Shown here in pieces: positions 1 to 64,000 of a stretch of 64,000 nucleotides of DNA. Under the pieces are notes generated by a model. The model searched no databases. It was not told the DNA's origin and was given only the letters and a program-made list of their open reading frames with translations. The first letter of the stretch is position 1. The number at the start of each line of letters is the position of its first letter. Source of the stretch: an uncultured Candidatus Saccharibacteria bacterium (GTDB lineage: Bacteria; Patescibacteriota; Saccharimonadia; Saccharimonadales; Saccharimonadaceae); contig CAVQWH010000001.1 in assembly GCA_963717595.1 (NCBI GenBank), positions 470,266-534,265 of the forward strand. The letters run 5' to 3'. A program made the position numbers and the translations under genes.

Positions 1-1
1 A

Positions 2-229
2 GAGCTTATTGAAAGTATTGTTCTTAAAACCCTTGAAAAATGTGTGGCTAAAAACGAAGATCTTGAAGACGAAGAAGTTGATGATACTCAACAAGGTGGA
101 TTGGTTACGACGGTAAAAAAATCATCCGTAAGGCAAGCAACACTAAGTGATGCCATTGTTCATAATCGATTGATTAGTAAGATAGCTCTTGAGCTATGTG
201 GTTTCAATGTTTCGCTTAGCCTAAACTAA
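2..229 (+). CDS. 3' end of a gene that starts upstream of the window (acidic tail, unknown function)
   Basis: Frame 2 is open from base 2 to the stop at 227-229. Track ORF 44..229 is only the part after an internal GTG. Confidence 0.35.
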   Translation, partial: ELIESIVLKTLEKCVAKNEDLEDEEVDDTQQGGLVTTVKKSSVRQATLSDAIVHNRLISKIALELCGFNVSLSLN

Positions 230-268
230 GGCCCTTATTTCACTGTTCACCTGCTATAATGCTTATGA

Positions 269-1198
269 ATGATTACTTATTACTATAAAAGTGTGGGAAC
301 GGATGAGTTAGAGGTCCTTGATAAAAGTAGGGCCGGTTGCTGGGTCTGCGTAGAAAAGCCAACCAGCGAAGAGATTGATGAGTTAGTAGCAAAATTTGAC
401 CTTGACCCAGGCCACATGAGCGACGCCCTTGATGAAGACGAAATGCCGCGCCTGGAAAGTGAAGAGGATAATCTATATGTCTTTTTGCGGTACGCTTATG
501 TCACTGACGATCTAGAGCTTACAACCGCACCGCTTTTGTTTGTGGTAACTCCCAAGGCTTTAATTAGTGTAGCGTTTTATAGCTTGCCTCGTCTACAGAA
601 CTTTACTAGTGGAAAGTTAGAATTTTCTACTACTCAGCGCACAAAGTTATTGTTACAAATTTTCCATCAAGTAGTCGATCAATACGAAGTTTATATAAAC
701 AATATAGGCAAGCGCATTAAAGGGATTCGCACCAGGCTGCGAACTCATGAGATAGTTAACCAAGACTTCATTGATTTTGTGACAATTGAAGATGAGCTTA
801 ACGAGTTCTTATCTGGCCTTCAGCCGACTTCAGCAATTTTGAACCGTTTGATGATGGGTAAGCGTCTTCCGCTTTATCGCCAAGATGAGGACCTGATAGA
901 AGATTTACTACTTAGCAACGAACAATCTATGAATGCTTGTAGCAGCCACATAAAAAGTATTACTAGCATACGAGAGGCGCACACTACGATTGCTAGCAAC
1001 AACTTAAACCGCATAATGAAAATCTTAACTGCCGCTACAGTTATTCTTGCGTTACCTAATTTATTCTTTGCCATGTATGGCATGAATGTTGCATTACCCT
1101 TCCAGCATGCGTGGTGGGCTTATTTTGGGGTTATTGGCACTACTATTTTAGTGGTGTTAATAGTGTTTATTATCGCCAGAAAAAAACAATTCTTCTAG
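269..1198 (+). CDS. corA: CorA-family Mg2+/Co2+ transporter
   Basis: 309 aa with two C-terminal TM helices and the YGMN signature (FAMYGMNVALPF). Confidence 0.9.
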   Translation: MITYYYKSVGTDELEVLDKSRAGCWVCVEKPTSEEIDELVAKFDLDPGHMSDALDEDEMPRLESEEDNLYVFLRYAYVTDDLELTTAPLLFVVTPKALISVAFYSLPRLQNFTSGKLEFSTTQRTKLLLQIFHQVVDQYEVYINNIGKRIKGIRTRLRTHEIVNQDFIDFVTIEDELNEFLSGLQPTSAILNRLMMGKRLPLYRQDEDLIEDLLLSNEQSMNACSSHIKSITSIREAHTTIASNNLNRIMKILTAATVILALPNLFFAMYGMNVALPFQHAWWAYFGVIGTTILVVLIVFIIARKKQFF

Positions 1199-1274
1199 CT
1201 AATTTGCGTCAACTGGGCCGTTCGTTGTATGCTTATGCTTAGATAGCATTTAAATTAATAAAAGGATTCGATTT

Positions 1275-1866
1275 ATGGGATTTTTTCAAAAAATGTTTGG
1301 CGGCAAAGGAAATGACCAAGGCCAGCCATCTGATCAGTCTGACACTTCATCTTCGCAAAGTAACTCTTCACCGGACTTAGGAGCGCCTTCAACAGAGCCT
1401 TCTGCCGCAGCTCCGTCTCCTGATATTACCCCAACAACTCCACCTACAGATAATCAATTTTCTGCCGGAGAGTCACCTGTAGATGCACCGAATGATGTAT
1501 CCGCTCCAGCAGCACCATCAGCTCCATCTGATATTTCGTCACCTAATCCGGATATTGCGACTCCAGGACAAGATACTTTCGCCCCCAAAGCTCCAACTCC
1601 TGACTTGTCTAATAACCCTGATTCAAACAGTGACTTTGGAGTAGGTGATAGCCCAAGTAGTGGCCCTGAAATGCCAAAGCCTGAAGAATCTCCAGAACCA
1701 TCTGGCTCTATGCCTGAGCCTACTTCAGCTGACTCTGGTGCCTACCACCGATGGGCTACCTAAGCCACCTGAACCTCCTGTGTCTCCAGCTGATCCTGGC
1801 TCCGATTCCGGGGACGCTCCGGATGGCAACGCAGTAGACGAAAAAGACAGTCCTCAAATTAACTAA
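1275..1866 (+). CDS. Pro/Ser/Asp-rich low-complexity protein with an apparent +1 frameshift
   Basis: ORF 1275..1763 and overlapping ORF 1645..1866 both read as P/S/D-rich. The second frame continues LVPTTDGLPKPPEPPVSPADPG. The frame switch lies somewhere in 1690-1760. Confidence 0.5.
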
Positions 1867-1900
1867 CAATACCTAATTAGTAGATTAGGCTAAAAAAGCC

Positions 1901-1929
1901 TTGACTTGATTTGACGCTTTTGCTAAGCT
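1901..1929 (+). promoter_or_regulatory. sigma70-like promoter (TTGACT-17-TAAGCT)
   Basis: TTGACT at 1901-1906, a 17-nt spacer, then TAAGCT at 1924-1929. It sits upstream of a leader hairpin (1943-1968) and the small ORF at 2001. Confidence 0.4.
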
Positions 1930-2000
1930 AGTCTTTGTGTTTCGCGCTAAAACTGTAGTTTTGGCGCGTTGTACATTTTTATAACAACAGAGGAGGATGC

Positions 2001-2093
2001 ATGCCAATTACTGTTCGTAAAGCGCCAGGTCGCGCTAAGCGAGTTCAGGTGGACGTGGTGCCAGCCGAATGGCAAACCTACATAGCGCACTAA
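2001..2093 (+). CDS. 30-aa basic small protein (MPITVRKAPGRAKRVQVDVVPAEWQTYIAH)
   Basis: ATG is preceded by AGGAGG (1991-1996) and the TAA is followed directly by a strong terminator. It is below the ORF-track size cutoff. Confidence 0.35.
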   Translation: MPITVRKAPGRAKRVQVDVVPAEWQTYIAH

Positions 2094-2095
2094 AT

Positions 2096-2127
2096 AAAAA
2101 AGAGCTGTTTTGATAACAGCTCTTTTA
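2096..2127. terminator. bidirectional intrinsic terminator
   Basis: 9-bp stem agagctgtt (2101-2109) / aacagctct (2115-2123). An A-run lies 5' and a T-run 3', between convergent genes. Confidence 0.7.
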
Positions 2128-2142
2128 AAATTGTTTTTCTAT

Positions 2143-2843
2143 TTATTTTTGCGAAGGCAGTTTCTGGCCGCTGGCTTTAATTGCCTTTATAAGATCTTGT
2201 TCAAGCGGTTTAGTGTTACCTTGAACAGCATCTCCTGTAGCGCTGGATATCTTCTTGCCATTTAATACTAGAGTAGGCGTGCCGGCGACGCCAATTTTCT
2301 TGCCCAGAGCTTCGTCAAAGTCTATCTTATAAAGTACCTTTGAACTATCTAGGTCTTTAGCAAATTTATTAATATTAAGCCCCAGCTGCTTAGCGTATTC
2401 CTTAAAATGTTTAGTTCGTTGGCTAGGGTTGTCGTTTGCCCAAGAGTTTTGATTTTCGTATAGTTTATCGTGCATTTGCCAAAACTTACCTTGTAATCCA
2501 GCCGCTTCTGCTGCAGCCGCAGCTGCTTTAGCATTAGGGTGCAAGGACGTGAGAGGAAAATCTCGATAGACAAAGCTTACTTCATTTTTATATTTTTCTC
2601 GTAAAGGCGTTAGGTTAGGGTATAAAGACCCGCAAACAGGACACTGAAAGTCACCATATTCTACTAAAAGCACTTTTCCAGATTTCGTGCCAAAAACATG
2701 GTCAGGTATCTTCCCCTCTTTAGTGAGAATTTTGTCAGGATTTACATTAGAAACGTTTACTTGGTCCGTTTTTTTGTGACTATTAAGCCACCGATGACTG
2801 CTATACAAATTAGCGCAAAAATAATCCAACGAGTTCTTGTCAT
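2143..2843 (-). CDS. DsbA-like thiol:disulfide oxidoreductase; signal anchor separated from the domain by a frameshift in a poly-A tract
   Basis: CPVC active site (FQCPVCG). ATG at 2843 has a perfect RBS (AAGGAG) and encodes the TM anchor MTRTRWIIFALICIAVIGGLIVTKK. That frame is 1 nt out of frame with the domain ORF at the A7 run (plus-strand T7, 2769-2775). Confidence 0.75.
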
Positions 2844-2899
2844 ACCTAGCTCCTTATTGCTTTTGCTAAATACAATCATACCATGCTAACAGCATTTAC

Positions 2900-3859
2900 A
2901 TGTACAATAGCTATATGACAAATTTTACATATCTAGCCGATGTGTTGGCTTGGATTATTTTTTTGCTTGTGCATGCCGCCAAGCCGGGGCGTAGTACCCT
3001 AAGCCAATACGAATTAAATCGTTTAGCAAAGTCTGGCGATAAACACGCCCAGTCTCTTATAGATCGCAACAAACTTTTACCGGGGGCAATACTTCTAAAG
3101 CGCTGGCTGCTAATAATTCTAGCTACTTTGGTTGTATGGCTTACGGTTACTATAAACGGCTGGTTTTTTGGTATAGTAATCAGCGTTTTAGTTATAGTGC
3201 TAGCAGACATTTTATCTAGGTGGCAACTTCTGTCGGGGCTATCCAGGAAATACTGGTCTAAGCTAGAACCTCAGTTGCTTTTATTTATTCATAGATACGC
3301 TAACTGGCTGGTAAATTTAGGACCCAAAGAACACGCTAGTAATGTGGCTGTTCATTCCCAGCAAGAGATGGCTCATGTTATTGACTCCAGCCATATATTT
3401 AGCGAGGAGCTTAAAAATCACCTGCAAGCTAGTCTTATGTTTGGCGATAGTGTAGTAAGTGATATTATGCTCCCGCGCGCCGACACGGAAGCTGTAGATC
3501 AAAACGATACCTTGGGGCCAGTAATTTTAGATAACTTGCATAAATCCGGCTATCGTTACTTTCCTGTTGTAGATAAAAACATGAATCATGTTGTTGGAAT
3601 TTTGCATCTGGATAAACTAGTGGGCGATATGCGCAAATCCCATACTGCTAAAAAAGTTATGGATCCGGTAGTAAACTATATTCACGAGACTCAATCGCTT
3701 TGTGAAGCCCTGGAAGCTTTCTTGCGTACAGGACAACATTTACTTATAGTAGTAAATAAGTCAAAGAAAACTGTAGGAGTTATTACGCTAAAATCTTTAC
3801 TTGAAAAATTAGTGGGGCGTAAACTAGAAAACTTAGAGGCAATTAGCGATCAGGATTAA
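2900..3859 (+). CDS. membrane protein with C-terminal CBS pair (CNNM/HlyC-CorC-like)
   Basis: N-terminal TM helices followed by a CBS-pair-like region (VSDIMLPRADTEAV...VVGILHLDKL...VGVITLKSLLEKL). Confidence 0.65.
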   Translation: MYNSYMTNFTYLADVLAWIIFLLVHAAKPGRSTLSQYELNRLAKSGDKHAQSLIDRNKLLPGAILLKRWLLIILATLVVWLTVTINGWFFGIVISVLVIVLADILSRWQLLSGLSRKYWSKLEPQLLLFIHRYANWLVNLGPKEHASNVAVHSQQEMAHVIDSSHIFSEELKNHLQASLMFGDSVVSDIMLPRADTEAVDQNDTLGPVILDNLHKSGYRYFPVVDKNMNHVVGILHLDKLVGDMRKSHTAKKVMDPVVNYIHETQSLCEALEAFLRTGQHLLIVVNKSKKTVGVITLKSLLEKLVGRKLENLEAISDQD

Positions 3860-3865
3860 ATTAAA

Positions 3866-5173
3866 ATGAGAACCCTAGCGATTGATTTAAAAAATGAAGT
3901 TGGCAAAAAAGCCAACATAGAAGGCTGGCTGCATAAAAAGCGCTTGCTTGGCGGTCTTACTTTCATTAACGTTCGCGATCGCAGCGGCTTAGTGCAGGTG
4001 GTAGTAGAAGGTAAAAGTGAAGTTGAAAAACTTCGCGGTATGCAAATAGGCACAGTTCTTTCTGTAAAAGGCGAGGTTGTGGAAGAGAAGCGCGCACCCG
4101 GCGGTGCTGAACTTCACAATCCCAAGCTGGAAATAATGGTACCAGTTACCGACGAACCGCCTATTGAGATTGATAAACCGGTCCCACATAAATCTGAAAA
4201 TCTCGACACTCTTTTTGAGTATAGAGTGCTCAATGTCCGTAATCTTCAAGAACAAAAGATTTTCAAAATTCGGGCTAGTCTACTGCGCAACTTACGAGAA
4301 TTTCTTTATGAAAATGATTTTATAGAAATAAATACGCCTAAGATCTTAGCCGAAGCAACTGAAGGTGGAGCAGAAGTTTTTAAATTAGATTACTTTGGCC
4401 AAGAAGCTACGCTAGCTCAAAGCCCGCAGTTTTATAAGCAAATTATGGTAGGTGCATTTGAACGGGTTTTTGAAATTGCTCCGGCCTTTCGTGCTGAACC
4501 ATCCGCCACCACTCGTCACATGAGTGAGGTTTATATGCTGGATGTTGAGATGGGGTTTGTAAAGGATCATGATGAAGTGCTAGATATGGTCGGGAATATG
4601 ACTTCACATGCTTTGAAAAAAGTTTATGAAAAGCATGCCAGTGACTTAAAATCTCTTAACGCCCCAGAACTTAAACTTACAGATAAAGTACCTAGGATTC
4701 CGGTTGCGCAAATCCACGAAATGTATACTAAAGCTACAGGTAAAGATACGACTAAGGAAAAGGATTTAACCCCTGATGAAGAAAAGTGGATTTGTAACTA
4801 CGCTCGCAAAGAGCTCGGGTCTGATTTAGTTTTTGCTACTGAATTTCCAGTTCACGCGGCTAAGTTTTATCACAAAGTTGACGCCGAAAAAGGCGTGGTA
4901 ATGTGGGGGGATTTACTTTTCCGCGGTATCGAAATTGCGACCTGCCCATTGCGTGAACAGACTTACGAAAAGATGATCGAACAAATGACCAAAGCCGGTT
5001 TAGATGTTAGCCACCCGGGCTATAAATATTATCTTCAAGCTTTTAAGTATGGCCTGCCTCAACACGGTGGCTGTGGCTATGGCATTGATCGCTTAGTGGA
5101 AAAAACTTGCGGTCTAGCCAATGTAAAAGAGGCCACTCTTTTCCCACGTGATATAAATCGTCTTACACCCTAG
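3866..5173 (+). CDS. aspS: aspartate--tRNA ligase, class IIb archaeal/eukaryotic type
   Basis: 435 aa. OB-fold N-terminus GWLHKKRLLGGLTFINVRDRSGLVQV, motif 2 FRAEPS, motif 3 GGCGYGIDRL. Confidence 0.85.
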   Translation: MRTLAIDLKNEVGKKANIEGWLHKKRLLGGLTFINVRDRSGLVQVVVEGKSEVEKLRGMQIGTVLSVKGEVVEEKRAPGGAELHNPKLEIMVPVTDEPPIEIDKPVPHKSENLDTLFEYRVLNVRNLQEQKIFKIRASLLRNLREFLYENDFIEINTPKILAEATEGGAEVFKLDYFGQEATLAQSPQFYKQIMVGAFERVFEIAPAFRAEPSATTRHMSEVYMLDVEMGFVKDHDEVLDMVGNMTSHALKKVYEKHASDLKSLNAPELKLTDKVPRIPVAQIHEMYTKATGKDTTKEKDLTPDEEKWICNYARKELGSDLVFATEFPVHAAKFYHKVDAEKGVVMWGDLLFRGIEIATCPLREQTYEKMIEQMTKAGLDVSHPGYKYYLQAFKYGLPQHGGCGYGIDRLVEKTCGLANVKEATLFPRDINRLTP

Positions 5174-5210
5174 GGCTTGTATATAAAAATATAAATTCTA
5201 CACTGGGGCT

Positions 5211-5612
5211 ATGATTGCTCAGGAAGATGAACTTGGTTGTGGTGTAGCTTGTGTTGCTAATTTGCTAGACATATCTTATGCTCAAGCATTACAGCTTTTT
5301 GATAAACCAGAAAATGCAAAAACTAAAGGTTTTAAATGTAAGGAAATTATGGCTGTTTTGCAAAAAAGTGGTATAGGCGCGAGCTACAAATACCTAAAGC
5401 CGCGATTGAAAAGCAAGATTTATCAGCCAGGTGTGATTGTACTTATTGCCGTTAATAAAAAGTATCCATTCGGACATTATTTACTGCGTACTAATCACGG
5501 TTGGCTAGATCCATGGGTTAATATTCACTCAAGCCAAAATGTACAAAAAGCAAAAGCAGGCTATAGAAAACGCCTGCCTGGGAAGCCAATTTATGCTATC
5601 TTAACTAAGTGA
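5211..5612 (+). CDS. stand-alone C39-like (papain-fold) cysteine peptidase domain protein
   Basis: N-terminal GCGVACVANLL catalytic-Cys context and a later FGHYLL His context. 133 aa. Confidence 0.55.
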   Translation: MIAQEDELGCGVACVANLLDISYAQALQLFDKPENAKTKGFKCKEIMAVLQKSGIGASYKYLKPRLKSKIYQPGVIVLIAVNKKYPFGHYLLRTNHGWLDPWVNIHSSQNVQKAKAGYRKRLPGKPIYAILTK

Positions 5613-5634
5613 AATTTTTGGAGGTAGTCTGACT

Positions 5635-5675
5635 GCGGGGTGCGGTAGCCCCTGAAAATGAGGCTACCGCACCGC
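5635..5675. terminator. GC-rich stem-loop between convergent genes
   Basis: 11-bp stem gtgcggtagcc (5640-5650) / ggctaccgcac (5662-5672). Confidence 0.55.
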
Positions 5676-5681
5676 AAGCTT

Positions 5682-6110
5682 TTAAGCTTCGACCTGAGGG
5701 GCGTTGACGCACACCTCGACATTGCAATCCTCGCGACTTCCGACCTTGATCTGGAAATGACGGAGTGCGAACTCGTCTTTTGACGGGTCAAGAAGAGCCT
5801 TCTCGATCGCCTTGTGTGCGCTGCCCAGCTTGGCCGTGCCGTCGTGCGGCACAACCAAGTCGAATATCTCGTACTCGCGTCCTAACATATCCGCATCGGT
5901 CGGGTGGACGGGGTAATATCCACCTTCGCGACATTCGTGCACGAAGCGGTTGATCCATTCGAGCGTGCTTTCAGCTTCCTCCCAGAGGCAAGCAGTCTCA
6001 AGGATTATAGCTCTAATTGCGATGTCGCGCGGAACCGAATTCACGACCAGAGCTTTGCACCCAGCCCTACGAATCCTATCGAGCACTGCGGTCACTAAGA
6101 CCACCTCCAT
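5682..6110 (-). CDS. GC-rich orphan protein, 142 aa, unknown function
   Basis: ATG is preceded by AAGGTG. Codons are GC3-rich (34/60 G+C in line 5761-5820). The gene has its own consensus promoter and a stem-loop. Confidence 0.6.
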   Translation of the reverse strand: MEVVLVTAVLDRIRRAGCKALVVNSVPRDIAIRAIILETACLWEEAESTLEWINRFVHECREGGYYPVHPTDADMLGREYEIFDLVVPHDGTAKLGSAHKAIEKALLDPSKDEFALRHFQIKVGSREDCNVEVCVNAPQVEA

Positions 6111-6142
6111 GTTGTACGCACCTTGTATTAGGTGATATAAAA

Positions 6143-6170
6143 ATTATAACCTAATTCACACCGCTGTCAA
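6143..6170 (-). promoter_or_regulatory. consensus sigma70-like promoter (TTGACA-16-TATAAT) for the GC-rich ORF
   Basis: The minus strand reads TTGACAgcggtgtgaattaggtTATAAT (plus-strand tgtcaa 6165-6170, attata 6143-6148). Confidence 0.55.
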
Positions 6171-6211
6171 TTTATGAGATATGCTAGAATATAATAAATA
6201 TAGAATTAAAT

Positions 6212-7408
6212 ATGAAAAAACACAAAGTATTAATAGTCGGTGGTGGGTTTGGCGGTGTAAAAACTGCTCAAAGCTTATCTAACCAGACAAATTTTGATGT
6301 AACCTTACTTTCCGATCGAGAGAATTTTCGCTACTATCCAACACTTTATCATGTTGCTACTGGTGGCAGATATGCCAATGCTAGTATTCCGTTAAATCAC
6401 TTACTTAAAGCTTCTAATATAAATTTAGCCAAAGGTGAGGCGGTTAAGCTGGATCGTGAAAACAAGATAATCGTTACGCGTGATGGTAAAAAGTTTGCTT
6501 ATGACACTTTGGTGCTAGCCCTTGGTGTGGTTACTAATTATTTTGGGATAAAGGGGCTAAAGGAAAATTCATTTAGTATTAAAACTCCTGAAGACGCCAG
6601 CGAGTTTAAAGCTCATTTACACGAACATCTTTTAAGCAAACACCCTGAAGATTCACACTATGTGATTATTGGCGGTGGGCCGACTGGTGTGGAGCTGGCC
6701 GGTGCTTTGCCACATTATTTGCAGGCTGTTATGAAGAAGCATAATATCAAGTCTCCTAAACGAAAGATTTATTTGGTTGAAGCTGCTCCGCGATTGTTGC
6801 CACGCTCTCCTAAACTTACATCTAAAGTCGTACGTCGTCATTTAAGAAAGCTGGGCGTCATAGTGCAGACAGGCAAGGTAGTGCAAGGAGCCACTGCAGA
6901 CGGTTTATCGGTAAGTGGCCGTTCGCTTAAAAGCCATACTGTTGTGTGGACAGCCGGTGTTACTAATCATCCGTTTTTCAGTGATAATAAATTTGAGCTG
7001 TCAGATCGTAAGCGTGTGGTGGTTGACGACTATCTACGAACTGAAAAAGACATATATGTTATTGGCGATAATGCCGATACGCCATACAGCGGTCTTGCAC
7101 AAACTGCTCTTCGCGATGGTGCATTTGTAGCAAAAAATCTCAAATGTTTAGTAGCAGAAAACCCCCCCGTTAGCTATAAGCCTAAGAGGCCAATCGTAGT
7201 TATTTCTGTAGGCCCACGCTGGGCAAGTGTTGAATGGGGCAAGTTACAATTGTTTGGATGGATTGGTTATTTGATGCGAGAAGCCGGCGATTGGGTGGGG
7301 TTTCATGATTATGAACCATGGCAAAAGGCTACCAGCCAATGGCTCACTGGTTTTGGCGAAGAAGAGAATTGCCAAGTCTGCGCAGTAGCTGATTCTAAAA
7401 AAGCTTAA
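6212..7408 (+). CDS. ndh: type II NADH dehydrogenase (NDH-2)
   Basis: 398 aa with two dinucleotide-binding motifs (VLIVGGGFGG, VIIGGGPTGVE) and GDNA near the C-terminus. Confidence 0.85.
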   Translation: MKKHKVLIVGGGFGGVKTAQSLSNQTNFDVTLLSDRENFRYYPTLYHVATGGRYANASIPLNHLLKASNINLAKGEAVKLDRENKIIVTRDGKKFAYDTLVLALGVVTNYFGIKGLKENSFSIKTPEDASEFKAHLHEHLLSKHPEDSHYVIIGGGPTGVELAGALPHYLQAVMKKHNIKSPKRKIYLVEAAPRLLPRSPKLTSKVVRRHLRKLGVIVQTGKVVQGATADGLSVSGRSLKSHTVVWTAGVTNHPFFSDNKFELSDRKRVVVDDYLRTEKDIYVIGDNADTPYSGLAQTALRDGAFVAKNLKCLVAENPPVSYKPKRPIVVISVGPRWASVEWGKLQLFGWIGYLMREAGDWVGFHDYEPWQKATSQWLTGFGEEENCQVCAVADSKKA

Positions 7409-7410
7409 CC

Positions 7411-7439
7411 TTGACAAGTTTCATGCTGTTTTGTATAAA
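7411..7439 (+). promoter_or_regulatory. sigma70-like promoter (TTGACA-17-TATAAA)
   Basis: TTGACA at 7411-7416, a 17-nt spacer, then TATAAA at 7434-7439. Confidence 0.5.
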
Positions 7440-7463
7440 ATAGTCTAAGCATAAGTTTTTGGG

Positions 7464-8045
7464 TTGGGTACTCAAAAAGCCGTACGTCAAATGTTCGGTA
7501 TGCTAGAAAATTACAACCAGCAGGAGGTAGTTTTGTCCTCTGAACCAATGGTATATGTGGACAGCACCTTGGTAGCTCATGCAGTAGCCAAGGAGTTTCA
7601 CGAGGCGGCAAAAGGTCATTCCAGAGATGGAAAGGTCGAGTTCTTCGGCAACGAAAGGTCGTTTAGTTGTCTGGTGAGAGCGGTCACCAGGAGGGTTGCA
7701 AATAAGCCAATGATCCAGATTGGCAAAAAATCTGAAATTCGGCGAAAAGTGAAACAATTTCTCCAGTTTCTTCAGGACAACAAGATTCTGGAAAATCCCA
7801 GCAGAGGTCGAAACAGCGGCAAATGGGTTTTCGTCCCGGCGCGCATGGACGCAGTTGAAGTAATCAGCGGCGATGATGTTCGAGATTTCGCTTCAGCGGA
7901 TTTGGCTTCCAGGCCCTCGCGGCGGAGAGCAAAGGTAGCCAAAAGGCATAAAAGAGAAGGCAGGAAAAAGGACAGAGTGCCTTATGTGAATGACTCCAGT
8001 CTTCACTCTCCTGTGGCACCCAAGCCATCACTCGGGCTGGTGTAA
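7464..8045 (+). CDS. GC-enriched orphan protein with Arg/Lys-rich C-terminus, unknown function
   Basis: Track ORF is 193 aa. The more likely start is the in-frame TTG 7533 (AGGAGG at 7522-7527) or ATG 7548. Line 7861-7920 has 33/60 G+C. Confidence 0.55.
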   Translation: MGTQKAVRQMFGMLENYNQQEVVLSSEPMVYVDSTLVAHAVAKEFHEAAKGHSRDGKVEFFGNERSFSCLVRAVTRRVANKPMIQIGKKSEIRRKVKQFLQFLQDNKILENPSRGRNSGKWVFVPARMDAVEVISGDDVRDFASADLASRPSRRRAKVAKRHKREGRKKDRVPYVNDSSLHSPVAPKPSLGLV

Positions 8046-8057
8046 TAGGGATGGGTA

Positions 8058-8101
8058 CCTGGAGCGCGGCTTTTCGCGCTCCAGGCTGCCCGCCCTTTTT
8101 T
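8058..8101 (+). terminator. intrinsic terminator
   Basis: 11-bp stem cctggagcgcg (8058-8068) / cgcgctccagg (8075-8085), followed by a T-run at 8096-8101. Confidence 0.6.
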
Positions 8102-8149
8102 AATTCAATAATTTATCTGTTACAATACTTATCGCAGATTTAAAGTTAT

Positions 8150-8224
8150 GGCCTCATCGTCTAACGGCTAGGACACCAGGTTTTCATCCTGGCAATCGGG
8201 GTTCGATTCCCCGTGAGGTCACCA
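8150..8224 (+). tRNA. tRNA-Glu (anticodon UUC)
   Basis: Cloverleaf read by eye. Acceptor ggcctca/tgaggtc, anticodon arm ccagg-TTTTCAT-cctgg, T-arm ggggttcgattcccc, encoded CCA. Confidence 0.9.
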
Positions 8225-8286
8225 TATGAGACTCGTCAGGTTACGACGTGTCTTTTTTAATCTATAAATATAAAATCTTTGGCCTA

Positions 8287-9060
8287 TTAGAGTTTTTTGC
8301 CGGTTACGATAGCCATACCTTTGTAGCCTTTGCGGGACTCTTGCTTGGCATTTACCTGGACTACCTGAACGTCGGCTTTATTTCTATAGACTTTTTTCAA
8401 GTCATCTACATTGACTGATACTGCTGGAAAAGAGGTGCCTTTGCCTGCATAGTAACCCTTTGACCCAAGCATGTGGGCAGCCATTATAAAACCCCCAGGT
8501 TTAACCGACTCAACAAACTTAGTTACTGCTTTTTCAAACTTTACGGGATCATCCGTGATAGATTCGGAAACGAAGTAAGCACTGATAGCGTCGTAAGTTT
8601 CACTAGGTAAGTCATATATACTGCCATAAATAACTCTGGCTTTATCTTTTACGCCCTGCAAAACTCCTTCCCAATCACTTCCGTAGCTGGCCATCTTATC
8701 TTCGAACTTCTCCCAAGCTCCTGCTAGCGGACTATTTGTATCAACATCTTCTAAAATGCTTTTTGCGTATTTTCTGTTGGCAGAACTAAACTCAATTAAA
8801 TCAATCTCTCCGCCTTCGTCCCTAGGCTTCACTAGTGGCGAAAGTAACATAGCCGGATATAAATTAGGTCCGGCACCGACGTCAGCAACTCTTTTTAGAG
8901 ATCTGGGTTTTATTCCTAATGAATGAATCGCTTTAATTACTTCTTGAATGATAAGCAGATCTTCATCTAAAATCTTTCGGCCATAATTTCGTTGCACATA
9001 CTCTTCTACCCCAAAGTCTTCCCATAGAGTGTAGTTAGACTTTACATTCTTGTTTGTCAT
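8287..9060 (-). CDS. class I SAM-dependent methyltransferase (NNMT/PNMT-like)
   Basis: Motif I VADVGAGPNLYP; 257 aa. Confidence 0.65.
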   Translation of the reverse strand: MTNKNVKSNYTLWEDFGVEEYVQRNYGRKILDEDLLIIQEVIKAIHSLGIKPRSLKRVADVGAGPNLYPAMLLSPLVKPRDEGGEIDLIEFSSANRKYAKSILEDVDTNSPLAGAWEKFEDKMASYGSDWEGVLQGVKDKARVIYGSIYDLPSETYDAISAYFVSESITDDPVKFEKAVTKFVESVKPGGFIMAAHMLGSKGYYAGKGTSFPAVSVNVDDLKKVYRNKADVQVVQVNAKQESRKGYKGMAIVTGKKL

Positions 9061-9093
9061 GAGCTTTTACGAATTATAGCATATCTAGCTTAG

Positions 9094-9711
9094 GTGCTTT
9101 TTTATTTGACACAAACATGGCGAACTTCTCATAATAGAAGCAGTGTGAAAAGACATTACCAAATTAAGTTAACAGCTGCTTTGATGCTGCTAGTTGCACT
9201 GGTCGCATCTCCTTTTGCTATGGCGGCTAATAACTCAAGTAATTTAAGCAGTAAGCAAATAGAAAGTATTCGCCAAAATTGCGTGCAAGCCCAAGTTTCT
9301 TTGCAACAAATTCAATATAGCGATGCAGCTGGCAGGGTGAATAGAGGCCAGGCTTACGAAACTTTACTTAATAAGCTGATGGCTCCATTCAATAGTAGAG
9401 TTGCTTTGAATAGGTTAGATATAGCTACAGATCTTACTTCTAGTACAACTGACTTAGAAAACGCCGTTAATGTTTTTAAAAGCGACTACAACACCTATAG
9501 CGACGCCTTGGCTAATACCTTAACCGTTAAATGTCAGAGCAACCCCCAAGACTTTTATTCTGCACTTCAAGAAGCCCGCATAGATAGACAGCAGGTTCAT
9601 AAAGACATACAGATTATTGATGGATTAATGGAGCAGTACGACCAACAGATAGTTGGCTTATCTAAATCTCTAGCCAATGACACAGCTTCTTCTGGAGATA
9701 AAACATTATGA
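9094..9711 (+). CDS. hypothetical secreted protein
   Basis: Signal-peptide-like LTAALMLLVALVASPFAMA. The true start is probably internal. It overlaps the next ORF by 4 nt (ATGA). Confidence 0.45.
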   Translation: MLFYLTQTWRTSHNRSSVKRHYQIKLTAALMLLVALVASPFAMAANNSSNLSSKQIESIRQNCVQAQVSLQQIQYSDAAGRVNRGQAYETLLNKLMAPFNSRVALNRLDIATDLTSSTTDLENAVNVFKSDYNTYSDALANTLTVKCQSNPQDFYSALQEARIDRQQVHKDIQIIDGLMEQYDQQIVGLSKSLANDTASSGDKTL

Positions 9712-10064
9712 ATCGCCCCAAGTTACCAACAAACAACCTTAGCTCGCGTCATCAGCTGACAATTGCTCTTAGCTTAGCGATTTTGATTGCCCTGTTACTA
9801 ACAGTTACAAGCGTGATTATTTACGAAGTTAGCGGAGCTGCTATGTTGGATTTAAGCCGTCCAGGTTACGAACCAGCTCGTAAGCAGCTTCAAAAAACGA
9901 ATGGCCAGCTGCAATTTAGCTCAAAGGGACCGATTGACCAGTCTGTAGTTAAAAAATTTCGTTCGCTTTATAAAAAACAGACAGATGATATTCATAAACT
10001 AAATTCTTTTAACGGCAAAGTTTTGGACGATTCGCAACTTTTAAGCACCCAATCTCCAGAATAG
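9708..10064 (+). CDS. hypothetical single-pass membrane protein
   Basis: One TM helix (LTIALSLAILIALLLTVTSVIIY). Translationally coupled to the upstream ORF. Confidence 0.45.
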   Translation: MNRPKLPTNNLSSRHQLTIALSLAILIALLLTVTSVIIYEVSGAAMLDLSRPGYEPARKQLQKTNGQLQFSSKGPIDQSVVKKFRSLYKKQTDDIHKLNSFNGKVLDDSQLLSTQSPE

Positions 10065-10085
10065 CTAAAGTCTAAGGAAGGCGGA

Positions 10086-10757
10086 ATGGCTGTACTAAAT
10101 CCTGAAAGCTTTGTTATTACTCGTAAACGTAAAAAGTACAAATTTGCCTTATTCGCTAACTCGCCACTTTGTTTTGAAGTGGGCGAGTACGACAAAAGCT
10201 TTTCTCCAAACATATTAGAAGTCGGGGCGGGTACGGGAATTTTTAGTTTTAAGTCGGCTAGTCTATACAACAAAAAGAAATTTCTAGCCTGTGACGTAAA
10301 AGCTGATAGATTGCAAAAAGGATCTCAGATGGCCGAGCTTAAGAATCTAAACAATATAAGATTTTTAAGAGCGCACGCTAATCAGCTTGAAGATGTTTTA
10401 TCTACGGGCAAGCTAGAGAAAATTTGGCTGACTTTTCCCGACCCTTTTCCTAAAAAGCGCCAATCCAAACACCGGCTTACTCACCCTAACTTTCTAGCTT
10501 TATATTACAAATTACTTACAGAAAGTGGGAAATTGTATTTAAAAACAGATAATCACGAGTTATTTGATTGGAGTTTAGAGCAGATAGTGAGCCCGGGTTG
10601 GATAATAGAGGAGCTAACCTATGATTTGCATGGATCTAAGTTAAAAGATGATTACAAGCTAACTACCACTTACGAAGAAAAGTTTTTAAGTCAAAATGAG
10701 ACTATTTGCTTTGTGAGCGCTCGGCCCCCAAGTGCTGTCGCAGCCAGCCGTCAATAG
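10086..10757 (+). CDS. trmB: tRNA (guanine-N7)-methyltransferase
   Basis: LEVGAGTG SAM motif and FPDPFPKKRQSKHRL signature. Confidence 0.85.
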   Translation: MAVLNPESFVITRKRKKYKFALFANSPLCFEVGEYDKSFSPNILEVGAGTGIFSFKSASLYNKKKFLACDVKADRLQKGSQMAELKNLNNIRFLRAHANQLEDVLSTGKLEKIWLTFPDPFPKKRQSKHRLTHPNFLALYYKLLTESGKLYLKTDNHELFDWSLEQIVSPGWIIEELTYDLHGSKLKDDYKLTTTYEEKFLSQNETICFVSARPPSAVAASRQ

Positions 10758-11985
10758 AACCGGCGCCCATTGCTAAAACAAGCGTGCCGCTTTTAAGCTC
10801 GGCTTTAATATGTTGCCACAGTTCATCGTCTAATTCAGAAATCGTTACAGCTTCTCTGTTGGCTAGGTTTTTAGCCAATTCTTCGGGAGTTAAGGTAGGT
10901 AAATTAGGGTCTTCGCGGCTTAGGTAAGTGGGTAGCCAGTAAATCATTTCTGCATCTTGCATGCAGTTAGTGTATTGGTCTTGAATCTCGTGTTGGCGGA
11001 TATTTTGGTGGGGCTGGTAAACAAGTGCTATGTGGTCACTCAATTCACGAGCCATTTGCAGGGTGGCTTTGATTTCAGCCGGGTGATGGCCATAATCGCT
11101 ATATAAATTTTTAGCTAATCTTTCAAACCGCCTGGCGGAGCCTGGAAACTCTTCTAAAATATCGAAAATTCTATGACCATCTACGCTACCTTTGGTCATG
11201 GCAGACACTATTGAAGCTACCAAAAAAGCATTACGGCGATTGTGCTCGCCGGCAATTTTTAGGTTTGATAGATTCTCGTTATCATTAACACCAACAATAT
11301 CGCCGCTAGCTTTTAGTTTGAGCTTTTCTAGCACTGAGTGCCATGTAACTGTAAGACGAGTCTGGTTAATAAAGTCACGAAAAGCCTGGTTATAACTTTC
11401 TTGAGTTTTGTAAGTATCTGGATGATCATAATCAAGGCTTGGAATAATAGAAGTGTCTGGGTGAAAATGGAGCATATTGCGATCATATTCATCGCACTCG
11501 TAAATAAAATATTCACTCGCCGGGTCGTAAGCACCACTAGGGCCAAAGCTTAGTGTAGTCCCCACAGAATAACTTGCCGGTACGCCTAGTTTCTTAAATA
11601 GCCAAATTAGCATAGCGGTAGTGGTAGTTTTGCCGTGAGTGCCAGATATGGCAATTAATTTTAAGTTTTTATCTTTTATAATTTTAGCCAATAACTCATC
11701 GCGTTTAGTTGTGCGGATTTTGTGTTGCCTAGCAAATTGTAACTCTGGATGGTCAGACGGCAAAGCAGCTGTGTGAACTAGCCAATCTATAGGCTGGTTA
11801 GCGTGAATTTGGTCGATATAATTATCCTTTTGGCCAATATGAATTTTAGCGCCTTTCGCCTCCAGCTGCTCAACCATGGGGGACTTAGCTAAATCAGATC
11901 CCGAGACCTTATAACCAGCGTCCAGGGCAATCTCAGCTAGCGGTCCTAAACCTACGCCGCCTATACCAGAAAAATAAATATGCAT
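10702..11985 (-). CDS. murC: UDP-N-acetylmuramate--L-alanine ligase (Mur ligase family; Mpl not excluded)
   Basis: N-terminus HIYFSGIGGVGLGPLAEIALDAGYKVSGSD and P-loop GTHGKTTTTAM. Confidence 0.8.
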   Translation of the reverse strand: MHIYFSGIGGVGLGPLAEIALDAGYKVSGSDLAKSPMVEQLEAKGAKIHIGQKDNYIDQIHANQPIDWLVHTAALPSDHPELQFARQHKIRTTKRDELLAKIIKDKNLKLIAISGTHGKTTTTAMLIWLFKKLGVPASYSVGTTLSFGPSGAYDPASEYFIYECDEYDRNMLHFHPDTSIIPSLDYDHPDTYKTQESYNQAFRDFINQTRLTVTWHSVLEKLKLKASGDIVGVNDNENLSNLKIAGEHNRRNAFLVASIVSAMTKGSVDGHRIFDILEEFPGSARRFERLAKNLYSDYGHHPAEIKATLQMARELSDHIALVYQPHQNIRQHEIQDQYTNCMQDAEMIYWLPTYLSREDPNLPTLTPEELAKNLANREAVTISELDDELWQHIKAELKSGTLVLAMGAGSIDGWLRQHLGAERSQSK

Positions 11986-12064
11986 ACAAATATTGTATCA
12001 GCTTGTCATTATGGGTTTTTATTGCTGTAATGTATAAGAACAGTTTTAAACATAAACATCTACA

Positions 12065-13318
12065 ATGATTCAATCTTTAATACACCGCTTCTTAAGAAGA
12101 ACGCACTTCTGGCGCCATATAGGATTTGCTGAGCTAACCGAACTTTATACGTCGCGTATGCTAAGGATTTTGGCAATGAAAATGATTAGCGGCTTTATTG
12201 CGATTTATTTATACCAGCTTGGATATGATCTGGCGTTTATTGCTTGGTTTTATGTGGTTTATTTTCTGTTTAGAACTTTCGCATCAATTCCCTCGGCATA
12301 TTTTATTGCGCGGGTAGGCCCTAAACACGCTACATTTGTGAGCAATATACTATATATACCTGGAGTAGTAGCTTTAGTACTTACACCTTACTTGGGCTTA
12401 TGGGCGCTAGTGGCTTTTACGGTTTTTAGTGGATTTTCTCTTACGATGTATAACCTAAGTTACTTAGTTGATTTTTCTAAAGTTAAACAGTTCGAGCACG
12501 CCGGTAAGGAAATCGGGGTTATGAATATCGTAGAAAGCATAACCACTGCGCTGAGCCCACTGATAGGTGGTTTGATCGCTTTATGGCTTGGAACCGATGC
12601 TATGATTGTCGCTTCAAGTTTGCTGCTAGCAGTTGCTGCTTGGCCTCTCTTTATAACTGGCGAACCGATGAGAATAAAGCAAAAACTTACTTATAGTCAC
12701 TTTAACCTGAAGGAAACTTGGCGTAACTTCATGGCCGCTATAGCTTACGGGGCAGATACGACTACTACAGGACTTATATGGTACTTATTTATAGCTATAG
12801 CAATTTTAGGAGCGGTTGGCAGTCAAACTGTGTATGTACAGGTTGGTGCACTGGTTTCAGTTTCCGTGATAGCTTCAATAATAATTTCCTACGTGTATGG
12901 AAAAGTCATTGATGGCAACAAAGGCGGTTCACTTCTTAAAATATCCGCAGTAGGCACGGCACTATTGCATATTCTAAGACCTTTTATTACTACTGCCGGA
13001 GGGGCTGCTTCTCTTAATGTAGCTGATCAGGCCACCACTTTGGGCTACACCATGCCCTTGCTTAGAGGTTTTTTCGATTCAGCCGATAACTTACCAGGAT
13101 GTCGCATAGCCTATATGTCTTTGACTCAACTTTTTATCGGTATTGGCCATACGGTTTCTGTGCTTGTATTAGCTGTAGCTGTGACATGTGTCGGCCCGGT
13201 GAATGGTATGAAAGTAAGTTTCTTTATAATGGCACCTATAATGCTGCTGCTTGCGGCTAACGGTTTTGCACTTTATCGTAAGCATAAGTTTTTAGCTCGA
13301 GTAGTGCATGCTGTTTAG
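12065..13318 (+). CDS. MFS-like polytopic membrane transporter
   Basis: 417 aa with about 12 predicted TM segments. It is a paralog of 24317..25478. Confidence 0.6.
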   Translation: MIQSLIHRFLRRTHFWRHIGFAELTELYTSRMLRILAMKMISGFIAIYLYQLGYDLAFIAWFYVVYFLFRTFASIPSAYFIARVGPKHATFVSNILYIPGVVALVLTPYLGLWALVAFTVFSGFSLTMYNLSYLVDFSKVKQFEHAGKEIGVMNIVESITTALSPLIGGLIALWLGTDAMIVASSLLLAVAAWPLFITGEPMRIKQKLTYSHFNLKETWRNFMAAIAYGADTTTTGLIWYLFIAIAILGAVGSQTVYVQVGALVSVSVIASIIISYVYGKVIDGNKGGSLLKISAVGTALLHILRPFITTAGGAASLNVADQATTLGYTMPLLRGFFDSADNLPGCRIAYMSLTQLFIGIGHTVSVLVLAVAVTCVGPVNGMKVSFFIMAPIMLLLAANGFALYRKHKFLARVVHAV

Positions 13319-13340
13319 AAATAGCCTATAATTATCTCAT

Positions 13341-14006
13341 ATGAATGAGCGGTGGGAAGAAAATGCGCCAAGTAGCAAACTTCGCTTAAGATATTGGTTA
13401 AGATCCCTCAAAAGGGTAAAAACTTGGCAATTATGCCTGCTGCTGATTCCCCTGCTGTTTGTAGCAGCTACTTTTTTAAGACTTAATAACTTGGGCATGA
13501 TAGAGCGCCGGGACGTAGTTTTAGCGGCCGACAAAAAAGGCGATAAGGCTAAACTAAAGTCATCGTTATTAGAGCTACAGCACTATGTGAGTCATCATAT
13601 GAACACTTCGCTAGGTAAGAACGGCATTGGCCTTCAGGCTACGTATAATCGAGATTATAAGACTGCTATTTCTAAAGCAGCCCAAAGTAACGTACCAAGC
13701 GGTAACATATATGAAAATGCTAGCAATACTTGTCAGGCCCAATCGGGCGGTAATTTTAACAATTATGTGCAGTGTGTAAGCAGCAAGGTAGCTTCTGCGG
13801 GGCAAGGCAGTGACGCTCTAAAAACCGTATATCTACCCCAACCCAGTGCTTATCAATATAATTTTGTCTCACCAATTATTTCGTTAGATTTAGCAGGTTT
13901 TTTTGTTGTTATATGCTTGATTTTAACAGGGGTAATTTTGAGTAGATTGTTACTAGTTTTATTTCTCAAGTTAGTAATTAGATGGCAAAAATATCAGTTG
14001 AAATAG
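13341..14006 (+). CDS. hypothetical membrane-anchored protein
   Basis: N- and C-terminal TM helices flank a polar domain. Confidence 0.4.
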   Translation: MNERWEENAPSSKLRLRYWLRSLKRVKTWQLCLLLIPLLFVAATFLRLNNLGMIERRDVVLAADKKGDKAKLKSSLLELQHYVSHHMNTSLGKNGIGLQATYNRDYKTAISKAAQSNVPSGNIYENASNTCQAQSGGNFNNYVQCVSSKVASAGQGSDALKTVYLPQPSAYQYNFVSPIISLDLAGFFVVICLILTGVILSRLLLVLFLKLVIRWQKYQLK

Positions 14007-14076
14007 TTGACATCTGTTTTTACTCGGCGTATGGTTGATTTTGTAAGTAAGTGTTAAAGAGGAGGAGAAAAAAATT

Positions 14077-14286
14077 ATGGCAGCTTACGATCACACAAAC
14101 TCTAAGGGAGTAACTTACTACCTGCACAAAAAAGATGTCACCCTACGTGGCGGCAAACAACAAACAATTTATTTCTTTGCAAAGGTGCCAAAGAATGATA
14201 AAGGTGAACCATGTGATTTACCTGCAGGTTACGAAGTAACTGAAAACCCACGAAACGGCTTTTTGACTATTCGCAAAAAGCGCTAA
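14077..14286 (+). CDS. small conserved-looking hypothetical protein (69 aa)
   Basis: Strong RBS (aagaggaggag) 8 nt upstream of the ATG. A terminator-like hairpin follows. Confidence 0.5.
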   Translation: MAAYDHTNSKGVTYYLHKKDVTLRGGKQQTIYFFAKVPKNDKGEPCDLPAGYEVTENPRNGFLTIRKKR

Positions 14287-14419
14287 TTTGTAGAAACTGC
14301 CTTAAAAGTGGTACGCTAGTATCAAACAAAAAGGTGTCAAAAATGTCCGGTCATAGATTTATCTTGGCCGGGCTTTTTGGTTGTTAAAACTTTTTATTTC
14401 TGTGTATAGTAGATAGATA

Positions 14420-15178
14420 ATGAAAGCGATGATAGAGGTTAAAGACCTTAAGAAGAGATATGGTCAAAATCAGGCTGTTGATGGCGTGAGTTTTCAGGTT
14501 AAAAAAGGTGAGATATTTGGCATTCTAGGACCGAATGGTGCCGGCAAGACTACTACGCTGGAGATGATGGAGGCTCTGCGTACAATTGATAGCGGCCAGG
14601 TCTTTATAGATGGTATTGATGTAGCTAAAGATCCGCATAGGATTAAGTACCTTATAGGTGTACAGCCGCAGTCACCTGCTTTTCAAGATAAAACTAAGTT
14701 AACAGAAGTTGTAGAAATGTTTGCGGCAGCCTATGGAGAAAAAGTTGATCCTATAAAGTTCTTAAAAGATGTTGAGCTAGAAGAAAAGGCTAGCAGCTAT
14801 GTGGAAAGCTTGTCAGGTGGCCAAAAGCAGCGACTCAGCATTACTACAGCTTTAGTTCATGGTCCGAAAGTATTCTTCTTGGACGAGCCTACAACTGGTC
14901 TAAACCCGCAAGCTAGGAGAAATTTGTGGGAACTTATAGAACATGTACGCGATAAAGGTATTAGCGTTATAATGACGACTCACTATATGGATGAAGCCGA
15001 AGTGTTATGTGATCGCATTGCTGTTATGGATGAAGGTAAAATTGTAGCTCTCGATACTCCAAAGAAGCTTATTAAAGAGTTGTTAAAACGTGGTTTTAAA
15101 AAGAAGCAACATGTTGAGCAGGCTAACCTCGAAGATGTGTTCATTGACTTAACCGGACATGGACTTAGGGAGATTTAG
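14420..15178 (+). CDS. ABC transporter ATP-binding protein (ABC-2 type exporter)
   Basis: Walker A GPNGAGKTT, signature LSGGQKQR, Walker B FFLDEP. Confidence 0.9.
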   Translation: MKAMIEVKDLKKRYGQNQAVDGVSFQVKKGEIFGILGPNGAGKTTTLEMMEALRTIDSGQVFIDGIDVAKDPHRIKYLIGVQPQSPAFQDKTKLTEVVEMFAAAYGEKVDPIKFLKDVELEEKASSYVESLSGGQKQRLSITTALVHGPKVFFLDEPTTGLNPQARRNLWELIEHVRDKGISVIMTTHYMDEAEVLCDRIAVMDEGKIVALDTPKKLIKELLKRGFKKKQHVEQANLEDVFIDLTGHGLREI

Positions 15179-15180
15179 TA

Positions 15181-16297
15181 ATGAAAAAATCTTTATTCAC
15201 AGTTGGAGTTTTTGTAAAAGTTAACACCAAACGCTTCTTCAGGGATCGTTTAGCTTTGTTTTTCAGTATTGGCTTTCCGCTAATATTCCTGTTTGTTTTT
15301 GGCGGACTCTACGGCGGCAATAGTAATAATGATGTGTCGTTTAGGGTAGCTTTAATTAACCACTCCAAAACTCAGTTTGCGGAAAAATTTGTTAAACAGG
15401 CTAAAGAGGGTAAAGTACTTAAAGTTGATAAAGACTCTAAATCCCTAAGTGCTGCTAAAGACAAGATGGCTCGTGCACAGCTTGATGCGGCAATAGTTTT
15501 GCCTTCGACTTTTGGCCAGGTAACTCCATCAAGCAAATATCCAACAGGGCAAGCAGAGGTTTATTATACTGAAAACAACCAACAATCTGCCCAAGCTCTG
15601 GATTCGATTTTAGAAGCCCAGTTTAAAGGCATAAACTCCAAGCTCGTTAAAACTGAAACACCCTTTACCGTTGTTTCAAAGCAGCTTAATCAACGTAGCT
15701 TGTCTCAGTTTGATTACGTGTTTGCCGGTTTACTAGGGTTTGCCATTATTGGTATGGGGATTTTTGGAACCGGTGAATGTGTTCCCAGAGCTCAAAAAAA
15801 TGGGGATTTTACGCCGCCTTAGCACTACTCCGCTTAGAGTTTGGCAATACTTCTTAGCAACTATGGTCGGACAGGCTCTGATCGGCTTATTAAGTTTGGC
15901 CATTATGTTCATAGTTGCAATGCTAGTTTTCCACCTAAAAGTAGTGGGCAACTACTTTGAGTTGATAATCTTCCTAATTTTTGGAATAGTTACCATACTA
16001 GGTATAGGCTTAGCTTTAGGCGGATGGGCCAAAAACGAACGCCAGGTAGCGCCTCTAGCAAACATAATTGTTTTTCCTATGATGTTTCTTTCAGGCACCT
16101 TCTTCCCCCGCTTTTTAATGCCGGAGTGGCTACAAAACGTTTCAAACTTTTTGCCGCTTACACCAATTATTGATGGTATTCGCTTGATAGCCACGGAAGG
16201 TAAGCACTTAATAGATATATTGCCTCAACTTGGCCTTATGGCGGTGTGGATGGTCGTGATTTACGTAATCGCGTTTAAGGTTTTTCGCTGGGAATAA
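15181..16297 (+). CDS. ABC-2 type transporter permease, split by a +1 frameshift
   Basis: ORFs 15181..15822 and 15740..16297 are the two halves of one permease. The frames rejoin if the T5 run at 15761-15765 is read as T4 (GMGILEPVNVFPELKKMGILRRL). Confidence 0.8.
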
Positions 16298-16303
16298 TTC
16301 AAA

Positions 16304-17902
16304 TTACAGCTGCTCGGCAACTCTTTTATCAAAGTTGTGGCGTAAGGCCATAAAAACTCCGTTAGTCCAGCCGAAGCCGTCTTGCAGTTTATACTCCCCA
16401 CCACCACCTTTTATGCCAGGGGTTACTACATTATATTTTTCAACAAATTTATGTTCACGTTGGTACACAGCTAGGTTACAAGCTAGCCAGCGGCGCTTGA
16501 TTTCATCTGCTAAGTCGTTATATCCGTAGCGTCTAAGCCCTACTATAGTTACCCAGTGAAGTGGTGCCCAGCCGTTGGGAGAATCCCATTGCTGGCCGGT
16601 ATCATATGGCGTAGTGACTAAACCGCCTGGTTTTAAAAACTCAGCTTCTAGTTTGCTTACAAGTTTTTTTGCTTGATGCCGTGACGCTATTCCGCTAAAT
16701 AGGGCAAAATATGCAGCTAAGCTATCCACTCCAGTCTGGCTTTGGCTAGGAGCGTGGTAATCATAATAAAAACCATCAATTTCGTTCCACAAATATGTAT
16801 CTATAGCATGCTTTCGCTGGGTTGCTTTTTTGCGGTAAGTTTTAACTAATGTAGGCTGAAAAAGTTTTTTATAGCAATCGGCAATCAACATTTCCATTTC
16901 GTAAAGTAGGCAATTTAAGTCAATTGGTACGATCTCAGTTGTTCTTATTGTCTCTAAATGTTTTTTATCTTGAAACCAGCGGCTAGAGTAATCCCACCCG
17001 GATTCAGCACCAGCTCTCAGGTGTCGATAAGTTAAGTTAGCAAGATTATTATGCGCATAATGAGCGGTTTCCTTATCTTCACTGTAAGATTCTGGCCGTG
17101 GTGAGGCTTTCTTGTCGCTGTAGCAGCTAAGATGCGAGCCATCAAGTAAAGTAATAACCCTTTGGTACTTAGTCTTGCCGAGTCCCCATAAATGTCGTTG
17201 ATTCTTTGTCCAGAAGTTATACTCACGTAGTAGATAAGGCAGATGGCGCATAACATAGGCTTTGCCTTGTCGGGCACCTACTAGCCTCACCATGTGCATA
17301 TAAAACGGGGGGTGAGAGCGGGTTGCAAGATAAGTACGGTTCCCGTTAGGTATGAACCCAAATTTGCGGATCATATAATCAAAGTTATACATAATTCCGT
17401 CGCTAAGTTCATAACGTCCGGAAGCCTCAAGTCCGAGCATAATGAAATAACTGTCCCAGTAAAACTGTTCTTGAAAGCGTCCGCCTGGCACTACGTATGG
17501 GTAAGGCAAGGGGAGTAGCGATCCATCGGTGCGAAGGTTTTTCCTGGTGAGAACGTCCCACAAATGATTAATGTGATGCTCGGGGTTGTCGGCATATTCT
17601 ATTGTGTCCGTAGATCTGGTCATGTAAGGGCGGAAATATTGTTCGACAAAAGCAGCTAGGTCAAAGTTAGGTTGATTTCGGGCGGCCCTATATGCTTTTA
17701 CTATTACAGCTAGTCGGTTTTTAGGAATTAGATCGACAAATGTTTTGCCGTCGTCATGTACCCGGTTTAGTTGAACCGTGCTGAAAAGCTCACCCATAGC
17801 TTCATCTGGTGATTTTGCCACAGGGGTAAAAGTCATCCGCGTAGTGTCAGCGGTGGTTTTTAAACGGGAAATGGTTTTTTTGACAGGATTTTTTCTAGCC
17901 AT
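16304..17902 (-). CDS. trehalase (glycoside hydrolase family 37)
   Basis: GH37 signatures PGGRFQEQFYWDSYF and QQWDSPNGWAPLHW. Confidence 0.9.
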   Translation of the reverse strand: MARKNPVKKTISRLKTTADTTRMTFTPVAKSPDEAMGELFSTVQLNRVHDDGKTFVDLIPKNRLAVIVKAYRAARNQPNFDLAAFVEQYFRPYMTRSTDTIEYADNPEHHINHLWDVLTRKNLRTDGSLLPLPYPYVVPGGRFQEQFYWDSYFIMLGLEASGRYELSDGIMYNFDYMIRKFGFIPNGNRTYLATRSHPPFYMHMVRLVGARQGKAYVMRHLPYLLREYNFWTKNQRHLWGLGKTKYQRVITLLDGSHLSCYSDKKASPRPESYSEDKETAHYAHNNLANLTYRHLRAGAESGWDYSSRWFQDKKHLETIRTTEIVPIDLNCLLYEMEMLIADCYKKLFQPTLVKTYRKKATQRKHAIDTYLWNEIDGFYYDYHAPSQSQTGVDSLAAYFALFSGIASRHQAKKLVSKLEAEFLKPGGLVTTPYDTGQQWDSPNGWAPLHWVTIVGLRRYGYNDLADEIKRRWLACNLAVYQREHKFVEKYNVVTPGIKGGGGEYKLQDGFGWTNGVFMALRHNFDKRVAEQL

Positions 17903-17956
17903 ATTTCTATCTATAGGCTCTTAGGCTCGGCCTGTAAAGATTATTTTTTGATTTTT

Positions 17957-18520
17957 CTATAAACACTCAGAAAGCGAAAAAGGCACACTTATGTAATTGT
18001 ATACATATGAAGCTGCGCTGCCTGTAAAATAACCTAAGAAATCCGCCCTACAATGATTACTTAAACTTACACCCTCTCTTTCATCGATTATATAAGGATT
18101 GCCTCTTGCATCGCCTTTTTTTAAGTCACTTAGGTCGGTTTTAGCAGCCGTGCCTATATCATCTAATGCAGTGTAATAATCCTGCCAGCAGTTGGTAGAA
18201 GTAGCCAGTTGGCTTGGTTCTACTTGTGGTGAGGGGTTATCGTTAAAAGCGCAAGCAAGCCAGCTGGTTACCCCATTTCCACCTGTAATATCATGTAAAG
18301 TTTGGCTCGTATTCGCTCTAGCTAGCTCTATAGCATCCTCCAGGCTTTTAAGGTCTGAGTCTCTTTTAGTATCAGCCGCGTTTTGTCTAACTCCTCCGTA
18401 GGAAGTAACTACAATTGTGGCTAAAATGGCAATTACAATAATGACTACTAGTAACTCTACAACTGTAAACCCTTTTTCTCTAAGGTTTTTGTTTTTCAGT
18501 GATTTTATTGCACTTTGCAT
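17957..18520 (-). CDS. type IV pilin-like protein (prepilin-type N-terminal cleavage/methylation domain)
   Basis: KGFTVVELLVVIIVIAILATIV at the N-terminus. Confidence 0.8.
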   Translation of the reverse strand: MQSAIKSLKNKNLREKGFTVVELLVVIIVIAILATIVVTSYGGVRQNAADTKRDSDLKSLEDAIELARANTSQTLHDITGGNGVTSWLACAFNDNPSPQVEPSQLATSTNCWQDYYTALDDIGTAAKTDLSDLKKGDARGNPYIIDEREGVSLSNHCRADFLGYFTGSAASYVYNYISVPFSLSECL

Positions 18521-18595
18521 TAAATTTATTCCGCTTATGCATTGATGTTATTAGCATACAACAATCCATCTTTTAAGCGCAAACGGAAGATCGAG

Positions 18596-19432
18596 TTACT
18601 TAGCAGAAATAATGTCAGTAACGAGCAAAATGAGCAGCAATATGCCTATTGATATTCGGTATATTATAAAAACTAAATATGTGTGGCTTGCGATAAACTT
18701 CAGCAACCAACCGATAGTGAAGTAAGCCACTATGAAACTAATTACAGTTGCTAAAATCGTAGGCCCCCAGCCAACTCCAGAAGAGATATCGCTAAAGCGG
18801 CTTACTGTCTCTAAGGCAGCTGCTGCTATGAGGGCGGGGATAGCTAAAAAGAAAGACAGTCTAGTTACTGCTACACGGTCTAAGCCCTTTATGAGGCCGG
18901 CTGACATAGTAGCACCGGAGCGTGATACGCCTGGGACTAAAGCTAAGCACTGGAATATGCCGATAAATAAAGTATCTTTCCATGTCACGTCTTTTTCGTG
19001 ACGATTTTGACGGGCTTTCTTGTCGGCTATCCACATCACGCCGCTCCACAAAATAAGCGCAAAAGCGACAAACCATAAGCTACGTAAAGTGGTTTCTATC
19101 TGATCTTTAAAAAGAAAGCCCACAATTCCAATAGGTACTGAACCAAGAATGATTGCCCAGCCAAAATAATAATCGGCAACTTTGCGTTTTTTAGCGTTAA
19201 ATAGACCGTTTACCCAAGCCATAAAAACCCTAGCTATATCTTTTCTAAAAAATACCAAGGTTGCAATTATGGCACCGGTTTGAATAATAGCAGTAAAAGC
19301 TGTTATGCCAGGATTGCTAATAGAATAGCCTAGCAGTTTTTCAGCTATAGTTAAGTGGCCGGTACTAGAGACTGGTAAAAACTCTGTTAAACCTTCTATA
19401 ACGCCAAGTAAAATGGCCGCCCAAATTGTCAT
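18596..19432 (-). CDS. uppP: undecaprenyl-diphosphate phosphatase
   Basis: LTEFLPVSSTGHL and PGVSRSGATM motifs; polytopic. Confidence 0.9.
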   Translation of the reverse strand: MTIWAAILLGVIEGLTEFLPVSSTGHLTIAEKLLGYSISNPGITAFTAIIQTGAIIATLVFFRKDIARVFMAWVNGLFNAKKRKVADYYFGWAIILGSVPIGIVGFLFKDQIETTLRSLWFVAFALILWSGVMWIADKKARQNRHEKDVTWKDTLFIGIFQCLALVPGVSRSGATMSAGLIKGLDRVAVTRLSFFLAIPALIAAAALETVSRFSDISSGVGWGPTILATVISFIVAYFTIGWLLKFIASHTYLVFIIYRISIGILLLILLVTDIISAK

Positions 19433-19454
19433 AGCTATTTTCTCCTAAACTTTT

Positions 19455-19530
19455 TGGTGGGGGTGGTTGGAATCGAACCAACTACCAAGCGGTTATGAGC
19501 CGCCTGCTCTAACCGATGAGCTACACCCCC
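19455..19530 (-). tRNA. tRNA with CAU anticodon; possibly tRNA-Ile2 (lysidine), otherwise elongator Met
   Basis: 76-nt cloverleaf with encoded CCA. Anticodon arm ggcgg-CTCATAA-ccgct resembles the E. coli ileX arm. Identity cannot be fixed by eye. Confidence 0.8.
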
Positions 19531-19602
19531 ATGCTCCGGTATTATAACAGATACCATAGCTAGCCTAATAGTCTATTTTTCGATATAATAAATATAAGCA
19601 GT

Positions 19603-20010
19603 ATGAAGCTACATCAAATAAAACAAACATTTCGAAATTACTATACCTTAAACAACATTGTTAGCGCGGTGGCGTTGCTGCTAGCTGCCAGTTTGCTTTG
19701 GGGTACTGTTCAGGCTATGCAGAATAACTTTCAGCTGCAGCACCAAGTTGATGTTGCAAAACAAAATGTAGAGGTTTTAAATTTAGAAGCGCAGAATTTA
19801 GCTTATGAAAACAACTATTACGCTAGCAATGAATATTTAGATTTGGCAGTCCGCGAACGTTTTGGCAAAGCTCCGGCAGGGGAAAGTATGCTTTTATTGC
19901 CTCCGAATACAGTGCACGACACTAGACAGTCAACTGTTGCTATACAGCACGTACCTCAGCCCAGCAACTTCCAGGCTTGGATGGATTTTCTGTTTGGGCA
20001 AAGGCAATAG
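19603..20010 (+). CDS. FtsB/DivIC-like septation protein (TM plus coiled coil)
   Basis: One N-terminal TM helix followed by a heptad-like region (QLQHQVDVAKQNVEVLNLEAQNLAYEN). Confidence 0.45.
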   Translation: MKLHQIKQTFRNYYTLNNIVSAVALLLAASLLWGTVQAMQNNFQLQHQVDVAKQNVEVLNLEAQNLAYENNYYASNEYLDLAVRERFGKAPAGESMLLLPPNTVHDTRQSTVAIQHVPQPSNFQAWMDFLFGQRQ

Positions 20011-20016
20011 TTAGCT

Positions 20017-20583
20017 TTAAATCTGTTTAGCGTATAATATCTCGTAAAATCCTTGCATACCAGAATTTTCTCTAGGTTTTCCTATAGCAACTCTTTGAAA
20101 ACCATTCTTTTCGTGAAAAATCATCGAGGCGATATTAGTGACTGGAGATGCGACAATCTCTGAAAAGAGCCACGGAATTTTTTGGGCGCGCACCTGTTCT
20201 TCGCTAGCTTTTAATAATTTAGCGGCCACACCTTGGCCTTTTAGCTTTGGTAATACACCGATTCCTTTAACGTAAGCATGCGGTTTTGCATAATACAATT
20301 TTTTCATTTCAGGCCTATACCAATACATAAAATCATCTTCTGATATATCTTGTTCACCCTCAAGCCTAACGTATCCTATTATCTCATTATCTTGCTCAAA
20401 TAGTCTGTAGTTAGCAGAGGCCGATGCAAACTCCTTTTCGCTAGGCTCCCCAAGTAGCAAGAACCCGCTACGTTGTATCTGAACTCTATACGCCGGATTA
20501 TTAAGCCGGCTAATATCAAGAGCCAAGCTTTCTTTAATATGAGTAATTGCTTTAAAATCTGCTAGTTCTGCTTTTCGTATCAT
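20017..20583 (-). CDS. GNAT-family N-acetyltransferase
   Basis: Acetyl-CoA motif LKGQGVAAKLL; 188 aa. Confidence 0.75.
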   Translation of the reverse strand: MIRKAELADFKAITHIKESLALDISRLNNPAYRVQIQRSGFLLLGEPSEKEFASASANYRLFEQDNEIIGYVRLEGEQDISEDDFMYWYRPEMKKLYYAKPHAYVKGIGVLPKLKGQGVAAKLLKASEEQVRAQKIPWLFSEIVASPVTNIASMIFHEKNGFQRVAIGKPRENSGMQGFYEILYAKQI

Positions 20584-20660
20584 GTAAGTGATTATATTGG
20601 TTTTATGAAATCAAACAAATTAAAAACTTTTTGAAGGTATACAGGATATGACGCGGGTTA

Positions 20661-21410
20661 CTAAAAAATATCGGAGTCAGCCAGGAAACTCTCGACAGAC
20701 TTATTTACTTCCTCTATTTTATATGGCTTAAGTCTATAATCATGGTCTGAGTCTATGCCTTTAAGTGTCTTAGGCTCTGCGGCAATATTATATATATTTT
20801 TGACTCTTTTTGGTGTAGCACCAGTATCATGTGTGCCGTAAATAAATAGCTTAGGTTTAGTGCAGAGTCGTAAAGGTTCAGTGTAGTCGTAGGTGGTCTG
20901 GTCTTCAAAAAAACTATAAGGTAGCTTTGCTCGCTTGATTTCTTTGCCTCCACCTGGAGGCAAGTCTCGTTTAAGTAGTCGGTAGCCTTTTATCTGCCAC
21001 TCTTTGTTGGTTCTTCCAAGATAGTCACCCTTTATGTGCGAAGGCATGATTGCCGCAAAGGCCTTGATGGCAGAATTAGTGACAGCACTAGCTATAGACA
21101 TCGTTGCGCCCCTACTGTGACCCATCGTAAAAGTTGGTATATTACCAAAATAATCAATAAGCTCATTGATTGCTTGTAGGTAACTGCTGCCTGTATAGTT
21201 TGAAATATCACCTGGGCTTTCCCATGTTCCGGGCGGATCAAAGGATATTGATAAAAAACCAAGTGTAGATAGATAATCTACATGGCTTCGCATGTGTGCA
21301 TAATCTTTTGTGTCAAACAGGCCCGGTAAAACAAGCGCTAGCTTATTTGAATCTTCTTCACCTTGCTGGTATACAGCTAGCTCAAAACTTGTTGTCTTAA
21401 TAAAATTCAT
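20661..21410 (-). CDS. alpha/beta hydrolase
   Basis: Nucleophile elbow GHSRG; 249 aa. Confidence 0.7.
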   Translation of the reverse strand: MNFIKTTSFELAVYQQGEEDSNKLALVLPGLFDTKDYAHMRSHVDYLSTLGFLSISFDPPGTWESPGDISNYTGSSYLQAINELIDYFGNIPTFTMGHSRGATMSIASAVTNSAIKAFAAIMPSHIKGDYLGRTNKEWQIKGYRLLKRDLPPGGGKEIKRAKLPYSFFEDQTTYDYTEPLRLCTKPKLFIYGTHDTGATPKRVKNIYNIAAEPKTLKGIDSDHDYRLKPYKIEEVNKSVESFLADSDIF

Positions 21411-21504
21411 TGTTATATTATATCAAAAAGGCACCATTGTTATCTGAAGCTTTGATAGTATGAGCGGTAGGATATCGCTACGCTCCTCCGCTCAAAAGTG
21501 CTCA

Positions 21505-21606
21505 GGGGGCAGGATTCCGTCGTCGCCTTCGGCTCCTTTGGGATAATGTTGCCTTGTCCTCGGTACAAGCACCTGCGGGCAAGTCTACATTATCGAACCT
21601 GCGACC
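21505..21606 (-). repeat. partial duplicate of the tRNA-fMet 3' half (T-arm plus acceptor), interrupted by a 76-77 nt insert
   Basis: gggggcaggattc (21505-21517) and cgaacctgcgacc (21594-21606) together match 21694-21718 of the intact tRNA gene. The intervening 21518-21593 is GC-richer and self-complementary. Confidence 0.6.
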
Positions 21607-21654
21607 AGTTTTGCTTTACAAAACCTCGCAGAACCGAATCTACTCATAACCAAA

Positions 21655-21686
21655 ACAAAAACCCGACTACTGTCGGGCTCTTGTTT
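21655..21686. terminator. bidirectional hairpin terminator downstream of tRNA-fMet
   Basis: cccgac (21662-21667) / gtcggg (21672-21677), flanked by A- and T-runs. Confidence 0.55.
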
Positions 21687-21764
21687 TGGTTGCGGGGGCA
21701 GGATTCGAACCTGCGACCTTGTGGTTATGAGCCACACGAGCTGACCAGACTGCTCCACCCCGCG
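21687..21764 (-). tRNA. initiator tRNA-fMet (CAU)
   Basis: C1 x A72 acceptor mismatch (cgcgggg / ccccgca), A11:U24 in the D stem, anticodon loop CTCATAA, encoded CCA. Confidence 0.85.
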
Positions 21765-21811
21765 GCAACGTTATGTTATGTTAGCAGGTTATCTGTTGTT
21801 TTGCAACGTTC

Positions 21812-23185
21812 TTAGGCGAGCTTAGAAGCGGCTACCCGCACCACTTCGCTCCAGCTTGGAAAGGCATGGATCGTGTTGGCAACATCGCGTGCATGGAGGC
21901 CATTTTGCACAGCTAAAGTTAGCTCATGGATGATTTCTCCAGCATTGGGTGCTACGACAGTACCGCCCAGAATAATACCTTTTTTGTCTGTAATGATTTT
22001 GGCAAAACCTTCGTGTACGTCAGCAATGTTTGCCCGAGCTGTAATATTAAGCGGCGCCACGGCTTGATTAATAGGTAGGTCGCGCTTGATGCAGTCGTCT
22101 TCGCTAAGGCCGGTGGAAGCAACTTCCGGGTCAGTGTAAGTTATGCGGGGTATAGCGGTATAGTTAGGAGATATTTTGTTACGGTTGAAAATATTATGTG
22201 CAGCCACACGGCTTTCTAGCAAGGCCACGTGCGTGTACATATGAGTGCCTAAAACGTCACCAGCAGCATAGATGTGTTTGGAAGTAGTTTGCAGGTGTTC
22301 ATTAACTTCTATGCCTTTTGGCGTGTATTCAACTCCGGCATTCTCTAGGCCTATATCCACCATTGGGTTTTTCCCAGCAGCAATTAATATCTCATCTACC
22401 TTTACAGATTTTTCTACTTTACGGCTAGTGTAAGTCACGCGTTTTAAAAGCCCTTCTTTAGAAACTTTTGTTACCCGTGCTTGAGTGAGTGCGGTAATGC
22501 CTTTATGTTCATGTAAATATGGTTCGATAAGTTCACTTACTGCCGTGTCTTCACCAGGCAGTAAACGCGGCGCAATATCAGCTATGTAAACTTTAGAACC
22601 AAATGAGCTAAATAACTGAGCCATTTCCAGGCCTGTGCTTCCGCCGCCTATGATAAACGTAGATTTTGGCGGACGGATTAAGTCTAAGGCTGTGCGCGGA
22701 GTCAGGTATTCTATTTTTTCAAAGCCATGGATTTTAGCGGGGATTTGCCAGTTAGCACCGGTGGCTATCAAGATATGTTCTGCAGAAATATGCCTGCGGT
22801 TGACGCTTATCTCATGAGGACTGATTAAATGTGCTAGGCCATGGTATAGGCTAATGCCTTGTGACTGATAATATCGCTGATTAGCTCCGGCGCCAGTTCG
22901 CTTGACTACAAGATCTTTCCAGGCTTTGACCGACGGGTAGTTGTATCCGACAGCTCCTGATCTAATACCAAATTTTTGTCCGTTTTTAGCATGGTCGTAT
23001 AACTTTGCTGCATGTAAGAGTGCCTTAGTGGGGACATCACTAAAATTAGCTGATGTGCCGCCAAATGTATCAGTTTCAATTAAAGCTACGCTTTTGCCAG
23101 CGCGGGCCGTTATGGAAGCTGCCGCACTGCCCCCAGCTCCACTGCCGATTACAATAAGGTCGTAGTTAAAATTATGTCTTGCCAT
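21812..23185 (-). CDS. class I pyridine nucleotide-disulfide oxidoreductase homolog (Lpd/MerA/GR fold) lacking the redox-active CxxxxC
   Basis: GSGAGGSAAA FAD motif, second GGGSTGLE motif, C-terminal HAFPSWSE. The position of GGTCxNxGCxPSK reads GGTSANFSDVPTK. Confidence 0.8.
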   Translation of the reverse strand: MARHNFNYDLIVIGSGAGGSAAASITARAGKSVALIETDTFGGTSANFSDVPTKALLHAAKLYDHAKNGQKFGIRSGAVGYNYPSVKAWKDLVVKRTGAGANQRYYQSQGISLYHGLAHLISPHEISVNRRHISAEHILIATGANWQIPAKIHGFEKIEYLTPRTALDLIRPPKSTFIIGGGSTGLEMAQLFSSFGSKVYIADIAPRLLPGEDTAVSELIEPYLHEHKGITALTQARVTKVSKEGLLKRVTYTSRKVEKSVKVDEILIAAGKNPMVDIGLENAGVEYTPKGIEVNEHLQTTSKHIYAAGDVLGTHMYTHVALLESRVAAHNIFNRNKISPNYTAIPRITYTDPEVASTGLSEDDCIKRDLPINQAVAPLNITARANIADVHEGFAKIITDKKGIILGGTVVAPNAGEIIHELTLAVQNGLHARDVANTIHAFPSWSEVVRVAASKLA

Positions 23186-23199
23186 ATCAAAATTCCTCT

Positions 23200-23481
23200 T
23201 TATATCATCATACTTTGGTGTTCATATAAATACGCAGCCTCAGGGTGATAAATATGCAGGTACTGAGCAGTTTTACGGCGTATATCAGCTGAAGTAACTT
23301 CGGTTTTAGTGCTTAACCATTTTAAAACTGACTTACAAACTTTCTCGGCAATCATATGCGCTTCACCCTCGTAAGCTCTCACTGCTAGACAGGTGGCTAG
23401 AATACTTTGGTGTAGTTTTACGGCATCAAATTTTTCGGTATCAGTGGTTGTGTGGTGTTTGGCAATGTAAACGTCATTCAT
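23200..23481 (-). CDS. stand-alone ATP-cone-like domain protein (93 aa)
   Basis: KFDAVKLHQSILATCLA ... VTSADIRRKTAQYLHIYHPEAAYLYEH resembles the ATP-cone pattern. It overlaps the upstream gene by 4 nt. Confidence 0.45.
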   Translation of the reverse strand: MNDVYIAKHHTTTDTEKFDAVKLHQSILATCLAVRAYEGEAHMIAEKVCKSVLKWLSTKTEVTSADIRRKTAQYLHIYHPEAAYLYEHQSMMI

Positions 23482-24203
23482 CTGACCGTCTCCTTTAGGA
23501 TCTGTGCAGTAACCACATAATTTACAAAGGCGTAAGAGCCGATTACTACCAAACCGCTGCCAGCTACATATTGTAGGAAATATTTGTAATGTTCGCGCCA
23601 GCGTTGAATTGAGCTAACGGGTTTACCAAGATTAATTAGGGCGTTAATCACAAAAAGTGGAAGTGTAGCAACTATGACATACAAAAGTAGGCCGCTTGCT
23701 TGGATGTAAGGGGTTTTTTGAATTAAAATTAGCGCAGCTAAGCTGAGTGGTGCTATTAGAAAAGGTAGCTCACCTAGCACGCTAGCTACTCCTAAGATGA
23801 AAGCTTCAGAGTTATTTTTAGTTTTTTTAGTTCGTTCGGTTAAGTATTTAGCCATAGGTCGCGGTAGCCAAAGTTGCGTGCCGCTGGTACGACGAAAATA
23901 AAATAGCATAACGCAAACGCCGATAATTACATTTACTACAGTGACCAAAGTCCAGATTGCAGTAGAGGCTGACAGCGTAGTAGGTAAAAGAGTGGCGCCA
24001 TAACTCAAGCTGCTTAAAAGCAAGAGACTTATAAAAAAGACTCCGCATACATAAGAAAAGTTTAAGCTCAGCATTCTTTTTACCGATCGTTGCTTTCCTA
24101 GACTATGACCACTTAGCAATGTCAGCAAACTCGCACCGAGCTGAAAACTAGCGTGCAAAGTAGCAGCAAATATTAGTAAAGCAAGAGCTGAGAGGGTAAA
24201 CAT
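23478..24203 (-). CDS. polytopic membrane protein, unknown function
   Basis: 241 aa with about 6 TM helices. First gene of a three-gene minus-strand operon. Confidence 0.45.
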   Translation of the reverse strand: MFTLSALALLIFAATLHASFQLGASLLTLLSGHSLGKQRSVKRMLSLNFSYVCGVFFISLLLLSSLSYGATLLPTTLSASTAIWTLVTVVNVIIGVCVMLFYFRRTSGTQLWLPRPMAKYLTERTKKTKNNSEAFILGVASVLGELPFLIAPLSLAALILIQKTPYIQASGLLLYVIVATLPLFVINALINLGKPVSSIQRWREHYKYFLQYVAGSGLVVIGSYAFVNYVVTAQILKETVR

Positions 24204-24316
24204 GTTTATTTTTGTTAAATAATGCTCCTGCTTATATATACCACAGAAGTAGCTTTGAGGTCAAAGCATTAATGGGACTTGTGATATGATTAGGCGGAAT
24301 ATAATATTTTACATTT

Positions 24317-25478
24317 ATGCCACATCATTCTCCTCATAGGCACCAATATCACATTACTCGCTTAAGCGAGATTAAACGTTTGTACTGGGCTCATACTATC
24401 AGAGGGCTAGCTTCTGAGATGACATCAATTTTCATACCTATATATTTCTACAAGTTGGGGTTTAACGCTACAGAAATAATGGGCTACTTTTTAATATTTG
24501 CCATTGTATGGGGTGTAATACAGTATCCCGTTATGCGCTTTTCGAATTTTATAGGTTTTAACCGTGCTATGGGAATCAGTATGATTATCCAAGGCATTCA
24601 GGTAGTTATGCTGGCAACTATCCCGATTTATCACTGGCCGCTATGGCTCATAGCCTCAGTTTGGGCACTTCTCGTGGCAATGTACTGGCCAAATTTTCGA
24701 GCCAATTTCGCTAAAAGCCTTTTGCATAAAAAGGTCGGCCTTTTCGGTAGGCTTATCCATAGCTTTATTGCTATTAGCTTACGGTTTAGCCCCTGTTTTT
24801 GGCGGAGCAATTGCTACCCAGTTTGGTATTTTTATGCTTTATGTTTTAGCGATGGTGCTTTTTGTATCAGCATCTATCCCCTTATTTGGGGGACAAGAAA
24901 TTATCAAACGAGAATCTTTTGATTTAAGGCTCATAAAATGGCGAAGAGTGCGGAAAGACTTAGTAGCTAACGCCGGAAGTGAAGTTGATGATAGTATAGG
25001 CGCTTTTATATGGCCGCTATTTATATTTCTGATTGTTCCATCTTATGTTGGAGTAGGTATTTTAAGCTCGGTGTCGGTTATCGCCTCGATGTTAATTGCT
25101 TTTTATGTTGGCCATAGAGAGGCGTCTAAAGGCGAGCGTGGCTACTTAAATAGAGGCACTTTCACCATAACTTCCATGAATGTTCTTAGAGTATTTACTC
25201 AGTCTGCACCTCAGATTGCTGGAGTGAATTTTATTAATGGACTGGGGCGCGCTCTTCTGACTACCTCATATGATTCACGGTATTATCAAAATGCTGAGCG
25301 TGAACCGCTGCTTCCATATGTCTATTTAATGCTAACGATTTGCGCTGTTGGTGATTTTATAGTTTTTGGCATTTTGTGGATAATTAGTCTCTTTGCTCCG
25401 ATAGGAGTTGTAGTAGCTGTTGGCCTGATCCTTGCTGTTCCCGCAAGTTACTTAATTCGCTTAATAAGGTCTAACTAA
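24317..25478 (+). CDS. MFS-like membrane protein (paralog of 12065..13318), split by a +1 frameshift
   Basis: ORFs 24317..24922 and 24768..25478. The frames rejoin if the T4 run at 24741-24744 is read as T3 (KKVGLSVGLSIALLLLAYGLAPVFGG). Confidence 0.6.
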
Positions 25479-25557
25479 AGTATTTCGCTTAAGCTTTGGT
25501 ATTAATTGGAAGCTTGTTACTATGCTTTTACTAGTACTTGCTATGAGGGGATAATAA

Positions 25558-26937
25558 GTGGCGCAAAACGAAGTACCGAAGCTTCCTGGGTTAAGACGTC
25601 TGGGAGAACGCAAACGAGGAAAGGGTCGCATTGAAGTTGGGCCTGATAAACCATACTTTGCTCCTGTTGATCGATTTAATATGTTATCTCAGGTGAGGCA
25701 AGGCCTTGATGAGGAAGAGCTTAGGGAACTGACGGATGCGCTGATAATAACAGAGGATGGAGATAGGCGCTCAATTAAACTTCTCCAACCCGTAACTGCT
25801 GGGCTATTTCATCGTGCAGAACTTGAGCCTTACTTAAAACGAATTAATTCTACCTGGCGCTCTACTCATACTATAGAAGAGATGACTCCGCTGGTTGAAG
25901 GGGAGGACTATTATCTAGTGGTGATTGCCGGCCATCGCCGTACTGTTGCTGTGCGTCGAGCTGCAGAAAAAATTGGTCAAGATACCGACTTGGTAGATAT
26001 GGAATTTCACCTAATGCTTGGCAGTCAGCTTACATTTCGTAATGCTATTATTACACAGTATAGAGAAAACTTTCATAAGCGCCCGGAATCCTGGGAAGAC
26101 GCCCAGGCAATTAGCGCTATATTAGAAGAAGGCACTCAGGCTGGAGATTATAAAACTTTTGCCGATTGTGCTAGAGATTTAGGGGTTACCGAAGAAAGGG
26201 TCTCACGAGCTCATCGATTTCAAGGTTTGCCCGATCCAGTCAAAGAACTTGTAGAAAAAGATGTACTTCAATTTGGTCGCGCTATTTCTCTTAATGACCT
26301 GTTTTCCGTTCTTGCCTACAATGCTTCACATGAAGGTCTTGATGATGAAACAAAAAAAGATTTATTAGCTCGTATTGTGGCCAATAAACTTTACTTACCT
26401 GATGCTATGAAGCATGTGGATGAAGAGAGCGCTCGTTTGTTACAAACATCATTCATGCATCATGCTTCTAAAGTAGCTAAACTTAAAAATCATTATGAGA
26501 CACAAGTATATGTTAAAGAGTTAATTGAAAGTATTTTAAATAACGGCCAACTAGGATTTATGTTGGAAACTGAAGAGCAAATTAGGAAGGAAGAAAAAAG
26601 AAGGGAAAGGTTTTCTGATAGGAGAGTTGCCATTGAGTGTATAAGAGCTATGACCGCGGTGCTGCAAACTGAAAGAATCAGATTAGTTACTGGCGAAACC
26701 CCAGCTTTTGTGGGAAGTTCAAAAATCAGAGCTCTACTCGCTGTATACCACGAAGGCATGGAGGCTATTAGAAACAACCAGGATCCTGGAGTTGATTTAA
26801 TAAGGGTTGGGCACGAACTTGTAAAAGAGATTGAAGAATCTGGAGAGGGTGATAGGGTTGATAGCTTTACGCAGAGCATGATTGATGCTGGTGATGAGGT
26901 ATGGCCCAACGACAACCAGGATGCCCTAGAGCTCTAA
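25558..26937 (+). CDS. ParB/Srx N-terminal-domain protein with a long helical C-terminal region
   Basis: GTG start. ParB-box-like YYLVVIAGHRRTVAVRRAAEK. No parA is adjacent. Confidence 0.65.
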   Translation: MAQNEVPKLPGLRRLGERKRGKGRIEVGPDKPYFAPVDRFNMLSQVRQGLDEEELRELTDALIITEDGDRRSIKLLQPVTAGLFHRAELEPYLKRINSTWRSTHTIEEMTPLVEGEDYYLVVIAGHRRTVAVRRAAEKIGQDTDLVDMEFHLMLGSQLTFRNAIITQYRENFHKRPESWEDAQAISAILEEGTQAGDYKTFADCARDLGVTEERVSRAHRFQGLPDPVKELVEKDVLQFGRAISLNDLFSVLAYNASHEGLDDETKKDLLARIVANKLYLPDAMKHVDEESARLLQTSFMHHASKVAKLKNHYETQVYVKELIESILNNGQLGFMLETEEQIRKEEKRRERFSDRRVAIECIRAMTAVLQTERIRLVTGETPAFVGSSKIRALLAVYHEGMEAIRNNQDPGVDLIRVGHELVKEIEESGEGDRVDSFTQSMIDAGDEVWPNDNQDALEL

Positions 26938-27019
26938 ATTATTGACAAATCATAAAACTTATGCTAAGTTAGTTACATACTCAATTAAACATAAAAATAA
27001 AAAAGAGGAAACAAACAAA

Positions 27020-27181
27020 ATGGACATACCCCAAGGTGCAGAACCGGTAACGGTTAGCGAGATTTTAGACTTGGCAACCTGGCAACGCGAGCGCAGTAGC
27101 GAAGAGTTACAGTCTTTCATAAGTCGCCGCCACGAAGCTTTGTCTAAGATTAGCAACGAAGAACTAGCTGAAGACTTCTAG
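27020..27181 (+). CDS. small acidic protein (53 aa)
   Basis: ATG 27020 with RBS aagagga. The start of track ORF 26942 coincides with a TTGACA-17-TAAGTT promoter (26942-26970), so the shorter ORF is preferred. Confidence 0.4.
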   Translation: MDIPQGAEPVTVSEILDLATWQRERSSEELQSFISRRHEALSKISNEELAEDF

Positions 27182-27248
27182 AAAAGCTGGTACTAATCTG
27201 TTACAATCATCACTGCTATTCTGTTTTACGGATAGCAGTTTTTGACGA

Positions 27249-27325
27249 GGCAGCGTAGCTCAGTTGGTTAGAGCGTAGGACTCATAAGCCTAAGGTCGCA
27301 GGTTCAATCCCTGCCGCTGCTACCA
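27249..27325 (+). tRNA. tRNA-Met (CAU), probably elongator
   Basis: 77-nt cloverleaf. The 5' part GGCAGCGTAGCTCAGTTGGTTAGAGC resembles E. coli metT. Anticodon loop CTCATAA, encoded CCA, followed by a hairpin and T-run. Confidence 0.8.
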
Positions 27326-27383
27326 GAAGTAAAAACCCCGATCTTAGCGGTCGGGTTTTATTAACCAAAAATGGTTTATTGAA

Positions 27384-28124
27384 ATGAAAAAAAGAGGCAA
27401 AGTTATTCAAGATTTTGGAGGTGATGGAGAAGTTATTATTCTTCTTCATGGGTTTTTAGCCTCTTCAAAATATTGGTGGCGTCTTCAACCGCATCTTAGT
27501 AAGGCTGGCTATAGGGTTATAACTATGGATCTTTTTGGGTTTGGCAATGCCCCTAAGCCTAGGAACGCTAACTATACATATGATGAATATATTAGGTACA
27601 TAAATGACAATATTAAAACCCTGAGACTAAAAAGGCCGTTTATATTGGTCGGTCACTCGATGGGCGCTATGCTGGCTGCGCGCTATAGCCTATATTACTC
27701 ATATAAAGTTAAGTCTCTCGTTCTGCTACACCCTCCTATTTATCGAAGCTTAGAAGAGGCAGAAAGAGTGTTGCGCAGCACAGGCAGAGTGTATAGATTT
27801 TTACTAGATTTTAGATTTAGAAGCATAGGGTGGTTTTTAGTTAGAGTTTTTTCATTTCACAATATAAGCAAGCATAATAAAGATTCGAGGGAAAATTCTT
27901 TCAAAAACGTTATAGGTGCCTCTGAGATTTTAGATGATTTAAAGCGAGTCAAAACACGAACCTTACTTTTAGTAGGTTTATTAGATAGACATGAATATCG
28001 CAATAATCTTAAAAACACCTCTCTAAGCCCTATGATAAAAGTAGTATACGAGCGCATTTCTCACCACTCACCCGTGCTAAGATCTAAGTTGGTTTCAAAA
28101 ATTATTACAGACTTTATAAAATAA
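27384..28124 (+). CDS. alpha/beta hydrolase
   Basis: HGF oxyanion region and GHSMG nucleophile elbow. Confidence 0.75.
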   Translation: MKKRGKVIQDFGGDGEVIILLHGFLASSKYWWRLQPHLSKAGYRVITMDLFGFGNAPKPRNANYTYDEYIRYINDNIKTLRLKRPFILVGHSMGAMLAARYSLYYSYKVKSLVLLHPPIYRSLEEAERVLRSTGRVYRFLLDFRFRSIGWFLVRVFSFHNISKHNKDSRENSFKNVIGASEILDDLKRVKTRTLLLVGLLDRHEYRNNLKNTSLSPMIKVVYERISHHSPVLRSKLVSKIITDFIK

Positions 28125-28142
28125 AATAGCGGTAAACATAGT

Positions 28143-28880
28143 CTATTGAAAAGCTTCTTCAACTTTCATAATCGGGTCGTACCAGCCTTGCTCAAGAACA
28201 TAGGTTTGAGCCTTTTTATCTAAACCAGTTATTACTGCGATTCCAACTATAATAAAAAGGATTCCAATGATTTTTTTAAACAAGCTTTCTGGATTACTCA
28301 ACCAGCGCATTTTTTGTACAATTGTTTGCCCAAATATACTGATTAAAAGTAAGGTAGCCGAAACACCGATAGCGTATGCAACCAAATACGCAAACCCTTT
28401 AGCGAACGAGGCTGGTAATATGACAGCAACTATAAGGGCATAGGTTGGGCTACAACTATTAAAAACAGGCCCCAGTGCAGCGCCAAGTAGGATGTCTTTT
28501 TTAATGCCCTTATTTTCTTGCGAGTCCCCTAGAAAACGATTTGCTTGGGATTGAAAGCTGGTTTTGAGCATGGCCTTTTCCCATAGAGAGGGGAAAAGTA
28601 AGTTAATACCAAACAAAATTACAATTACTCCCGCTATTATTTGCCAGACCGAGCTAGGTACGCCCAACAAAGCAGTTGTTGCTTTCAGGAGGAGCGTGAA
28701 CACAATTATTGAAGCAGTAAGGCTTGCTACGATTACTAAAGGGTGTTTAAGAGAAAAGTTCCCCTTCTTACCGTGGGAATAAATTATACTTCCGCCTATT
28801 ATAACCGGAAGCAAAGGCAGGATACATGGAGCTGCTACGGTTAACACTCCTGCAATAAACGAAGCTATCAGTAAGGCCAT
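28143..28880 (-). CDS. ccdA: CcdA/DsbD-family thiol:disulfide electron-transfer membrane protein
   Basis: AAPCILPLLPV motif; 6 TM helices. Abuts the thioredoxin-like gene with no gap. Confidence 0.8.
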   Translation of the reverse strand: MALLIASFIAGVLTVAAPCILPLLPVIIGGSIIYSHGKKGNFSLKHPLVIVASLTASIIVFTLLLKATTALLGVPSSVWQIIAGVIVILFGINLLFPSLWEKAMLKTSFQSQANRFLGDSQENKGIKKDILLGAALGPVFNSCSPTYALIVAVILPASFAKGFAYLVAYAIGVSATLLLISIFGQTIVQKMRWLSNPESLFKKIIGILFIIVGIAVITGLDKKAQTYVLEQGWYDPIMKVEEAFQ

Positions 28881-29411
28881 TTATTTTACAAAAGCTCTCT
28901 TAACGGCTGCAAATGTCGGCTCATCGTAAGCTACAAAGCTTTTTATTTTGTTGCCGGAGTTATCTACCTTAACAAAAGTAGTCTGAATGGTTACGCCATA
29001 GCGTTTACGAAGTGCTTGATTTGAATCGTAGTCAACCTTAAATATTGTCAGATTATCGGGCAGGTTGCTATTTTTGATACTCTTATCGGTTGCTCGACAC
29101 TGGGGGCACCACGGTGCATAAAAGAATAAAATTTTGGTACCACTGGCTTTAGCTAAGGCTTCTTTAGAATAGTCAATATATCTTCCAGGCACATTATTGG
29201 CGACCTTGGTGGTTTTTTCGGGCTGAGATGTGGATTCTTGTTTTGGTAAATTTGGAGAGTTATCAGCCTGGGATTTAGTTTGCTGAGAGTCGGTAGGCTT
29301 AGAGCTATTAAGGTAAATATACAATCCGCCGCCAAGTATACAGGCAATGATTATTACGCTAATTACTATCCGTTTTTTACCCATGCGTTTATTATACAGC
29401 TTTGAGCGCAC
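28881..29411 (-). CDS. membrane-anchored thioredoxin-like protein
   Basis: TM anchor followed by a WCPQC active site. Confidence 0.8.
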   Translation of the reverse strand: MRSKLYNKRMGKKRIVISVIIIACILGGGLYIYLNSSKPTDSQQTKSQADNSPNLPKQESTSQPEKTTKVANNVPGRYIDYSKEALAKASGTKILFFYAPWCPQCRATDKSIKNSNLPDNLTIFKVDYDSNQALRKRYGVTIQTTFVKVDNSGNKIKSFVAYDEPTFAAVKRAFVK

Positions 29412-29434
29412 CTACTGTATTTAACAGGTATTAT

Positions 29435-29463
29435 TTGACTAATAAAAGTCTTTATGCTAATAT
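29435..29463 (+). promoter_or_regulatory. sigma70-like promoter (TTGACT-17-TAATAT) with about 100-nt leader
   Basis: TTGACT at 29435-29440, a 17-nt spacer, then TAATAT at 29458-29463, upstream of the DEAD-box helicase gene. Confidence 0.45.
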
Positions 29464-29564
29464 AAAACTAGTTATTTTTATGAATCCGGGTTCGTGACAC
29501 TTATTTACTCGATTTCATTCCAATAATCGACTAAATAAATTAAAACGAAAAGGATTCTTTTTTA

Positions 29565-30764
29565 ATGTCTAAATATTCAACCTATTCTTCACGCTTTGCT
29601 AATCGTGGCCGCTATAATAAAAAGCCTAAATACGGTAGCTATAAGCGTACAACTAATAAGCAAACTATACATCCAAGTAAGTTTGTAAAATCTGCTACAG
29701 AAACAGAACGCAAAGTTTATGAGCCAATGTATAATTTTGCAGACTTTAATTTGCATGATTTACTTAAACAAAATATTCTTGACCGAGGCTTTACGGCTCC
29801 TTCACCTATTCAAGACCAAGCGATTCCGCTCGGGCTTGAAGGCAGGGATGTAATTGGTGTTGCCAATACTGGCACAGGCAAAACTGTAGCGTTTGCTTTG
29901 CCAACTCTTAACAAACTTATCGACAACAAGGAAAGTCGAGCTTTAATTATTGCACCGACCCGAGAGTTAGCTCAACAAATTGAAGCTGAGTGTAAGACAT
30001 TTGCAAAAAACAGCGGCCTTACAGGCGCTTTGCTAATCGGCGGCTCTTCAATGTCGACCCAGTTACGCGATCTGCGCTTTAAACCGCGTATTGTAATTGG
30101 CACTCCGGGACGAATGAAAGATCATGTTGAACGTGGAACGTTAGATTTATCTAAATTTAACATAGTAGTTTTAGACGAAGTTGATCGTATGGTAGATATG
30201 GGATTTATCAATGATATGCGCTTTTTGCTTGGAAAATTAGCATCTAAGCATCAGTCATTCTTTTTTTCTGCTACGGTCGACAGTAAAGTAAAAAGCCTAA
30301 TAGCTAACTTTGCTCACGATCCAGTGACTATTTCTGTAGTAGAAGGTAATACTAGCGACAACGTTGAGCAAGATGTAGTTCGCTATAACCATTCAGCTGA
30401 GAAATTAGATAAACTACATGACTTACTAATTAAAGAGGAAGTTAAAAAGATTTTAGTATTTGATGAAACTCAGCGAAGAGTTGAAAAGTTATCCAAAGAC
30501 TTAAAAGCTCGTGGTTTTAGTACTGATGCAATACATGGTGGCAAAACTCAAGGTCATCGTAAGCGTGCGCTGGATCGCTTCAAAAGAAATGACGTTGAAG
30601 TATTGGTTGCAACTGATGTTGCAGCCAGGGGTATTGACGTTGCCGATGTTACACATGTAATTAACTACTCTACGCCAAATACTTACGATGACTATGTGCA
30701 CCGTATTGGCCGTGCCGGTCGGGCTGGGCGCAAAGGTTATGCCTTTACTTTTGTTAATAGCTAG
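29565..30764 (+). CDS. DEAD-box (DEVD variant) ATP-dependent RNA helicase
   Basis: Q motif, ANTGTGKT, PTRELA, DEVD, SAT, HRIGRAGRAG. Confidence 0.9.
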   Translation: MSKYSTYSSRFANRGRYNKKPKYGSYKRTTNKQTIHPSKFVKSATETERKVYEPMYNFADFNLHDLLKQNILDRGFTAPSPIQDQAIPLGLEGRDVIGVANTGTGKTVAFALPTLNKLIDNKESRALIIAPTRELAQQIEAECKTFAKNSGLTGALLIGGSSMSTQLRDLRFKPRIVIGTPGRMKDHVERGTLDLSKFNIVVLDEVDRMVDMGFINDMRFLLGKLASKHQSFFFSATVDSKVKSLIANFAHDPVTISVVEGNTSDNVEQDVVRYNHSAEKLDKLHDLLIKEEVKKILVFDETQRRVEKLSKDLKARGFSTDAIHGGKTQGHRKRALDRFKRNDVEVLVATDVAARGIDVADVTHVINYSTPNTYDDYVHRIGRAGRAGRKGYAFTFVNS

Positions 30765-30922
30765 GTCTCCTAGTAGGTGATAGATATACCAATTGATTGA
30801 TACGCCTAGTTACTACTAGGAGAAAGAAAACACAGACAGCCGCTGTTGTCTGGCTTTCTTTCTCCCGGGTTATCACCTCTTTAAGGTTTACCCTGTGAAC
30901 ATTTGGTTTGTTGCTTTATGCT

Positions 30923-31802
30923 CTAGCCTACGGGGCTTATCCCAGTTAGGCGTCTTGAAAGCTCACGGTAGCCCTCTGCGGTGCGATTAATGACCTCCAC
31001 GGGAACTGACGGAGCGGGCTCTCTTTTGTTCCATGGCTGGGAACGGATGTGTTCCACTATTGGCTGATGAGTCATGGAAATCGGCGGTTGGCCTACCTCG
31101 TGATCCTCCTCTCGCATATAAAGTGATGAGTCAGGTGACAGAGTACTACCGGCGAAAGTGATTTCGCCTGATCGGTCATACCCAAACTCAAAACTTGCAC
31201 ACACCAGGAGGATACCTTTCTTCGCCGCGTATTTCGCCGCCACTTCGTAAACCTCAATACTCTTACTGAGAGCCTTACGCGCCACGCTACGATATCCCAG
31301 CTCCTGCCACACTTCTTCAAAATCGATCCTCTGGTAGGAACCTGGAGTTAGCGTGTCGTATGCTGAGACCAGGGGTTTTGGAAGCTTATCCATCTCCTGT
31401 AGGTGAGGCGGCAAGATGCCATTGTTTATCTGGCCACTTTTTTGATATTCCAGCCACCCTGGGCCGGTCAGCCAACCTTGGACTACCACCTCTACTGGTA
31501 TTAGATTTAGCTTTCTAATTAGCAAAGACTTTCCGGCTGGGACCCCTCTTGGCATTCGGCTCATATGGATCCTTGGTCATGCCAAAACTTGAGTCGGCAT
31601 CATCCCAGCGACCGGGCTCTTGTACGCCCAGTACTCCTGTAGATGGGTGGACACTTTTCCCTTACCAGGGATAGTTTGGTCTAAAACTACTCCACAGATT
31701 GCCAAACGATCTGAGGCCACCGCCAGTAAAGCAGCTGGGTTCCTCGGTTCCGAAGATGTCGTTTACCTTACCGCGGAACAGTTTTTCCGGAGCTTTCCCC
31801 AC
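30923..31802 (-). pseudogene. purC: decayed long-form SAICAR synthetase (purC) homolog, GC-rich
   Basis: Three collinear pieces on the minus strand: KLFRGKVNDIFGTEE (from GTG 31802); after a frameshift near 31731-31745, LLAVASDRLAICGVVLDQTIPGKGKV...; then an in-frame TGA (31577-31579) followed by track ORF 30923..31564 (IPVEVVVQGWLTGPGW ... SFEFG ... LSPDSS). Conserved residues are degraded (VVRGY to VVQGW, ISAFD to LAICG). Confidence 0.7.
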
Positions 31803-31976
31803 GAGAATTTCCCCTTTAGTCGATTTTCTGTCAAGAATTCAATGCCGCAATGTACTAAACAACCTCTTGTTCAATAGACGAGATATTACCACTTTCTATA
31901 ATAAAAGTAAAATATAAAACAAACTCACTAAGACAATAAGCATTTGCTTACTAGAGTTACGGTATACTAAAAACAT

Positions 31977-32858
31977 ATGAAGCCTGAGAAATTGAAGCCT
32001 GGTAATTATGTGGTTGCAGTTTCGGGTGGTGTAGATTCGGTTGTACTACTGGATTTATTATCCCGCCAGAAAGATCTGAACCTGACGATTGCACACTTCG
32101 ATCATGGTATTCGTGAGGACTCGTATAAAGATGCGAAGTTTGTTGAAGGTTTGGCTAAAAACTACCAACTGCCACTTGTAAGTAAGGTTGTAAGTTTGGG
32201 CAAAAATACTAGCGAAGAAAAAGCAAGGGACGCACGCTATAAATTTTTGCGCAAAGTCGCAAAAGACAGTAATGCTAAACTGGCTTTAGCCCATCATCAA
32301 GATGATGTTTTAGAAACTATCATAATTAATCTTTTGCGCGGCACGGGCTGGCGTGGCCTAAGTTCTCTTCGCAGCACAGAAGAGACGCCCAGGCCACTTC
32401 TAGAATTTAGTAAGCAAAATATTTTAAACTATGCCAACAAGCACAAACTGAAGTGGAGAGAAGATCCAACTAATCAAGACACTAAATATTTACGTAATTA
32501 TGTGCGCCTTAAAATATTACCTAGGTTCAACAAAGAAAGCAGAGAAAGCCTTGTTAAATTACACTACAACCAGGTGGCAGTATTTGGTAAAATAAATGCA
32601 GAAGGCAAAAAGCTGTTAGGTAAGTGGCGTAACTCCTCAGGGGCTTATCGTCGCCATCATTTCATTATGTGTGATGATTCGATAGCGCTAGAGTTACTTA
32701 AAATTGAACTGGGCGCTGTGCAATCTCAGCTAAAGCTAGCTCTTCTAGCCATTAAGACCGCTAAGCCTGGATCTAAACACGTATTAAATCGTGATGTGGT
32801 TTTGGAGTTTACGCCTAATACTTTTATTGTCTCGCGTACCACAGACATGGTAAGCTAA
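31977..32858 (+). CDS. tilS: tRNA(Ile)-lysidine synthase
   Basis: PP-loop VAVSGGVDSVVLL; 293 aa. Confidence 0.85.
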   Translation: MKPEKLKPGNYVVAVSGGVDSVVLLDLLSRQKDLNLTIAHFDHGIREDSYKDAKFVEGLAKNYQLPLVSKVVSLGKNTSEEKARDARYKFLRKVAKDSNAKLALAHHQDDVLETIIINLLRGTGWRGLSSLRSTEETPRPLLEFSKQNILNYANKHKLKWREDPTNQDTKYLRNYVRLKILPRFNKESRESLVKLHYNQVAVFGKINAEGKKLLGKWRNSSGAYRRHHFIMCDDSIALELLKIELGAVQSQLKLALLAIKTAKPGSKHVLNRDVVLEFTPNTFIVSRTTDMVS

Positions 32859-32905
32859 TAAAGCTATATTTTTAAGGATTAAAATCAGGAATTATAAAGA
32901 GTTGT

Positions 32906-34768
32906 ATGCCGATTAAGAAACCCTCAAACAAGAAACGACCGAGCAATTGGATCCGCACCAGTCTATTTTGGGCAGTGTTGGTTTTCTTTGTGTTGGCAGT
33001 AGTTGCATTTGTTTCACCACCTAAAAACCTAAAGACAGTCCCTCTTTCTCAGGTTACTAATGAAGCGAATAATGGTCAGATTTCTAAACTTGAACTTCAA
33101 GGTGACACCATTATGGTGACTCCTAAAGGTAAAAATCATGCTACGGAGCAGTCTTATAAAGAAAGTGGCAGCAGCATTTATGAACAAGGCTTAAGTCATA
33201 AAGCCAATGTGGAGGTCTCCGTAAAGCAGCCATCTGGAACCGGCGCAGCCATTTGGAATATTGCTAGCATATTACTACCGACTATTTTGATTGCAGCTCT
33301 ATTTTTCTTCTTGTTTCGTCAGGCACAAGGCCAAAGCAACCAAGCACTTGGCTTTGGTCGCAGTAAAGCCAAGCTCTATGGCAGTGATAAAAAAAGAGTA
33401 GTCTTTGGCGAAATTGCCGGTACTCATGAAGCAAAAGAAGATTTGCACGAAGTAGTAGACTTCTTAAAACATCCGAAAAAATTCTCTAATGTAGGGGCTA
33501 AAATTCCTAAAGGAGTGCTTTTGGTTGGCCGTCCGGGAACCGGTAAAACCATGCTAGCCCGGGCCGTGGCAGGCGAGGCCAATGTTCCATTCTTTACTAT
33601 TTCTGGTTCTGAATTTGTTGAAATGTTTGTTGGCGTAGGTGCCAGCCGAGTACGGGATTTGTTTACTAAAGCTAAGAAAAATGCACCTTGCATTGTGTTT
33701 ATTGACGAGATTGATGCTGTGGGGCGTCGCCGTGGCAGCGGAATGGGCGGAGGCCACGATGAACGCGAGCAAACTTTGAATCAGATTTTAGTTGAAATGG
33801 ATGGCTTTGAGCAAGACACAAATGTAATAATCCTTGCGGCTACCAACCGTGCAGATGTACTTGATCCAGCTTTGTTGAGGCCGGGCCGCTTTGACAGGCG
33901 CGTTACTATCAGTTTACCTGAGCGAAAAGATCGAGAAGAAATTTTAAATATTCATTTTAAAGATAAGCCGATTAATAAATCAGTTAATATTGATGCTTTG
34001 GCGGCCAAGACTGCTGGTTCAAGCGGAGCGGATCTTGCTAATATCGCTAATGAAGCGGCTATTGTTGCAGCGCGGCATAACCGTAAAGAGATTAATAACC
34101 AAGATGTAACTGAGGCTTTTGAGAAGGTCGCAATAGGTCCGGCTCGAAAAACTAAGATTATGAGTCCAGAAGACAAAGAGCTAACAGCCTACCACGAAGC
34201 TGGCCATGCCATAGTTGGCCATGTCTTGCCAGATAGTGATCCAGTACATAAAGTAACTATTATTCCAAGAGGTGGAACTGGTGGTGTTACGTGGTTTCTG
34301 CCACCCGAAGACAAGAACTATACTTCTATTGTTGAGTTTAAAGACGTACTGGCTAGGGCTCTAGGGGGCAGGGTTGCAGAAGAGATTATTTATGGCCCAG
34401 ATAGAGTTACCACTGGAGCTGGCAACGATCTAAGAAAGGCCACTGAAATAGCTCGGGATATGGTAATTGAGCAAGGTATGGGTAAAAAACTCCGCGATCA
34501 AGTGTTCCATGAAGATAATGGCGGAATGATGTTTGACAGACTGGTTCGTGAACGGCCATATTCGGATGAAACTGCCCATACTATTGATGAAGAGGTAGAG
34601 GCACTAATTACAGAGGCTGCCAAGCGAGCAAAAGCAGTTATTACTCATAACAGACCATCTCTGAAAAAACTTGCTGAAGACCTTCTTAATAAAGAAACTA
34701 TTGAAGAAGTCGAAGTAAAAGAAATATTAAAAGACGCTACATTGCCTTCCAGCGCCAAGCTGTACTAG
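32906..34768 (+). CDS. ftsH: ATP-dependent zinc metalloprotease FtsH
   Basis: GRPGTGKT Walker A, DEIDA Walker B, HEAGHA zinc site, N-terminal TM helices. Confidence 0.95.
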
Positions 34769-34777
34769 GGGCTACTT

Positions 34778-36409
34778 ATGGGGCGAGTTCAACGCGCGGT
34801 AGCCAAAGCAAACCAGCGAGTACCGTTGCAGCTAGCTGCTGCGCTACTGGCAGGCTCAACCTTATTCTCCAGCTTACTGGGATTATTTCGTGACCGTCTT
34901 CTTAATGCGGCCTACTACGACACTTATCCAGTAGGAATTGATGCCTATACCGTAGCTTTTACGATTCCAGATTTCATGTTTTTCTTACTGGTTTCCGGTG
35001 CTTTAAGCGTAACTTTTATCCCTGTTTTAAATGAACGGTTAGCTAGCAATAATAAAAAGTCTGCTTGGGAGCTTAGTACTAGTCTTATAAACTTTATGGC
35101 ATTGGCTACTCTTGTAGCCAGTATATTAATTATTATTTTTGCTGATCCCTTAGTAAGTTATGTAGTGGGGCCTGGGCTGGATGAATCGGGTCATGAGTTA
35201 GCAGTCAGTATGATGCGGGTAATTGCTATAAATCCCTTTTTATTTGCTATTGCTACTGTTATCGCTAGTATGCAGCAGGCGGTAGGGCGGTTTGTTTTCT
35301 ATGCCTTAGCGCCAGCTATTTACAATATTGGTATCATCATAGGTATTACCGTTTTTTCCAACGGAATTTCTCTGTTTGGGGTGCAAATTTTTGAAGGCGG
35401 TATTATGGGGGTAGCGCTTGGGGTAGTACTAGGCTCTATAATGCAGCTAATAGTCAGTAGCATCGGTCTGATTGGTATGGGATTTGACTATAAATTCAAA
35501 GTTTACTGGAAAAACAAAGGTTTCCGCAAGGTGTTGCACCTTTTGCCTCCTAGATCTTTTGACCAAGGTATAGACTACTTCAACAGTTTAGTAGAAACAA
35601 ATTTAGCCTCTCGTATGGTGGCAGGAACGGTTCGTGCTTACCAACAGGCTACTACTCTGCACCTTGTGCCGGTTACACTAATCGGGGTAGCGATTTCTAC
35701 TGCTGCTTTCCCCAAGATGACTGAGCGTCTTGGTCAAGGCAGGCCTGATTTATTTCGTAAAGAGCTGCAAACGATCTTAAGGGTAATTATTTGGCTAGCC
35801 TTGCCTACGGCTATGGTCACTTACTTTACTAGGGGTTATTTGGTGCACTTTATAAAAAACGGAGGCGAACCTCTGATTGCAGGAATTTTAGGAATATTAT
35901 CAGTTGCTATACTATTTCGCTCTGTTTATCACATTTCTGCCCGTAGTTTTTATGCTAAGCAGGATACTAAAACACCCCTGTATATATCAATTGGAACTAT
36001 TAGTTTAAATATAGCGTTGGCGGTATATTTTACCACACGCCTTAACATGGGAGCTTATGGTTTAGCCTGGGCTCAATCAATAGTTGCAGGAGTAGAAGTT
36101 TTAGCTCTGTTTACTATCATGAGCAGACGAATTCACGGCCTATTTAATGCGGTATTTATACACGCTGTAGCACGCATGCTATCAGCTACAGGGTTTACGG
36201 CCCTTATCACCTATGTATCTGTTAATATATTTTCATTCAAAGCTACTGACCAAAGTTTTTTGGCTGCCTTTCCAAAGTTTGTAGCTATTGTAACTATTAG
36301 TCTTATATCTTACACACTTATCAGTAAACTGCTAGGTTTGGGTGAGGCTAATGCAGTATCTAGTAGAGTAATGAAAGTTATATTTAAGCCCTATCAGCCT
36401 AAAAATTAA
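34778..36409 (+). CDS. murJ: lipid II flippase MurJ (MviN family)
   Basis: 543 aa with about 14 TM helices and an N-terminal LLGLFRDRLLNAAY pattern. Confidence 0.8.
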   Translation: MGRVQRAVAKANQRVPLQLAAALLAGSTLFSSLLGLFRDRLLNAAYYDTYPVGIDAYTVAFTIPDFMFFLLVSGALSVTFIPVLNERLASNNKKSAWELSTSLINFMALATLVASILIIIFADPLVSYVVGPGLDESGHELAVSMMRVIAINPFLFAIATVIASMQQAVGRFVFYALAPAIYNIGIIIGITVFSNGISLFGVQIFEGGIMGVALGVVLGSIMQLIVSSIGLIGMGFDYKFKVYWKNKGFRKVLHLLPPRSFDQGIDYFNSLVETNLASRMVAGTVRAYQQATTLHLVPVTLIGVAISTAAFPKMTERLGQGRPDLFRKELQTILRVIIWLALPTAMVTYFTRGYLVHFIKNGGEPLIAGILGILSVAILFRSVYHISARSFYAKQDTKTPLYISIGTISLNIALAVYFTTRLNMGAYGLAWAQSIVAGVEVLALFTIMSRRIHGLFNAVFIHAVARMLSATGFTALITYVSVNIFSFKATDQSFLAAFPKFVAIVTISLISYTLISKLLGLGEANAVSSRVMKVIFKPYQPKN

Positions 36410-36414
36410 GCCTT

Positions 36415-38184
36415 ATGAAAATTCGTAATTTTTGCATTATTGCCCATATCGACCACGGTAAAAGCACCTTAGCCGACAGATTATTGGAGCTTACAAACAC
36501 GGTAGCTGGCCGTGATATGCAAGCTCAGATATTAGATCAGATGGAGCTAGAGCGAGAAAAGGGTATAACCATTAAGCTTCAGCCAGTTAGGATGCGATAC
36601 AAAGGCTATGATTTTAATCTTATAGATACTCCTGGGCACGTTGACTTCAGTTATGAAGTGTCACGCAGCTTAGCTGCCTGCGAAGGGGCTATTTTAGTGG
36701 TAGATGCCAGTCAGGGTATCCAGGCTCAAACCTTGGCGAATGTTTATCTGGCTTTGGCTGCAGATTTAGCTATTATCCCTGTTATTAATAAGATTGATTT
36801 ACCTGCTGCAGATGTGAAACGGGTTTCAGCAGAAATTACTAACCTTTTAGGATGTAAAGAGTCTGAAATTATAAAAATCAGCGCTAAAACTGGCGAAGGC
36901 GTTCCAGGGGTACTTGAGGCTATAGTTAGTAAAGTTTCTCCTCCAAAGGGAGACGAAAATGCACACCCACGTGCCCTGATTTTTGATAGTTACTATGACG
37001 ATTACAGAGGTGTGATTCTTTATACCCGAGTAGTTGATGGCGTAATAAAAAAAGATGACGTTATAAAAATGCTCGGTACAGAGGCGGAAGGCCTGGCTTT
37101 AGAGGTTGGAGCTCTTTCTCCTCAGATGAAAGCCAGTGAACAACTTAATACTGGTGAAATTGGCTATATTGTTACCAACTTAAAAACTACCCGTGATGCT
37201 AAGGTGGGTGACACCGTTACTACTAAAAAAAACTCTGCCAAGACTCCCCTGCCAGGTTATAAAGATGTAAGCCCTTTTGTTTTTGCTGGCTTTTTCCCTG
37301 TTAGTAACGAAAAGTATCAAGAATTAAAAGAGGCGGTGGAAAAGCTTAGTTTAAGTGATTCAGCTCTTCAGTTTGAGCCTGAAAATTCACCGGTGTTAGG
37401 CTTTGGAGTAAGAATCGGCTTTTTAGGCCTCTTGCATATGGATATTGTACGCGAGCGGCTTGAGAGAGAATACAACTTAGATTTGGTAGTAACTAATCCT
37501 TCTACAGACTATCAAGTAATAATGACCTCTGGGGAAGAAATTGATGTCAAAAGCGCCTCTGATTTGCCAGACGTTAGTAAAATAACTGAAATTAAAGAAC
37601 CTTGGATAAAAGGTGAAATAGTAGTGCCTAAGCCTTATGTTGGCGGGGTAATTCAGTTAATAGTAGCCAAGAGAGGAATGCAAAAGAACCTCAGTTATAT
37701 AGACGAACGAGCCCTCGTTAGCTTCGAAGCACCTCTGGCTAATCTGTTAACAGACTTTTATGATCAGCTAAAATCAATTACTAGCGGCTATGGTTCTTTT
37801 AACTATGAACTTAGTAGCTATAAGGCTGAAGACTTGGTTAGAGTTGATTTCTATGTAGCAGGCGAAATAGTGGATGCTCTATCTGTTATGGTTCACCGTT
37901 CTGAGGCTGAGAGCTTAGGGCGTGAAACTGTTAAAAAGCTTAAAGAAGTTATTCCTAAGCAGAACTTCAAAGTGGCTTTGCAAGCAGCTATAGGGGGTAG
38001 ATTTATTGCTAGAGAAGACCTTAGTGCTTATAGAAAAGATGTCACCACAGGACTTTACGGGGGTGACGTTAGCCGTAAAAAGAAGGTACTAGCCAAGCAG
38101 GCAAAAGGTAAAAAACGCATGAAACGCTTCGGAAAAGTAGATATACCTTCAGAGGCTTTTACAGTTATGCTTAGACGCGACTAA
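36415..38184 (+). CDS. lepA: elongation factor 4
   Basis: IAHIDHGKST, DTPGH, NKID GTPase motifs and a LepA C-terminal domain. Confidence 0.95.
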   Translation: MKIRNFCIIAHIDHGKSTLADRLLELTNTVAGRDMQAQILDQMELEREKGITIKLQPVRMRYKGYDFNLIDTPGHVDFSYEVSRSLAACEGAILVVDASQGIQAQTLANVYLALAADLAIIPVINKIDLPAADVKRVSAEITNLLGCKESEIIKISAKTGEGVPGVLEAIVSKVSPPKGDENAHPRALIFDSYYDDYRGVILYTRVVDGVIKKDDVIKMLGTEAEGLALEVGALSPQMKASEQLNTGEIGYIVTNLKTTRDAKVGDTVTTKKNSAKTPLPGYKDVSPFVFAGFFPVSNEKYQELKEAVEKLSLSDSALQFEPENSPVLGFGVRIGFLGLLHMDIVRERLEREYNLDLVVTNPSTDYQVIMTSGEEIDVKSASDLPDVSKITEIKEPWIKGEIVVPKPYVGGVIQLIVAKRGMQKNLSYIDERALVSFEAPLANLLTDFYDQLKSITSGYGSFNYELSSYKAEDLVRVDFYVAGEIVDALSVMVHRSEAESLGRETVKKLKEVIPKQNFKVALQAAIGGRFIAREDLSAYRKDVTTGLYGGDVSRKKKVLAKQAKGKKRMKRFGKVDIPSEAFTVMLRRD

Positions 38185-38259
38185 TATGCGTAAAGTCTCC
38201 CCTATAAGAGGTATAATTTGTAAAAAGCTTGTGTTTTTGTATTTTTATTGTAGAAACTA

Positions 38260-38288
38260 TTGACAGAACATACTGGTTGTGATAATAT
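38260..38288 (+). promoter_or_regulatory. near-consensus sigma70-like promoter (TTGACA-17-TAATAT)
   Basis: TTGACA at 38260-38265, a 17-nt spacer, then TAATAT at 38283-38288. Confidence 0.5.
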
Positions 38289-38362
38289 TAAGATAATCAA
38301 TCGAGGTTGAGGTGGAACTTTTCCCCGAGCGAGAGGTACGTTAACAACTCGGCTTAGCAAAT

Positions 38363-38391
38363 TTAAGAGGGAAACCTCTTAAACGGTTTTT
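38363..38391 (+). terminator. terminator/attenuator hairpin with GAAA tetraloop and U-tract inside the leader
   Basis: ttaagagg (38363-38370) GAAA cctcttaa (38375-38382), then acgg and ttttt (38387-38391). It is nested inside a gttaacaa/ttgttaac outer stem. Confidence 0.45.
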
Positions 38392-38413
38392 AGTTTGTTA
38401 ACGTAAATCAACG

Positions 38414-38441
38414 CAAACTAGATAGTCATGGGTCTTTAAGG
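38414..38441. repeat. left arm of an inverted repeat bracketing the GC-rich cassette
   Basis: caaactagatagtcat-ggg-tctttaagg. This is the reverse complement of 40134-40162. Confidence 0.8.
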
Positions 38442-38667
38442 CGTATTGAGCTTTATAACTCTGCGAGTGACCCAAGACAACCGACTACATTTATTTAGAT
38501 CAGTTCGTTGCTTAAGATGATTTGAGCAGAGCAGTTTGATGACAGGTGCGTCGCCAAGCTGTTCTGCTCAAAGAGTGAAGTTTACTCTGCGAGTGAACTA
38601 CGGCATCGGATTGATCACCCGGTGCCGAATACTTTATCCGATCACAAACGAAAGGAAGGTGATTACC

Positions 38668-40020
38668 GTGCGCAAGCTCGGAATCCTCATCGTCCTGGCC
38701 GCTGTGGTCGGGATGATTTTCACTGCGTTGCCCGCTACCGCCTCGGCAGCTTGGACCCACCTGGGGGGATATCCCCTCTTTTCGGGCATTCCCAACGCTA
38801 GTCAGGAAGGTCGCGATAAGTTCGTCGAAGACATGCTCTCGCCTTACGGTGTTCTTGCTCAGAAGCGCGCTGGCCTGAATAAGGCCGAAAGGCGTGCTTT
38901 CAAGCAGGCGCTGGTTCATGGCGAATTTAAGAAGTGCACGCTCCACTACGGGGATCACTTCGAAGCCATGTCTTTCGGGACTGAACCCATGCTCGTGGAC
39001 AAGGACGTCACGTTTGAAGACGAACGCTACAAGAGCCACGGCTCCCCGGCGTTTTGCGTCAACTTTCGTGTCGGCCACACTCTCACCCGCGTGAAGGCCC
39101 CGTTTGTATGCGAGAACTTCTCCGTGATGTGGAGAAGGCGTGTCCGTATTTCCCATCCTCATCCGCACGTTCGCAAGAAGGGCTGGGGGAAGCTGGTAAA
39201 GGTCACTAAGGACGCCAACGGTGTTAAGACCGAAACGCCCACGAACACTCTTCGTTGGCATATAAAGGTCAAGGCTCCCAAGTGGCGTAACGCCAAGACC
39301 TGGACCCTGGCCCTCAAGCACGACCCGGAACGCCTCGGTGCTTACCCCTGTGGTACCAAGGTTACCTTGGCAGAGGTTAAGCCCATCGGGCCTGACCTTT
39401 GGACGGTCGAGGGTGCGCGCAAGCAAACCATGACCATCTGCCATCGGGCGAAGGTCGTCTTCTACAACCGACAGAAAGGCGGAACGCCTCCCGAAGAAGA
39501 ACACGGGAGCATCTGCAGCGAAAACGCAGTGAACAACGGTGATGTCTGTGGTGGCACTTGTAACACCACCACGATCATCGTGGGCAGTGGCAACCACGTC
39601 GAAAACAACGTGGAATGCAAGCCGGAAGAACCGCCCGTGTGTACCACGTGTGTGTGCGAAGGCAGCTGCCCGCCGCCCGTCGAACAGTCGATCAGGATTA
39701 CCTCCTGGACCGAAATGAACGACATCCCGGTCGGGAAGTCCAGTGACAACTTCCACGTCGGCGTGTATGCGTCCGATGGGGGAGGAGCTCTGACCATCGA
39801 TCCGGGTAACGGCGGCGTCAACGTCTGCGGGAGTACGCAGCCAGTGATCACGACGTACGTTGTTTCCTTGCAGAAAGGGAGCAATGACGTCTGCGTCAAA
39901 CTGTTTGCCCCCAAAGACACGACGGCGACGTCCATGACGGTGACGGCAACGGCAGTACTCGGGAGCAAGAGTGACGTTAAGTCGCAAACGTTCTCGATCA
40001 GTCACTCCATCCGCCCGTAG
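38668..40020 (+). CDS. GC-rich secreted Cys-rich protein (450 aa from GTG), unknown family
   Basis: GTG 38668 is preceded by aggaaggtga. Signal peptide VRKLGILIVLAAVVGMIFTALPATASA. About 15 Cys, including CTTCVCEGSCPPP. Codons are GC3-rich. The track ORF start at 38536 is probably too far upstream. Confidence 0.65.
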   Translation: MRKLGILIVLAAVVGMIFTALPATASAAWTHLGGYPLFSGIPNASQEGRDKFVEDMLSPYGVLAQKRAGLNKAERRAFKQALVHGEFKKCTLHYGDHFEAMSFGTEPMLVDKDVTFEDERYKSHGSPAFCVNFRVGHTLTRVKAPFVCENFSVMWRRRVRISHPHPHVRKKGWGKLVKVTKDANGVKTETPTNTLRWHIKVKAPKWRNAKTWTLALKHDPERLGAYPCGTKVTLAEVKPIGPDLWTVEGARKQTMTICHRAKVVFYNRQKGGTPPEEEHGSICSENAVNNGDVCGGTCNTTTIIVGSGNHVENNVECKPEEPPVCTTCVCEGSCPPPVEQSIRITSWTEMNDIPVGKSSDNFHVGVYASDGGGALTIDPGNGGVNVCGSTQPVITTYVVSLQKGSNDVCVKLFAPKDTTATSMTVTATAVLGSKSDVKSQTFSISHSIRP

Positions 40021-40047
40021 GTCGGTTGGGCAATAGTAGTCGGTTAG

Positions 40048-40073
40048 GCCAGGGCGCTTTCGAGCGCCCTGGC
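40048..40073 (+). terminator. GC-rich stem-loop after the secreted-protein gene (no U-tract)
   Basis: gccagggcgct (40048-40058) ttcg agcgccctggc (40063-40073). A second 11-bp stem lies at 40079-40089 / 40114-40124. Confidence 0.45.
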
Positions 40074-40133
40074 CGGCCGGCTGCTTCTCTCTCCGCCAAC
40101 TGGTGGATCGATTGAGAAGCAGCCGCAAATCAA

Positions 40134-40162
40134 CCTTAAAGATGTAATGACTATCTAGTTTG
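40134..40162. repeat. right arm of an inverted repeat bracketing the GC-rich cassette
   Basis: ccttaaaga-tgta-atgactatctagtttg. Confidence 0.8.
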
Positions 40163-40198
40163 TAATTTATTCAAGCATATTAGTATGAAAGGAGATTA

Positions 40199-40924
40199 AT
40201 GATGAAACGTATTTTATCATTAGCTGCTGTAGTAACAAGTATTTTTACTGTTGCTGTAGGCGTGTTGGGTGTTATTTCTAACCCCGTATTCGCTGCGAGC
40301 CCTGGTCAATTGGCTGGTGGCGATAACTATTTAGTTAAGAATTTGACTCAAGGCGGTGCATACGCTAATAACGTAAGCGCTACCTGTAAAGACGAAGTGC
40401 AATTTAGTATGCAATTAAGTAATACTGAGTATGGCGCTTTAAATAATGTAACCTTTAAGGCTACATTACCAAGTGGCGGTGGTACAAGTACTGCTACTGC
40501 AACCACTAGCTTAGGTGGTACGACTGGTACGTCTGATACTGCTAGCGTAACACTTGGCGCAAACCAAACTATCAGCTATGAAGCTGGTTCAACAGTACTT
40601 TACGATGGCAATGGCGGTGTTATCCAAACACTCGGTGACGGTGTGACAAATGGTGGTGTGAACATTGGAACAATCGATGGTTCAACAACTGAATTTGTTA
40701 ACTTTAAAGCAAAAGTTAACTGCGAAACTCCTCCAGTAACCCCTCCTGTTACGCCTCCGACCCCTAAGACACCTACCCAACCTACACCAAGCACACCAGC
40801 TAGCTTGCCAGCTACTGGTCCTGAAGCTCTTGCGAGCGGTGTTATGGGTTCCGGTGCACTAGGTTATGGTGTACGCCGCTGGCTCGTCAGCCGTCGTGCT
40901 TTGCGCGATGCGCTGAAACGCTAA
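40199..40924 (+). CDS. LPXTG-type cell-surface protein
   Basis: Signal peptide, TPPVTPPVTPPTPKTPTQPTP linker, LPATG followed by a hydrophobic stretch and a basic tail. Confidence 0.75.
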   Translation: MMKRILSLAAVVTSIFTVAVGVLGVISNPVFAASPGQLAGGDNYLVKNLTQGGAYANNVSATCKDEVQFSMQLSNTEYGALNNVTFKATLPSGGGTSTATATTSLGGTTGTSDTASVTLGANQTISYEAGSTVLYDGNGGVIQTLGDGVTNGGVNIGTIDGSTTEFVNFKAKVNCETPPVTPPVTPPTPKTPTQPTPSTPASLPATGPEALASGVMGSGALGYGVRRWLVSRRALRDALKR

Positions 40925-40990
40925 GCCGTGTGAATTTTGCCTGACCGCTCCCTCCCCTCAACGAGAGGTGGCTCGTTAGGAAAACCTTAG

Positions 40991-41020
40991 TACCCCCTGT
41001 TTTTAGGGGGTATTTTGGTT
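40991..41020. terminator. bidirectional intrinsic terminator
   Basis: taccccct (40991-40998) / agggggta (41005-41012), followed by a T-rich tract. Confidence 0.6.
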
Positions 41021-41024
41021 TGTG

Positions 41025-41192
41025 TCAATCTATACCTTGGCCTAGCTTGTAGCCGACCCAAATTCCTAAAATTCCGCCAAGAGAGCTAGTTATTATTGAC
41101 CAACCGCCAAAAGCACTGCCTCCCCATATTGCGGGAACATAGCCGCCTATGATAGAGCCAACTATTAAGCACAGCATAATAATCTTTTTCAT
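41025..41192 (-). CDS. small Gly-rich two-TM membrane protein (55 aa)
   Basis: Minus-strand ATG at 41192. MKKIIMLCLIVGSIIGGYVPAIWGGSAFGGWSIITSSLGGILGIWVGYKLGQGID. It is below the track cutoff. Confidence 0.4.
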   Translation of the reverse strand: MKKIIMLCLIVGSIIGGYVPAIWGGSAFGGWSIITSSLGGILGIWVGYKLGQGID

Positions 41193-41273
41193 AACTCTAT
41201 TGTAGCTAGCTTAAGCGTAAAAAGAAATTGCTCTCTAAAGCGAGGGTTATGTATACTAAGGTTATTAAAGAAG

Positions 41274-42511
41274 GTGGGAACTAATTTGAGTTTTTATAAA
41301 AAGACAATTGCTGATTTACCTCTGGACAGTCAAGTAGTTTTAGTACGTGCTGACTACAATGTACCACTTGATGATGAAACAGGTAAGATTGCTAACGATT
41401 ATAGAATTATCCAAAGCCTGCCTACCATAAGGCGTTTGCTGGATAGACACTGTACAGTAGTAATTTGTAGCCATCTGGCCGCCCTAAAGGCAAAAAAGTC
41501 CCTGAATTGACTTTAGAGCCAATTGCTAAACGCCTACAAGAACTATTGAATAAAGATGTGAAGTTTGTGCCTGCAGCTACTGGCGATCAAGTTAGCCAAA
41601 CAGTTAAAAACACCAGTAAGGGATCGGTAATTTTACTGGAAAACCTGCGTTTTTATCCGGGTGAAGAAGCCAATGATGAGAAGTTTGCTAAAGCACTAGC
41701 TAAGAGCAGTCGTGCCCGTTATTTTGTCCAAGATGGCTTTGGTGTAGTGCATAGGAAGCATGCTAGCACTAGCGCCATCACACAGTTCTTGCCAAGCGTA
41801 GCAGGCCTCTTGATAGTAAAGGAATACAATCACATTTTAGGAGCCATACATAATCCTAAAAGACCTCTGGTTACAATAATCGGCGGCGCAAAAATCCATG
41901 ATAAGCTGCCGCTTATAAAGAGATTCATTGATTTTGCCGACGAAATAATAATCGGCGGCGCTGTAGCTAATTCGTTTTTGGCTTTTAAAGGCTATAAAAT
42001 AGGCAAAAGTGATGTAGACAGAAGTTTAGACGATGTGATTGCCAATATTTATAAATTAGTCGAGAAAAAGGTCGGCGCTCAAAATGTTGATGACTTTCTT
42101 CTTTTGCCAAGTGACGTGGCAGTGTCTTTTAGTAAAGATCATACCGCTGAAAGGGATGAAATAAAGCTGGACGAAATCAAGCCGGATGAATTTATTTTAG
42201 ATATGGGGCCTGAATCTATTGAATACACTACACAGAGAATCGAACAGGCAAAAACAGTAATCTGGAACGGCACACTTGGGCTTGCTGAGATTCCACAATT
42301 TGCTTACGGTTCCGCGCGGGTAGCTTTGAGTTTAGCAGAAAATTCCAACGTAACCTCAGTAATAGGCGGCGGTGACACGGCAGAATTTGTGCTGGACTGG
42401 GATGCAAAGAACGGCGGCAGCTTTACTCATGTATCGACTGGCGGGGGAGCTAGTTTAGAGTTAATGGCAGGCGAAAAGTTGCCAGGAGTTGAGGCGCTTA
42501 TAAATGCGTAG
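41274..42511 (+). CDS. pgk: phosphoglycerate kinase, split by a -1 frameshift
   Basis: ORFs 41274..41510 and 41507..42511. Adding one G at 41476-41478 restores SHLGRPKGKKVPELTLEPIAKRL. Confidence 0.85.
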
Positions 42512-42549
42512 TACACTAAATGGAAGAACAGCATAAGCAAAATAAGTAA

Positions 42550-43350
42550 ATGACCAGTAAAAACAAGACTTTAATCATCGGTAACTGGAAAATGCATCTT
42601 GATACTCATCAAGCCAGTTTGTATCTGCACTCTTTAAGCCAGAAAGTTCCGGTTCATAAAGACGTTGAGGTTGTGTTGTGCCCGACGCTTTTGAGTTTGC
42701 AAACACTGAGTTTACAGATTGATAGAAAGCAATTTAAACTTGGCGCGCAAAATTCTTATTGGCGTGACGAAGGTGCTTATACTGGTGAAGTTTCTGCAAC
42801 TATGCTGCGCGGCGTAGTTGATTACATTTTGGTGGGTCATTCTGAAAGACGCCATATTTTTAATGAGATTGATAAAGACATCCGTGCCAAAGTTCAGGCA
42901 GTTTTACGAAATAGAATTACTCCTGTTTTGTGTGTTGGAGAAACTGCTACAGAACGCACTGCTAATGAAACCAAGCAAGTTTTACAAGATCAAGTTGCGG
43001 GAGGATTAGCTAATGTTACCTCTGATGAACTTTCTGATGTAGTGTTGGCCTACGAACCCGTATGGGCGATTGGTACAGGTGACAATGCTAAGCCTAGTGA
43101 CATTGTTGAAGCATTTGGAATTATCCGCAGGGAAATTTCTGATCTTTATGGTGACAAAGCTGCTAAAGACGTAAAAATACTTTATGGGGGCAGCGTGGAT
43201 AAAGACAATGCCGCTGATTATTTAAAAGATAAAAACGTAAACGGCTTATTAATAGGAGGTGCTAGTTTACAAGCTGAAACATTTTCGGAAATAGTTAAAC
43301 AAGCTCATAAACTGCATAAAACTAGCAAAGCGAAAGGCGGTAAATCATGA
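42550..43350 (+). CDS. tpiA: triosephosphate isomerase
   Basis: NWKMH, VGHSERR, AYEPVWAIGTG motifs. Confidence 0.9.
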   Translation: MTSKNKTLIIGNWKMHLDTHQASLYLHSLSQKVPVHKDVEVVLCPTLLSLQTLSLQIDRKQFKLGAQNSYWRDEGAYTGEVSATMLRGVVDYILVGHSERRHIFNEIDKDIRAKVQAVLRNRITPVLCVGETATERTANETKQVLQDQVAGGLANVTSDELSDVVLAYEPVWAIGTGDNAKPSDIVEAFGIIRREISDLYGDKAAKDVKILYGGSVDKDNAADYLKDKNVNGLLIGGASLQAETFSEIVKQAHKLHKTSKAKGGKS

Positions 43351-44426
43351 ATCCAGATCCTGATTTGAATGAATTAGATAAAGCAGTTGACTCACTAGCT
43401 AATAACACTAGCAAAACTTCGCAGCCTAACAGTGGCGCGCAATCTAGTGGCAGTGATGATTCTAGCTCACCACTCAAGCCACATGCTAAAAAAGGCCGCT
43501 TTATGGATGTAGTTCATCCGTCAGCTGACATGACTTCTACCAGTGCCCCATCTGCCTCTGAGCCAGATGGGATAACTACTTCTTATGTTGGTAAAACCAT
43601 AACACCGGCTAGTAAAGACGTAAAACCTGATCCTGTGCCTGAAAAGAACGTTGATGATTTGCCAGTAGTTAAACAGTTGTCACCAATTGAAGATGCAGAT
43701 CCAAGCTCACTTGTAGCAACTCCGGATATCGCAGAAATTAAAAAGCCCGATCCGCTTGAAGAAGCTGCTAAGAAGGAGCGGGAAAGAGTGGCCCGAGACG
43801 GCGCAAAGCAACGCAAGGAAGAGCGTGAAGCGGATAGTAAAAAGCCAAGTGCAGAAGATAAAGGTAAGCCCGAAGCTTCTGACGAAAGCTCCAAGACGAA
43901 GGATGAATCTAGTAAGAATAAAGCGGAAGAAAAGCCCTTATTCTTGGAAGGAGCCAAGGTTGAAAAGCGGCCTTTAGGTGCCTTTAACGATGACACTAAA
44001 AGCTCCGCGGAAGAAAATAACCGACCAGCTTTGACTCTTAACGGTAAAGAAAAAGATGATGCACAAAAAGTTACCACTCCGCCTCCGCCGCCTGAATTCA
44101 ATAAGGAAGTAGTTGCGCTGGAAGCTAGCGATGAATCAAGTCTGGAAAGTGATGAATCTCCTAAGCTCCCCGAACACAAAAAAGAAAAAGATTTAAAGAA
44201 AAAAGAAGTAGAAAAACTATCTCTTCCCCCTCAGTACAAGCAGGCCATCAAACAGAAAAGTGGTGACGCTCAGTCTTCTATCTACGAACCAGCTGTTTTT
44301 GATGCTTTTGCTGATAGTAACACACCATCTAGCACTAAGCCTTGGATGTGGGCGATTATATTTTTAGGAATTATTGCGCTTGGCGTAGCTTTGGCGCTTG
44401 GCACATTCTTTGTGGTGGGGGATTAA
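43347..44426 (+). CDS. Lys/Glu/Ser/Pro-rich low-complexity protein with a C-terminal TM anchor
   Basis: 359 aa. Overlaps the tpiA stop (ATGA). The only TM helix is at the extreme C-terminus. Confidence 0.45.
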   Translation: MNPDPDLNELDKAVDSLANNTSKTSQPNSGAQSSGSDDSSSPLKPHAKKGRFMDVVHPSADMTSTSAPSASEPDGITTSYVGKTITPASKDVKPDPVPEKNVDDLPVVKQLSPIEDADPSSLVATPDIAEIKKPDPLEEAAKKERERVARDGAKQRKEEREADSKKPSAEDKGKPEASDESSKTKDESSKNKAEEKPLFLEGAKVEKRPLGAFNDDTKSSAEENNRPALTLNGKEKDDAQKVTTPPPPPEFNKEVVALEASDESSLESDESPKLPEHKKEKDLKKKEVEKLSLPPQYKQAIKQKSGDAQSSIYEPAVFDAFADSNTPSSTKPWMWAIIFLGIIALGVALALGTFFVVGD

Positions 44427-44470
44427 ACCACAACAGATTAGTTACATAGATTCTTGTACAATTTTAAATA

Positions 44471-46588
44471 ATGAGTCATATACTTGAAGGTCTCAATCCA
44501 GCCCAATCAGAGGCAGTGGTCAACTATGATGGACCACTGTTGATTTTAGCTGGAGCTGGATCAGGTAAGACTAAGACCTTAACCCACCGTATAGCATATT
44601 TGTTGGCTGAAAAACACGTTGCTCCTAATCAAATCCTAGCTGTGACCTTCACTAACAAAGCCGCTAAAGAAATGCGCCAGCGGCTAGGCCACTTAGTTGG
44701 TGTACCTGGCGAAGAAAGGCATTTCATGCCCTGGATGGGCACATTTCACTCGATTTGTGTTCGTATATTAAGGCGCGACGGCGAAAATATTAAAATACCA
44801 AAGAACTTTATTATTTACGACCAAGCCGACAGGCTAGGGGTCGTAAAGCAAGCTATGCGAGAGCTGGGAATAAGCGAAAAACAATTTACGCCACGAAGTA
44901 TAGCCGGCATGATTAGCAGTGCTAAGAACGATCTGGTTACAACTCAAGAATTTGCCGCTAAAGCTAAGCTCCCTGCCCAAAAAGTGGCTGCTGACGTTTG
45001 GCCTCGTTACGAAAAGCTACGCCGCGAAGCTATGGCCTTAGATTTTGATGATTTGATAGCCGAGACAGTCCGCCTACTTTCTGAAGTTCAACCGATTAGA
45101 GAAAGCTACCGACAGCAATTTAAGTATATTTTAATCGACGAGTATCAAGATACCAATGCGGCCCAGTATAGGCTTATAAAAACTTTGGTTAATGAGCAAA
45201 AAAATATCTGTGTAGTTGGCGATGACTGGCAATCCATATATAGTTGGCGCGGCGCGGATTACACCAATATTCTTAATTTTGAAAAAGATTTTCCGGGAAC
45301 TAAGGTGGTCAAATTAGAGCAGAATTATCGTTCTACAAAACATATTCTAGATGCAGCACATCAGGTGATATCTAAAAATATTAATCGTTCTAACAAAAAA
45401 CTTTGGACATCGGCAGACGGCGGTTTACCGGTGCAAGTTAGCGAAGTTTCAAGTGAGCAACACGAAGCAGAATCAGTTGTCTTAAAGATTTCTAGCGCTG
45501 TTAATATGCAAGCTCGCTGCTATAGAGACCACGCAGTTTTGTATCGCACGAATGCCCAGAGCCGAAGCCTGGAAGAAACTTTTGTGCGCTATAATATTCC
45601 ATATCGAGTGGTTGGCGGAACGCGCTTTTATGACAGGGCGGAAATTAAGGACATCTTGGCTTACTTAAGATTGATATACCAGCCAAATGATAGAGCAAGT
45701 TTTTTAAGAATGGTCAATGTGCCTACTAGGGGGCTTGGCTCTACTTCAGTTGAGAAATTTTTAACTTGGCACGATAAAACTACAAAAGATATTATTACCA
45801 GCCTAAGCGAAGCCGAAACGTGTCCTGACGTGCAGCCTCGTGCACGTAAGCAGTTTGCGGAGCTAGGAGAAGCGATGCAGCGCTTAGCTTCAGAGAGTGA
45901 AAAGACACCTTTGCCAGAATTTATCGAACTAGTTATTAGACGGTTTGGATATTTAGACTATTTAGCGGACGGCAGCCCGCAGGCCGAAGATCGTCAAGCT
46001 AACGTGAAGGAACTTATATCAGTAGCTAGAGAGTATAGTCAACTAGGACTAGCTGGATTTTTAGAAGAAGTAGCCTTGATATCCGACCTCGATAGCTTAG
46101 ACGAAAATAGCGATGCTGTGACTTTGATGACCCTTCACGCCGCTAAAGGCCTGGAGTTTCCAGTAGTTTTCATGACTGGTATGGAGGAGAGCATTTTTCC
46201 TCTTTCCAAGGCTCTATATGATGCTAGCGAAATGGAAGAAGAGCGGCGCCTTTGCTACGTGGGGATGACTAGAGCAAAGGAAGAGCTACATTTACTGGCT
46301 GCCCGATCACGGCTTATTTATGGAAACAGGCAGTATAATCCACCATCCCAGTTTTTAAGCGATATTGACGGGAAAGCCTCTCTTTCTCCTGCCCAACCGC
46401 AAGACGACTTAACAGAGCCGCGTGTAGTTCCTGAAGGTATTGAGGTTAACGTGGGCGATAAAATTAAACATCGAATATTTGGAATAGGTAAGATCACTGC
46501 CATTGAAGGCACGACTGCAAGCGTGGAGTTTGCAGGACGAGGTCTGAAAAAACTAGATATGTCTTTTGCACCCGTGGAAAAGGTATAA
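44471..46588 (+). CDS. pcrA: UvrD/PcrA-family ATP-dependent DNA helicase
   Basis: AGAGSGKT, DEYQDTN, TLHAAKGLEFP motifs. Confidence 0.9.
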   Translation: MSHILEGLNPAQSEAVVNYDGPLLILAGAGSGKTKTLTHRIAYLLAEKHVAPNQILAVTFTNKAAKEMRQRLGHLVGVPGEERHFMPWMGTFHSICVRILRRDGENIKIPKNFIIYDQADRLGVVKQAMRELGISEKQFTPRSIAGMISSAKNDLVTTQEFAAKAKLPAQKVAADVWPRYEKLRREAMALDFDDLIAETVRLLSEVQPIRESYRQQFKYILIDEYQDTNAAQYRLIKTLVNEQKNICVVGDDWQSIYSWRGADYTNILNFEKDFPGTKVVKLEQNYRSTKHILDAAHQVISKNINRSNKKLWTSADGGLPVQVSEVSSEQHEAESVVLKISSAVNMQARCYRDHAVLYRTNAQSRSLEETFVRYNIPYRVVGGTRFYDRAEIKDILAYLRLIYQPNDRASFLRMVNVPTRGLGSTSVEKFLTWHDKTTKDIITSLSEAETCPDVQPRARKQFAELGEAMQRLASESEKTPLPEFIELVIRRFGYLDYLADGSPQAEDRQANVKELISVAREYSQLGLAGFLEEVALISDLDSLDENSDAVTLMTLHAAKGLEFPVVFMTGMEESIFPLSKALYDASEMEEERRLCYVGMTRAKEELHLLAARSRLIYGNRQYNPPSQFLSDIDGKASLSPAQPQDDLTEPRVVPEGIEVNVGDKIKHRIFGIGKITAIEGTTASVEFAGRGLKKLDMSFAPVEKV

Positions 46589-47064
46589 TGCGCCGCATTT
46601 ATAATTATTTAGGAAAAGTAGCATATGCGGGCCTTTTTGTGAGCGCAGGGATTTGGCTTCGTCTTAGTAATTCCCGAAGAGTTAGAATTATGGTTTTTGA
46701 CAAAAAAGACCGGCTACTTTTGCTGCGTAATTGGCTTGGGCCGCAAAACTGGGCGCTACCAGGGGGCGGGTGTAGATATCTGGAGACAGACCAAGCAGCA
46801 GCCGTAAGAGAACTGTATGAAGAAACTGGCATTAAAGTTGATGCAAAACAGCTGAAGTTTGTGTATGAATATAAACACCCTGGTTTAGGCTACGCTGCAC
46901 CAGTTTATACTGTTAAAATTAATAAGGTGGTTGAGTCTAAACCGATTAAGAGAATTAACAAGTTAGAAATCATTGACCAAGCATGGTTTAAAGCCGGCGA
47001 TATACCAAAAGAAAGTCCGCAAGTAAAAGAAGCCCTTAGGCAGTTGCAGGCAGCGGACAAATAA
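46588..47064 (+). CDS. NUDIX hydrolase
   Basis: Nudix box GGGCRYLETDQAAAVRELYEETG. Confidence 0.8.
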   Translation: MRRIYNYLGKVAYAGLFVSAGIWLRLSNSRRVRIMVFDKKDRLLLLRNWLGPQNWALPGGGCRYLETDQAAAVRELYEETGIKVDAKQLKFVYEYKHPGLGYAAPVYTVKINKVVESKPIKRINKLEIIDQAWFKAGDIPKESPQVKEALRQLQAADK

Positions 47065-47091
47065 GCTATACTAATCGCCAGCCACATTGTT

Positions 47092-48240
47092 TTGGCGTTT
47101 GTTTGTTTTATGACATATAGTGTTGAGAAATTACGGGTCCGTTACAGAGCGGTAGCTGCCTTTTGCGCTAGCCTAGCCGGTCTTTTGTTATTTATGGTAG
47201 CTGCTCAAAGTCTCGTTAGCAGCGTACAGGCTGTAAATGGCAAAGTCGTTACTATTCACGACCAAAACAAAGAAAAAATCGTAATTACTAAATCGAAAAC
47301 AGTAGCCGACGCGCTTAAAAACGCCCACATCTCTCTCAATAAAGCCGACGTTGTAGAACCTAGTTTAAACACCCAAATAGTCAGTAGCCACTACCAGATA
47401 AACGTTTATCGCGCTTATCCGGTGTTGATTGTTGATGGTCTAGCCGAGTCACGAATTACCACCGCTTACCAAGATGCTGATCAGATTACTCAGGCTGCCC
47501 ATATTAAGCTTTATGACGAAGACAAAACTACCTTGACTCAAATCAATGATCCTTTACAAGGTGGTGGAGCTGGTCTGAAACTGACTATTGAGCGGGCTAC
47601 GCCGTTTAATCTTGTTTTATATGGCCAAACTGTGACCGCTCGCACTCAAGCCAAGACAGTTGGCGACATGCTTCAAGAAAAGGGCGTCAAGCTTGGCAAA
47701 AAAGATCAGGTTTCTGTGCCGCTAAATACTCCGATTCAAAAAGGCATGAAGGTTGAAGTTTGGAGAAATGGTAAGCAGACTGTGACTCGTGAAGAAACAG
47801 TTGCATTTCCTGTTAAGCAAATTCAAGACCTTGATAGGCCCGTTGGCTATCATTCAGTTCAAACCCCAGGTGTCCCCGGTAAGCAAACAGTTACCTACGA
47901 AATTATTGTTAAAAATGGCAAGGAAGTCAGTAGAAAAGTCATTCAACGGGTAATTACTCAACAACCAAAACAACAGGTTGAGGTTATAGGTGCTAAGCCA
48001 AGCTTTAGCGGCGGCCTTGCTGGGGCTATGACTAAGCTAAGAGGTTGTGAATCTGGTGGCAATTATGCCAACAAAAATAATCCACTTTATCGTGGCGCGT
48101 ATCAGTTTAGCTACAGCACGTGGGGCGACTTTGGCGGTTACTATGATCCTGCTGATGCTCCGCCCGCCGTGCAAGACAAAGCCGCCTTACAGCTTTACCA
48201 AAGAAGCGGCTGGTCCCCTGGGGATGTGCAAGCATATTAG
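47092..48240 (+). CDS. Rpf-like muralytic protein (DUF348-like repeats, G5 domain, transglycosylase-like domain); C-terminus probably frameshifted
   Basis: C-terminal CESGGNYANKNNPLYRGAYQFSYSTWGDFGG. Adding one C to the C4 run at 48215-48218 gives GWSPWGCAS, restoring the usual second Cys. Confidence 0.7.
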   Translation: MAFVCFMTYSVEKLRVRYRAVAAFCASLAGLLLFMVAAQSLVSSVQAVNGKVVTIHDQNKEKIVITKSKTVADALKNAHISLNKADVVEPSLNTQIVSSHYQINVYRAYPVLIVDGLAESRITTAYQDADQITQAAHIKLYDEDKTTLTQINDPLQGGGAGLKLTIERATPFNLVLYGQTVTARTQAKTVGDMLQEKGVKLGKKDQVSVPLNTPIQKGMKVEVWRNGKQTVTREETVAFPVKQIQDLDRPVGYHSVQTPGVPGKQTVTYEIIVKNGKEVSRKVIQRVITQQPKQQVEVIGAKPSFSGGLAGAMTKLRGCESGGNYANKNNPLYRGAYQFSYSTWGDFGGYYDPADAPPAVQDKAALQLYQRSGWSPGDVQAY

Positions 48241-48399
48241 GCTTACCAGATATTTATAGATAAAAATTAAAATATAAATGGAGGAATTATGAAACATCGT
48301 TTTGATGGTTACAATCACATAGTTCGTTTAGAACGTGGCGAAAAGTTAAGCCGCTCTCAGAGTAAAGATATCGGTCTAAAGTTGTTGGATGTGTAAGTT

Positions 48400-49193
48400 T
48401 TGACTAGTCCTAACAAAAATCTCGGCCAACACTGGCTTCGCGATCGCGAAACTTTAACTAAAATTGCCAGCTATGCGGAGATTAAGGGCGAAGATATAGT
48501 TTTAGAGGTTGGCTGGGCCTCGGGACTCTAACTAGCGTCTTGTTAAGCCAAGCCAAAAAAGTTTTTGCTGTAGAGTTTGATGAAAACCTAGCAAACAAAC
48601 TTGTCGGCCAATTTCCAGGTAAGAATTTAGAAATTATTACTAGCGACATTTTATCTTTTGACCTTAGAAATCTGCCCGCTGACTACAAAGTGGTTGCCAA
48701 TATTCCTTACTACATTACAAATAAAATCGTCCAGCTATTTATAAGCGCAAAAAATAAGCCTTCCGTGGTAGTTTTACTAGTGCAAAAAGAAGTTGCTCAG
48801 CGCTTGGCCGCAAAGCCTGGTGACATGAGCGTTCTGTCAGTTAGCGCCCAGCTTTTTGCTGAAGTTTCTTTAGGTGAAGTTATCGGCGCCGAATTTTTCT
48901 CTCCTGCGCCTAAAGTTGATAGCCAAGTTGTTATTTTAAAACCCAGGCTTAAACCGCTATTTTCAGATTTAGACGAAAAGCTGTTTTTCAAGCTGGTAAA
49001 GGCCGGCTTCTCAGCCAAACGTAAAAAACTTCGTTCTTCACTTTCAGGTGGACTTCGTATCAGTAAAGAGGACGCAGAAAATCTATTAGAAGAGATCCAA
49101 ATAGATCCCAATAGCCGCGCTGAAATGTTATCATTAACAGAGTGGTATAAACTAACCAAAGCCTATGGCTTAAGAGGATCGCATGATAGCTAA
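48400..49193 (+). CDS. rsmA: 16S rRNA (adenine1518/1519-N6)-dimethyltransferase, split by a -1 frameshift
   Basis: TTG 48400 reads LGQHWLRDRETL...VLEVG. Track ORF 48540..49193 continues the protein. One missing base near 48511-48516 restores EVG.GLGTLT. Confidence 0.8.
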
Positions 49194-49887
49194 AGATCAG
49201 CCAACTATATTTAACGGTCAAATCATTGCAGCAACGTCTTCACGTAAAGAGGGCAATATGAAGTTTGGCCTTAGCGAGTCTGACGAACAAGTTCGCGAGA
49301 ATCGCCGTGAATTTTTTAAGAAAGCTGGCGTAGCTGAAGATCAAGTAACCTTAGTAAGCCTAGACTTAGAAAACAGTGACTACGCCCGTTATCACACGCT
49401 AGATTCTAGTGAAAAGGGCGCTGGCATTACTAAACAGGCTCTTGGAGTAGTCGATGCTTTGGCAACCAACCAACCCGGTCATGCCATGTTCCTGCCGATT
49501 GCAGACTGTATCGGGGCAATCCTTTATGACCCTAAAAGAAAAGTTTTAATGGTCTCACATTTGGGTCGCCACAGTACGGAAATCTATGGTGCTACTAAGA
49601 GTGTAGAATATCTACAAAAAGAATTTGGTTGCGAGCCAAAAGATATTTTAGTTTGGCTAAGCCCAGCCGTCGGCTCGGCTGAATATCCACTTTTTGCGTT
49701 TGAAGGAAGAAGCTTGCACGACGTGAATAAAGAACACTTTTTAAGTGCGGGAATTAAGCCCGGGCATATAGAAATTTCCTCTGCTAATACTGCATCCCAT
49801 GAGCACTATCCTTCGCATAGTCAGCACATCAAAGGCAAGCCAAACAAAAACGGCCGTTTTGCGATTGTAGCCATGATGCCCGAATAA
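49183..49887 (+). CDS. pgeF: YfiH/PgeF laccase-domain protein
   Basis: IADCIGAILYD ... VSHLGRHS pattern of the DUF152 family. Confidence 0.7.
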   Translation: MIAKDQPTIFNGQIIAATSSRKEGNMKFGLSESDEQVRENRREFFKKAGVAEDQVTLVSLDLENSDYARYHTLDSSEKGAGITKQALGVVDALATNQPGHAMFLPIADCIGAILYDPKRKVLMVSHLGRHSTEIYGATKSVEYLQKEFGCEPKDILVWLSPAVGSAEYPLFAFEGRSLHDVNKEHFLSAGIKPGHIEISSANTASHEHYPSHSQHIKGKPNKNGRFAIVAMMPE

Positions 49888-49906
49888 GTTTGATAAACTA
49901 GAAAAG

Positions 49907-51382
49907 ATGACAAAAAAGCTCTACATCACCACGGCGATTCCTTATGCAACTGCTAAACCGCACATAGGTAACGCGCTTGATTATCTGTATGCTGACATCT
50001 GGGCGCGCTATCAGCGCCAGAATGGCAAAGAGGTTTTATTTCAAGTTGGCACTGATGAACACGGTAATAAAATAGCTGCCAAAGCCGAAGAACAAAAAAT
50101 GACACCGCAAGCTTACGTAGATAGCATGAGTGGCTACTTTGAAAAACTAATGCGGGAGCTTAACGTCAACTACACCAACTTCATCCGTACTTCCAGTCCT
50201 GGCCACAAAAAAGCCGTTCAAGAAATCTGGCAAAAACTTACGCCTTACATTTACAAAGGTAAATACGAAGGCTGGTACTGCGTAGGCTGTGAAGCTTTCG
50301 TTACAGACAAAGAAGCCGCGGCCAATAACGGCATTTGCCCCGATCATAATCAACAATACCAGAGATTAAGCGAAGAAAACTACTATTTTAAATTGAGCGA
50401 GTTCGGGTTAAAAATCAAAGAAGCGATTGAGAAGCATAAATTGATAATTACACCGGAGTTTCGCCAAAAGGAAATCCTAAAATTAATTGAAGGTGGCTTG
50501 GAAGACGTCAGTGTATCCCGGCCTAAAAAGCACCTAAGCTGGGGAGTGCCGGTACCAGGTGACTCGAGCCAGGTGATTTATGTATGGATAGATGCGTTGC
50601 CTAATTATTTGACGGTCTTAGGCTATCCGAGCGATGAAAAATGGAAAGAATATTGGCCAGCTGACGTGCAGGTGATTGGCAAAGATATTTTGCGCTTCCA
50701 CGGCGCAATTTGGCCTGCCATGTTGATCGGTCTAGGTTTGTCGCTACCTAAGAAATTGTTGGTTCATGGCCACATCAGCTCCGGAGGAGTAAAGATGAGC
50801 AAAACGGTCGGAAACGTAGTAGATCCGCATGAGATTATTAGCGCCTATGGGGCAGATGCGTTCAGGTATTTTTTCGCGCGCCATATTCCAACTTTAGACG
50901 ATGGTGATTTCACTTGGGAAAAATTTGAAAATTCTTACAACAACGAACTTGGCAATGAGCTCGGTAACTTAGTGCAGCGCGTGTCTGGCATGATAACCCG
51001 CTATCAAGATGGTGTAATCGGTGACTTGCCACAGCCAGAACACGACATTCAAGCTTACCGGGACGCTATGAATCAGCTGACATTTAACAAAGCTTTCGAT
51101 GAAGTTTGGAATAAAGTCCGCTCGCTCAATAGCTACTTAGAAGAAGTAAAACCTTGGGAAATTGCAGGGCAGCGCCAAAAAGATCCTGACGCTGAAAGCC
51201 ACTTAGCTGAAGTTTTAGCTTATTCCGTGGGTAGCCTTTTGCAGATTGCCGATCTTAGCTTGCCATTTATGCCGTCAACTTCACAAGCGATTCGTAGCAT
51301 CTTTGAAACAGGCGTTATCAAAAATACCGGACACGTTCTTTTCCCACGGATTTATAACCATACACCAGCGCCAAAACACTAA
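49907..51382 (+). CDS. metG: methionine--tRNA ligase
   Basis: HIGN (KPHIGNALDY) and KMSKT motifs; CxxC zinc knuckle. Confidence 0.9.
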   Translation: MTKKLYITTAIPYATAKPHIGNALDYLYADIWARYQRQNGKEVLFQVGTDEHGNKIAAKAEEQKMTPQAYVDSMSGYFEKLMRELNVNYTNFIRTSSPGHKKAVQEIWQKLTPYIYKGKYEGWYCVGCEAFVTDKEAAANNGICPDHNQQYQRLSEENYYFKLSEFGLKIKEAIEKHKLIITPEFRQKEILKLIEGGLEDVSVSRPKKHLSWGVPVPGDSSQVIYVWIDALPNYLTVLGYPSDEKWKEYWPADVQVIGKDILRFHGAIWPAMLIGLGLSLPKKLLVHGHISSGGVKMSKTVGNVVDPHEIISAYGADAFRYFFARHIPTLDDGDFTWEKFENSYNNELGNELGNLVQRVSGMITRYQDGVIGDLPQPEHDIQAYRDAMNQLTFNKAFDEVWNKVRSLNSYLEEVKPWEIAGQRQKDPDAESHLAEVLAYSVGSLLQIADLSLPFMPSTSQAIRSIFETGVIKNTGHVLFPRIYNHTPAPKH

Positions 51383-52230
51383 TGCAGTTTATTGATACTC
51401 ACTGCCACATTCATCAAAGCGACTACAAGCTTGATAGGGAAGAGGTTTACCGCGCCGCCCAAGAAGCTGGCGTTACTAAAATGATTTGTGTTGGCACAGA
51501 CCTTGAAAGCTCTCGAGAGGCTATTGAATTTAGCGCTAAGCATAAAGGTGCTTATCCGACAGTTGGCTTGCACCCCCATGAAGCTAAAAACGGCATAGAT
51601 GGTCTTGAAGAACTTATTTTAAATGAAGCGGGTCCTGTCGCACCGGTATCCTCAAAAACCTCTCATGCTAAAGCGGAGCAGGTTTTTGAGGAGCCCCTCC
51701 GGATGCGTCACCCGCTTAAGTCTAGAGTAGTGGCAATCGGTGAGTGTGGGCTTGATTATTTTTATGAACACAGCCCAAGAGAGGCGCAAATAGAAGTTTT
51801 TAACCAGCAAATTGAACTGGCTGTAAAGAACGATTTACCGCTGATTTTCCACGTTCGCGAAGCACTAGATGATTTTTGGCCGATATTTGATAATTTTCAT
51901 GGTCTAAAAGGGGTTTTGCATAGTTTTACCGGCAGCCAGAAAGAAATGGAAAAAGCCTTGAGTCGAGATTTGCTAATTGGCGTTAATGGCATCAGTACTT
52001 TCACTAAACAGCCTGAGCAGCAGCAAATGTTTGCTAACATTCCACTTGAAAATTTGCTCATAGAAACAGATGCCCCATTTTTGACGCCCACCCCTCATCG
52101 TGGTAAAATAAATACACCAGCTTATGTGGTGTTGGTTGCTCAGCACATAGCCAAACTCAAGCAAATTAGTTTGGAAAAAATTGCGAGTGTTACTAGCGAA
52201 AATGCTACCAGGTTGTTTAAATTGTCTTAA
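51382..52230 (+). CDS. tatD: TatD-family metal-dependent hydrolase with a lineage-specific insertion
   Basis: IDTHCHI, AIGECGLDY, HVREA, ETDAPFLTP motifs. An extra segment of about 32 aa lies between LILNE and RVVAIGECG. Confidence 0.85.
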   Translation: MQFIDTHCHIHQSDYKLDREEVYRAAQEAGVTKMICVGTDLESSREAIEFSAKHKGAYPTVGLHPHEAKNGIDGLEELILNEAGPVAPVSSKTSHAKAEQVFEEPLRMRHPLKSRVVAIGECGLDYFYEHSPREAQIEVFNQQIELAVKNDLPLIFHVREALDDFWPIFDNFHGLKGVLHSFTGSQKEMEKALSRDLLIGVNGISTFTKQPEQQQMFANIPLENLLIETDAPFLTPTPHRGKINTPAYVVLVAQHIAKLKQISLEKIASVTSENATRLFKLS

Positions 52231-52251
52231 TAAAATTAACAGGGAAGTGTA

Positions 52252-52491
52252 ATGCCAGGAATTTCTGAACTAGATAGAAATGAAATTTATCCTACAGATG
52301 GCGAGTCGCAGGCTAGCCAGCCTGAGGTTTCTCATGCCGACACTATGCCCGAAGACCCTAATCATAGCCCTAACGAAACGCTTTATTACACCAACGAAGG
52401 TCCGGTAAATCCTGAGCAACTGCGCGCAGTTATCGCACAGACAGGCCTTAATATCGTAGCCGTGCGTCGCGCCCAGGTTTATCCAAGATAA
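52252..52491 (+). CDS. hypothetical protein (79 aa)
   Basis: The ORF has a plausible RBS (aacagggaagtgtaATG). No motif was recognised. Confidence 0.35.
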   Translation: MPGISELDRNEIYPTDGESQASQPEVSHADTMPEDPNHSPNETLYYTNEGPVNPEQLRAVIAQTGLNIVAVRRAQVYPR

Positions 52492-52513
52492 CTAATTTTA
52501 AAGGAGTAGTTTT

Positions 52514-52951
52514 GTGTCTAGCTTATTAAAGACGGCTTTAAAACTTGTAGTAGGCGCAAAGCCTAACGCCAAGCGCCCACTCAGTACGCTAAGCGAAAAG
52601 CAGCTTGTTAAACTTGAGGCTGTTATTGGCGCTCAGCTTTTTGGTGCAGTACCGGGCGGCGTGCGGCGTGAGTTTTTCTGCCAAGACGCAAAAACTTGGA
52701 TTTGGTACGAGCAATCTCCTCAAAATGGTAAAGGCCAGGCGCTGACTACTGAATATCACGTAGAGCCGCAAGGAGTTTTGAAAGTCCAAAACGGCAAAAA
52801 GATTGGTTACATCGAAGGAGAAGAGTTGGAAAACCTAGCTCTTGCTACGCGTATGTACTACGAGCGCGTGATGCGTGAACTCTACAAGCGCGACCCCCGC
52901 ACAGGACAGCTTTTAACTGCTAAGCCTGATATAATAGAACCCACGTTATGA
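52514..52951 (+). CDS. hypothetical protein (145 aa)
   Basis: GTG start after aaggag. Overlaps the next gene by 4 nt. Confidence 0.4.
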   Translation: MSSLLKTALKLVVGAKPNAKRPLSTLSEKQLVKLEAVIGAQLFGAVPGGVRREFFCQDAKTWIWYEQSPQNGKGQALTTEYHVEPQGVLKVQNGKKIGYIEGEELENLALATRMYYERVMRELYKRDPRTGQLLTAKPDIIEPTL

Positions 52952-54099
52952 GTTTGTCTGACATCTATTTTGACTATGCTGCTGCCACCCCGCTTGATGA
53001 GCGGGTGTTTGCTGCTATGGAGCCGTACCTAAAAAACAAATTCTACAATCCTTCCAGCGCCTATTTACCAGCTAGGCAAATTAAGCAAGATTTTGAAGAA
53101 GCAAAATCAAAGCTAGCTGCTCAGCTCGGCGCTAAGCCTAGTGAAATTATCATTACAGCCGGTGCGACCGAATCAATCAACATCGCCATTTCTGGAGCTC
53201 TAAAAAATGGTGGCCACGTAGTTACGTCTTCCATTGAACATTCGGCGGTTTTAGAAGTGGTAAAACAGTATCCGCATACTTTAGTTAAACCTAATGAAAA
53301 GGGTATTGTTTCGGCTGAAGATATTATAAGAGCCATAAAACCGGAAACTACTTTAGTAAGCTTGGGTTTGGCAAATAGCGAGCTTGGTACTTTACAGCCA
53401 GTTCGCGAAGTTGCAAACCAATTAAAGCTGCTAAAACAAGAGCGTCTACAAGAAGGCAACAAAACACCGCTATACTTACACACTGACGCTTCGCAAGCTG
53501 CAAGTTATGTTGACTTGAAAGTTTCGCGCCTTGGCGTGGACATGCTCACGCTAAATGCCGGTAAAATTTATGGCAAGCAAGTTGGTTTGCTTTGGCGTTC
53601 TAGCTTTGTAAAGTTAGAGCCGATTTTATTTGGTGGCGGGCAAGAGCTAGATTTGCGTCCCGGCACAGAAAACGTGGCCGGAGCTATCGGGCTAGCTGAA
53701 GCTTTAGAATTATCTGACAAAAATCGTCATAAAACGAACGAAAAGATTCGCAAACTGCGCGATAAGTTGGCCAGTGAACTGAGCAGTGCATTTCCTGATA
53801 TGGTAGTTTCAGGTTCTAAGAAACACCAGCTACCAAACTATCTTCATGTAGCCTGGCCTGGCGTAGATGCCGAACGGCTGGTTTTTAACTTAGAAAACCG
53901 TGGTGTATTAGTGGCTACTGGTGCAGCGTGCGCTGCTAACAAAAACACCGGCTCACACGTTTTAAAAGAAATTGGCTTTAAACCTGAGCTAGCTGACGGA
54001 AGTCTGCGCTTGACACTAGGCCGCCATACGACGGAAAATGATATCTCACGTGGCACTAAGGAAATTGTCGCTGCAGTAAAAGAGGAGCTAAAAGTATGA
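52948..54099 (+). CDS. cysteine desulfurase (class V aminotransferase, NifS/IscS-like)
   Basis: PLP-Lys context NAGKIYG and catalytic Cys loop ATGAACAANK. Confidence 0.85.
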   Translation: MSLSDIYFDYAAATPLDERVFAAMEPYLKNKFYNPSSAYLPARQIKQDFEEAKSKLAAQLGAKPSEIIITAGATESINIAISGALKNGGHVVTSSIEHSAVLEVVKQYPHTLVKPNEKGIVSAEDIIRAIKPETTLVSLGLANSELGTLQPVREVANQLKLLKQERLQEGNKTPLYLHTDASQAASYVDLKVSRLGVDMLTLNAGKIYGKQVGLLWRSSFVKLEPILFGGGQELDLRPGTENVAGAIGLAEALELSDKNRHKTNEKIRKLRDKLASELSSAFPDMVVSGSKKHQLPNYLHVAWPGVDAERLVFNLENRGVLVATGAACAANKNTGSHVLKEIGFKPELADGSLRLTLGRHTTENDISRGTKEIVAAVKEELKV

Positions 54100-54719
54100 A
54101 CATAAAATGGATCGGCCTAAGCGTTCTAATCACAGTTTTACTGCTGGTGTTGGCGTTGCCATACTACTTGTCTCCTGATGATTTAGCGGGCTGTGATGCG
54201 CGTCCAAGCACTTCTTCCAGCGAAATTAAAGCCAAGTGTAAGCCGGCCGGTGCTATTGTGGCAGTTAGCGGCGGCGACACTTCAGCCCGAGCTGGTGAAG
54301 CTATCAAACTTTATAAAAACGGTTGGGCACCGATGCTGATTTTCTCCGGTGCAGCTCAAGACAAATCTGGTCCTAGCAACGCCAGCGCTATGCGTTCTCA
54401 GGCTGAGGCGGACGGTGTGCCGGCTAAAAACATAGCGATTGATGAATACTCCAATACCACTGCTCAAAACGCTGAAAGAACTAAAACCATTTTTGAGAAA
54501 CTTGGCATAAAGAAGATTATTTTAGTAACTTCGGCCTACCACCAGCGCCGCGCTAGCTTGGAATTTAACAAGCGGGCTGGCGACCAAGTGAAGGTTATCA
54601 ACCACCCAGTTGCACACGACAAGCAATGGACTAGCACCTGGTATCTCACACCGATCGGCTGGTGGCTTAGTTTGGGCGAATTAGTAAAAATAATCAGTTT
54701 CTACGTCGGGTTCGGTTAA
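54096..54719 (+). CDS. DUF218 (YdcF/ElyC/SanA-like) protein
   Basis: N-terminal TM helix. IVAVSGGD ... ILVTSAYHQRRA pattern. Confidence 0.65.
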   Translation: MNIKWIGLSVLITVLLLVLALPYYLSPDDLAGCDARPSTSSSEIKAKCKPAGAIVAVSGGDTSARAGEAIKLYKNGWAPMLIFSGAAQDKSGPSNASAMRSQAEADGVPAKNIAIDEYSNTTAQNAERTKTIFEKLGIKKIILVTSAYHQRRASLEFNKRAGDQVKVINHPVAHDKQWTSTWYLTPIGWWLSLGELVKIISFYVGFG

Positions 54720-55748
54720 ATGACAAAAGTGTACGTTGGCATGAGCGGCGGTGTGGACAGCTCTCTTACCGCGGCTTTGCTAAAAGAACAAGGCTTTGAA
54801 GTAACTGGTGTCTACATGAAAAACTGGACGCAGGATCTGCCCGGTATGAAATGCCCGTGGGCAGATGATCTGGCCGATGCCAAGCGTGTAGCCGTGCAGC
54901 TGGGCATTCCGTTCAAAGTTTACGACTTTGAAAAAGACTATCGACACAAAGTAGTAGACTACATGGTGGCAGAATATAAAGCTGGCCGCACGCCCAACCC
55001 AGACATCATGTGCAACCAAGAAGTGAAGTTTAAGCTATTTTTAGAAACTGCTCTGGAAGACGGCGCCGATTTAATCGCCACCGGCCATTATTCGCGCGTA
55101 AAAGACGGCCAGCTTTGGGCTGGTGTAGATAAAAACAAAGACCAGTCTTACTTTCTTTACCGTGTGACTGAAAAAGCTTTACAAAAAACTTTAATGCCCA
55201 TCGGCGAGCTAGAAAAGACAGAGGTTAGAAAACTAGCTGCGAAACTAGGCCTTGTAACGGCGGATAAAAAAGACAGCCAGGGCATTTGCTTCGTAGGCAA
55301 AGTTGGCATAAAAGACTTTTTGCTTAACGAGCTTGGCCCACAGTCAATTGGGCCGATTATTGATCAAAACAGTAAAGAAATCGGCCAGCATGACGGCGCA
55401 ATTTTCTACACCATTGGCCAGCGCCACGGCCTTAACGTCGGTGGCGGTTTGCCATATTACGTCACTAAAAAAGACATCAAAACCAACACGGTTTATGTAA
55501 CGATCGACTTGAACGACGAAAATCTGTGGGCTAAAGAGCTGAATTTAGAAGATTTGCACTGGATAAATGAGAAGCCGGGTGAGGGCAAAAAATACCAAGC
55601 CCGCCTGCGCTACCGCGGCCCGCTGGTGCCGTGCAAAATTAGCGGCAGCCAGCTTACGTTAGAGCAAGAACAGCGCGGCATCGCCGCCGGCCAATCAGCC
55701 GTGATTTACAATGGCGACAAAGTCCTCGGCGGCGGAATAATTAGCTAG
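54720..55748 (+). CDS. mnmA: tRNA-specific 2-thiouridylase
   Basis: PP-loop GMSGGVDSS, ATGHY, GICFVG motifs. Confidence 0.9.
   Translation: MTKVYVGMSGGVDSSLTAALLKEQGFEVTGVYMKNWTQDLPGMKCPWADDLADAKRVAVQLGIPFKVYDFEKDYRHKVVDYMVAEYKAGRTPNPDIMCNQEVKFKLFLETALEDGADLIATGHYSRVKDGQLWAGVDKNKDQSYFLYRVTEKALQKTLMPIGELEKTEVRKLAAKLGLVTADKKDSQGICFVGKVGIKDFLLNELGPQSIGPIIDQNSKEIGQHDGAIFYTIGQRHGLNVGGGLPYYVTKKDIKTNTVYVTIDLNDENLWAKELNLEDLHWINEKPGEGKKYQARLRYRGPLVPCKISGSQLTLEQEQRGIAAGQSAVIYNGDKVLGGGIIS
55550..55748 (+). repeat. direct repeat copy 1 (functional mnmA 3' end)
   Basis: 199 bp, collinear with 57321-57519. Roughly 25 mismatches by eye and no indels. Confidence 0.85.
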
Positions 55749-55778
55749 TGATACAATGTAAGTAATAGGAGATGATTT

Positions 55779-56111
55779 GTGAAATTAGTAATTATCCTCG
55801 GTGTCATATTTGTATTATGGGAAGGCTTTATAACACACTTATTTCCAGCTCATAGTCGAGAGCATTATGAAAAGGCAGCGCAAAAATGGTCAACTGGTCT
55901 TCCACTAGCTTTGATTGGCTGGATGGATATGCTAAGTATGTTTGGGCTAGCTGTAGTTTGCATAGCTAGTTTTTTTGTTATGTCTGTAATCCAGGCTCTT
56001 ATATTCTGCGGAGTCATAATTATTATTCTTTTATTTAACCCTGCAGTTCTAAAAAGCAGAAAACAATACACTAATACACTGAAAGCTGCTAAAGAAAGAC
56101 ATAAAAAATAA
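55779..56111 (+). CDS. small membrane protein (110 aa)
   Basis: GTG start after taggagatgatt; 3 TM helices. Confidence 0.4.
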   Translation: MKLVIILGVIFVLWEGFITHLFPAHSREHYEKAAQKWSTGLPLALIGWMDMLSMFGLAVVCIASFFVMSVIQALIFCGVIIIILLFNPAVLKSRKQYTNTLKAAKERHKK

Positions 56112-56210
56112 ACCTTTTCCTAACCCATTCTTATATATAAGTTATTGACAGCACGGCTACTACCTAAGTTGTTCTGTATGTTAGAGTAGTTTTGTAGCTA
56201 AGGTTATGAG

Positions 56211-56819
56211 ATGAAGAATACTATACACCTGTCAAATAAAGTAGGGATAATTTTAGTTGTAGCACTAGTCTTATTTTTTGCTAGTTTACTACTTTATATA
56301 AAGTTTTATTCAAAACCTCATACCGAAATTTATATACCAAATGTAGTTGGAGAAGAGTTAACCCAAGACCCTAAACTTGTATCTGATGCAAAACAACTTG
56401 GTATAGACTACTCACCTATTAACTGGGAGTTCGTAGAAAGTATACCCAACACTAACTACGATGATATAACCCCAGGGACTGCTATAATAGGCGGTTTTAC
56501 CGCTCCCAACTCCATACAAGTAAAATCTGGTATGGGTAAGCAGCAGGAGCTGCAAACAGTCGCTTACGAATACTTACACTATAAGTGGACTCAATATACC
56601 CCTAACCAGAAAGCTAAGTTAGAAAACCTACTGCAGAGGTTCTACGATAATAAGCTCTATTTTAGAGAGGCGACTAAAGCAATCACCGGAAGTGCTGATG
56701 TTTTAGGAGATGAACGCAACTCAATGGCTTGTACAGTAATCCAACCATATTTGCTAACCCAAGCTTTTAACGACTACTGTGATAGTCTTATTCCAAACCG
56801 CACCATTTTATTTCCTTAA
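56211..56819 (+). CDS. membrane-anchored hypothetical protein (202 aa)
   Basis: One N-terminal TM helix. No motif was recognised. Confidence 0.4.
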   Translation: MKNTIHLSNKVGIILVVALVLFFASLLLYIKFYSKPHTEIYIPNVVGEELTQDPKLVSDAKQLGIDYSPINWEFVESIPNTNYDDITPGTAIIGGFTAPNSIQVKSGMGKQQELQTVAYEYLHYKWTQYTPNQKAKLENLLQRFYDNKLYFREATKAITGSADVLGDERNSMACTVIQPYLLTQAFNDYCDSLIPNRTILFP

Positions 56820-56870
56820 TTTGGGTAAATAATTTTCCCCACCTGCCACACATACATGTTTGGCATTGAA

Positions 56871-56894
56871 ATGTTATAGCTTTTGCTATAACAT
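56871..56894. promoter_or_regulatory. perfect 10-bp palindrome (candidate operator)
   Basis: atgttatagc-tttt-gctataacat, immediately upstream of ATG 56905. Confidence 0.35.
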
Positions 56895-56904
56895 AAATAT
56901 AAGT

Positions 56905-57072
56905 ATGAGCAATAATCACCCTAGGCATTTACGTCCTACTCCAGCACATAAAAGTGTTCGCAGGAGCACGCCGACAGCTCTCTCTTCTTCCCAAAAAAAG
57001 AGAGCTAATCAAGCTGCAAAGAAAATTGTAAACCAATACGGAAAGACCCTTAAACTATTAGCGCAGCGATAA
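56905..57072 (+). CDS. small basic protein, candidate antitoxin of the adjacent Doc remnant
   Basis: 55 aa. Its stop lies 1 nt before the ATG of the Doc-like gene. Track ORF 56860 starts inside the palindrome, so ATG 56905 is preferred. Confidence 0.3.
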   Translation: MSNNHPRHLRPTPAHKSVRRSTPTALSSSQKKRANQAAKKIVNQYGKTLKLLAQR

Positions 57073-57073
57073 A

Positions 57074-57341
57074 ATGTTTCGACCTTAACGAAGCTGAGTA
57101 TTTAGTTCATAGAATTGCAAAAGAAACCTTTGAAAAGAAGCTTGGCTTTAAAGAGCCGATGCCAGACTTTAAAAATCGCTATAAAGGAAGACTTGAAAGC
57201 TGTCTAAAGCAACCTTTAGTAAGGTTTGATGGAAAATACCTATATAGAGGGCTTGCCAAAAAAGGCGTAGCACTCTTTTACTTTTGCTCAAAAGACCATC
57301 CTTTTGAAAACGGTAATAAAAGATTTGCAGTGGGTAAATGA
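57074..57341 (+). pseudogene. doc: Doc/Fic-family toxin gene remnant, 3'-truncated at the Fic motif and out of frame with its ATG
   Basis: The frame reads FDLNEAEYLVHRIAKETF...CLKQPLVRFDGKYLY...HPFENGNKRFA, then runs into the mnmA-derived repeat. ATG 57074 is 1 nt out of frame at a T3 run. Confidence 0.65.
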
Positions 57342-57519
57342 GAAGCCAAGCGAAGGCAAAAAATACCAAGCCCGCCTGCGCTACCGCGGTCCGCTGGTGC
57401 CGTGCAAAATCAGTGGCAATCAGCTCACGCTAGAGCAAGAACAGCGCGGCATCGCCGCCGGCCAATCAGCTGTTATTTACGATGGAGACAAAGTTCTTGG
57501 CGGCGGAGTAGTAACCTAG
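57321..57519 (+). pseudogene. displaced, diverged copy of the mnmA 3' end (direct repeat copy 2)
   Basis: Encodes DLQWVNEKPSEGKKYQARLRYRGPLVPCKISGNQLTLEQEQRGIAAGQSAVIYDGDKVLGGGVVT. mnmA encodes DLHWINEKPGEGKKYQARLRYRGPLVPCKISGSQLTLEQEQRGIAAGQSAVIYNGDKVLGGGIIS. Confidence 0.85.
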
Positions 57520-57634
57520 ACTTAGTAGTAAAAAGTGTTATAATAAATCTAATTCTTGTCTGTATGGACAAGTCCGCCGTGAGGTGAAGGAGGTTCAACA
57601 GCTCACCTGTTGACGCACATAGGAGGTTGGCCGT

Positions 57635-58066
57635 ATGGCTGATCGGCTGAAAAAGATCGACTGTAAAATAATCGACGGTCCCTCAAGATGGCATTTGATG
57701 CAAAGCCTATTTGCTCGTGAGGAATTGAGATTTAGGCTTGATGGTGCTTTCAAGCAGCGGACTGAACAGTTTGTGATCGTACGGGTCAGAGCGCTTGCAA
57801 ATGAGGTATCACAAGAGTTCAGCGCTCAGATCAAAAAACTGAACGCAAATGTCCCAAGCGACATAAACAGTAGTTGGCTGGTGATGGGGTACATGAGGGT
57901 CTTTCGTGACGTTCACTGCACCTACGCTGTCTTCATTATGTACTCCGATTCTGCTCGCAAGGGTCTGTTGCATGCTGTTCAGTATGGTGACGAGCCATTT
58001 GAGGAGCTCAAGCTACCCCCTATCAGCAAATGTGCTGACTTGATCGTAAGAGGGCAGGCGGCCTAA
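57635..58066 (+). CDS. moderately GC-enriched orphan protein (143 aa), unknown function
   Basis: AGGAGG lies 8 nt upstream of the ATG. An upstream TGtTATAAT extended -10 is present. Two leader hairpins precede it and a terminator follows. Confidence 0.5.
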   Translation: MADRLKKIDCKIIDGPSRWHLMQSLFAREELRFRLDGAFKQRTEQFVIVRVRALANEVSQEFSAQIKKLNANVPSDINSSWLVMGYMRVFRDVHCTYAVFIMYSDSARKGLLHAVQYGDEPFEELKLPPISKCADLIVRGQAA

Positions 58067-58139
58067 GACTGGTTTGATGGGTAGGCAGGTCTCAACTAGA
58101 GATAAGAGCGGTCCGAAACCCGCCACCTTCTGCCTAAAA

Positions 58140-58170
58140 GCCCCTTAGAATCTAAGGGGCTAATTTTATT
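58140..58170. terminator. bidirectional intrinsic terminator
   Basis: ccccttag (58141-58148) / ctaagggg (58152-58159), followed by a T-run, between convergent genes. Confidence 0.55.
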
Positions 58171-58627
58171 GGTAATCTTTTTGGTAGTTTCCTTTAACTT
58201 CTACTTTTTTACCTTCAACATTTGTATAAGAGAATTTATAAGCCTGCTCATCGCCTCTAACTTGATATTTAAAATGAGGGAGCTTAGCTGTGTCTTTGAT
58301 GTCTTTAAGTTCTGATTTTTTGATTGTTGGAAAATCTTTAGAACTATCTTTAATGGTCTGAACCATAAAATTGATATCAATAGGGTAATTTCCCTCTACA
58401 ACATAATACAGGTTTAGCACACTTTTTAAGTATTCTGCACGTGCTTTATATAGCCTAGCGTACTTATCAGTATTTGCACTAATATCAGCTTTGTTTTGTT
58501 CTTTTTGAGTAATATGATGTGGCGAAGTATTTTGAGAAATAAAAAGAAGAATAATTATTACTCCTAAGACTATAGCTACCCCTCCTATTAACTGTTCTCT
58601 ACTTAAACTATGGTCCTGTTGCGCCAT
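58166..58627 (-). CDS. membrane-anchored hypothetical protein (153 aa)
   Basis: One N-terminal TM helix. No motif was recognised. Confidence 0.45.
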   Translation of the reverse strand: MAQQDHSLSREQLIGGVAIVLGVIIILLFISQNTSPHHITQKEQNKADISANTDKYARLYKARAEYLKSVLNLYYVVEGNYPIDINFMVQTIKDSSKDFPTIKKSELKDIKDTAKLPHFKYQVRGDEQAYKFSYTNVEGKKVEVKGNYQKDYQ

Positions 58628-58711
58628 CTTTTGTCCCCTGTACTTAAAGTTTGAATTGGAATTATTATAACACTACAGATGCTATGGCGGTTATATACTA
58701 AACAAACCCAA

Positions 58712-59456
58712 TTAGATTAAGTCGCTACTTTTACCTAAATTACAATCCTGGCACAAAGTTTGTAGATTATCTAAAGTATTTTCACCACCTTTAGAGAATG
58801 GTTTTATGTGGTCAATATGTAGAATTGTGCCTGCATCGGTAGCGGGACTTTTCCCACAGTACACACAACGAAACTTATCTCTACTCAATACTTTCACTCG
58901 TAGGTTTAATGGAATTGTCCTAGTTTTGGAAGTCTTAGGTGCTATAGGTTTAATTATTTTAACTTTAGGGGAATTAACTTTGCGAACCTTACTTATACCA
59001 CTATCTTCTGTTACTTTTTCGCCAGACTTGTACTCAATAAACTTTAGGCAGGCGTTCGTCCAACCGCCAAAATGTCGGTAAAGAGTATCGTAGCTTATCA
59101 CGGGGCGAGCACTGGTCTGATTCGTCTCTAGAGGGACGGTGACCGAGCATACGCCAAATCCTTTCCATTTCATCAAACATCTCTTGTTCAGAGTATGACT
59201 TTCTTCTAGTCGTGATACGGAATTTAATACCCTTAGCCTTTAAGTGTTCGGCTAAAAACTGCAACGCTTTTTCCCAAGATCCAAACTCCCTATAAATCGT
59301 GTAGTCACTAATCCCAGCAATTTTATTAAAGTCACTTTGCCTAAAGTCTGTGTAGTTGAAATGCTCCGCAACCTTTTCAAGTTCAGAGACCATTTTCTTC
59401 CTGGATATTTTACTAGCTTGCCGCCGCTCTAGCTCAAACTTAAAGTCGTCAGACAT
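58712..59456 (-). CDS. HNH endonuclease with two N-terminal FG(S/G)W repeat modules, split by a frameshift
   Basis: ORFs 59034..59456 (..YREFGSWEKAL..) and 58712..59176 (..YRHFGGWTNAC.. CVYCGK...HIDHIKPFSKGGENTLDNLQTLCQDCNLGK). The frame change is near 59125-59145. Confidence 0.75.
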
Positions 59457-59465
59457 ACTTATAAA

Positions 59466-60401
59466 CTACTTCCCAGCTTTAGATATTTTACCTAGCGTAT
59501 CTTCAAAATCGCCCTTTATCTTCAAAGGTTTTTCTGAGCTATATGGAGTAGCGGGATTGCGACTCACGCCTAGCTCAAGCTGATTTGAAGTTTGATTATT
59601 CTTTAACGCTTTCCTTTGTCGGTTAGCCTCTGCTTGAAGTAGCTCAAATCTTTCTTCTTGTGACTTACCTTGTTCAATATACATTGAATTTAAGCTTTCA
59701 AGGTTAGATAAAAGAATTAACTGGCTAATAGTGGCGTAATCTCTTTGATTAAATCCTCCCTTAGCTTTGTCTGTATTAGTCTTCTTCCATTCAGAAGCCG
59801 AGAGACCAAAGACTATTAAATTAAGTAAGTCGGCTTCATTAGCATAGTGAATACCGTGCTTTGCAGTGGGCAGATTTGAGCTTGGTATTATAGAATTTTT
59901 TACTGCCACTGTTTGTAGCTTGTAGTTAACCATTGATAGATAACGTCTACTGTCCCACAGTTGAAGATTGCCTTCGTTTTCTTTAAGACGCTGAAATTCT
60001 TTAATAAGCAAAAGTTTAAATTCTGGGCTAATCCATGTACCAAACTCAAAGGCTATATCCACATGTGCATAAGTCCCTCCATAGCGACCTGATTTTGACA
60101 CAATTCCGATTGCATTTGTGGCTGTAGCCCACTTTCTTGGCGTGTTCGTAAAGCTGTTAAGGCCTGCTTGTTTTTTAAAGGTGTCGAATTCGACACCTTT
60201 AAAATCTGGGTTGTGGATACTTTCCCAAATTCCCAAAAATTCCACTACATTTCTATTACGCATCCAGTTATATATAGCCTGGTCTCCGCCATAGTTGCGT
60301 GCCATGTCAGTCAAAGAAATATAATCTTTATTATCAACCTTAGCTACGCTAATAGTAATGTCGTCTACATTCAAAAATGTCTTTCGCTTTTTAGGTACCA
60401 T
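59466..60401 (-). CDS. KilA-N domain DNA-binding protein
   Basis: ISLTDMARNYGG...NWMRNRNVVEFLGIWE...GRYGGTYAHVDIAFEFGTWISPEFKLLLIKEFQRLK. Confidence 0.8.
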   Translation of the reverse strand: MVPKKRKTFLNVDDITISVAKVDNKDYISLTDMARNYGGDQAIYNWMRNRNVVEFLGIWESIHNPDFKGVEFDTFKKQAGLNSFTNTPRKWATATNAIGIVSKSGRYGGTYAHVDIAFEFGTWISPEFKLLLIKEFQRLKENEGNLQLWDSRRYLSMVNYKLQTVAVKNSIIPSSNLPTAKHGIHYANEADLLNLIVFGLSASEWKKTNTDKAKGGFNQRDYATISQLILLSNLESLNSMYIEQGKSQEERFELLQAEANRQRKALKNNQTSNQLELGVSRNPATPYSSEKPLKIKGDFEDTLGKISKAGK

Positions 60402-60405
60402 ACTT

Positions 60406-61281
60406 TTATCCTATCAACTCCATGTAAGTTAATCTATTATTAATATTTATAAACCAATTTTTAAATCGTTCACTATCGTCTAATTTTCTAGTGTTATATC
60501 TAAATTCAGTTTCACTACAATACTTTTGCAAATGTTTTGGGCTGACATGGTGGTAAATACCATAAATACTTCGCTTTAACTGAGACCAAATATTTTCAAT
60601 ATTTTGTGTATGAGTCAAGCCAGCTACATATTGCTGGGTTAAGTGATTAACCACACTGTGCTTATAGCCACGGCGACCAAGGGTTTTGTAAGCTTGCCAC
60701 TGGTCACTATAGATTTGAGACAATGGAGTAACATTCTTGGTTATTTCAGGCATTAAAACCCTAACCCCGGAACTTTTTACATGCTTGAGCCTACTATTAC
60801 CATCACGCTCAACCATGCCAAACACAACCGATTTTTCTGCTAGCTTTTTAAAAGCACGGTTACGGGATTTGCCGCCAATATATGTTTCGTCTATTTCTAC
60901 ACTGCCACTTAGTAAATCATCATTGCCTTTTTCTAGGGCATAGCGTATCCGTTGCAGCATAAACCATGCTGTTTTCTGGGTTACTCCAGCATACTTACTT
61001 AGTTGCACCGATGATATACCTTTTTTGAGAGAAGTGGCTAGGTATATAGCTAAAAACCATTTATAAAGTGGGACTTTGCTATCACTAAAAATAGTGCCAA
61101 CCTTAGCAGTAAATTGTTTACGACAATCACCGCACTTGAAAAGCTTTCCGTTGGTAAACTTATAAGTCTTTAAGCTACCACAATGGGGGCAGATTGCTTT
61201 ATTTCCCCAGCGGGCTTTTTCCAAATAATCCAAGCAAGCTTGTTCAGAGCTAAATTTTTGTTGAAACTCTACCAGATTCAT
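60406..61281 (-). mobile_element. IS1595-family (ISXO2-like) DDE transposase gene; element ends not identified
   Basis: N-terminal zinc ribbon CPHCGS...FKCGDCRKQF and the VEIDETYIGGK core. Its stop lies 4 nt before the KilA-N start. Confidence 0.8.
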
Positions 61282-61340
61282 ACCCCTATTTTATCAAAGA
61301 TAGTTGGGTGTGTCAAGTATATAATTGCCGATGCTATATA

Positions 61341-61369
61341 TTGACAAAACTACTGTTTTTTGCTATAGT
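61341..61369 (+). promoter_or_regulatory. sigma70-like promoter (TTGACA-17-TATAGT), close to the start codon
   Basis: TTGACA at 61341-61346 and TATAGT at 61364-61369. The ATG is at 61381. Confidence 0.5.
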
Positions 61370-61380
61370 ATCATACTGCT

Positions 61381-62118
61381 ATGACAAACCATAACCAACA
61401 CCAGTCACCAAGGCCACCACTTCCCGAAACATTGGACACTTTTTTGGATAGGCACGATTTGCCAAAAGAGCAAATTACTCTTGATAAAGTGGCTAATGAT
61501 GTGGCGATTAACGCGTTGGTTAGTCGGCTTTCCCAGGAAGAATCCCGTGCAGAGCGCGCCGGTATCGACTTTAAGACAGGCTGTTTGAATGAAACTGGTT
61601 TTAACGAATTTTTGAGCCAGCGAGATAAACTTGGCCGCCGTTCAAGCGACGTTTTGCCCAATGGCACGCTGGTGTTGGTGGTTGATATGGATAAACTGAA
61701 AGAAGTTAATGACAGCTTAGGCCACGGAACTGGTAATAAAGCTATTAAAACGGTTGCCGATGGTATTAAAGCTTCTTTGCGTGAAGGTGATGTAGTGGCA
61801 CGAATTGGCGGCGACGAATTTGTAGCGGTCGTAGATATTTATGCCAGCAATCCTGGCGAAATCCAAGAGCAAATCTTGGCCAAAGTTCAGGGCGCACTTG
61901 CGCATCTAGGCGTGGAAGTGTCTAATAAGGCATTGATAGTTAGGGGTAATAGTCCCTATGTCGACGGTGCCTTACACGGCAATACACTAAAAATTAGTGC
62001 TAGTGTTGGTGGCAAATATATTAGAGGCTTTGGCAGCAGCGAAAGAGTTCGCGAAGCTATTGAAGAAGCTGACGCTAAAATGTACGAACGCAAACGTGCC
62101 GCTGGCGTTGCACGCTAA
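61381..62118 (+). CDS. GGDEF-domain diguanylate cyclase
   Basis: RIGGDEFVAV active-site motif; 245 aa with no obvious sensor domain. Confidence 0.85.
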   Translation: MTNHNQHQSPRPPLPETLDTFLDRHDLPKEQITLDKVANDVAINALVSRLSQEESRAERAGIDFKTGCLNETGFNEFLSQRDKLGRRSSDVLPNGTLVLVVDMDKLKEVNDSLGHGTGNKAIKTVADGIKASLREGDVVARIGGDEFVAVVDIYASNPGEIQEQILAKVQGALAHLGVEVSNKALIVRGNSPYVDGALHGNTLKISASVGGKYIRGFGSSERVREAIEEADAKMYERKRAAGVAR

Positions 62119-62159
62119 CACTACCCCTGATAGATAAAATGCGTTAAAATAGCCTAAGT

Positions 62160-64000
62160 ATGAATGCTCAGGAGATTCGAAAGGCATATTTAGATTTTTA
62201 TGCTAAAAAGCAGCACGCGGTTATTCCACGGGCCAGTTTAGTGCCTAAAGACGACCCAACAACGCTTTTTACAGGCAGCGGTATGCAGCCGATGATTCCT
62301 TATTTATTAGGAGAAAAACACCAAGACGGCAAACGCTTGGTCGACAGCCAGGTGTGTTTGCGGGCGCAAGATATCGATGAAGTGGGAGATGAAAGCCACA
62401 CGACTTCTTTTGAGATGCTTGGCAATTGGTCGCTGGGTGACTACTACAAAACAGAGCAAATCCAGTGGATAGCTGAGTTTTTGTTTGACATCGTAGGCTT
62501 GGATCCGAATAAGGTCTACGTTTCTTGCTATATAGGAAATAAAAAATATGGCATTCCACAAGATGAAGAAGCAATTAAATTGTGGCAATCTGAGTTTAAA
62601 AAGCGTGGTATTGACGCCAAAGTTGTTGAGATTGGTTCGGCAGAAAACGGAGCGAAAACTGGCATGCAGGGCGGTCGCATTTTTCTCTATGACGGCAAAG
62701 AAAATTGGTGGAGCCGTAACGGCGATGAAGACGGGACGCTTGTAGGTGACCCGTGTGGGCCGGATTCAGAAATGTTTTATGACTTCGGTGAAGAGCATCA
62801 CGATGAAAAAAAGTGGGGCAAACCGCATCCTGCCAGTGACTCACCGCGCTTTTTTGAAATCGGAAATAATGTGTTTATGGGCTACAAAAAACTTGCCCAG
62901 GGCAAGTTTGATAAGCTTTCTGATCCTAATATCGACCATGGTTCGGGCTTGGAGCGTATCGCCGCAGCTGCGCTAGACAGCCCTGATGTTTTTAAAATAA
63001 GCCTTATATGGCCAATTATTGAAAAGTTGGAAGACATATCTGGCAAAAGCTATGATAGCCACACCAACGCTATGCGCGTGATTGCAGACCACTTGCGTGG
63101 CGCTACATTCCTAGCAGTGGATGGCATAACGCCAAGCAATAAAGAGCAAGGCTATGTGATGCGGCGCTTGCTGCGCCGGGCAATCCGCTTTGCCTTGGAA
63201 TTGGGTGTAGAGCAGAATTTTATGCAAGAAATCGTGCCGGTGATTGCCGGTATTTACCATGAAGACTTCCCAGAAGTTGCTAAAAATCGTGACAAAGTTC
63301 TAGAGGTGCTGGCGAAAGAGGAAAAAGTCTTTAGGCAAACTCTGCGCAAAGGCCTCCGCGAGTTTGATAATTTCATTCGACTTGCTGAGAACCAGCCAAT
63401 TACCGGCAAGGTTATTTTTACACTTTATGATACATACGGTTTTCCATCCGAGCTTAGCTTGGAAGAGGCTTATAAACGCGGAATCGAAGTGAGTAAAAGT
63501 TGGCAAAAAGAATTTGACTCCAACATGCAAGAACAGCGAGAACGTAGCCAAACTGCAACCAAAGGCGTTTTTAAAGGCGGCTTGGCTGATCATTCCAGTG
63601 AGACCAAAAAACTCCATACCGCAACACACTTAATGTATGAAGCTTTGCGCCAAATACTGGGCGACCATGTGGTGCAGCGTGGCAGTAACGTAAATGCCGA
63701 GCGCACGCGCTTTGACTTTTCTCAACCTGAAAAGGTGACCCGTGAGCAGCTAGATGAAGTAGAGAAAATCGTCAACAAACAGATTGAAAAAGATCTTAGT
63801 GTCGATTGGAAAGAATATCCGACAGACGAAGCTTTCAAAATGGGAGCCAAGGGTGCGTTTGGTGATAAATATGGCGATAAGGTCAAGGTTTACACCATGG
63901 GCAAGCCTGGTGAAAAACCGTTTAGCATTGAGATTTGCGGTGGCCCGCACGTAGAACATACCGGCCAGCTAGGCGAGGGTGACAAGAAATTCAAAATCAC
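62160..64000 (+). CDS. alaS: alanine--tRNA ligase (5' part; continues past the window)
   Basis: Read by eye from ATG 62160: MNAQEIRKAYLDFYAKKQHAVIPRASLVPKDDPTTLFTGSGMQP...FEMLGNWSLGDYY...HGSGLERI...HTATHLMYEALRQ...CGGPHV. It is absent from the track because no stop occurs in the window. Confidence 0.9.
   Translation, partial: MNAQEIRKAYLDFYAKKQHAVIPRASLVPKDDPTTLFTGSGMQPMIPYLLGEKHQDGKRLVDSQVCLRAQDIDEVGDESHTTSFEMLGNWSLGDYYKTEQIQWIAEFLFDIVGLDPNKVYVSCYIGNKKYGIPQDEEAIKLWQSEFKKRGIDAKVVEIGSAENGAKTGMQGGRIFLYDGKENWWSRNGDEDGTLVGDPCGPDSEMFYDFGEEHHDEKKWGKPHPASDSPRFFEIGNNVFMGYKKLAQGKFDKLSDPNIDHGSGLERIAAAALDSPDVFKISLIWPIIEKLEDISGKSYDSHTNAMRVIADHLRGATFLAVDGITPSNKEQGYVMRRLLRRAIRFALELGVEQNFMQEIVPVIAGIYHEDFPEVAKNRDKVLEVLAKEEKVFRQTLRKGLREFDNFIRLAENQPITGKVIFTLYDTYGFPSELSLEEAYKRGIEVSKSWQKEFDSNMQEQRERSQTATKGVFKGGLADHSSETKKLHTATHLMYEALRQILGDHVVQRGSNVNAERTRFDFSQPEKVTREQLDEVEKIVNKQIEKDLSVDWKEYPTDEAFKMGAKGAFGDKYGDKVKVYTMGKPGEKPFSIEICGGPHVEHTGQLGEGDKKFKI

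Follow-up and report, generated by a model that had tools for sequence, protein, structure and literature searches.

The 64,000-nt window, which is the whole stretch of DNA analysed here, belongs to an uncultured Candidatus Saccharibacteria bacterium known from a metagenome assembly (774 kb in 3 contigs, 42.4% G+C, 84.8% completeness). It was compared with a sister species of conserved gene order, Candidatus Saccharibacteria OY970356.1 (approximately 79% nucleotide identity). Five patches in the window had been described in a first-pass annotation as richer in G+C than the backbone, and both G+C in 400-nt windows (whole-genome mean 0.425, sd 0.042) and GC3 confirmed this. GC3 of the patches ranges from 0.51 to 0.72, against a genome-wide ORF median of 0.37 (sd 0.08). 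Two patches, 38668-40020 and 5682-6110, are strong outliers (>3 sd), and three, namely 7464-8045, the purC remnant, and 57635-58066, are modest ones (approximately 1.6-2 sd). The features are as follows, with composition given for the true reading frame.

5640..5675, minus strand: GC-rich terminator hairpin for the 142-aa gene, the last one in the minimum-free-energy fold
5682..6110, minus strand: gene for a cytoplasmic 142-aa protein whose Saccharimonadia family is uncharacterised; G+C 55.5%, GC3 0.64
6143..6170, minus strand: promoter TTGACA-16-TATAAT of the 142-aa gene, 12/12 match
7411..7439, plus strand: promoter TTGACA-17-TATAAA of the 7464-8045 gene, by direct reading
7464..8045, plus strand: moderately GC-rich gene whose product is an orphan confined to the genus and basic at its C-terminus; G+C 49.0%, GC3 0.51
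8058..8085, plus strand: GC-rich stem-loop terminating the 7464-8045 gene, by direct reading, with a T-run at 8096-8101
~30820-30866: hairpin 3' of the purC remnant, not GC-rich
30923..31802, minus strand: decayed purC (SAICAR synthetase), a pseudogene with a PF01259 match and an in-frame TGA; G+C 51.7%, GC3 0.52 over 30923-31564
38222..38505, plus strand: AT-rich conserved cassette leader, at least 95% identical to the sister (97% as a cassette flank; genome median 79%)
38260-38288, plus strand: promoter TTGACA-17-TAATAT with TG upstream, in the leader
38362-38392, plus strand: terminator-like hairpin and T-run, in the leader
38414-38441: left inverted-repeat arm, in the leader
38668..40020, plus strand: GC-rich gene for a 450-aa secreted modular protein, GTG start at 38668; G+C 57.9%, GC3 0.72
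40035..40163, plus strand: 3' tail of the cassette, conserved at 91% identity with the sister
40047-40074 and 40079-40124, plus strand: GC-rich hairpins in the tail
40134-40162: right inverted-repeat arm, exact reverse complement of the left arm
57536-57544, plus strand: extended -10 element TGtTATAAT of the 57635-58066 gene
57635..58066, plus strand: modestly GC-rich orphan gene, 143 aa; G+C 48.1%, GC3 0.54
58139-58161, plus strand: terminator hairpin of the 57635-58066 gene

In the patches the genes are complete and come with matching ribosome-binding sites, promoters, and terminators, and their neighbours are housekeeping genes. All promoter elements reported earlier (6143-6170, 7411-7439, 38260-38288, and the extended -10) are present, as are the GC-rich stem-loops after the four intact ORFs (5640-5675, 8058-8085, 40047-40074, and 58139-58161), and the hairpin behind the purC remnant lacks GC-richness as had been stated. 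Genome-wide, 108 patches of 400 nt reach at least 50% G+C, and approximately 60 ORFs that are 100 aa or longer, from crude longest-ORF calls, have GC3 of at least 0.5. Among the 20 most GC-rich ORFs, 17 had no Pfam family, versus 4 of 10 neighbouring backbone ORFs. A promoter matching at least 10 of 12 positions was found within a fixed 120 nt upstream of 30% of genes with GC3 ≥0.5 and 12% of genes with GC3 <0.45 (Fisher p 0.035), and within 200 nt of 38 and 14%, respectively (p 0.024); local promoter counts showed no excess over shuffles. The GC3 of EF-Tu is 0.31, so GC-ending codons are not favoured by translational selection.

The 142-aa protein is probably 137 aa long in reality, with a GTG start at approximately 6095. 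Its family comprises 106 clusters at 50% identity in a representative library of 1.84 billion proteins, with conserved residues E38, C41, R61, H89, GSAH99, D108, E113, H118, and C129. The protein had no match in Pfam, PHROG, or NCBIfam, and its AlphaFold2 model (mean pLDDT 89.7) matched no fold in the PDB. No conserved RNA structure was detected in the coding region of the family, for which the covariation term was unfavourable. The hairpin at 5640-5675 also serves the convergent gene 5211-5612. The true start of the second gene, 7464-8045, is probably an internal ATG near 7491-7500; its product matched nothing in 300 genomes of the class, nor in Pfam, PHROG, or NCBIfam.

The purC remnant scores 69.9 bits against PF01259 (cut-off 20) and 158.6 bits against the long-form model NF010568, below the equivalog cut-off of 251. 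Its N-terminus is truncated, conserved motifs are replaced (FTPSTKA by VSAYDTL, DTKFEFG by CASFEFG, and HDENI as well), and its terminal branch length is 2.19. It is a pseudogene. An intact second copy lies elsewhere in the genome (C1:380892-381779), and the sister carries an intact GC-rich purC at the site of the remnant.

At 38.5-40.1 kb a longer antisense ORF was considered and rejected; the real gene is the plus-strand ORF, in which a signal peptide is present. The protein further has a family N-domain (residues 1-160), a variable Cys/Pro-rich middle, and a C-domain (approximately 340-445) predicted to form an Ig-like beta-sandwich (pLDDT ~90), with fold matches to fimbrial, PapD-like, and macroglobulin proteins. 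The sister shares only the first 27 residues of this protein, and the body there is unrelated. The leader has no Rfam match. The inverted repeat (16+9 bp), with one arm in the leader and one in the tail, brackets the cassette, and its arm is unique in both genomes. This arrangement indicates that 38668-40020 is a coding body exchanged within a conserved expression scaffold of promoter, leader, signal peptide, and tail. The earlier view that the genes arrived with their own stem-loops does not hold here, as the terminator and tail belong to the resident scaffold.

The islet around the fifth gene, 57635-58066, is variable. Besides a Doc remnant it holds genes for an IS1595 transposase, KilA-N, and HNH, as well as a duplicate of the mnmA 3' end, and it is missing from the sister synteny. 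The protein of the fifth gene forms a singleton cluster among 15 billion proteins, with no homolog in the sister, the 300 class genomes, or the phage and IMG/VR collections. The gene is strain-specific and lies in a mobile-element islet, the only such case among the five. The flanks of 5682-6110, 7464-8045, and the purC remnant showed no mobility genes or repeats comparable to those of the other two patches.

The first-pass annotation had proposed that the patches were horizontally acquired and that, if the organism lives on high-GC Actinobacteria, this host is a candidate donor. Recent import from such a high-GC host or its phages, with placement under recipient promoters, would agree with the G+C of the 142-aa genes (0.55-0.70) and with their Ala/Gly/Pro/Arg-rich products, both of which resemble Actinomycetota; the median ratio of Ala, Gly, Pro, and Arg to Phe, Ile, Lys, Asn, and Tyr counts is 1.9 in family members versus 0.92 in the proteome. 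However, the 142-aa family is present in 25 of 300 other Saccharimonadia genomes, whereas its HMM gave one marginal match (E 3.5e-4) in 351 Actinomycetota genomes, and its only matches with an NCBI source are the sister ortholog and a protein named Candidatus Saccharimonadales. For the 450-aa family, whose domains match separately, 5.8 billion proteins yielded 11 homologous clusters; no named actinobacterium contributes to them, and no NCBI or UniRef source is attached to any. The family occurs in 4 of the 300 class genomes and elsewhere only in metagenome clusters. In the tree, the purC remnant falls beside its own genus (SH-aLRT 99) and beside members of the class (support 93). Its best relatives outside the class include Solirubrobacterales at 50-55% identity, and a deep sister grouping of the purC trio with Solirubrobacterales-like actinobacteria was not rejected by the approximately-unbiased topology test (AU p 0.22), so an ancient origin outside the lineage may still apply. 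Searches against PHROG, 50,697 phage records, and IMG/VR found no phage, plasmid-like, or viral homologs, the sole PHROG match being the purC auxiliary-gene family. For 7464-8045 and 57635-58066, the collections searched gave no homologs outside the genus or strain. Together with the occupied sister sites and co-evolved signals described below, these results make recent actinobacterial transfer very improbable, and we regard it as largely refuted.

In the sister, GC-rich genes stand at four of the five sites, 57635-58066 being the one absent, and the sites can hardly be five separate inserts as had been supposed. The sister is an independent single-contig assembly, and its four alignable sets of junctions also bear on whether the patches are chimeric joins or contaminating high-GC reads. 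An incomplete metagenome assembly could invite such errors, and contig C2 does open with 4 kb at 60-72% G+C. Nevertheless, with complete genes in the patches, GC-rich genes at the same four sites, and a third assembly (L157) in which the 142-aa gene adjoins the same aminoacyl-tRNA synthetase, an assembly artefact is barely credible.

The 7411-7439 promoter and approximately 50 nt of initial leader are near-identical in the sister, and the stem at 8058-8085 is preserved there through several compensatory changes. For the 142-aa gene, the sister keeps the -10 hexamer and leader, has TTTACA as -35, and preserves the hairpin stem through two compensated positions. Conserved promoters together with compensatory terminator changes imply that both units are older than the species split. 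The comparison of the two genomes indicates that these two sites and the purC site were already occupied in the common ancestor, regulatory signals included.

Genes with GC3 ≥0.5 are shared with the sister less often (40-59%) than the rest (83-88%). When shared, they are far more diverged in amino-acid sequence (51-70% versus 82-87% identity), and the sister copies are likewise GC-rich. A reciprocal analysis starting from the sister genome gave the same trend. Their dS is 1.12, compared with 1.5-1.8 for the backbone, and their dN/dS is approximately 0.2 versus 0.05; polarised substitution counts were too few for an equilibrium test. The sister ortholog of 7464-8045 is 52-55% identical (dN/dS ~0.33), and that of 5682-6110 is 83% identical (dN 0.10, dS 0.37), with the initial ~150 nt identical. 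In the latter, low dS and mosaic identity would fit recent inter-lineage transfer as well as constraint.

Part of the acquisition proposal therefore stands: the patches are autonomous promoter-ORF-terminator units of the flexible genome, less shared and more diverged, with one body exchanged between species and one gene confined to the strain. A recent high-GC import does not. The remaining alternative is serial transfer within Saccharibacteria, in which the genes would circulate through DNA uptake and recombine homologously at their conserved flanks, with the G+C excess an unameliorated mark of higher-GC donors of the same class. The swapped cassette body and the patchwork of 5682-6110 accord with it. 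Furthermore, 450-aa homologs adjoin PK-PGK-TIM-UvrD in synteny in small genomes of 53-55% G+C, where gene G+C is nearly that of the genome. The purC clade-mates L048 and L049 are higher-GC class members, and the 142-aa family varies in genomic context, once next to a resolvase. Against this, the nearest cassette homologs are just 55-68% identical per domain and approximately 70% in DNA, too distant for a recent donor, and 7464-8045 is GC-rich in both species despite a dS of approximately 1.0. The 142-aa family exceeds its flanks in all 23 class loci (gene G+C 0.55-0.70, flanks 0.43-0.55), by 14.5 points on average and at least 6.5. The excess recurs in 8 metagenome contigs and in G040, the source organisms of homolog contigs L153 and L155 being unplaced, and it holds in every genome sampled, the most GC-rich included (0.68 versus 0.60). 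The gene thus surpasses all sampled hosts in G+C, and none can be its compositional home. Homologs of the 450-aa protein likewise form GC-rich islands in the low-GC relatives L062 and L063. Serial transfer is rather unlikely, although it deserves serious weight.

The patches resemble several known systems in part. Lawrence and Ochman reportedly read compositionally atypical islets as horizontal transfer whose signature should fade by amelioration. The patches are likewise sharply bounded, off the backbone in G+C and GC3, and enriched in accessory, poorly conserved genes; unlike in that model, their atypical G+C has outlasted, site for site, a species split with backbone dS >1.5 and, for the 142-aa family, is kept class-wide (23 of 23 loci). 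Bacterial ORFans, said by Daubin and Ochman in 2004 to be short, fast-evolving, and AT-rich, share with the patch genes their shortness, lineage restriction, speed, and want of known families, but the patch genes are GC-richer than the genome. Phage morons, described by Hendrix and colleagues as autonomous promoter-ORF-terminator units of deviant composition, are matched in the self-contained units with strong promoters and terminators and in a composition unlike that of the neighbours, but not in setting, as the patches lie among housekeeping genes rather than in prophage and lack phage or IMG/VR homologs. The minimal mobile elements of Neisseria, according to Saunders and Snyder, are said to be differing cassettes between the same flanks, moved by transformation and homologous recombination. 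The 38.7-40.0 kb slot likewise has unrelated bodies in two species between 91-97% identical flanks and no mobility gene. Here, in contrast, the conserved flanks belong to the gene itself (leader, signal peptide, and 3' tail) and are not neighbouring genes, and a conserved inverted repeat brackets the cassette.

Most of the patches are long-standing lineage-specific residents and not fresh imports from an actinobacterial host. The best explanation, which we hold with somewhat more confidence than doubt, is that the five patches are examples of a class of GC-rich accessory genes that is spread through the genome and native to Saccharibacteria (class Saccharimonadia). Each would be a self-contained unit wedged among housekeeping genes, most encoding lineage-restricted proteins of unknown function; the units would change rapidly or be exchanged at fixed positions in the chromosome. 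GC-richness would then be a maintained trait of the gene families instead of the fading mark of a recent high-GC donor. The leading candidate forces are recurrent recombination among genes of the Saccharibacteria pool, accompanied by GC-biased repair, and selection on synonymous sites. Points against this explanation are the lack of conserved RNA structure in the 142-aa coding region, the low GC3 of EF-Tu, the low dS and mosaic identity that would suit recent transfer equally well, the modest excess in three of the patches, the crude ORF calls, and the relatedness of the genomes compared, whose counts are not independent.

More tentatively, and with doubt outweighing confidence, Saccharibacteria may actively hold the synonymous sites of a dedicated class of accessory genes GC-rich, far above mutational equilibrium and above every sampled host, by a lineage-specific process. 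Candidates for such a process are gene conversion with a strong GC bias, acting where recombination is frequent in naturally competent cells, and selection tied to expression of the units, for example on mRNA stability. If this is true, GC-rich islands in these genomes would be signs of a functional class of genes and not of foreign DNA.

The G000 assembly (774 kb in three contigs, 42.4% G+C), of which the window covers C1:470266-534265, contains open reading frames (ORFs) with a median third-codon-position GC (GC3) of 0.37 and a standard deviation of 0.08. In a 500-nt profile, G+C peaked at all five places named in the first-pass annotation, and the contrast between these patches and the backbone was borne out by G+C and GC3 in the true reading frames. 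Given the spread of ORF GC3, two of the patches are strong outliers and three are modest ones.

Composition of the five GC-rich patches in their true reading frames (window coordinates)
5682-6110, gene for a 142-aa protein: G+C 55.5%, GC3 0.64
7464-8045, gene for a 193-aa protein: G+C 49.0%, GC3 0.51
30923-31564, purC remnant: G+C 51.7%, GC3 0.52
38668-40020, gene for a 450-aa protein: G+C 57.9%, GC3 0.72
57635-58066: G+C 48.1%, GC3 0.54

This pattern is genome-wide, and the window is nothing special. Across G000, 108 patches reach at least 50% G+C, and approximately 60 ORFs of at least 100 aa have a GC3 of at least 0.5 (GC-rich genes hereafter). Pfam families were missing for 17 of the 20 most GC-rich ORFs genome-wide, as against 4 of 10 neighbouring backbone ORFs, and searches of Pfam, PHROG and NCBIfam gave no family for four of the five patch genes. 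Separately, G+C climbs to 60-72% within positions 1-4000 of contig C2 (83% in one short ORF), which may come from contamination or from a chimeric join at the contig end.

The nearest relative in our comparison set is G001, a sister species represented by one contig of 778,136 bp (OY970356.1); its gene order follows that of the window, and median nucleotide identity is 79%. The patches had been read as separate inserts; most are not recent ones, as G001 has GC-rich genes at four of the five sites. The G001 orthologs of the 142-aa and 193-aa proteins (83% and 52% identical, respectively) lie in the same places and are GC-rich too, and the first ~150 nt of 5682-6110 are identical between the two genomes. 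For both genes, promoters are conserved in G001 and terminator stems are kept via compensatory changes; the whole units are therefore older than the species split. Genome-wide, 40-59% of GC-rich genes are shared with G001, compared with 83-88% of backbone genes, and the reciprocal analysis gave the same trend. GC-rich genes are also less similar to their G001 counterparts (51-70% identity, against 82-87% for the backbone) and have a higher dN/dS (0.195 versus about 0.05), with a dS of 1.12 versus 1.5-1.8 (0.37 for 5682-6110). Directly after tRNA-Glu, ~11.5 kb present in G001 (99946-111491) is absent from the window, where 8224-9098 holds an unrelated 257-aa gene; this is a variable site adjoining a tRNA.

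The 142-aa protein belongs to a family of 106 clusters at 50% identity, whose members measure ~130-150 aa and share conserved positions occupied by Cys, His, Asp and Glu. Its structure was modelled confidently (pLDDT 89.7), and the model matched no solved fold in the PDB. The proposed actinobacterial donor found no backing here: among 300 other Saccharimonadia genomes, one profile detected the family in 25, representing 18 of 161 genera, and the same profile gave a single marginal match (E 3.5e-4) in 351 Actinomycetota. One database member is named Candidatus Saccharimonadales. In all 23 class loci the gene is GC-richer than its flanks (0.55-0.70 versus 0.43-0.55; mean excess 14.5 points), and it likewise exceeds its surroundings in eight metagenome contigs and in one further genome, G040. 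A flanking gene on one homolog contig, L153, has best matches at 40-47% identity in mixed phyla. A single recent import does not fit the family-wide GC excess, the lower sharing with G001, the divergence, the dN/dS and dS values, and the identical 5' stretch of 5682-6110.

The product of 38668-40020 is a secreted modular protein whose N-domain and C-domain match different relatives separately; the C-domain is confidently modelled as an Ig-like beta sandwich similar to those of fimbrial and PapD-like domains. G001 carries another GC-rich coding body here, set in the same scaffold.

Conserved parts of the secreted-protein cassette and their identity to G001
38228-38490, leader: 97%
first 53 nt of the coding sequence: 97%
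40035-40163, 3' tail: 91%

All three are well above the 79% background, and the interior cannot be aligned to G001. The GC-rich stem-loops, which had been supposed to arrive with the gene, lie in the conserved 3' tail and therefore belong to the resident scaffold. Relatives of the 450-aa protein form 11 clusters among 5.8 billion proteins, all metagenome-sourced, and one of its domains was found in 4 of 300 class genomes. The homologs are GC-rich islands in low-GC relatives; two of the clusters were located, both upstream of PK-PGK-TIM-UvrD like the window gene and both in small genomes of 53-55% G+C. Furthermore, an inverted repeat (38414-38441 and 40134-40162, core CAAACTAGATAGTCAT) brackets the cassette and occurs only at this locus in G000 and G001. 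The core turns up again in L001-L004, L060, L062 and L063, which come from distant Saccharibacteria. There, 19-23 nt match exactly, in both orientations, around several genes of the syntenic arrays of secreted proteins, ~230-280 nt ahead of each start and just past each stop. Such strict conservation suggests that the core is a recognised site, for protein binding or recombination, and not a matter of RNA pairing alone.

A near-consensus promoter at 38260-38288 is followed ~75 nt on by a terminator-like hairpin and T-run (38362-38392), and the start codon of the cassette gene lies ~380 nt further downstream. The stretch 38260-38392, whose identity to the sister species is 95% or more, could be a small RNA or an attenuator, and this promoter may therefore not drive the GC-rich gene directly. 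No Rfam family matched the leader or the tail of the cassette. Downstream of the cassette, the next gene (40199-40924) codes for a protein that bears a signal peptide and an LPATG sorting motif. Second codon positions account for the high G+C of this gene (0.51 at 40501-41000; GC2 0.55, GC3 0.31), and it falls outside the GC3-rich class since its G+C reflects amino-acid composition. The phosphoglycerate kinase gene (41274-42511) is broken into two ORFs, an N-terminal one of 78 aa (41274-41510) and one of 334 aa (41507-42511), with an apparent one-base frameshift near 41470-41480; the break reflects either a pseudogene or an indel in the assembly.

The purC remnant is a decayed pseudogene: a TGA interrupts its frame, conserved motifs are gone and its branch in the tree is very long. 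G001 has an intact GC-rich purC at the same site. No other long ORF of G000 is as GC-rich as its second, intact purC (C1:380892-381779, GC3 0.74). This copy is 62% identical to the G001 gene, which suggests a replacement for the decaying copy. Neither a pattern scan nor a word-indexed search gave a close named relative of the remnant, the best match in the latter being 34% identical. purC is unevenly spread through the class, with 34 of 301 genomes (counting G000) carrying it. In the purC tree, the remnant, the second copy and the G001 gene form one clade (SH-aLRT 99) that joins class members (support 93) and lies away from a Solirubrobacterales clade. A topology placing the three with Actinomycetota was not rejected (AU test, p 0.22), and the clade may therefore have a deep outside origin.

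Among the patch genes, only 57635-58066 is absent from G001. Its islet contains a Doc remnant and IS1595 transposase, KilA-N and HNH genes. No homolog was found in 300 class genomes, phages or IMG/VR, and the protein is a singleton among 15 billion proteins. Directly upstream, a 1.6-kb islet is flanked by a 203-nt duplicate of the mnmA 3' end (55546-55748 and 57317-57519, 88% identical), consistent with an insertion at the end of mnmA. The horizontal-transfer proposal thus has partial support, in that the genes are flexible, one being a cassette and one strain-specific; the actinobacterial donor and the arrival with stem-loops are not supported.

The promoters and stem-loops reported beside the patches are indeed present. 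The association of GC-rich genes with promoters proved real and yet modest in a genome-wide comparison of two fixed upstream windows, with one p value each: near-consensus promoters preceded 30% of GC-rich versus 12% of backbone genes (p 0.035) in one and 38% versus 14% (p 0.024) in the other.

Several causes of the GC excess were considered. Translational selection for GC-ending codons is ruled out by EF-Tu, with a GC3 of 0.31. A phage origin gained nothing from PHROG, phage and IMG/VR searches (no matches apart from the PHROG auxiliary-gene family of purC). A common repeat or mobile element underlying the islands is rejected as well: self-comparison of the genome gave few repeats, mainly tRNAs and local duplications, and the inverted-repeat motif is confined to one G000 locus. 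GC-rich ORFs as a class fold better against shuffles (z -1.72 versus -0.52, p 0.002), and the 5682-6110 coding region has a single-sequence folding z-score of -4.6; six homologs of the 142-aa family gave a weak consensus and an unfavourable covariation term, with no conserved RNA structure in the coding region. A GC-rich 116-aa ORF at C2:66725-67075, without a Pfam family, folds with a z-score of -6.5 relative to dinucleotide shuffles; it could be a structured RNA instead of a gene. The GC-rich genes are of long standing and confined to the lineage, and they still deviate in composition. Their persistent excess, divergence and low dS fit either synonymous-site constraint or recurrent exchange accompanied by GC-biased repair.

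When GC-rich islands turn up in a low-GC genome, the routine reading is recent horizontal transfer, which for episymbiotic Saccharibacteria means gene capture from actinobacterial hosts. In G000 the recent-transfer reading fails standard tests. Should the persistence prove real, methods that detect horizontal transfer by composition mislead in this phylum. What causes the maintained GC excess can be put to the test, as a matter of biased gene conversion or of selection at synonymous sites in reduced genomes. The units have strong promoters, evolve fast and are mostly orphans, with swappable secreted Ig-like proteins among them, which makes them candidates for the repertoire by which these epibionts interact with their hosts.

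Follow-up and report, generated by a model that had tools for sequence, protein, structure and literature searches.

A conserved mRNA clasp: 5'/3'-UTR pairing around a variable, GC-rich secreted-protein gene of Saccharibacteria as a candidate RNase III-type processing and stabilising frame

The window considered here, i.e. a stretch of 64 kb of DNA from an uncultured Candidatus Saccharibacteria bacterium, carries a two-gene unit, of a kind conserved in Saccharibacteria, in which a near-consensus promoter is followed by a structured leader, a frame holding a variable secreted-protein gene, a sortase-anchored gene and a terminator. The flanking genes encode SAICAR synthetase, a PP-loop ATPase, FtsH, MurJ, LepA, PGK, TIM, UvrD, a G5/transglycosylase protein and MetRS; from about 8 kb upstream to 11 kb downstream there is no recombinase gene, in agreement with the first-pass annotation, which had seen no transposase, integrase or invertase adjoining. 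The features of the unit are listed below.

38260..38288, + strand: promoter TTGACA-17-TAATAT with TG ahead of the -10 box, from the sequence
38296..38412, + strand: structured leader domain with GAGGUGG and UUAACAAC motifs, closed by UUAACAAC/GUUUGUUAAC pairing
38413..38429, + strand: 5' strand of helix P1, GCAAACUAGAUAGUCAU, i.e. the left arm, pairing with 40147-40163
38430..38432, + strand: 5' side (GGG) of the internal loop between P1 and P2, facing UGUA at 40143-40146
38433..38441, + strand: 5' strand of helix P2, UCUUUAAGG, pairing with 40134-40142 at a probability of ~1.0
38442..38465, + strand: local hairpin P3, NNNN-UU-GAG...CUC-NNNN, from an alignment of 28 sequences
38466..38478, + strand: junction with conserved ACCCAAGAC, from alignments
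38479..38488, + strand: 5' strand of P4, AACCGACUAC, second long-range helix, closing off the CDS and pairing with 40036-40045
38489..38667, + strand: remaining 5' UTR, including the Shine-Dalgarno sequence (38654-38662, GGAAGGUGA) and a hairpin at 38521-38543/38550-38572
38668..40020, + strand: CDS of 450 aa with a GTG start, GGAAGGTGA lying 6 nt upstream
40036..40045, + strand: 3' strand of P4, GUAGUCGGUU, 16 nt past the stop codon, from the fold and pair probabilities
40047..40125, + strand: two 3' UTR hairpins, 40047-40074 and 40078-40089/40114-40125
40134..40142, + strand: 3' strand of P2, CCUUAAAGA, from the sequence and pair probabilities
40147..40163, + strand: 3' strand of P1, AUGACUAUCUAGUUUGU, i.e. 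the right arm, partner of the P1 5' strand
40199..40924, + strand: partner gene encoding a sortase substrate of 241 aa with LPATG, a hydrophobic segment and a basic tail, from ORF translation
40989..41014, + strand: intrinsic terminator-like hairpin with a T run, end of the two-gene unit, from the sequence

Regarding transcription, the promoter is one of only two TTGACA-17-TAnnAT sites in the 64 kb, and of 38 cassettes with more than ~200 nt of upstream DNA, 37 have a perfect TTGACA promoter 65-229 nt ahead of P1. The leader downstream of it holds a terminator-like hairpin with a U run (38362-38383), is kept across classes as CAUCCUC...GAGGUG-N-UUAACAAU, varies in length (65-229 nt) through hairpin insertions and finds no match in Rfam. 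At the other end of the frame, the partner gene starts 36 nt past P1 and is therefore probably co-transcribed with the enclosed CDS; an LPxTG or LVNTG gene lies 3-75 nt beyond the right arm in 34/38 cassettes with adequate downstream DNA, a gap that leaves this gene no space for a promoter of its own. What the first-pass annotation had taken as a mere neighbour is actually the conserved partner of the module, and Pfam gave only a sub-threshold DUF11 match for the LPXTG protein. From the respective positions of the promoter, ORF and terminator, both arms would be carried by one and the same transcript.

The enclosed ORF had been described as having a ribosome-binding site, a signal peptide, about 15 Cys and GC3-rich codons, which holds in every respect. 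There are 15 Cys in the protein, whose hydrophobic N-terminus ends in ATASA, and its layout comprises a signal peptide, an N domain, a middle domain, a Cys-rich linker and a C-terminal Ig-like beta-sandwich; the GC3 of its CDS is 0.70, against mostly 0.30-0.40 (range 0.23-0.54) for the remaining ORFs of 150 aa or more in the window. It had been left without a family, and so it stays after structure prediction and a Pfam search returning no family, together with an exact-sequence lookup returning no record: the AlphaFold model has a mean pLDDT of 57, being confident solely in the C-terminal 110 residues, and Foldseek against the PDB retrieves generic Ig-like/PapD-like beta-sandwiches with no specific function. 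Across loci, the cassette proteins are domain mosaics.

The left arm reads CAAACTAGATAGTCAT-GGG-TCTTTAAGG (38414-38441) and the right arm CCTTAAAGA-TGTA-ATGACTATCTAGTTTG (40134-40162). As first reported, the arms are complementary, at 16/16 positions with 1717 nt between them in a repeat search of the window, and AAATCAAC stands ahead of both (38405-38412 and 40127-40134), its right-hand copy being internal to the element. The pairing gains one outward base, G38413·T40163. A search for further copies, proposed by the first-pass annotation, found the 16-mer of the arms at these two places only in the 64 kb, even with up to 2 mismatches tolerated, and at least two matches were obtained in 0/100 shuffles.

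Beyond the window, the frame brackets one secreted-protein ORF at ~44 distinct loci of Saccharibacteria genomes and metagenomes. The left-arm 20-mer occurs in 29 metagenome stretches and in 25 stretches of species-representative genomes, the latter titled Saccharibacteria, Saccharimonadales or Saccharimonadia (22), Patescibacteria (2) and 'uncultured bacterium' (1). At least 2 kb of DNA follows 48 of the left arms; 42 of these have the exact right arm at a distance of 1.3-1.9 kb, and four of the remaining six have a degenerate one, its C-to-T changes producing G·U pairs. The arms are also present at loci recovered by protein homology alone, and at one locus two frames stand back to back with a 4-nt gap. 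In viral contigs the element motif is absent, the eight 16-mer matches being attributable to chance since none extends into the element. Rfam 15 recognises only tRNAs in the window and in 14 related loci, and with E up to 10 it yields three chance-level minus-strand matches and nothing else over 38150-40250. No description of the element was found in the literature on Saccharibacteria UTRs, S-layer, sortase and structured RNA.

At the RNA level, the arms form a helix P1 of 17 bp, an internal loop and a helix P2 of 9 bp, a geometry found at the ~44 loci that is the one of an RNase III processing stalk, namely a flanking long-range duplex roughly two helical turns long. P1 has pair probabilities of 0.63-1.0 in the full-length MFE fold, at least 0.94 in 16 of its 17 pairs, and its outer 7 bp display covariation plus G·U wobbles. 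The UGUA side of the internal loop varies in sequence and length (3-5 nt) among loci. In P2, the partner strand is CUUGAAG at other loci, giving U·G wobbles; misalignment of the variable internal loop by MAFFT kept RNAalifold from calling this helix, whose basis is single-sequence folds and the sense/antisense energy test. The search patterns themselves fixed the left 20-mer and the 10 inner base pairs of P1, whose invariance therefore weighs little; the nine arms recovered via proteins have 0-1 mismatch each. Conservation of the P1 and P2 sequences, stricter than pairing demands, points to a sequence-specific partner.

RNAalifold calls P1, P3 and P4. Of the alignment cells, 96% pair as compared with 29-43% once the partners are slid, two-sided (compensatory) changes affect 16/31 pairs and none of 500 shuffles attains any of the pairing measures. 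In addition, the non-Watson-Crick pairs of P1 amount on the sense strand to ~40 G·U vs. ~6 A·C (tally of the per-column table), and the sense duplex is stabler than the antisense one in 45/49 cases. By covariation and folding, complementary segments of the 5' and 3' UTRs pair with one another; this pairing exists class-wide across loci and is kept by selection on the sense RNA. A promoter within P1, with GATAGT as the -10 box, was considered and dropped, as it would leave the P1 5' strand out of the RNA, contrary to the covariation.

The local hairpin P3 shows two-sided changes in all 8 pairs among 28 sequences. P4, with pair probabilities of 0.81-1.0 in the window fold, has an equivalent helix scoring at least 21 in 40/44 cassettes, with differing sequences (e.g. 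CAACUACUGC/GCAGUAGUUG, CCAAUUACUAC/GUAGUAAUUGG and CAUCAUUUACUA/UAGUAAAUGAUG); by an ungapped helix score, it reaches 26.4 with its own 3' UTR vs. 20.4 with others, the R2 positions having been picked by best pairing, a bias partly controlled by this cognate vs. non-cognate test. P4 being nearly all Watson-Crick, the antisense control is uninformative for it. The stem-loops which the first-pass annotation had placed before the right arm were likewise found: the hairpin at 40047-40074 has a 12-bp G+C-rich stem without a U run, and a hairpin of like shape adjoins the right arm at other loci. In the fold of the 1766-nt RNA of the window, P1, P2 and P4 all form with probabilities of ~1.0, the weakest single pair being at 0.63, and the Shine-Dalgarno sequence (38654-38662), over 210 nt away from the arms, is outside the long-range helices. 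Together, P1, P2, P3, P4 and the 3' UTR hairpins make up a multi-way junction from which the 1.35-kb CDS is looped out whole. A long-range 5'/3' UTR pairing, one of three options initially put forward, is thus what fits the evidence, though only as a component of a more extensive conserved RNA architecture.

Regarding composition, the abrupt switch noticed at the outset was recovered, the G+C passing across the element from 0.36-0.43 to 0.54-0.60 and then 0.37. High GC and GC3 are common to nearly all bracketed genes (mean GC3 of 0.75 for the enclosed gene vs. 0.42 for the downstream gene), independently of host G+C, and are therefore neither a donor signature nor proof of recent import. Acquisition from high-G+C actinobacterial hosts was considered; for the five of 12 homologues whose loci were examined, the contigs share module and synteny with Saccharibacteria-titled genomes. 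In the closest relative (L018), which carries the frame at the equivalent place, the leader is 93% identical, the 3' UTR 92% and the first 54 nt of the CDS 100%, as compared with 78-81% for housekeeping genes (lepA 79%), and the mature CDS is unalignable. Of the 'recently acquired foreign gene' originally proposed, there stand a mature CDS without counterpart in the nearest relative and a domain-mosaic protein, but not the compositional argument, GC and GC3 being class-wide. Elsewhere, loci L055 and L046 are 98% identical outside positions 808-1681, where the former resembles L054 (88%). More generally, coding bodies differ among genomes with flanks 80-98% identical, with breakpoints at the start codon or signal peptide, mid-CDS or just past the stop codon, that is inside the arms and not at them. 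Coding bodies are swapped between strains and close relatives within a conserved frame which, being conserved beyond the housekeeping genes, doubles as flanking homology. The N-terminal part of the LPxTG gene is equally variable but has no such frame.

The explanation preferred here, with a rough probability of 0.55, is that 5'/3' UTR pairing clasps the variable GC-rich secreted-protein gene in a conserved frame for RNase III-type processing and stabilisation of the mRNA; we infer that this role serves a highly expressed, hypervariable protein of the surface module. The P1-loop-P2 duplex (~26 bp with an internal loop) would be cut by a double-strand-specific RNase of the RNase III type, which would strip the leader and uncouple the two cistrons, upstream and LPxTG. 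Base-paired, exonuclease-resistant ends would be left on the mature mRNA, and the variable secreted protein could then be produced in great excess. Besides, the G+C-rich loop of the coding sequence may contribute, as it can fold on itself and presents few A/U-rich nuclease sites. A broader proposal, advanced only tentatively, is that Saccharibacteria have a portable expression frame of their own, made of a consensus promoter, a structured leader and the multi-helix clasp between the two UTRs. At the RNA level it would process and protect the message of a major protein of the surface module, and at the DNA level its extreme conservation would allow naturally competent cells to swap the GC3-rich bodies by homologous recombination; if true, an episymbiont would here vary its surface through gene cassettes that are defined by RNA and need no recombinase.

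Other explanations have to be weighed against this one. An elaborate leader could be a sensor, in which case the main role would be regulation and not stabilisation: by sensing a ligand, a protein, temperature or the ribosome, it would gate the pairing of the P1 5' strand, in a riboswitch-like control of decay or translation. Such a switch would account for a conserved and structured leader (z-score of the fold, -4.0), for the terminator-like hairpin and U run of many leaders and for the right-arm mimic (UAGUUUG or GUUUGCG) that many also carry, a possible partner of the outer P1 strand. It is nonetheless rather unlikely: the mimic of the window is predicted to pair with UUAACAAC of the leader itself and not with P1, the Shine-Dalgarno sequence is remote from the arms and free of the long-range helices, Rfam gives no riboswitch family match and the leader differs in length from locus to locus with inserted hairpins. 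That the flanks serve primarily as DNA homology anchors for RecA-dependent replacement by transformed DNA, RNA pairing being incidental, is improbable, notwithstanding the differing coding bodies within flanks 80-98% identical, the domain mosaics and a cassette GC3 unrelated to host G+C; anchors need neither the inverted complementarity of the arms nor three covarying helices and a sense-strand G·U bias, the breakpoints do not fall at the arms, and the LPxTG N-terminal part varies just as much without any frame. Still less probable is that the arms are sites for a sequence-specific protein, either a DNA operator pair looping the gene or targets of an RNA-duplex-binding regulator. The core AGAUAGUCAU...GGGUCUUUAAG is indeed near-invariant, even at motif-independent loci, to an extent that exceeds pairing needs; a DNA operator, however, leaves the P3/P4 covariation and the G·U asymmetry unexplained, and no candidate regulator gene adjoins the module. 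An RNA-binding partner would be compatible with the processing and stabilising frame and add to it.

The two other options of the first-pass annotation, terminal inverted repeats of a non-autonomous mobile cassette and crossover sites for a distant invertase, draw on the inverted-repeat form with a promoter outside, and have very little left in their favour. The sequences flanking the arms on the outside are ...AATCAAC (left) and AATTTATT... (right); the shared AAATCAAC being internal to the element at the right, there is no target-site duplication. Contrary to the copy pattern of transposable elements, 1-3 copies were found per contig examined in a constant promoter-leader/LPxTG-type context, exchange breakpoints fall inside the arms, and neither a nearby recombinase nor the motif in viral contigs was seen. 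As for inversion, none of the ~44 assembled cassettes is flipped with respect to either the promoter or the partner gene, the spacers of the two arms are unequal, unlike crossover cores, with often G·U-type substitutions between arms, and the extra covarying helices would have no role. Xer-dependent dif modules have 28-bp sites in inverted pairs, each site made of two 11-bp arms around a centre fixed at 6 bp; here the conserved blocks are of 16-17 and 8-9 nt around a centre of 3 nt (left) vs. 3-5 nt (right), and this class was rejected. So was the integron gene cassette, which is promoterless, with intI nearby and a single attC site at its 3' end (R''/R' cores RYYYAAC / GTTRRRY); here, the repeat halves lie at opposite ends of the gene, a consensus promoter goes with each unit and there is no integrase.

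Taken as an RNA frame around a gene, the element is testable with respect to mRNA processing and stability in the Patescibacteria, where RNA biology is almost unstudied. It is also a marker for a two-gene surface module, i.e. a hypervariable secreted protein and its sortase-anchored partner, which is a good candidate for host or phage interaction, and it might serve the emerging genetics of Saccharibacteria as a ready-made cassette for high expression. For annotation, it warns that an abrupt G+C shift inside inverted repeats need not mean mobile DNA.

Among known systems, Acinetobacter pdif modules, integron cassettes and invertons likewise hold a single gene in inverted repeats, with differing genes in one bracket, and operate on DNA via Xer, IntI or invertases at sites of fixed geometry; here, in contrast, the spacer varies, the helices covary with a sense-strand G·U bias, and neither a recombinase nor an inverted copy was seen. 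HEARO, the IscB-associated RNA, resembles the element in that halves of a conserved RNA structure stand on either side of an ORF, but it is bound to one nuclease family for which it acts as guide RNA, whereas the ORFs here are diverse secreted proteins and the structure has no Rfam match. In hok-type mRNAs, fold-back 5'-3' pairing gives compact and stable but translationally inert messages for short toxins, whereas the mRNA here is of 1.7 kb, with no toxin and no antisense RNA. The stalks of rRNA precursors, in which RNase III sites flank the 16S and 23S rRNA and a long duplex is cut to free the RNA from a polycistronic precursor, share complementary stretches ~1.5 kb or more apart and a closed loop; the RNA enclosed here is a translated mRNA, and its cleavage is putative. 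S. aureus icaR forms a 3'UTR-5'UTR duplex that is an RNase III substrate, the pairing masking the Shine-Dalgarno sequence and repressing translation (Ruiz de los Mozos et al., 2013, PMC3868564), whereas here the Shine-Dalgarno sequence is free of the frame and, unlike the repression of icaR, the promoter context suggests high expression. In B. subtilis hbs, a highly expressed mRNA, long-range 5'/3' UTR pairing within one message likewise governs ribonuclease access and hence stability, by one 14-bp helix that overlaps an RNase Y site of a short mRNA in one species (Braun, Durand and Condon, 2017, PMC5737220); the frame described here differs from it by two long-range helices and a junction, covarying over many species around unrelated coding sequences. 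While the 5'/3' UTR pairings of bacterial mRNAs known so far are a few single-species cases, the present one, uncatalogued in Rfam 15, is a strongly covarying, conserved RNA family that spans many species of an uncultivated-majority lineage and encloses an entire ORF with freely exchanged content.

Between lepA and the LPXTG gene, the inverted repeat stands as the first-pass annotation had described it, with arms at 38414-38441 and 40134-40162, complementarity of 16/16 and 9/9 and spacers of 3 versus 4 nt, and the abrupt composition switch is equally confirmed, G+C being about 0.40 outside, 0.54-0.60 between the arms and then down again. The neighbours include no recombinase, as had been noted, but housekeeping genes instead, namely those for FtsH, MurJ, LepA, PGK, TIM and UvrD. 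The arm 16-mer has no further site in the 64 kb with two mismatches tolerated, and two copies of it arose in 0/100 shuffles. No other window ORF of 150 aa or more reaches the GC3 of the enclosed ORF (0.70), the others lying mostly at 0.30-0.40 (range 0.23-0.54). The AAATCAAC that precedes both arms is ruled out as a target duplication because its right-hand copy sits within the element. Besides, the window PGK is split into two overlapping ORFs, 41274-41510 (78 aa) and 41507-42511 (334 aa, matching PGK profile positions 66-379), i.e. a frameshift that is either a sequencing error or a real disruption, and three tRNA-Met genes (CAT anticodon) lie within 8 kb, at 19455-19530 (-), 21687-21764 (-) and 27249-27325 (+), presumably of the initiator, elongator and tRNA-Ile2 precursor types.

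The bracket is a feature of a class of loci and not of one insertion. Only 12 relatives of the 450-aa protein are detectable, each sharing about one third of its length; two of them lie on contigs of 54% G+C, again a few genes upstream of pgk-tpiA, with the same repeat on both sides (left arm AGATAGTCATGGGTCTTTAAG). Among species-representative genomes, the left-arm 20-mer occurs in 25 stretches, titled as Saccharibacteria, Saccharimonadales or Saccharimonadia (22), Patescibacteria (2) or only 'uncultured bacterium' (1), and 29 further stretches come from metagenomes; the 16-mer matches present in viral contigs are due to chance, since none continues into the element. For left arms with enough downstream DNA, an exact right arm is found 1.3-1.9 kb away in 42/48 and a degenerate one in four of the remaining six, the differences being C-to-T, i.e. 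G·U pairs. Loci reached via protein identity alone (L069-L072) also have the arms (0-1 mismatch), so the association of bracket and gene is no product of motif searching. At locus L002, two neighbouring genes each have a bracket of their own, and 4 nt separate the adjoining, back-to-back arms. The shortest frame found (L002 11204-12152, 949 nt) encloses a His-rich protein of 209-241 aa and is followed by pyruvate kinase, not by an LPxTG gene; a frame can therefore exist without its usual partner. A tRNA gene (58.5-63.5 bits with the Rfam tRNA model) lies about 0.3-2.4 kb from the module in 11 of 14 loci scanned (L001 12555-12626, L002 9581-9652, also L013, L072, L008, L022, L060, L029, L042, L016 and L069) and may mark a conserved genomic neighbourhood.

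In the window, the module comprises the following features.

Features of the window module
38385-38391: leader mimic of the right arm (against 38414-38420)
38413-38429 / 40147-40163: P1, 17 bp, closing 5' and 3' UTR
38430-38432 / 40143-40146: internal loop, GGG facing 3-5 variable nt
38433-38441 / 40134-40142: P2, 9 bp
38442-38465: P3, local hairpin
38466-38478: junction, including ACCCAAGAC
38479-38488 / 40036-40045: P4, long-range helix closing off the CDS, its 3' strand 16 nt past the stop codon
38668-40020: enclosed ORF, GTG start with GGAAGGTGA upstream, 450 aa, 15 Cys
40047-40125: two 3' UTR hairpins
40199-40924: partner gene, sortase substrate
40989-41014: terminator-like hairpin, downstream of the partner gene

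P1, P2, P3 and P4 all form in the minimum-energy fold of the natural 1766-nt window RNA, with predicted pair probabilities for the long-range helices mostly of 0.94-1.0 (the two lowest pairs at 0.63 and 0.81), and single-sequence folds of the joined UTRs give the same architecture at seven diverged loci. With 28 distinct joined UTRs aligned, RNAalifold predicted P1, P3 and P4, P2 being missed because the variable loop misaligns. Cells pair at 96.0%, versus 29-43% with partners slid, and no shuffle of 500 reached any of the five pairing measures; both sides change in 16/31 pairs, the nine invariant P1 pairs being uninformative because the left 20-mer and right 9-mer were fixed by the search patterns. 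P1 varies as GCGAACUAG/CUAGUUCGC, GCAAGCUAG/CUAGCUUGC and AAAUUAG/CUAAUUU, and P4 has at least six sequence solutions, among them CCGACUAC/GUAGUCGG, CAACUACUGC/GCAGUAGUUG, CCAAUUACUAC/GUAGUAAUUGG, CAUCAUUUACUA/UAGUAAAUGAUG, CCAUCAAUUAC/GUAAUUGAUGG and UCGACUAAU/AUUAGUCGA. R2 was located by best pairing, and P4 scores 26.4 with its own 3' UTR versus 20.4 with those of others. By a tally of the per-column table, non-Watson-Crick P1 pairs are mostly G·U (about 40, with about 6 A·C), and in 45/49 cassettes the antisense duplex is less stable than the sense one. The pairing is under selection, on the sense RNA; a double-stranded DNA site would predict no such strand asymmetry and has no use for P3 and P4. 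Covariation, sense-strand bias and folds together support the long-range 5'/3' UTR pairing that had been offered as one of three options, and RNA pairing as the repeat's mode of action is given a probability of about 0.9. A direct repeat (ACTCTGCGAGTGA..., 38458-38484 and 38584-38610, 78% identity over 27 nt) has its first copy over the P3 3' half and junction and its second in the 5' UTR, 126 nt further on, where it could draw the P3 5' strand into an alternative, competing fold.

On the 5' side, 37 of the 38 cassettes whose upstream DNA exceeds about 200 nt have a perfect TTGACA box 65-229 nt before P1, followed at 16-18 nt (17 in 35 of the 37) by a TAnnnT-type -10 box. Only two TTGACA-17-TAnnAT sites exist in the 64-kb window, the other lying at 61316 on the minus strand. 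Between promoter and P1 lies a conserved leader (CAUCCUC...GAGGUG-N-UUAACAAU) into which variable hairpins are inserted; it is also structured, with z = -4.0 for the window. It carries a short right-arm mimic (UAGUUUG or GUUUGCG) that complements the outer P1 5' strand. In class A loci (e.g. L010, L017) this mimic sits about 30 nt before P1; that of the window is predicted to pair with leader UUAACAAC instead. Downstream, the LPXTG gene previously noted is the conserved partner of the module: a sortase-substrate gene follows 3-75 nt past the right arm in 34/38 cassettes with enough downstream DNA, encoding 225-335 aa with LPxTG or LVNTG, a hydrophobic segment and a basic tail. A separate promoter for this gene would not fit in the gap, so both genes are probably co-transcribed. 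The variant sorting signal LVNTG characterizes the partner protein of one lineage (L001, L002, L005, L007, L013, L016, L019, L020, L058, L064, L069, L071 and L072).

Most of the 44 bracketed ORFs (300-550 aa) have a signal-peptide-like N-terminus, the few others looking like miscalled starts, and by sequence these proteins form a network of mosaics, the N, middle and C-terminal domains of the window protein occurring in 5, 3 and 8 of the 44, respectively. Its C-terminal 110 residues give a confident model of an Ig-like beta-sandwich with generic structural neighbours only. Whatever the host G+C, bracketed CDSs in the window and related loci average a GC3 of 0.75 (range 0.54-0.94), above the partner gene in 36/38 (mean 0.42) and other ORFs in 30/37 (mean 0.53); the LPxTG-type partner itself lies below genome background (0.42 vs 0.53). 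The excess is greatest in low-G+C hosts and gone in those of 54% G+C. The anomaly is confined to frame-enclosed sequence, and the pattern across hosts makes high G+C a property of frame content; a donor signature is rejected, as high G+C is common to whatever the frame encloses.

Segment identities with the closest relative, L018 (OY970356.1), indicate what is exchanged.

Identity, window versus L018
Housekeeping genes: 78-81%
Promoter and leader: 93%
5' UTR: 86%
First 54 nt of the CDS: 100%
Mature CDS: unalignable
3' UTR: 92%
LPxTG gene, N-terminal half (40199-40567): unalignable

The surface-exposed N-terminal half of the partner protein is thus a second hypervariable segment, directly after the conserved 3' UTR, the C-terminal half being 79% identical. 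In L018 itself (3314-4566), two overlapping ORFs of 251 and 217 aa replace an intact bracketed CDS, which reflects either a frameshifted allele or a MAG assembly error. At strain level, L055 and L046 are 98% identical over promoter, leader and 5' UTR and again from mid-CDS onward; between the start codon and about codon 290 they cannot be aligned, and L055 there is 88% like L054. The coding body has therefore been replaced by recombination, and the breakpoints lie within the conserved frame, not at the arms. The foreign gene formerly proposed thus holds insofar as the coding body is exchanged and in that sense non-native, the arms not being the ends of a mobile unit. Neither inverted repeats of a mobile cassette nor an invertible segment, the two other options of the first-pass annotation, is supported, as the frame fails the defining tests of MITE-like elements and of invertons; it likewise fails those of integron attC cassettes and pdif modules.

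A conserved sense-strand RNA structure links both UTRs, in a context that looks like a strong promoter, around an exchangeable CDS. Judged by form, P1-loop-P2 (about 26 bp, interrupted by an internal loop) would be a classical RNase III substrate, where a cut would remove the leader, part the LPxTG cistron from that of the variable protein and leave paired, exonuclease-resistant ends; the back-to-back frames of L002 would fit a precursor cut into units. Processing or stabilisation may be the main purpose of the repeat, a tentative view held at slightly under even odds. Given that the core sequence is near-invariant and the leader elaborate, a specific protein partner or a regulatory switch may also be involved.

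The frame is a form of cis-acting 5'/3' UTR pairing, a known phenomenon, the element itself being uncatalogued: a scan of the window and 14 related loci against Rfam (15) returned no matching family, and neither Rfam 15 nor the literature searched describes it. The stalks of rRNA processing, classical RNase III substrates, are of like form to P1-loop-P2. HEARO is, like the frame, an RNA motif with an embedded ORF, and the fold-back pairing of hok is among the closest cases; none of the closest cases forms a multi-helix family that spans a lineage and surrounds interchangeable genes for secreted proteins. The 5'/3'-UTR pairing that stabilises hbs (PMC5737220) is comparable with the paired-end stabilisation proposed here, and that of icaR, an RNase III substrate (PMC3868564), with P1-loop-P2, but both are single-helix pairings, whereas the frame is multi-helix.

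What the first reader, a model, noticed from the sequence alone, without database searches (positions are those of the whole stretch)
55550..57519. 199-bp diverged duplication of the mnmA 3' end flanks a 1.6-kb islet; the right junction truncates a Doc toxin at a 9-bp microhomology
**Seen in the sequence:**
- 55550-55748 (the end of intact mnmA) and 57321-57519 are collinear copies. I counted about 25 substitutions by eye and no gaps.
- Between them lie a 110-aa membrane protein, a 202-aa protein, a small basic ORF and a Doc/Fic gene.
- The Doc reading frame ends HPFENGNKRFA and then continues straight into mnmA-derived codons.
- The 9-mer agatttgca encodes RFA of the Fic motif region. It is also the first 9 nt of the mnmA repeat (55550-55558 and 57321-57329).
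- No integrase is present.

**Inference:** this is the signature expected from homology-facilitated illegitimate recombination. One end is anchored by homology inside mnmA and the other is joined at a microhomology. That fits uptake of DNA from a related strain better than integrase-mediated insertion. Natural transformation has been reported for cultivated Saccharibacteria, which would fit if this is one.
Basis: partly seen in the sequence, partly recalled or inferred. Interest (0 to 1): 0.65.

Follow-up and report, generated by a model that had tools for sequence, protein, structure and literature searches.

The report
Recombination scar beside mnmA in Saccharibacteria
A 1.6-kb piece of phage-related DNA sits after the mnmA gene of an uncultivated Saccharibacterium, joined on its right side, at a 10-base chance match inside a now-truncated Doc toxin gene, to a leftover 3' end of a second, diverged mnmA allele; this is the kind of scar left when foreign DNA is pasted in using homology at one end only, a known process not yet documented in this group.

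Summary
Window 55550-55748 and 57321-57519 are ungapped copies with 23 substitutions (88.4% identity). The homology ends exactly at the mnmA stop codon. The Doc frame is cut after HPFENGNKRFA(V) at a shared 10-mer, AAGATTTGCA. An independent Logan contig reproduces both junctions.

Most differences between the copies are synonymous. The two copies are therefore 3' ends of two once-functional mnmA alleles from different lineages, not an in-situ duplication.

The only close relative found is L247 (about 79% nt identity). It has the same synteny but unrelated genes between mnmA and GGDEF-alaS. In 111 related loci this interval ranges from 12 to 5249 bp. No integrase was found in or near this interval in the window or in its relatives.

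The 3' half of the intact mnmA is much less diverged from L247 at synonymous codons (0.78) than the backbone (0.52). The remnant copy is backbone-like (0.62).

Best reading: homology-facilitated illegitimate recombination. The homologous crossover lies inside mnmA, near 55.2-55.3 kb. The illegitimate join lies at 57320-57333. The event imported phage-derived cargo and a Doc module that is now disabled.

Still open: the polarity of the event, the DNA-uptake route, and a rival in which a later microhomology-mediated deletion made the junction. This is a new member of a known kind, of moderate interest.

The parts
54720..55748 (+). Intact mnmA (342 aa), the tRNA 2-thiouridine synthase gene.
   Evidence: Pfam tRNA_Me_trans HUP, PRC-barrel and C-terminal domains. 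The sister ortholog is P0012.
54918..54923 (+). Ancestral chimera breakpoint in mnmA at codons 67/68. Upstream residues carry the signature of the syntenic clade and downstream residues that of a distant clade. The sister genome shares this breakpoint, so it is older than the scar.
   Evidence: 9 of 9 diagnostic residues are clade-2 type before aa 68, and 23 of 27 are clade-1 type after it (Fisher p=7.6e-6, permutation p<0.0005). L247 shows the same pattern.
55260..55748 (+). 3' tract of mnmA with reduced synonymous divergence from sister genome L247. This is the candidate homologous (anchor) part of the imported DNA.
   Evidence: Synonymous-codon identity is 0.78 (n=141) against a backbone of 0.516 (n=2620), p=3.5e-10. 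The best changepoint is at 55260.
55549..55748 (+). Repeat copy A, the last 200 nt of the intact mnmA.
55749..57319 (+). The islet: 1.57 kb at 36.6% GC, against 42.6% for the window. It is absent from the sister genome.
55779..56111 (+). p110, a small protein with about three TM segments and a very basic C-terminus. Its topology is holin-like. No homologs were found.
   Evidence: The holin-like reading is inference from topology only.
56211..56819 (+). p202, an N-terminally membrane-anchored protein. It belongs to a small family whose wider consensus carries HExxH plus an invariant Glu; this subfamily has YExxH. Homologs lie in phage virion modules.
   Evidence: Family search and alignments. 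Viral contigs L250-L254, with portal, head, internal virion protein and endolysin neighbours. Phage-like contig L162. The AlphaFold2 model has pLDDT 91.8 but no significant PDB match.
56905..57072 (+). A small basic protein (55 aa from the ATG; the ORF is open from 56860). It is the conserved upstream partner of this Doc subfamily and the presumed antitoxin.
   Evidence: Homologous small ORFs ending ...AAKKIV..YGKTLKLLAKE lie directly upstream of Doc homologs in L164, L165 and L166. No Pfam hit.
57075..57341 (+). Truncated doc: the Fic motif HPFENGNKR is intact, about 45 C-terminal residues are missing, and the frame ends VGK* inside mnmA-derived sequence.
57320..57333 (+). Illegitimate junction. 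It contains the 10-nt microhomology AAGATTTGCA at 57320-57329. G57330 is specific to copy B and fits the Val codon of Doc.
57320..57519 (+). Repeat copy B, an orphan 3' end of a second mnmA allele. Its frame is still open.
57517..58161 (+). A promoter-like site directly after the copy-B stop codon, then p143 (57635-58066, no homologs), then a strong terminator at 58139-58161. This is the context that followed mnmA in the copy-B lineage.
58166..61338 (-). The rest of the variable interval: p153, a frameshifted HNH endonuclease (58712-59456), a KilA-N protein matching PADLOC PDC-S22 (59466-60401) and an IS1595-type transposase (60406-61281).
61339..64000 (+). The conserved right flank. Homology to the sister genome resumes at 61339. 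It holds the GGDEF gene (61381-62118) and alaS (from 62160, running off the end of the window).

Best explanation
**What it is.** This is a recombination scar at an accessory-gene hotspot between mnmA and GGDEF-alaS in a Saccharibacteria genome.

**How it most likely arose (inferred).**
- DNA from a related but distinct lineage, about 12% diverged at this locus, entered the cell.
- That DNA carried the 3' part of its own mnmA (copy A), followed by a phage-derived cassette: a holin-like p110, the virion-module protein p202, and a small antitoxin-like gene with doc.
- Its left end recombined homologously inside the resident mnmA, probably near 55.2-55.3 kb.
- Its right end lay inside doc. It was joined illegitimately to the resident mnmA at a 10-nt microhomology, AAGATTTGCA.
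- This pushed the resident last 199 nt of mnmA (copy B) and its downstream neighbour p143 to the far side of the insert.

**Result.** One intact hybrid mnmA, 1.57 kb of new DNA, a Doc toxin gene that lacks its C-terminal third and is therefore disabled, an orphan antitoxin-like gene, and an orphan mnmA 3' end.

**What is shown.** The repeat, the junction, the truncation, the purifying-selection pattern of the differences, the absence of recombinases, the variability of the interval, and the low-divergence tract in mnmA.

**What is inferred.** The order of events, which copy was resident, and that uptake was by natural transformation.
For: **The repeat and the junction**
- 199-nt ungapped repeat, 23 mismatches, ending exactly at the stop codon.
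- Mismatches fall 6/2/15 by codon position (p=0.003), and only 8 of 65 codons differ in amino acid. Both copies therefore diverged while they were functional genes.
- Doc is cut within its conserved core. All eight homologs continue for about 45 more residues, and that missing part is nowhere in the window.
- A 10-nt identical run sits at the join (chance about 6e-6).
- Both junctions appear in an independent Logan contig.

**The sister genome and the hotspot**
- Sister genome L247 has identical synteny on both sides. It has unrelated genes in the interval, 1.83 kb against 5.59 kb in the window.
- The mnmA-to-alaS spacing varies from 12 to 5249 bp in 111 relatives.
- The interval ORFs of 41 relatives include no integrase.
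- None of 160 related loci has a second mnmA 3' end.

**Evidence for recombination in the flanks**
- Synonymous-codon identity to L247 is 0.78 in mnmA 55260-55745 against 0.516 in 10 backbone genes (p=3.5e-10). Copy B scores 0.615, which is compatible with the backbone and not with 0.78 (p=0.007).
- alaS aa 51-300 is also mosaic relative to L247.

**The cargo is mobile DNA**
- p202 homologs sit in phage structural modules.
- The same small-partner-plus-Doc pair occurs on other mobile contexts.

**Literature**
- comEC-dependent natural transformation has been demonstrated in Saccharibacteria (PMC10633639).
- HFIR joins at 3-10 bp (PMC6382021, citing de Vries & Wackernagel 2002, Prudhomme et al. 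2002 and Meier & Wackernagel 2003).
- Displaced orphan 3' gene ends have been explained the same way in Vibrio cholerae T6SS arrays (PMC5361080).
Against: - No donor-type genome with mnmA-p110-p202-antitoxin-full-length doc was found in genome, metagenome, viral or protein collections.
- The direct contrast between copy A and copy B in distance to the sister is not significant: 38/54 against 32/52, p=0.41. In site counts it is 15 against 7, p=0.13. Polarity is therefore only weakly indicated.
- The low-divergence tract could reflect an import into the sister lineage instead, or locally constrained synonymous sites.
- With copy A incoming, the donor's own mnmA 3' end had 88% homology to the resident copy. 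It nevertheless ended up as an insertion rather than a replacement, which must be a rare outcome.
- The route of DNA entry is not addressed by any sequence evidence.
- The clear chimera at mnmA codon 67/68 is ancestral, being shared with L247. It is not the anchor of this event.
Confidence: 0.55

Rival explanations
1. The same kind of event with the opposite polarity. The resident genome already had mnmA(A)-p110-p202-antitoxin-full doc. Incoming DNA carried mnmA(B) 3' end-p143-...-GGDEF/alaS. It was anchored by homology on the right, in GGDEF or alaS. Its left end joined illegitimately inside doc at the microhomology, deleting the doc 3' end and whatever followed it.
For: - This is the classical insertion-deletion topology of HFIR.
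- alaS aa 51-300 is a replaced segment relative to the sister.
- GGDEF shows somewhat higher synonymous identity (0.61) than the backbone.
- It explains without further steps why a fragment of mnmA lies in the middle of accessory DNA.
Against: - Copy B is backbone-like in its distance to the sister, while the 3' half of the intact mnmA is the unusually similar, recently exchanged part.
- The region to the right of copy B contains an IS and decayed genes, and its GC content is heterogeneous. It does not look like one fresh import.
Confidence: 0.2
2. A two-step origin. A second mnmA allele first came to lie in tandem. This could have happened by Campbell-type single-crossover integration of a circular molecule, or by a site-specific element that carried an mnmA 3' end as its attachment site. 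A later intramolecular deletion between the 10-nt direct repeats in doc and in the second mnmA then removed the rest of the element, including any integrase. The junction would be a deletion scar, not an HFIR joint.
For: - Short-repeat-mediated deletions are common. This rests on established knowledge.
- The cargo is phage-derived, and the neighbourhood holds other phage or defence remnants: KilA-N, HNH and an IS.
- A 10-nt direct repeat is just as good a substrate for slippage or deletion.
Against: - It needs more events.
- No integrase lies in the window from 38.5 kb onwards or in the homologous interval of 41 relatives and the sister.
- None of 160 related loci shows mnmA as a recurrent attachment site with a duplicated 3' end.
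- The islet is only 1.57 kb.
Confidence: 0.17
3. An in-situ tandem duplication of the mnmA 3' end followed by drift, with the islet inserted between the copies by an unrelated process.
For: The copies are collinear and direct.
Against: - 12% divergence concentrated at third codon positions, with an intact frame in the non-functional copy, is not what neutral decay of a remnant gives.
- The left repeat boundary coincides with a truncated foreign gene.
- The two copies have unrelated downstream sequence from the first base after the stop codon.
Confidence: 0.03
4. An assembly artefact that merges two co-occurring strains with different mnmA alleles.
For: - The source is probably a metagenome-derived genome.
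- The repeats share identical stretches of 35-40 nt that can confuse assemblers.
Against: - A separate k-mer assembly (Logan, ERR11523667) gives one contig running from copy-A-specific bases through the islet and the doc'::mnmA join into copy-B-specific bases.
- Only 10 nt are shared at the join, too few to create a false k-mer path.
- It is not known whether that run is independent of the window's own data.
Confidence: 0.05

Closest known systems
Homology-facilitated illegitimate recombination (HFIR) during natural transformation in Acinetobacter baylyi, Streptococcus pneumoniae and Pseudomonas stutzeri
   Same: One end of the foreign DNA is integrated through a homologous anchor and the other through a 3-10 nt microhomology. 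The event is independent of any recombinase. It traps foreign genes next to a conserved gene (PMC6382021 and the references in it).
   Different: - Here the process is inferred from a natural scar and was not observed.
- The donor is unknown.
- In the favoured polarity the outcome duplicates 199 nt of the anchor gene instead of deleting recipient DNA.
- The organism is an uncultivated Saccharibacterium.
Orphan 3' gene ends and orphan immunity genes in Vibrio cholerae T6SS effector-immunity arrays and in Rhs/CDI loci
   Same: An incoming module with a conserved 5' region displaces the resident variable 3' end downstream, where it remains as an orphan fragment. HFIR has been proposed as the mechanism (PMC5361080).
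   Different: - The anchor gene here is a housekeeping tRNA-modification gene, not a polymorphic toxin.
- There is a single displacement, not an array.
- The cargo is phage-derived and includes a toxin-antitoxin remnant.
Integrase-mediated genomic islands inserted in the 3' end of a gene that carry a replacement 3' end (for example SGI1 at the 3' end of trmE/mnmE; from my own knowledge)
   Same: A direct repeat of a gene's 3' end flanks inserted DNA, and the gene stays intact.
   Different: - There is no integrase.
- The left edge of the second copy lies inside a truncated unrelated ORF.
- The site is not reused in 160 relatives.
- The islet is only 1.57 kb.
Phd/Doc toxin-antitoxin module of phage P1 (Fic-fold kinase toxin; from my own knowledge)
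   Same: A Doc-type Fic motif HPFENGNKR, and a small upstream partner gene whose stop abuts the toxin gene.
   Different: - The toxin is truncated after about residue 85 of about 130.
- The partner has no detectable similarity to Phd/YefM.

Membership tests
HFIR product | One junction lies at a short (3-10 nt) microhomology between otherwise unrelated sequences. | tested here: met
   AAGATTTGCA (10 nt) is shared by doc and mnmA. Doc homology runs up to it (Pfam alignment through A85; homologs read NKRFAV), and mnmA homology starts at it.
HFIR product | The other end was integrated by homologous recombination within an anchor shared by donor and recipient. | tested here: inconclusive
   mnmA 55260-55745 has synonymous-codon identity of 0.78 to the sister against 0.516 for the backbone (p=3.5e-10), which fits a recombination tract ending at the islet. 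The tract could belong to another event or to the sister lineage.
HFIR product | The DNA between the junctions is foreign to the recipient. | tested here: met
   - The islet is absent from sister L247 and from 160 related loci.
- Its GC is 36.6% against 42.6% for the window.
- p202 homologs lie in phage virion modules.
HFIR product | A donor arrangement exists in which the cargo, including full-length doc, follows mnmA. | tested here: not met
   No such locus was found in genome contigs, metagenome contigs, viral contigs or the 5.8-billion-protein collection. Sampling of this genus is very sparse.
HFIR product | Dependence on DNA uptake (ComEC) and RecA. | not testable with these tools
   Competence has been shown only for a cultivated Saccharibacterium (PMC10633639).
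Integrase-mediated island at a gene 3' end | A tyrosine or serine recombinase is encoded in or next to the island. | tested here: not met
   - Pfam scans of the named ORFs between 38.5 and 62.1 kb gave no recombinase hit, and alaS fills the window from 62160 on.
- phmmer with an integrase query against all window ORFs of 80 aa or more found nothing.
Integrase-mediated island at a gene 3' end | The same attachment site is used repeatedly in related genomes. | tested here: not met
   None of 160 related loci has a second mnmA 3' copy. No integrase appears among the interval ORFs of 41 relatives and the sister.
Integrase-mediated island at a gene 3' end | An identical core sequence sits at both ends of the island. 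| tested here: inconclusive
   A 10-nt identical run starts both repeat copies. At the right end, however, it lies inside a truncated ORF.
Doc (Fic-fold) toxin | The Doc-type Fic motif H-x-F-x-[DN]-[AG]-N-K-R. | tested here: met
   HPFENGNKR. Pfam Fic E 1.4e-5, PHROG Doc-like toxin E 7e-7.
Doc (Fic-fold) toxin | A complete domain of about 120-140 aa. | tested here: not met
   The sequence ends 3 codons after NKRFA. The homologs are 121-140 aa and have about 45 further residues.
Doc (Fic-fold) toxin | A cognate small antitoxin gene lies immediately upstream. | tested here: met
   A conserved small ORF lies upstream of doc in the window and in L164, L165 and L166. Antitoxin activity is inferred, not shown.

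The most novel reading that the evidence does not exclude
The mnmA-to-alaS interval is a phylum-wide hotspot in Saccharibacteria. Accessory, phage-derived and defence genes would be exchanged there by natural transformation, using the conserved flanking genes as homology arms. This scar would be the first natural footprint of one-sided (HFIR) integration in CPR/Patescibacteria. It would show that competence shapes gene content in these reduced epibiont genomes, not only nucleotide scavenging.
Probability: 0.35. Interest if true: 0.55.

Novelty: new member of a known kind. Interest (0 to 1): 0.38.

Why it matters
Saccharibacteria have tiny genomes. They were only recently shown to be naturally transformable in the laboratory, and whether competence brings new genes into wild populations is unknown.

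A datable scar helps here. It shows one homologous end and one microhomology end, at a site whose flanking genes (mnmA and alaS) are themselves mosaics and whose content differs in every relative. This is concrete genomic evidence that recombination with diverged DNA remodels these genomes without integrases.

It also marks the mnmA-alaS interval as a natural neutral or insertion site for genetic work. It gives an example of a toxin gene being disarmed by the same event that imported it.

The mechanism is well known in other bacteria, so this extends known biology rather than revealing a new principle.

Tried and rejected
1. **Taking the mnmA chimera at codon 67/68 as the anchor of this event.** Rejected. 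Sister genome L247 carries the same chimera, so it is ancestral.
2. **An N-terminal frameshift in doc.** The ATG at 57074 is out of frame, but homologs in L164 and L165 have the same layout, with the Doc frame open across the partner's stop and no ATG. It is not evidence of decay.
3. **Looking for the missing doc 3' end elsewhere in the window,** to test for a simple insertion into doc. Nothing was found.
4. **Looking for close relatives.** The best in genome contigs was 78% and in metagenome contigs 80%. Only the protein collection gave one sister, P0012/L247. Neither an empty site nor a donor arrangement was found.
5. **Exact-protein look-ups.** p202 returned only the source contig and one Logan contig. 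The exact MnmA protein is not on record.
6. **Rfam and tRNA scans of the region,** to test for a tRNA-type attachment site. Nothing was found between 57.4 and 64 kb.
7. **Repeat search for att-like or TIR-like repeats flanking the islet.** Only the 203-nt repeat flanks it. One 22-nt inverted repeat brackets p143/p153 instead.
8. **Function of p202.** The model is confident, but there is no significant fold match (best E 0.37, with IrrE/PprI among the weak hits). There are weak Pfam M78 and SprT hits in a few family members only. The zincin-like reading stays tentative.
9. **GC and GC3 as a polarity test.** Uninformative.
10. **LepA-based check of genome affiliation.** It shows only that the clade-1 genomes are not among the 80 best matches.


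Full report
**1. Observation**

The two stretches 55550-55748 and 57321-57519 align without gaps and differ at 23 of 199 positions, which is 88.4% identity. The repeat finder reports them as a 203-nt pair spaced 1771 nt apart.

Homology stops exactly at the TAG stop codon of both copies. To the left it begins in a perfectly shared 10-mer, AAGATTTGCA, at 55549-55558 and 57320-57329.

Between the copies lie four genes:
- a 110-aa protein with about three TM segments;
- a 202-aa N-terminally anchored protein;
- a small basic ORF;
- a Fic/Doc fragment.

The Doc frame reads ...HPFENGNKRFAVGK*. The Pfam Fic alignment reaches the Ala encoded at 57327-57329.

A Logan assembly of run ERR11523667 holds a 1715-bp contig that is identical to 55670-57384. 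It breaks inside the longest identical stretches of the repeat and carries allele-specific bases of both copies and both junctions.

**2. The two copies are alleles, not a decayed duplicate**

The 23 differences fall 6/2/15 on codon positions 1/2/3 (p=0.003). Only 8 of 65 codons change the amino acid, and the remnant copy keeps an open frame. Most of the divergence therefore accumulated while both sequences were parts of functional mnmA genes in separate lineages. They were brought together recently.

**3. The junction truncates doc**

Eight full-length homologs of this Doc subfamily (121-140 aa, 55-75% identity) were found. Seven of them read HPFENGNKRFAV and then continue for about 45 residues. 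None of that C-terminal part is present anywhere in the 64-kb window.

The small ORF upstream is the conserved partner of this subfamily. Homologous ORFs ending ...AAKKIV..YGKTLKLLAKE precede doc in L164, L165 and L166.

Homologs have Val (GTN) after RFA. G57330 is specific to copy B when compared with copy A and with the sister genome. Doc-derived sequence may therefore extend to 57332, which puts the join within 57320-57333. A run of 10 or more identical bases at a random junction has a probability of about 6e-6.

**4. Genomic context**

The window is from a Saccharibacterium. The native neighbours are metG-tatD-p145-iscS-DUF218-mnmA on the left and GGDEF-alaS on the right. alaS starts at 62160 and runs off the window.

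In 111 of 160 related loci alaS follows mnmA, at a distance of 12 to 5249 bp with a median of 541 bp. In the window the distance is 6411 bp.

The ORFs in this interval in 41 relatives and the sister are GGDEF proteins, pilin-like proteins, dehydrogenases and surface proteins. No integrase, resolvase or transposase appears among families with E below 7e-9. None of the 160 loci has a second mnmA 3' end.

In the window, the Pfam scans of the named ORFs between 38.5 and 62.1 kb gave no recombinase hit. A phmmer search with an integrase query against all window ORFs of 80 aa or more also found nothing. The only recombination enzyme nearby is an IS1595-type transposase at 60406-61281.

**5. The sister genome**

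The large protein collection yielded one close relative, P0012, on a 778-kb contig (L247). Its synteny with the window is identical on both sides, at 77-80% nt identity. Homology ends at the mnmA stop and resumes 42 bp before the GGDEF gene, at 61339. The sister's interval is 1.83 kb and shares no gene with the window's 5.59 kb. So the interval is a hotspot of gene turnover, and the islet is not ancestral.

In the 199-nt region the identities are:
- copy A to copy B, 88.4%;
- copy A to sister, 85.4%;
- copy B to sister, 81.4%.

The site patterns are A=B≠S 21, A=S≠B 15 and B=S≠A 7. A and B are thus each other's closest relatives, and B has the longer branch, though not significantly (p=0.13).

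**6. Mosaicism of the flanks**

mnmA is a chimera. All nine clade-diagnostic residues up to aa 67 are of the type found in the syntenic clade. After aa 68, 23 of 27 are of the type found in a distant, higher-GC clade (Fisher p=7.6e-6). I first took this for the anchor of the present event. The sister genome has the same pattern, so the chimera is older.

A second, younger signal does bear on the event. Identity at synonymous codons between the window and the sister is 0.516 over ten backbone genes (n=2620). It is 0.63 in mnmA 54720-55259 and 0.78 in 55260-55745 (p=3.5e-10), with the best changepoint at 55260.

Over the same 65 codons, copy A scores 0.70 and copy B 0.615. Copy B is compatible with the backbone value (p=0.41) but not with 0.78 (p=0.007). 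The direct A-versus-B contrast is not significant (p=0.41).

alaS is mosaic too. Residues 51-300 are 62% identical to the sister but 74-90% identical to two other genomes.

**7. The cargo**

The p202 family comprises about 80 sequence clusters. Its wider consensus has HExxH and an invariant Glu, while this subfamily has YExxH.

Homologs at 36-47% identity sit between internal-virion and tail genes in IMG/VR phage contigs that carry portal, major head and endolysin genes. Another sits at the end of a phage-like contig.

An AlphaFold2 model is confident (pLDDT 91.8) but has no significant PDB match. IrrE/PprI metallopeptidases are among the weak top hits. The function remains tentative.

p110 has a holin-like topology but no homologs.

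To the right of copy B lie:
- p143, with its own promoter-like site directly after the copy-B stop codon;
- a strong terminator;
- p153;
- a frameshifted HNH endonuclease;
- a KilA-N protein matching PADLOC candidate PDC-S22 (E 8e-111);
- the IS1595-type transposase.

**8. Mechanism**

The most economical account is homology-facilitated illegitimate recombination. DNA from a lineage about 12% diverged at this locus recombined homologously within mnmA. Its other end, inside doc, was joined to the resident mnmA at the 10-nt microhomology. This displaced the resident 3' end downstream.

This matches the defining junction type of HFIR, with 3-10 nt microhomologies (PMC6382021). It also matches the displaced orphan 3' ends described for Vibrio cholerae T6SS arrays and Rhs loci (PMC5361080). 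Natural, comEC-dependent transformation has been shown for a cultivated Saccharibacterium (PMC10633639), but nothing in the sequence distinguishes transformation from transduction.

The evidence in section 6 leans weakly toward copy B being resident and copy A plus the islet being imported.

The rivals are:
- the reverse polarity, with a right-hand anchor in GGDEF or alaS;
- a tandem or Campbell-type or integrase-mediated precursor, later trimmed by a deletion between the same 10-nt repeats;
- in-situ duplication, which is disfavoured by the substitution pattern;
- an assembly artefact, which is disfavoured by the Logan contig.

**9. Novelty and verdict**

The mechanism is well known in model competent bacteria. 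Finding its footprint at a phylum-wide variable interval with mosaic flanks in Saccharibacteria makes this a new member of a known kind. No donor arrangement was found, so the reconstruction remains an inference. Interest is moderate.

Noticed in passing
L247 10379-10567 (corresponds to window 55098-55118): The sister genome's mnmA (P0012, 403 aa) carries an in-frame 189-nt insert at 60% GC, encoding a low-complexity Ser/Pro/Ala-rich stretch. The window has 21 nt at this point. The insert lies close to where synonymous similarity between the two genomes starts to rise.
   Followed up: partly
window 38500-40130: This stretch is 58% GC in a 42.6% GC window. A 494-aa ORF on the + strand has a signal/TM-like N-terminus and no Pfam hit, and an equally long antisense ORF overlaps it. 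It may be a foreign gene.
   Followed up: partly
window 57534-57555 and 58653-58674: A 22-nt inverted repeat (91% complementary) brackets the convergent genes p143 and p153. A strong bidirectional terminator lies between them at 58139-58161. Each arm contains a TATAAT-like box. These could be duplicated promoters or the ends of a 1.14-kb cassette.
   Followed up: no
window 59466-61281 (- strand): A KilA-N protein (311 aa) matches PADLOC defence candidate PDC-S22 (E 8e-111). Its gene starts 4 bp after the stop of an IS1595-type transposase gene, so it may be a passenger gene of the IS. A perfect 32-bp palindrome lies inside the KilA-N gene at 60173-60204.
   Followed up: partly
window 58712-59456 (- strand): An HNH endonuclease is split into two overlapping reading frames, one with the HNH_repeat part and one with the HNH domain. 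It is a frameshifted pseudogene. An intact 339-aa HNH_repeat protein lies on the phage-like contig L162, which also carries the p202 homolog.
   Followed up: partly
window 62160-64000 (alaS) compared with L247, L001 and L063: alaS is an intragenic mosaic. Residues 51-300 are 62% identical to the sister genome but 74-90% identical to two otherwise more distant genomes. Residues 451-613 are 86-95% identical to the sister.
   Followed up: partly
L165 5834-6399; L248 and L249: A 70%-identical Doc with the same small partner gene lies on a 62% GC ICE-like locus with Lsr2, ArdA, a relaxase and an integrase, which looks actinobacterial. Distant p202 relatives occur in Actinomycetota MAGs. This hints at gene flow between Saccharibacteria and their actinobacterial hosts.
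   Followed up: no
window 54720-54923: mnmA is an old chimera, with the first 67 codons from the syntenic clade and the rest from a distant clade of 48-59% GC. The sister genome shares it. mnmA has therefore been a recombination target more than once.
   Followed up: yes
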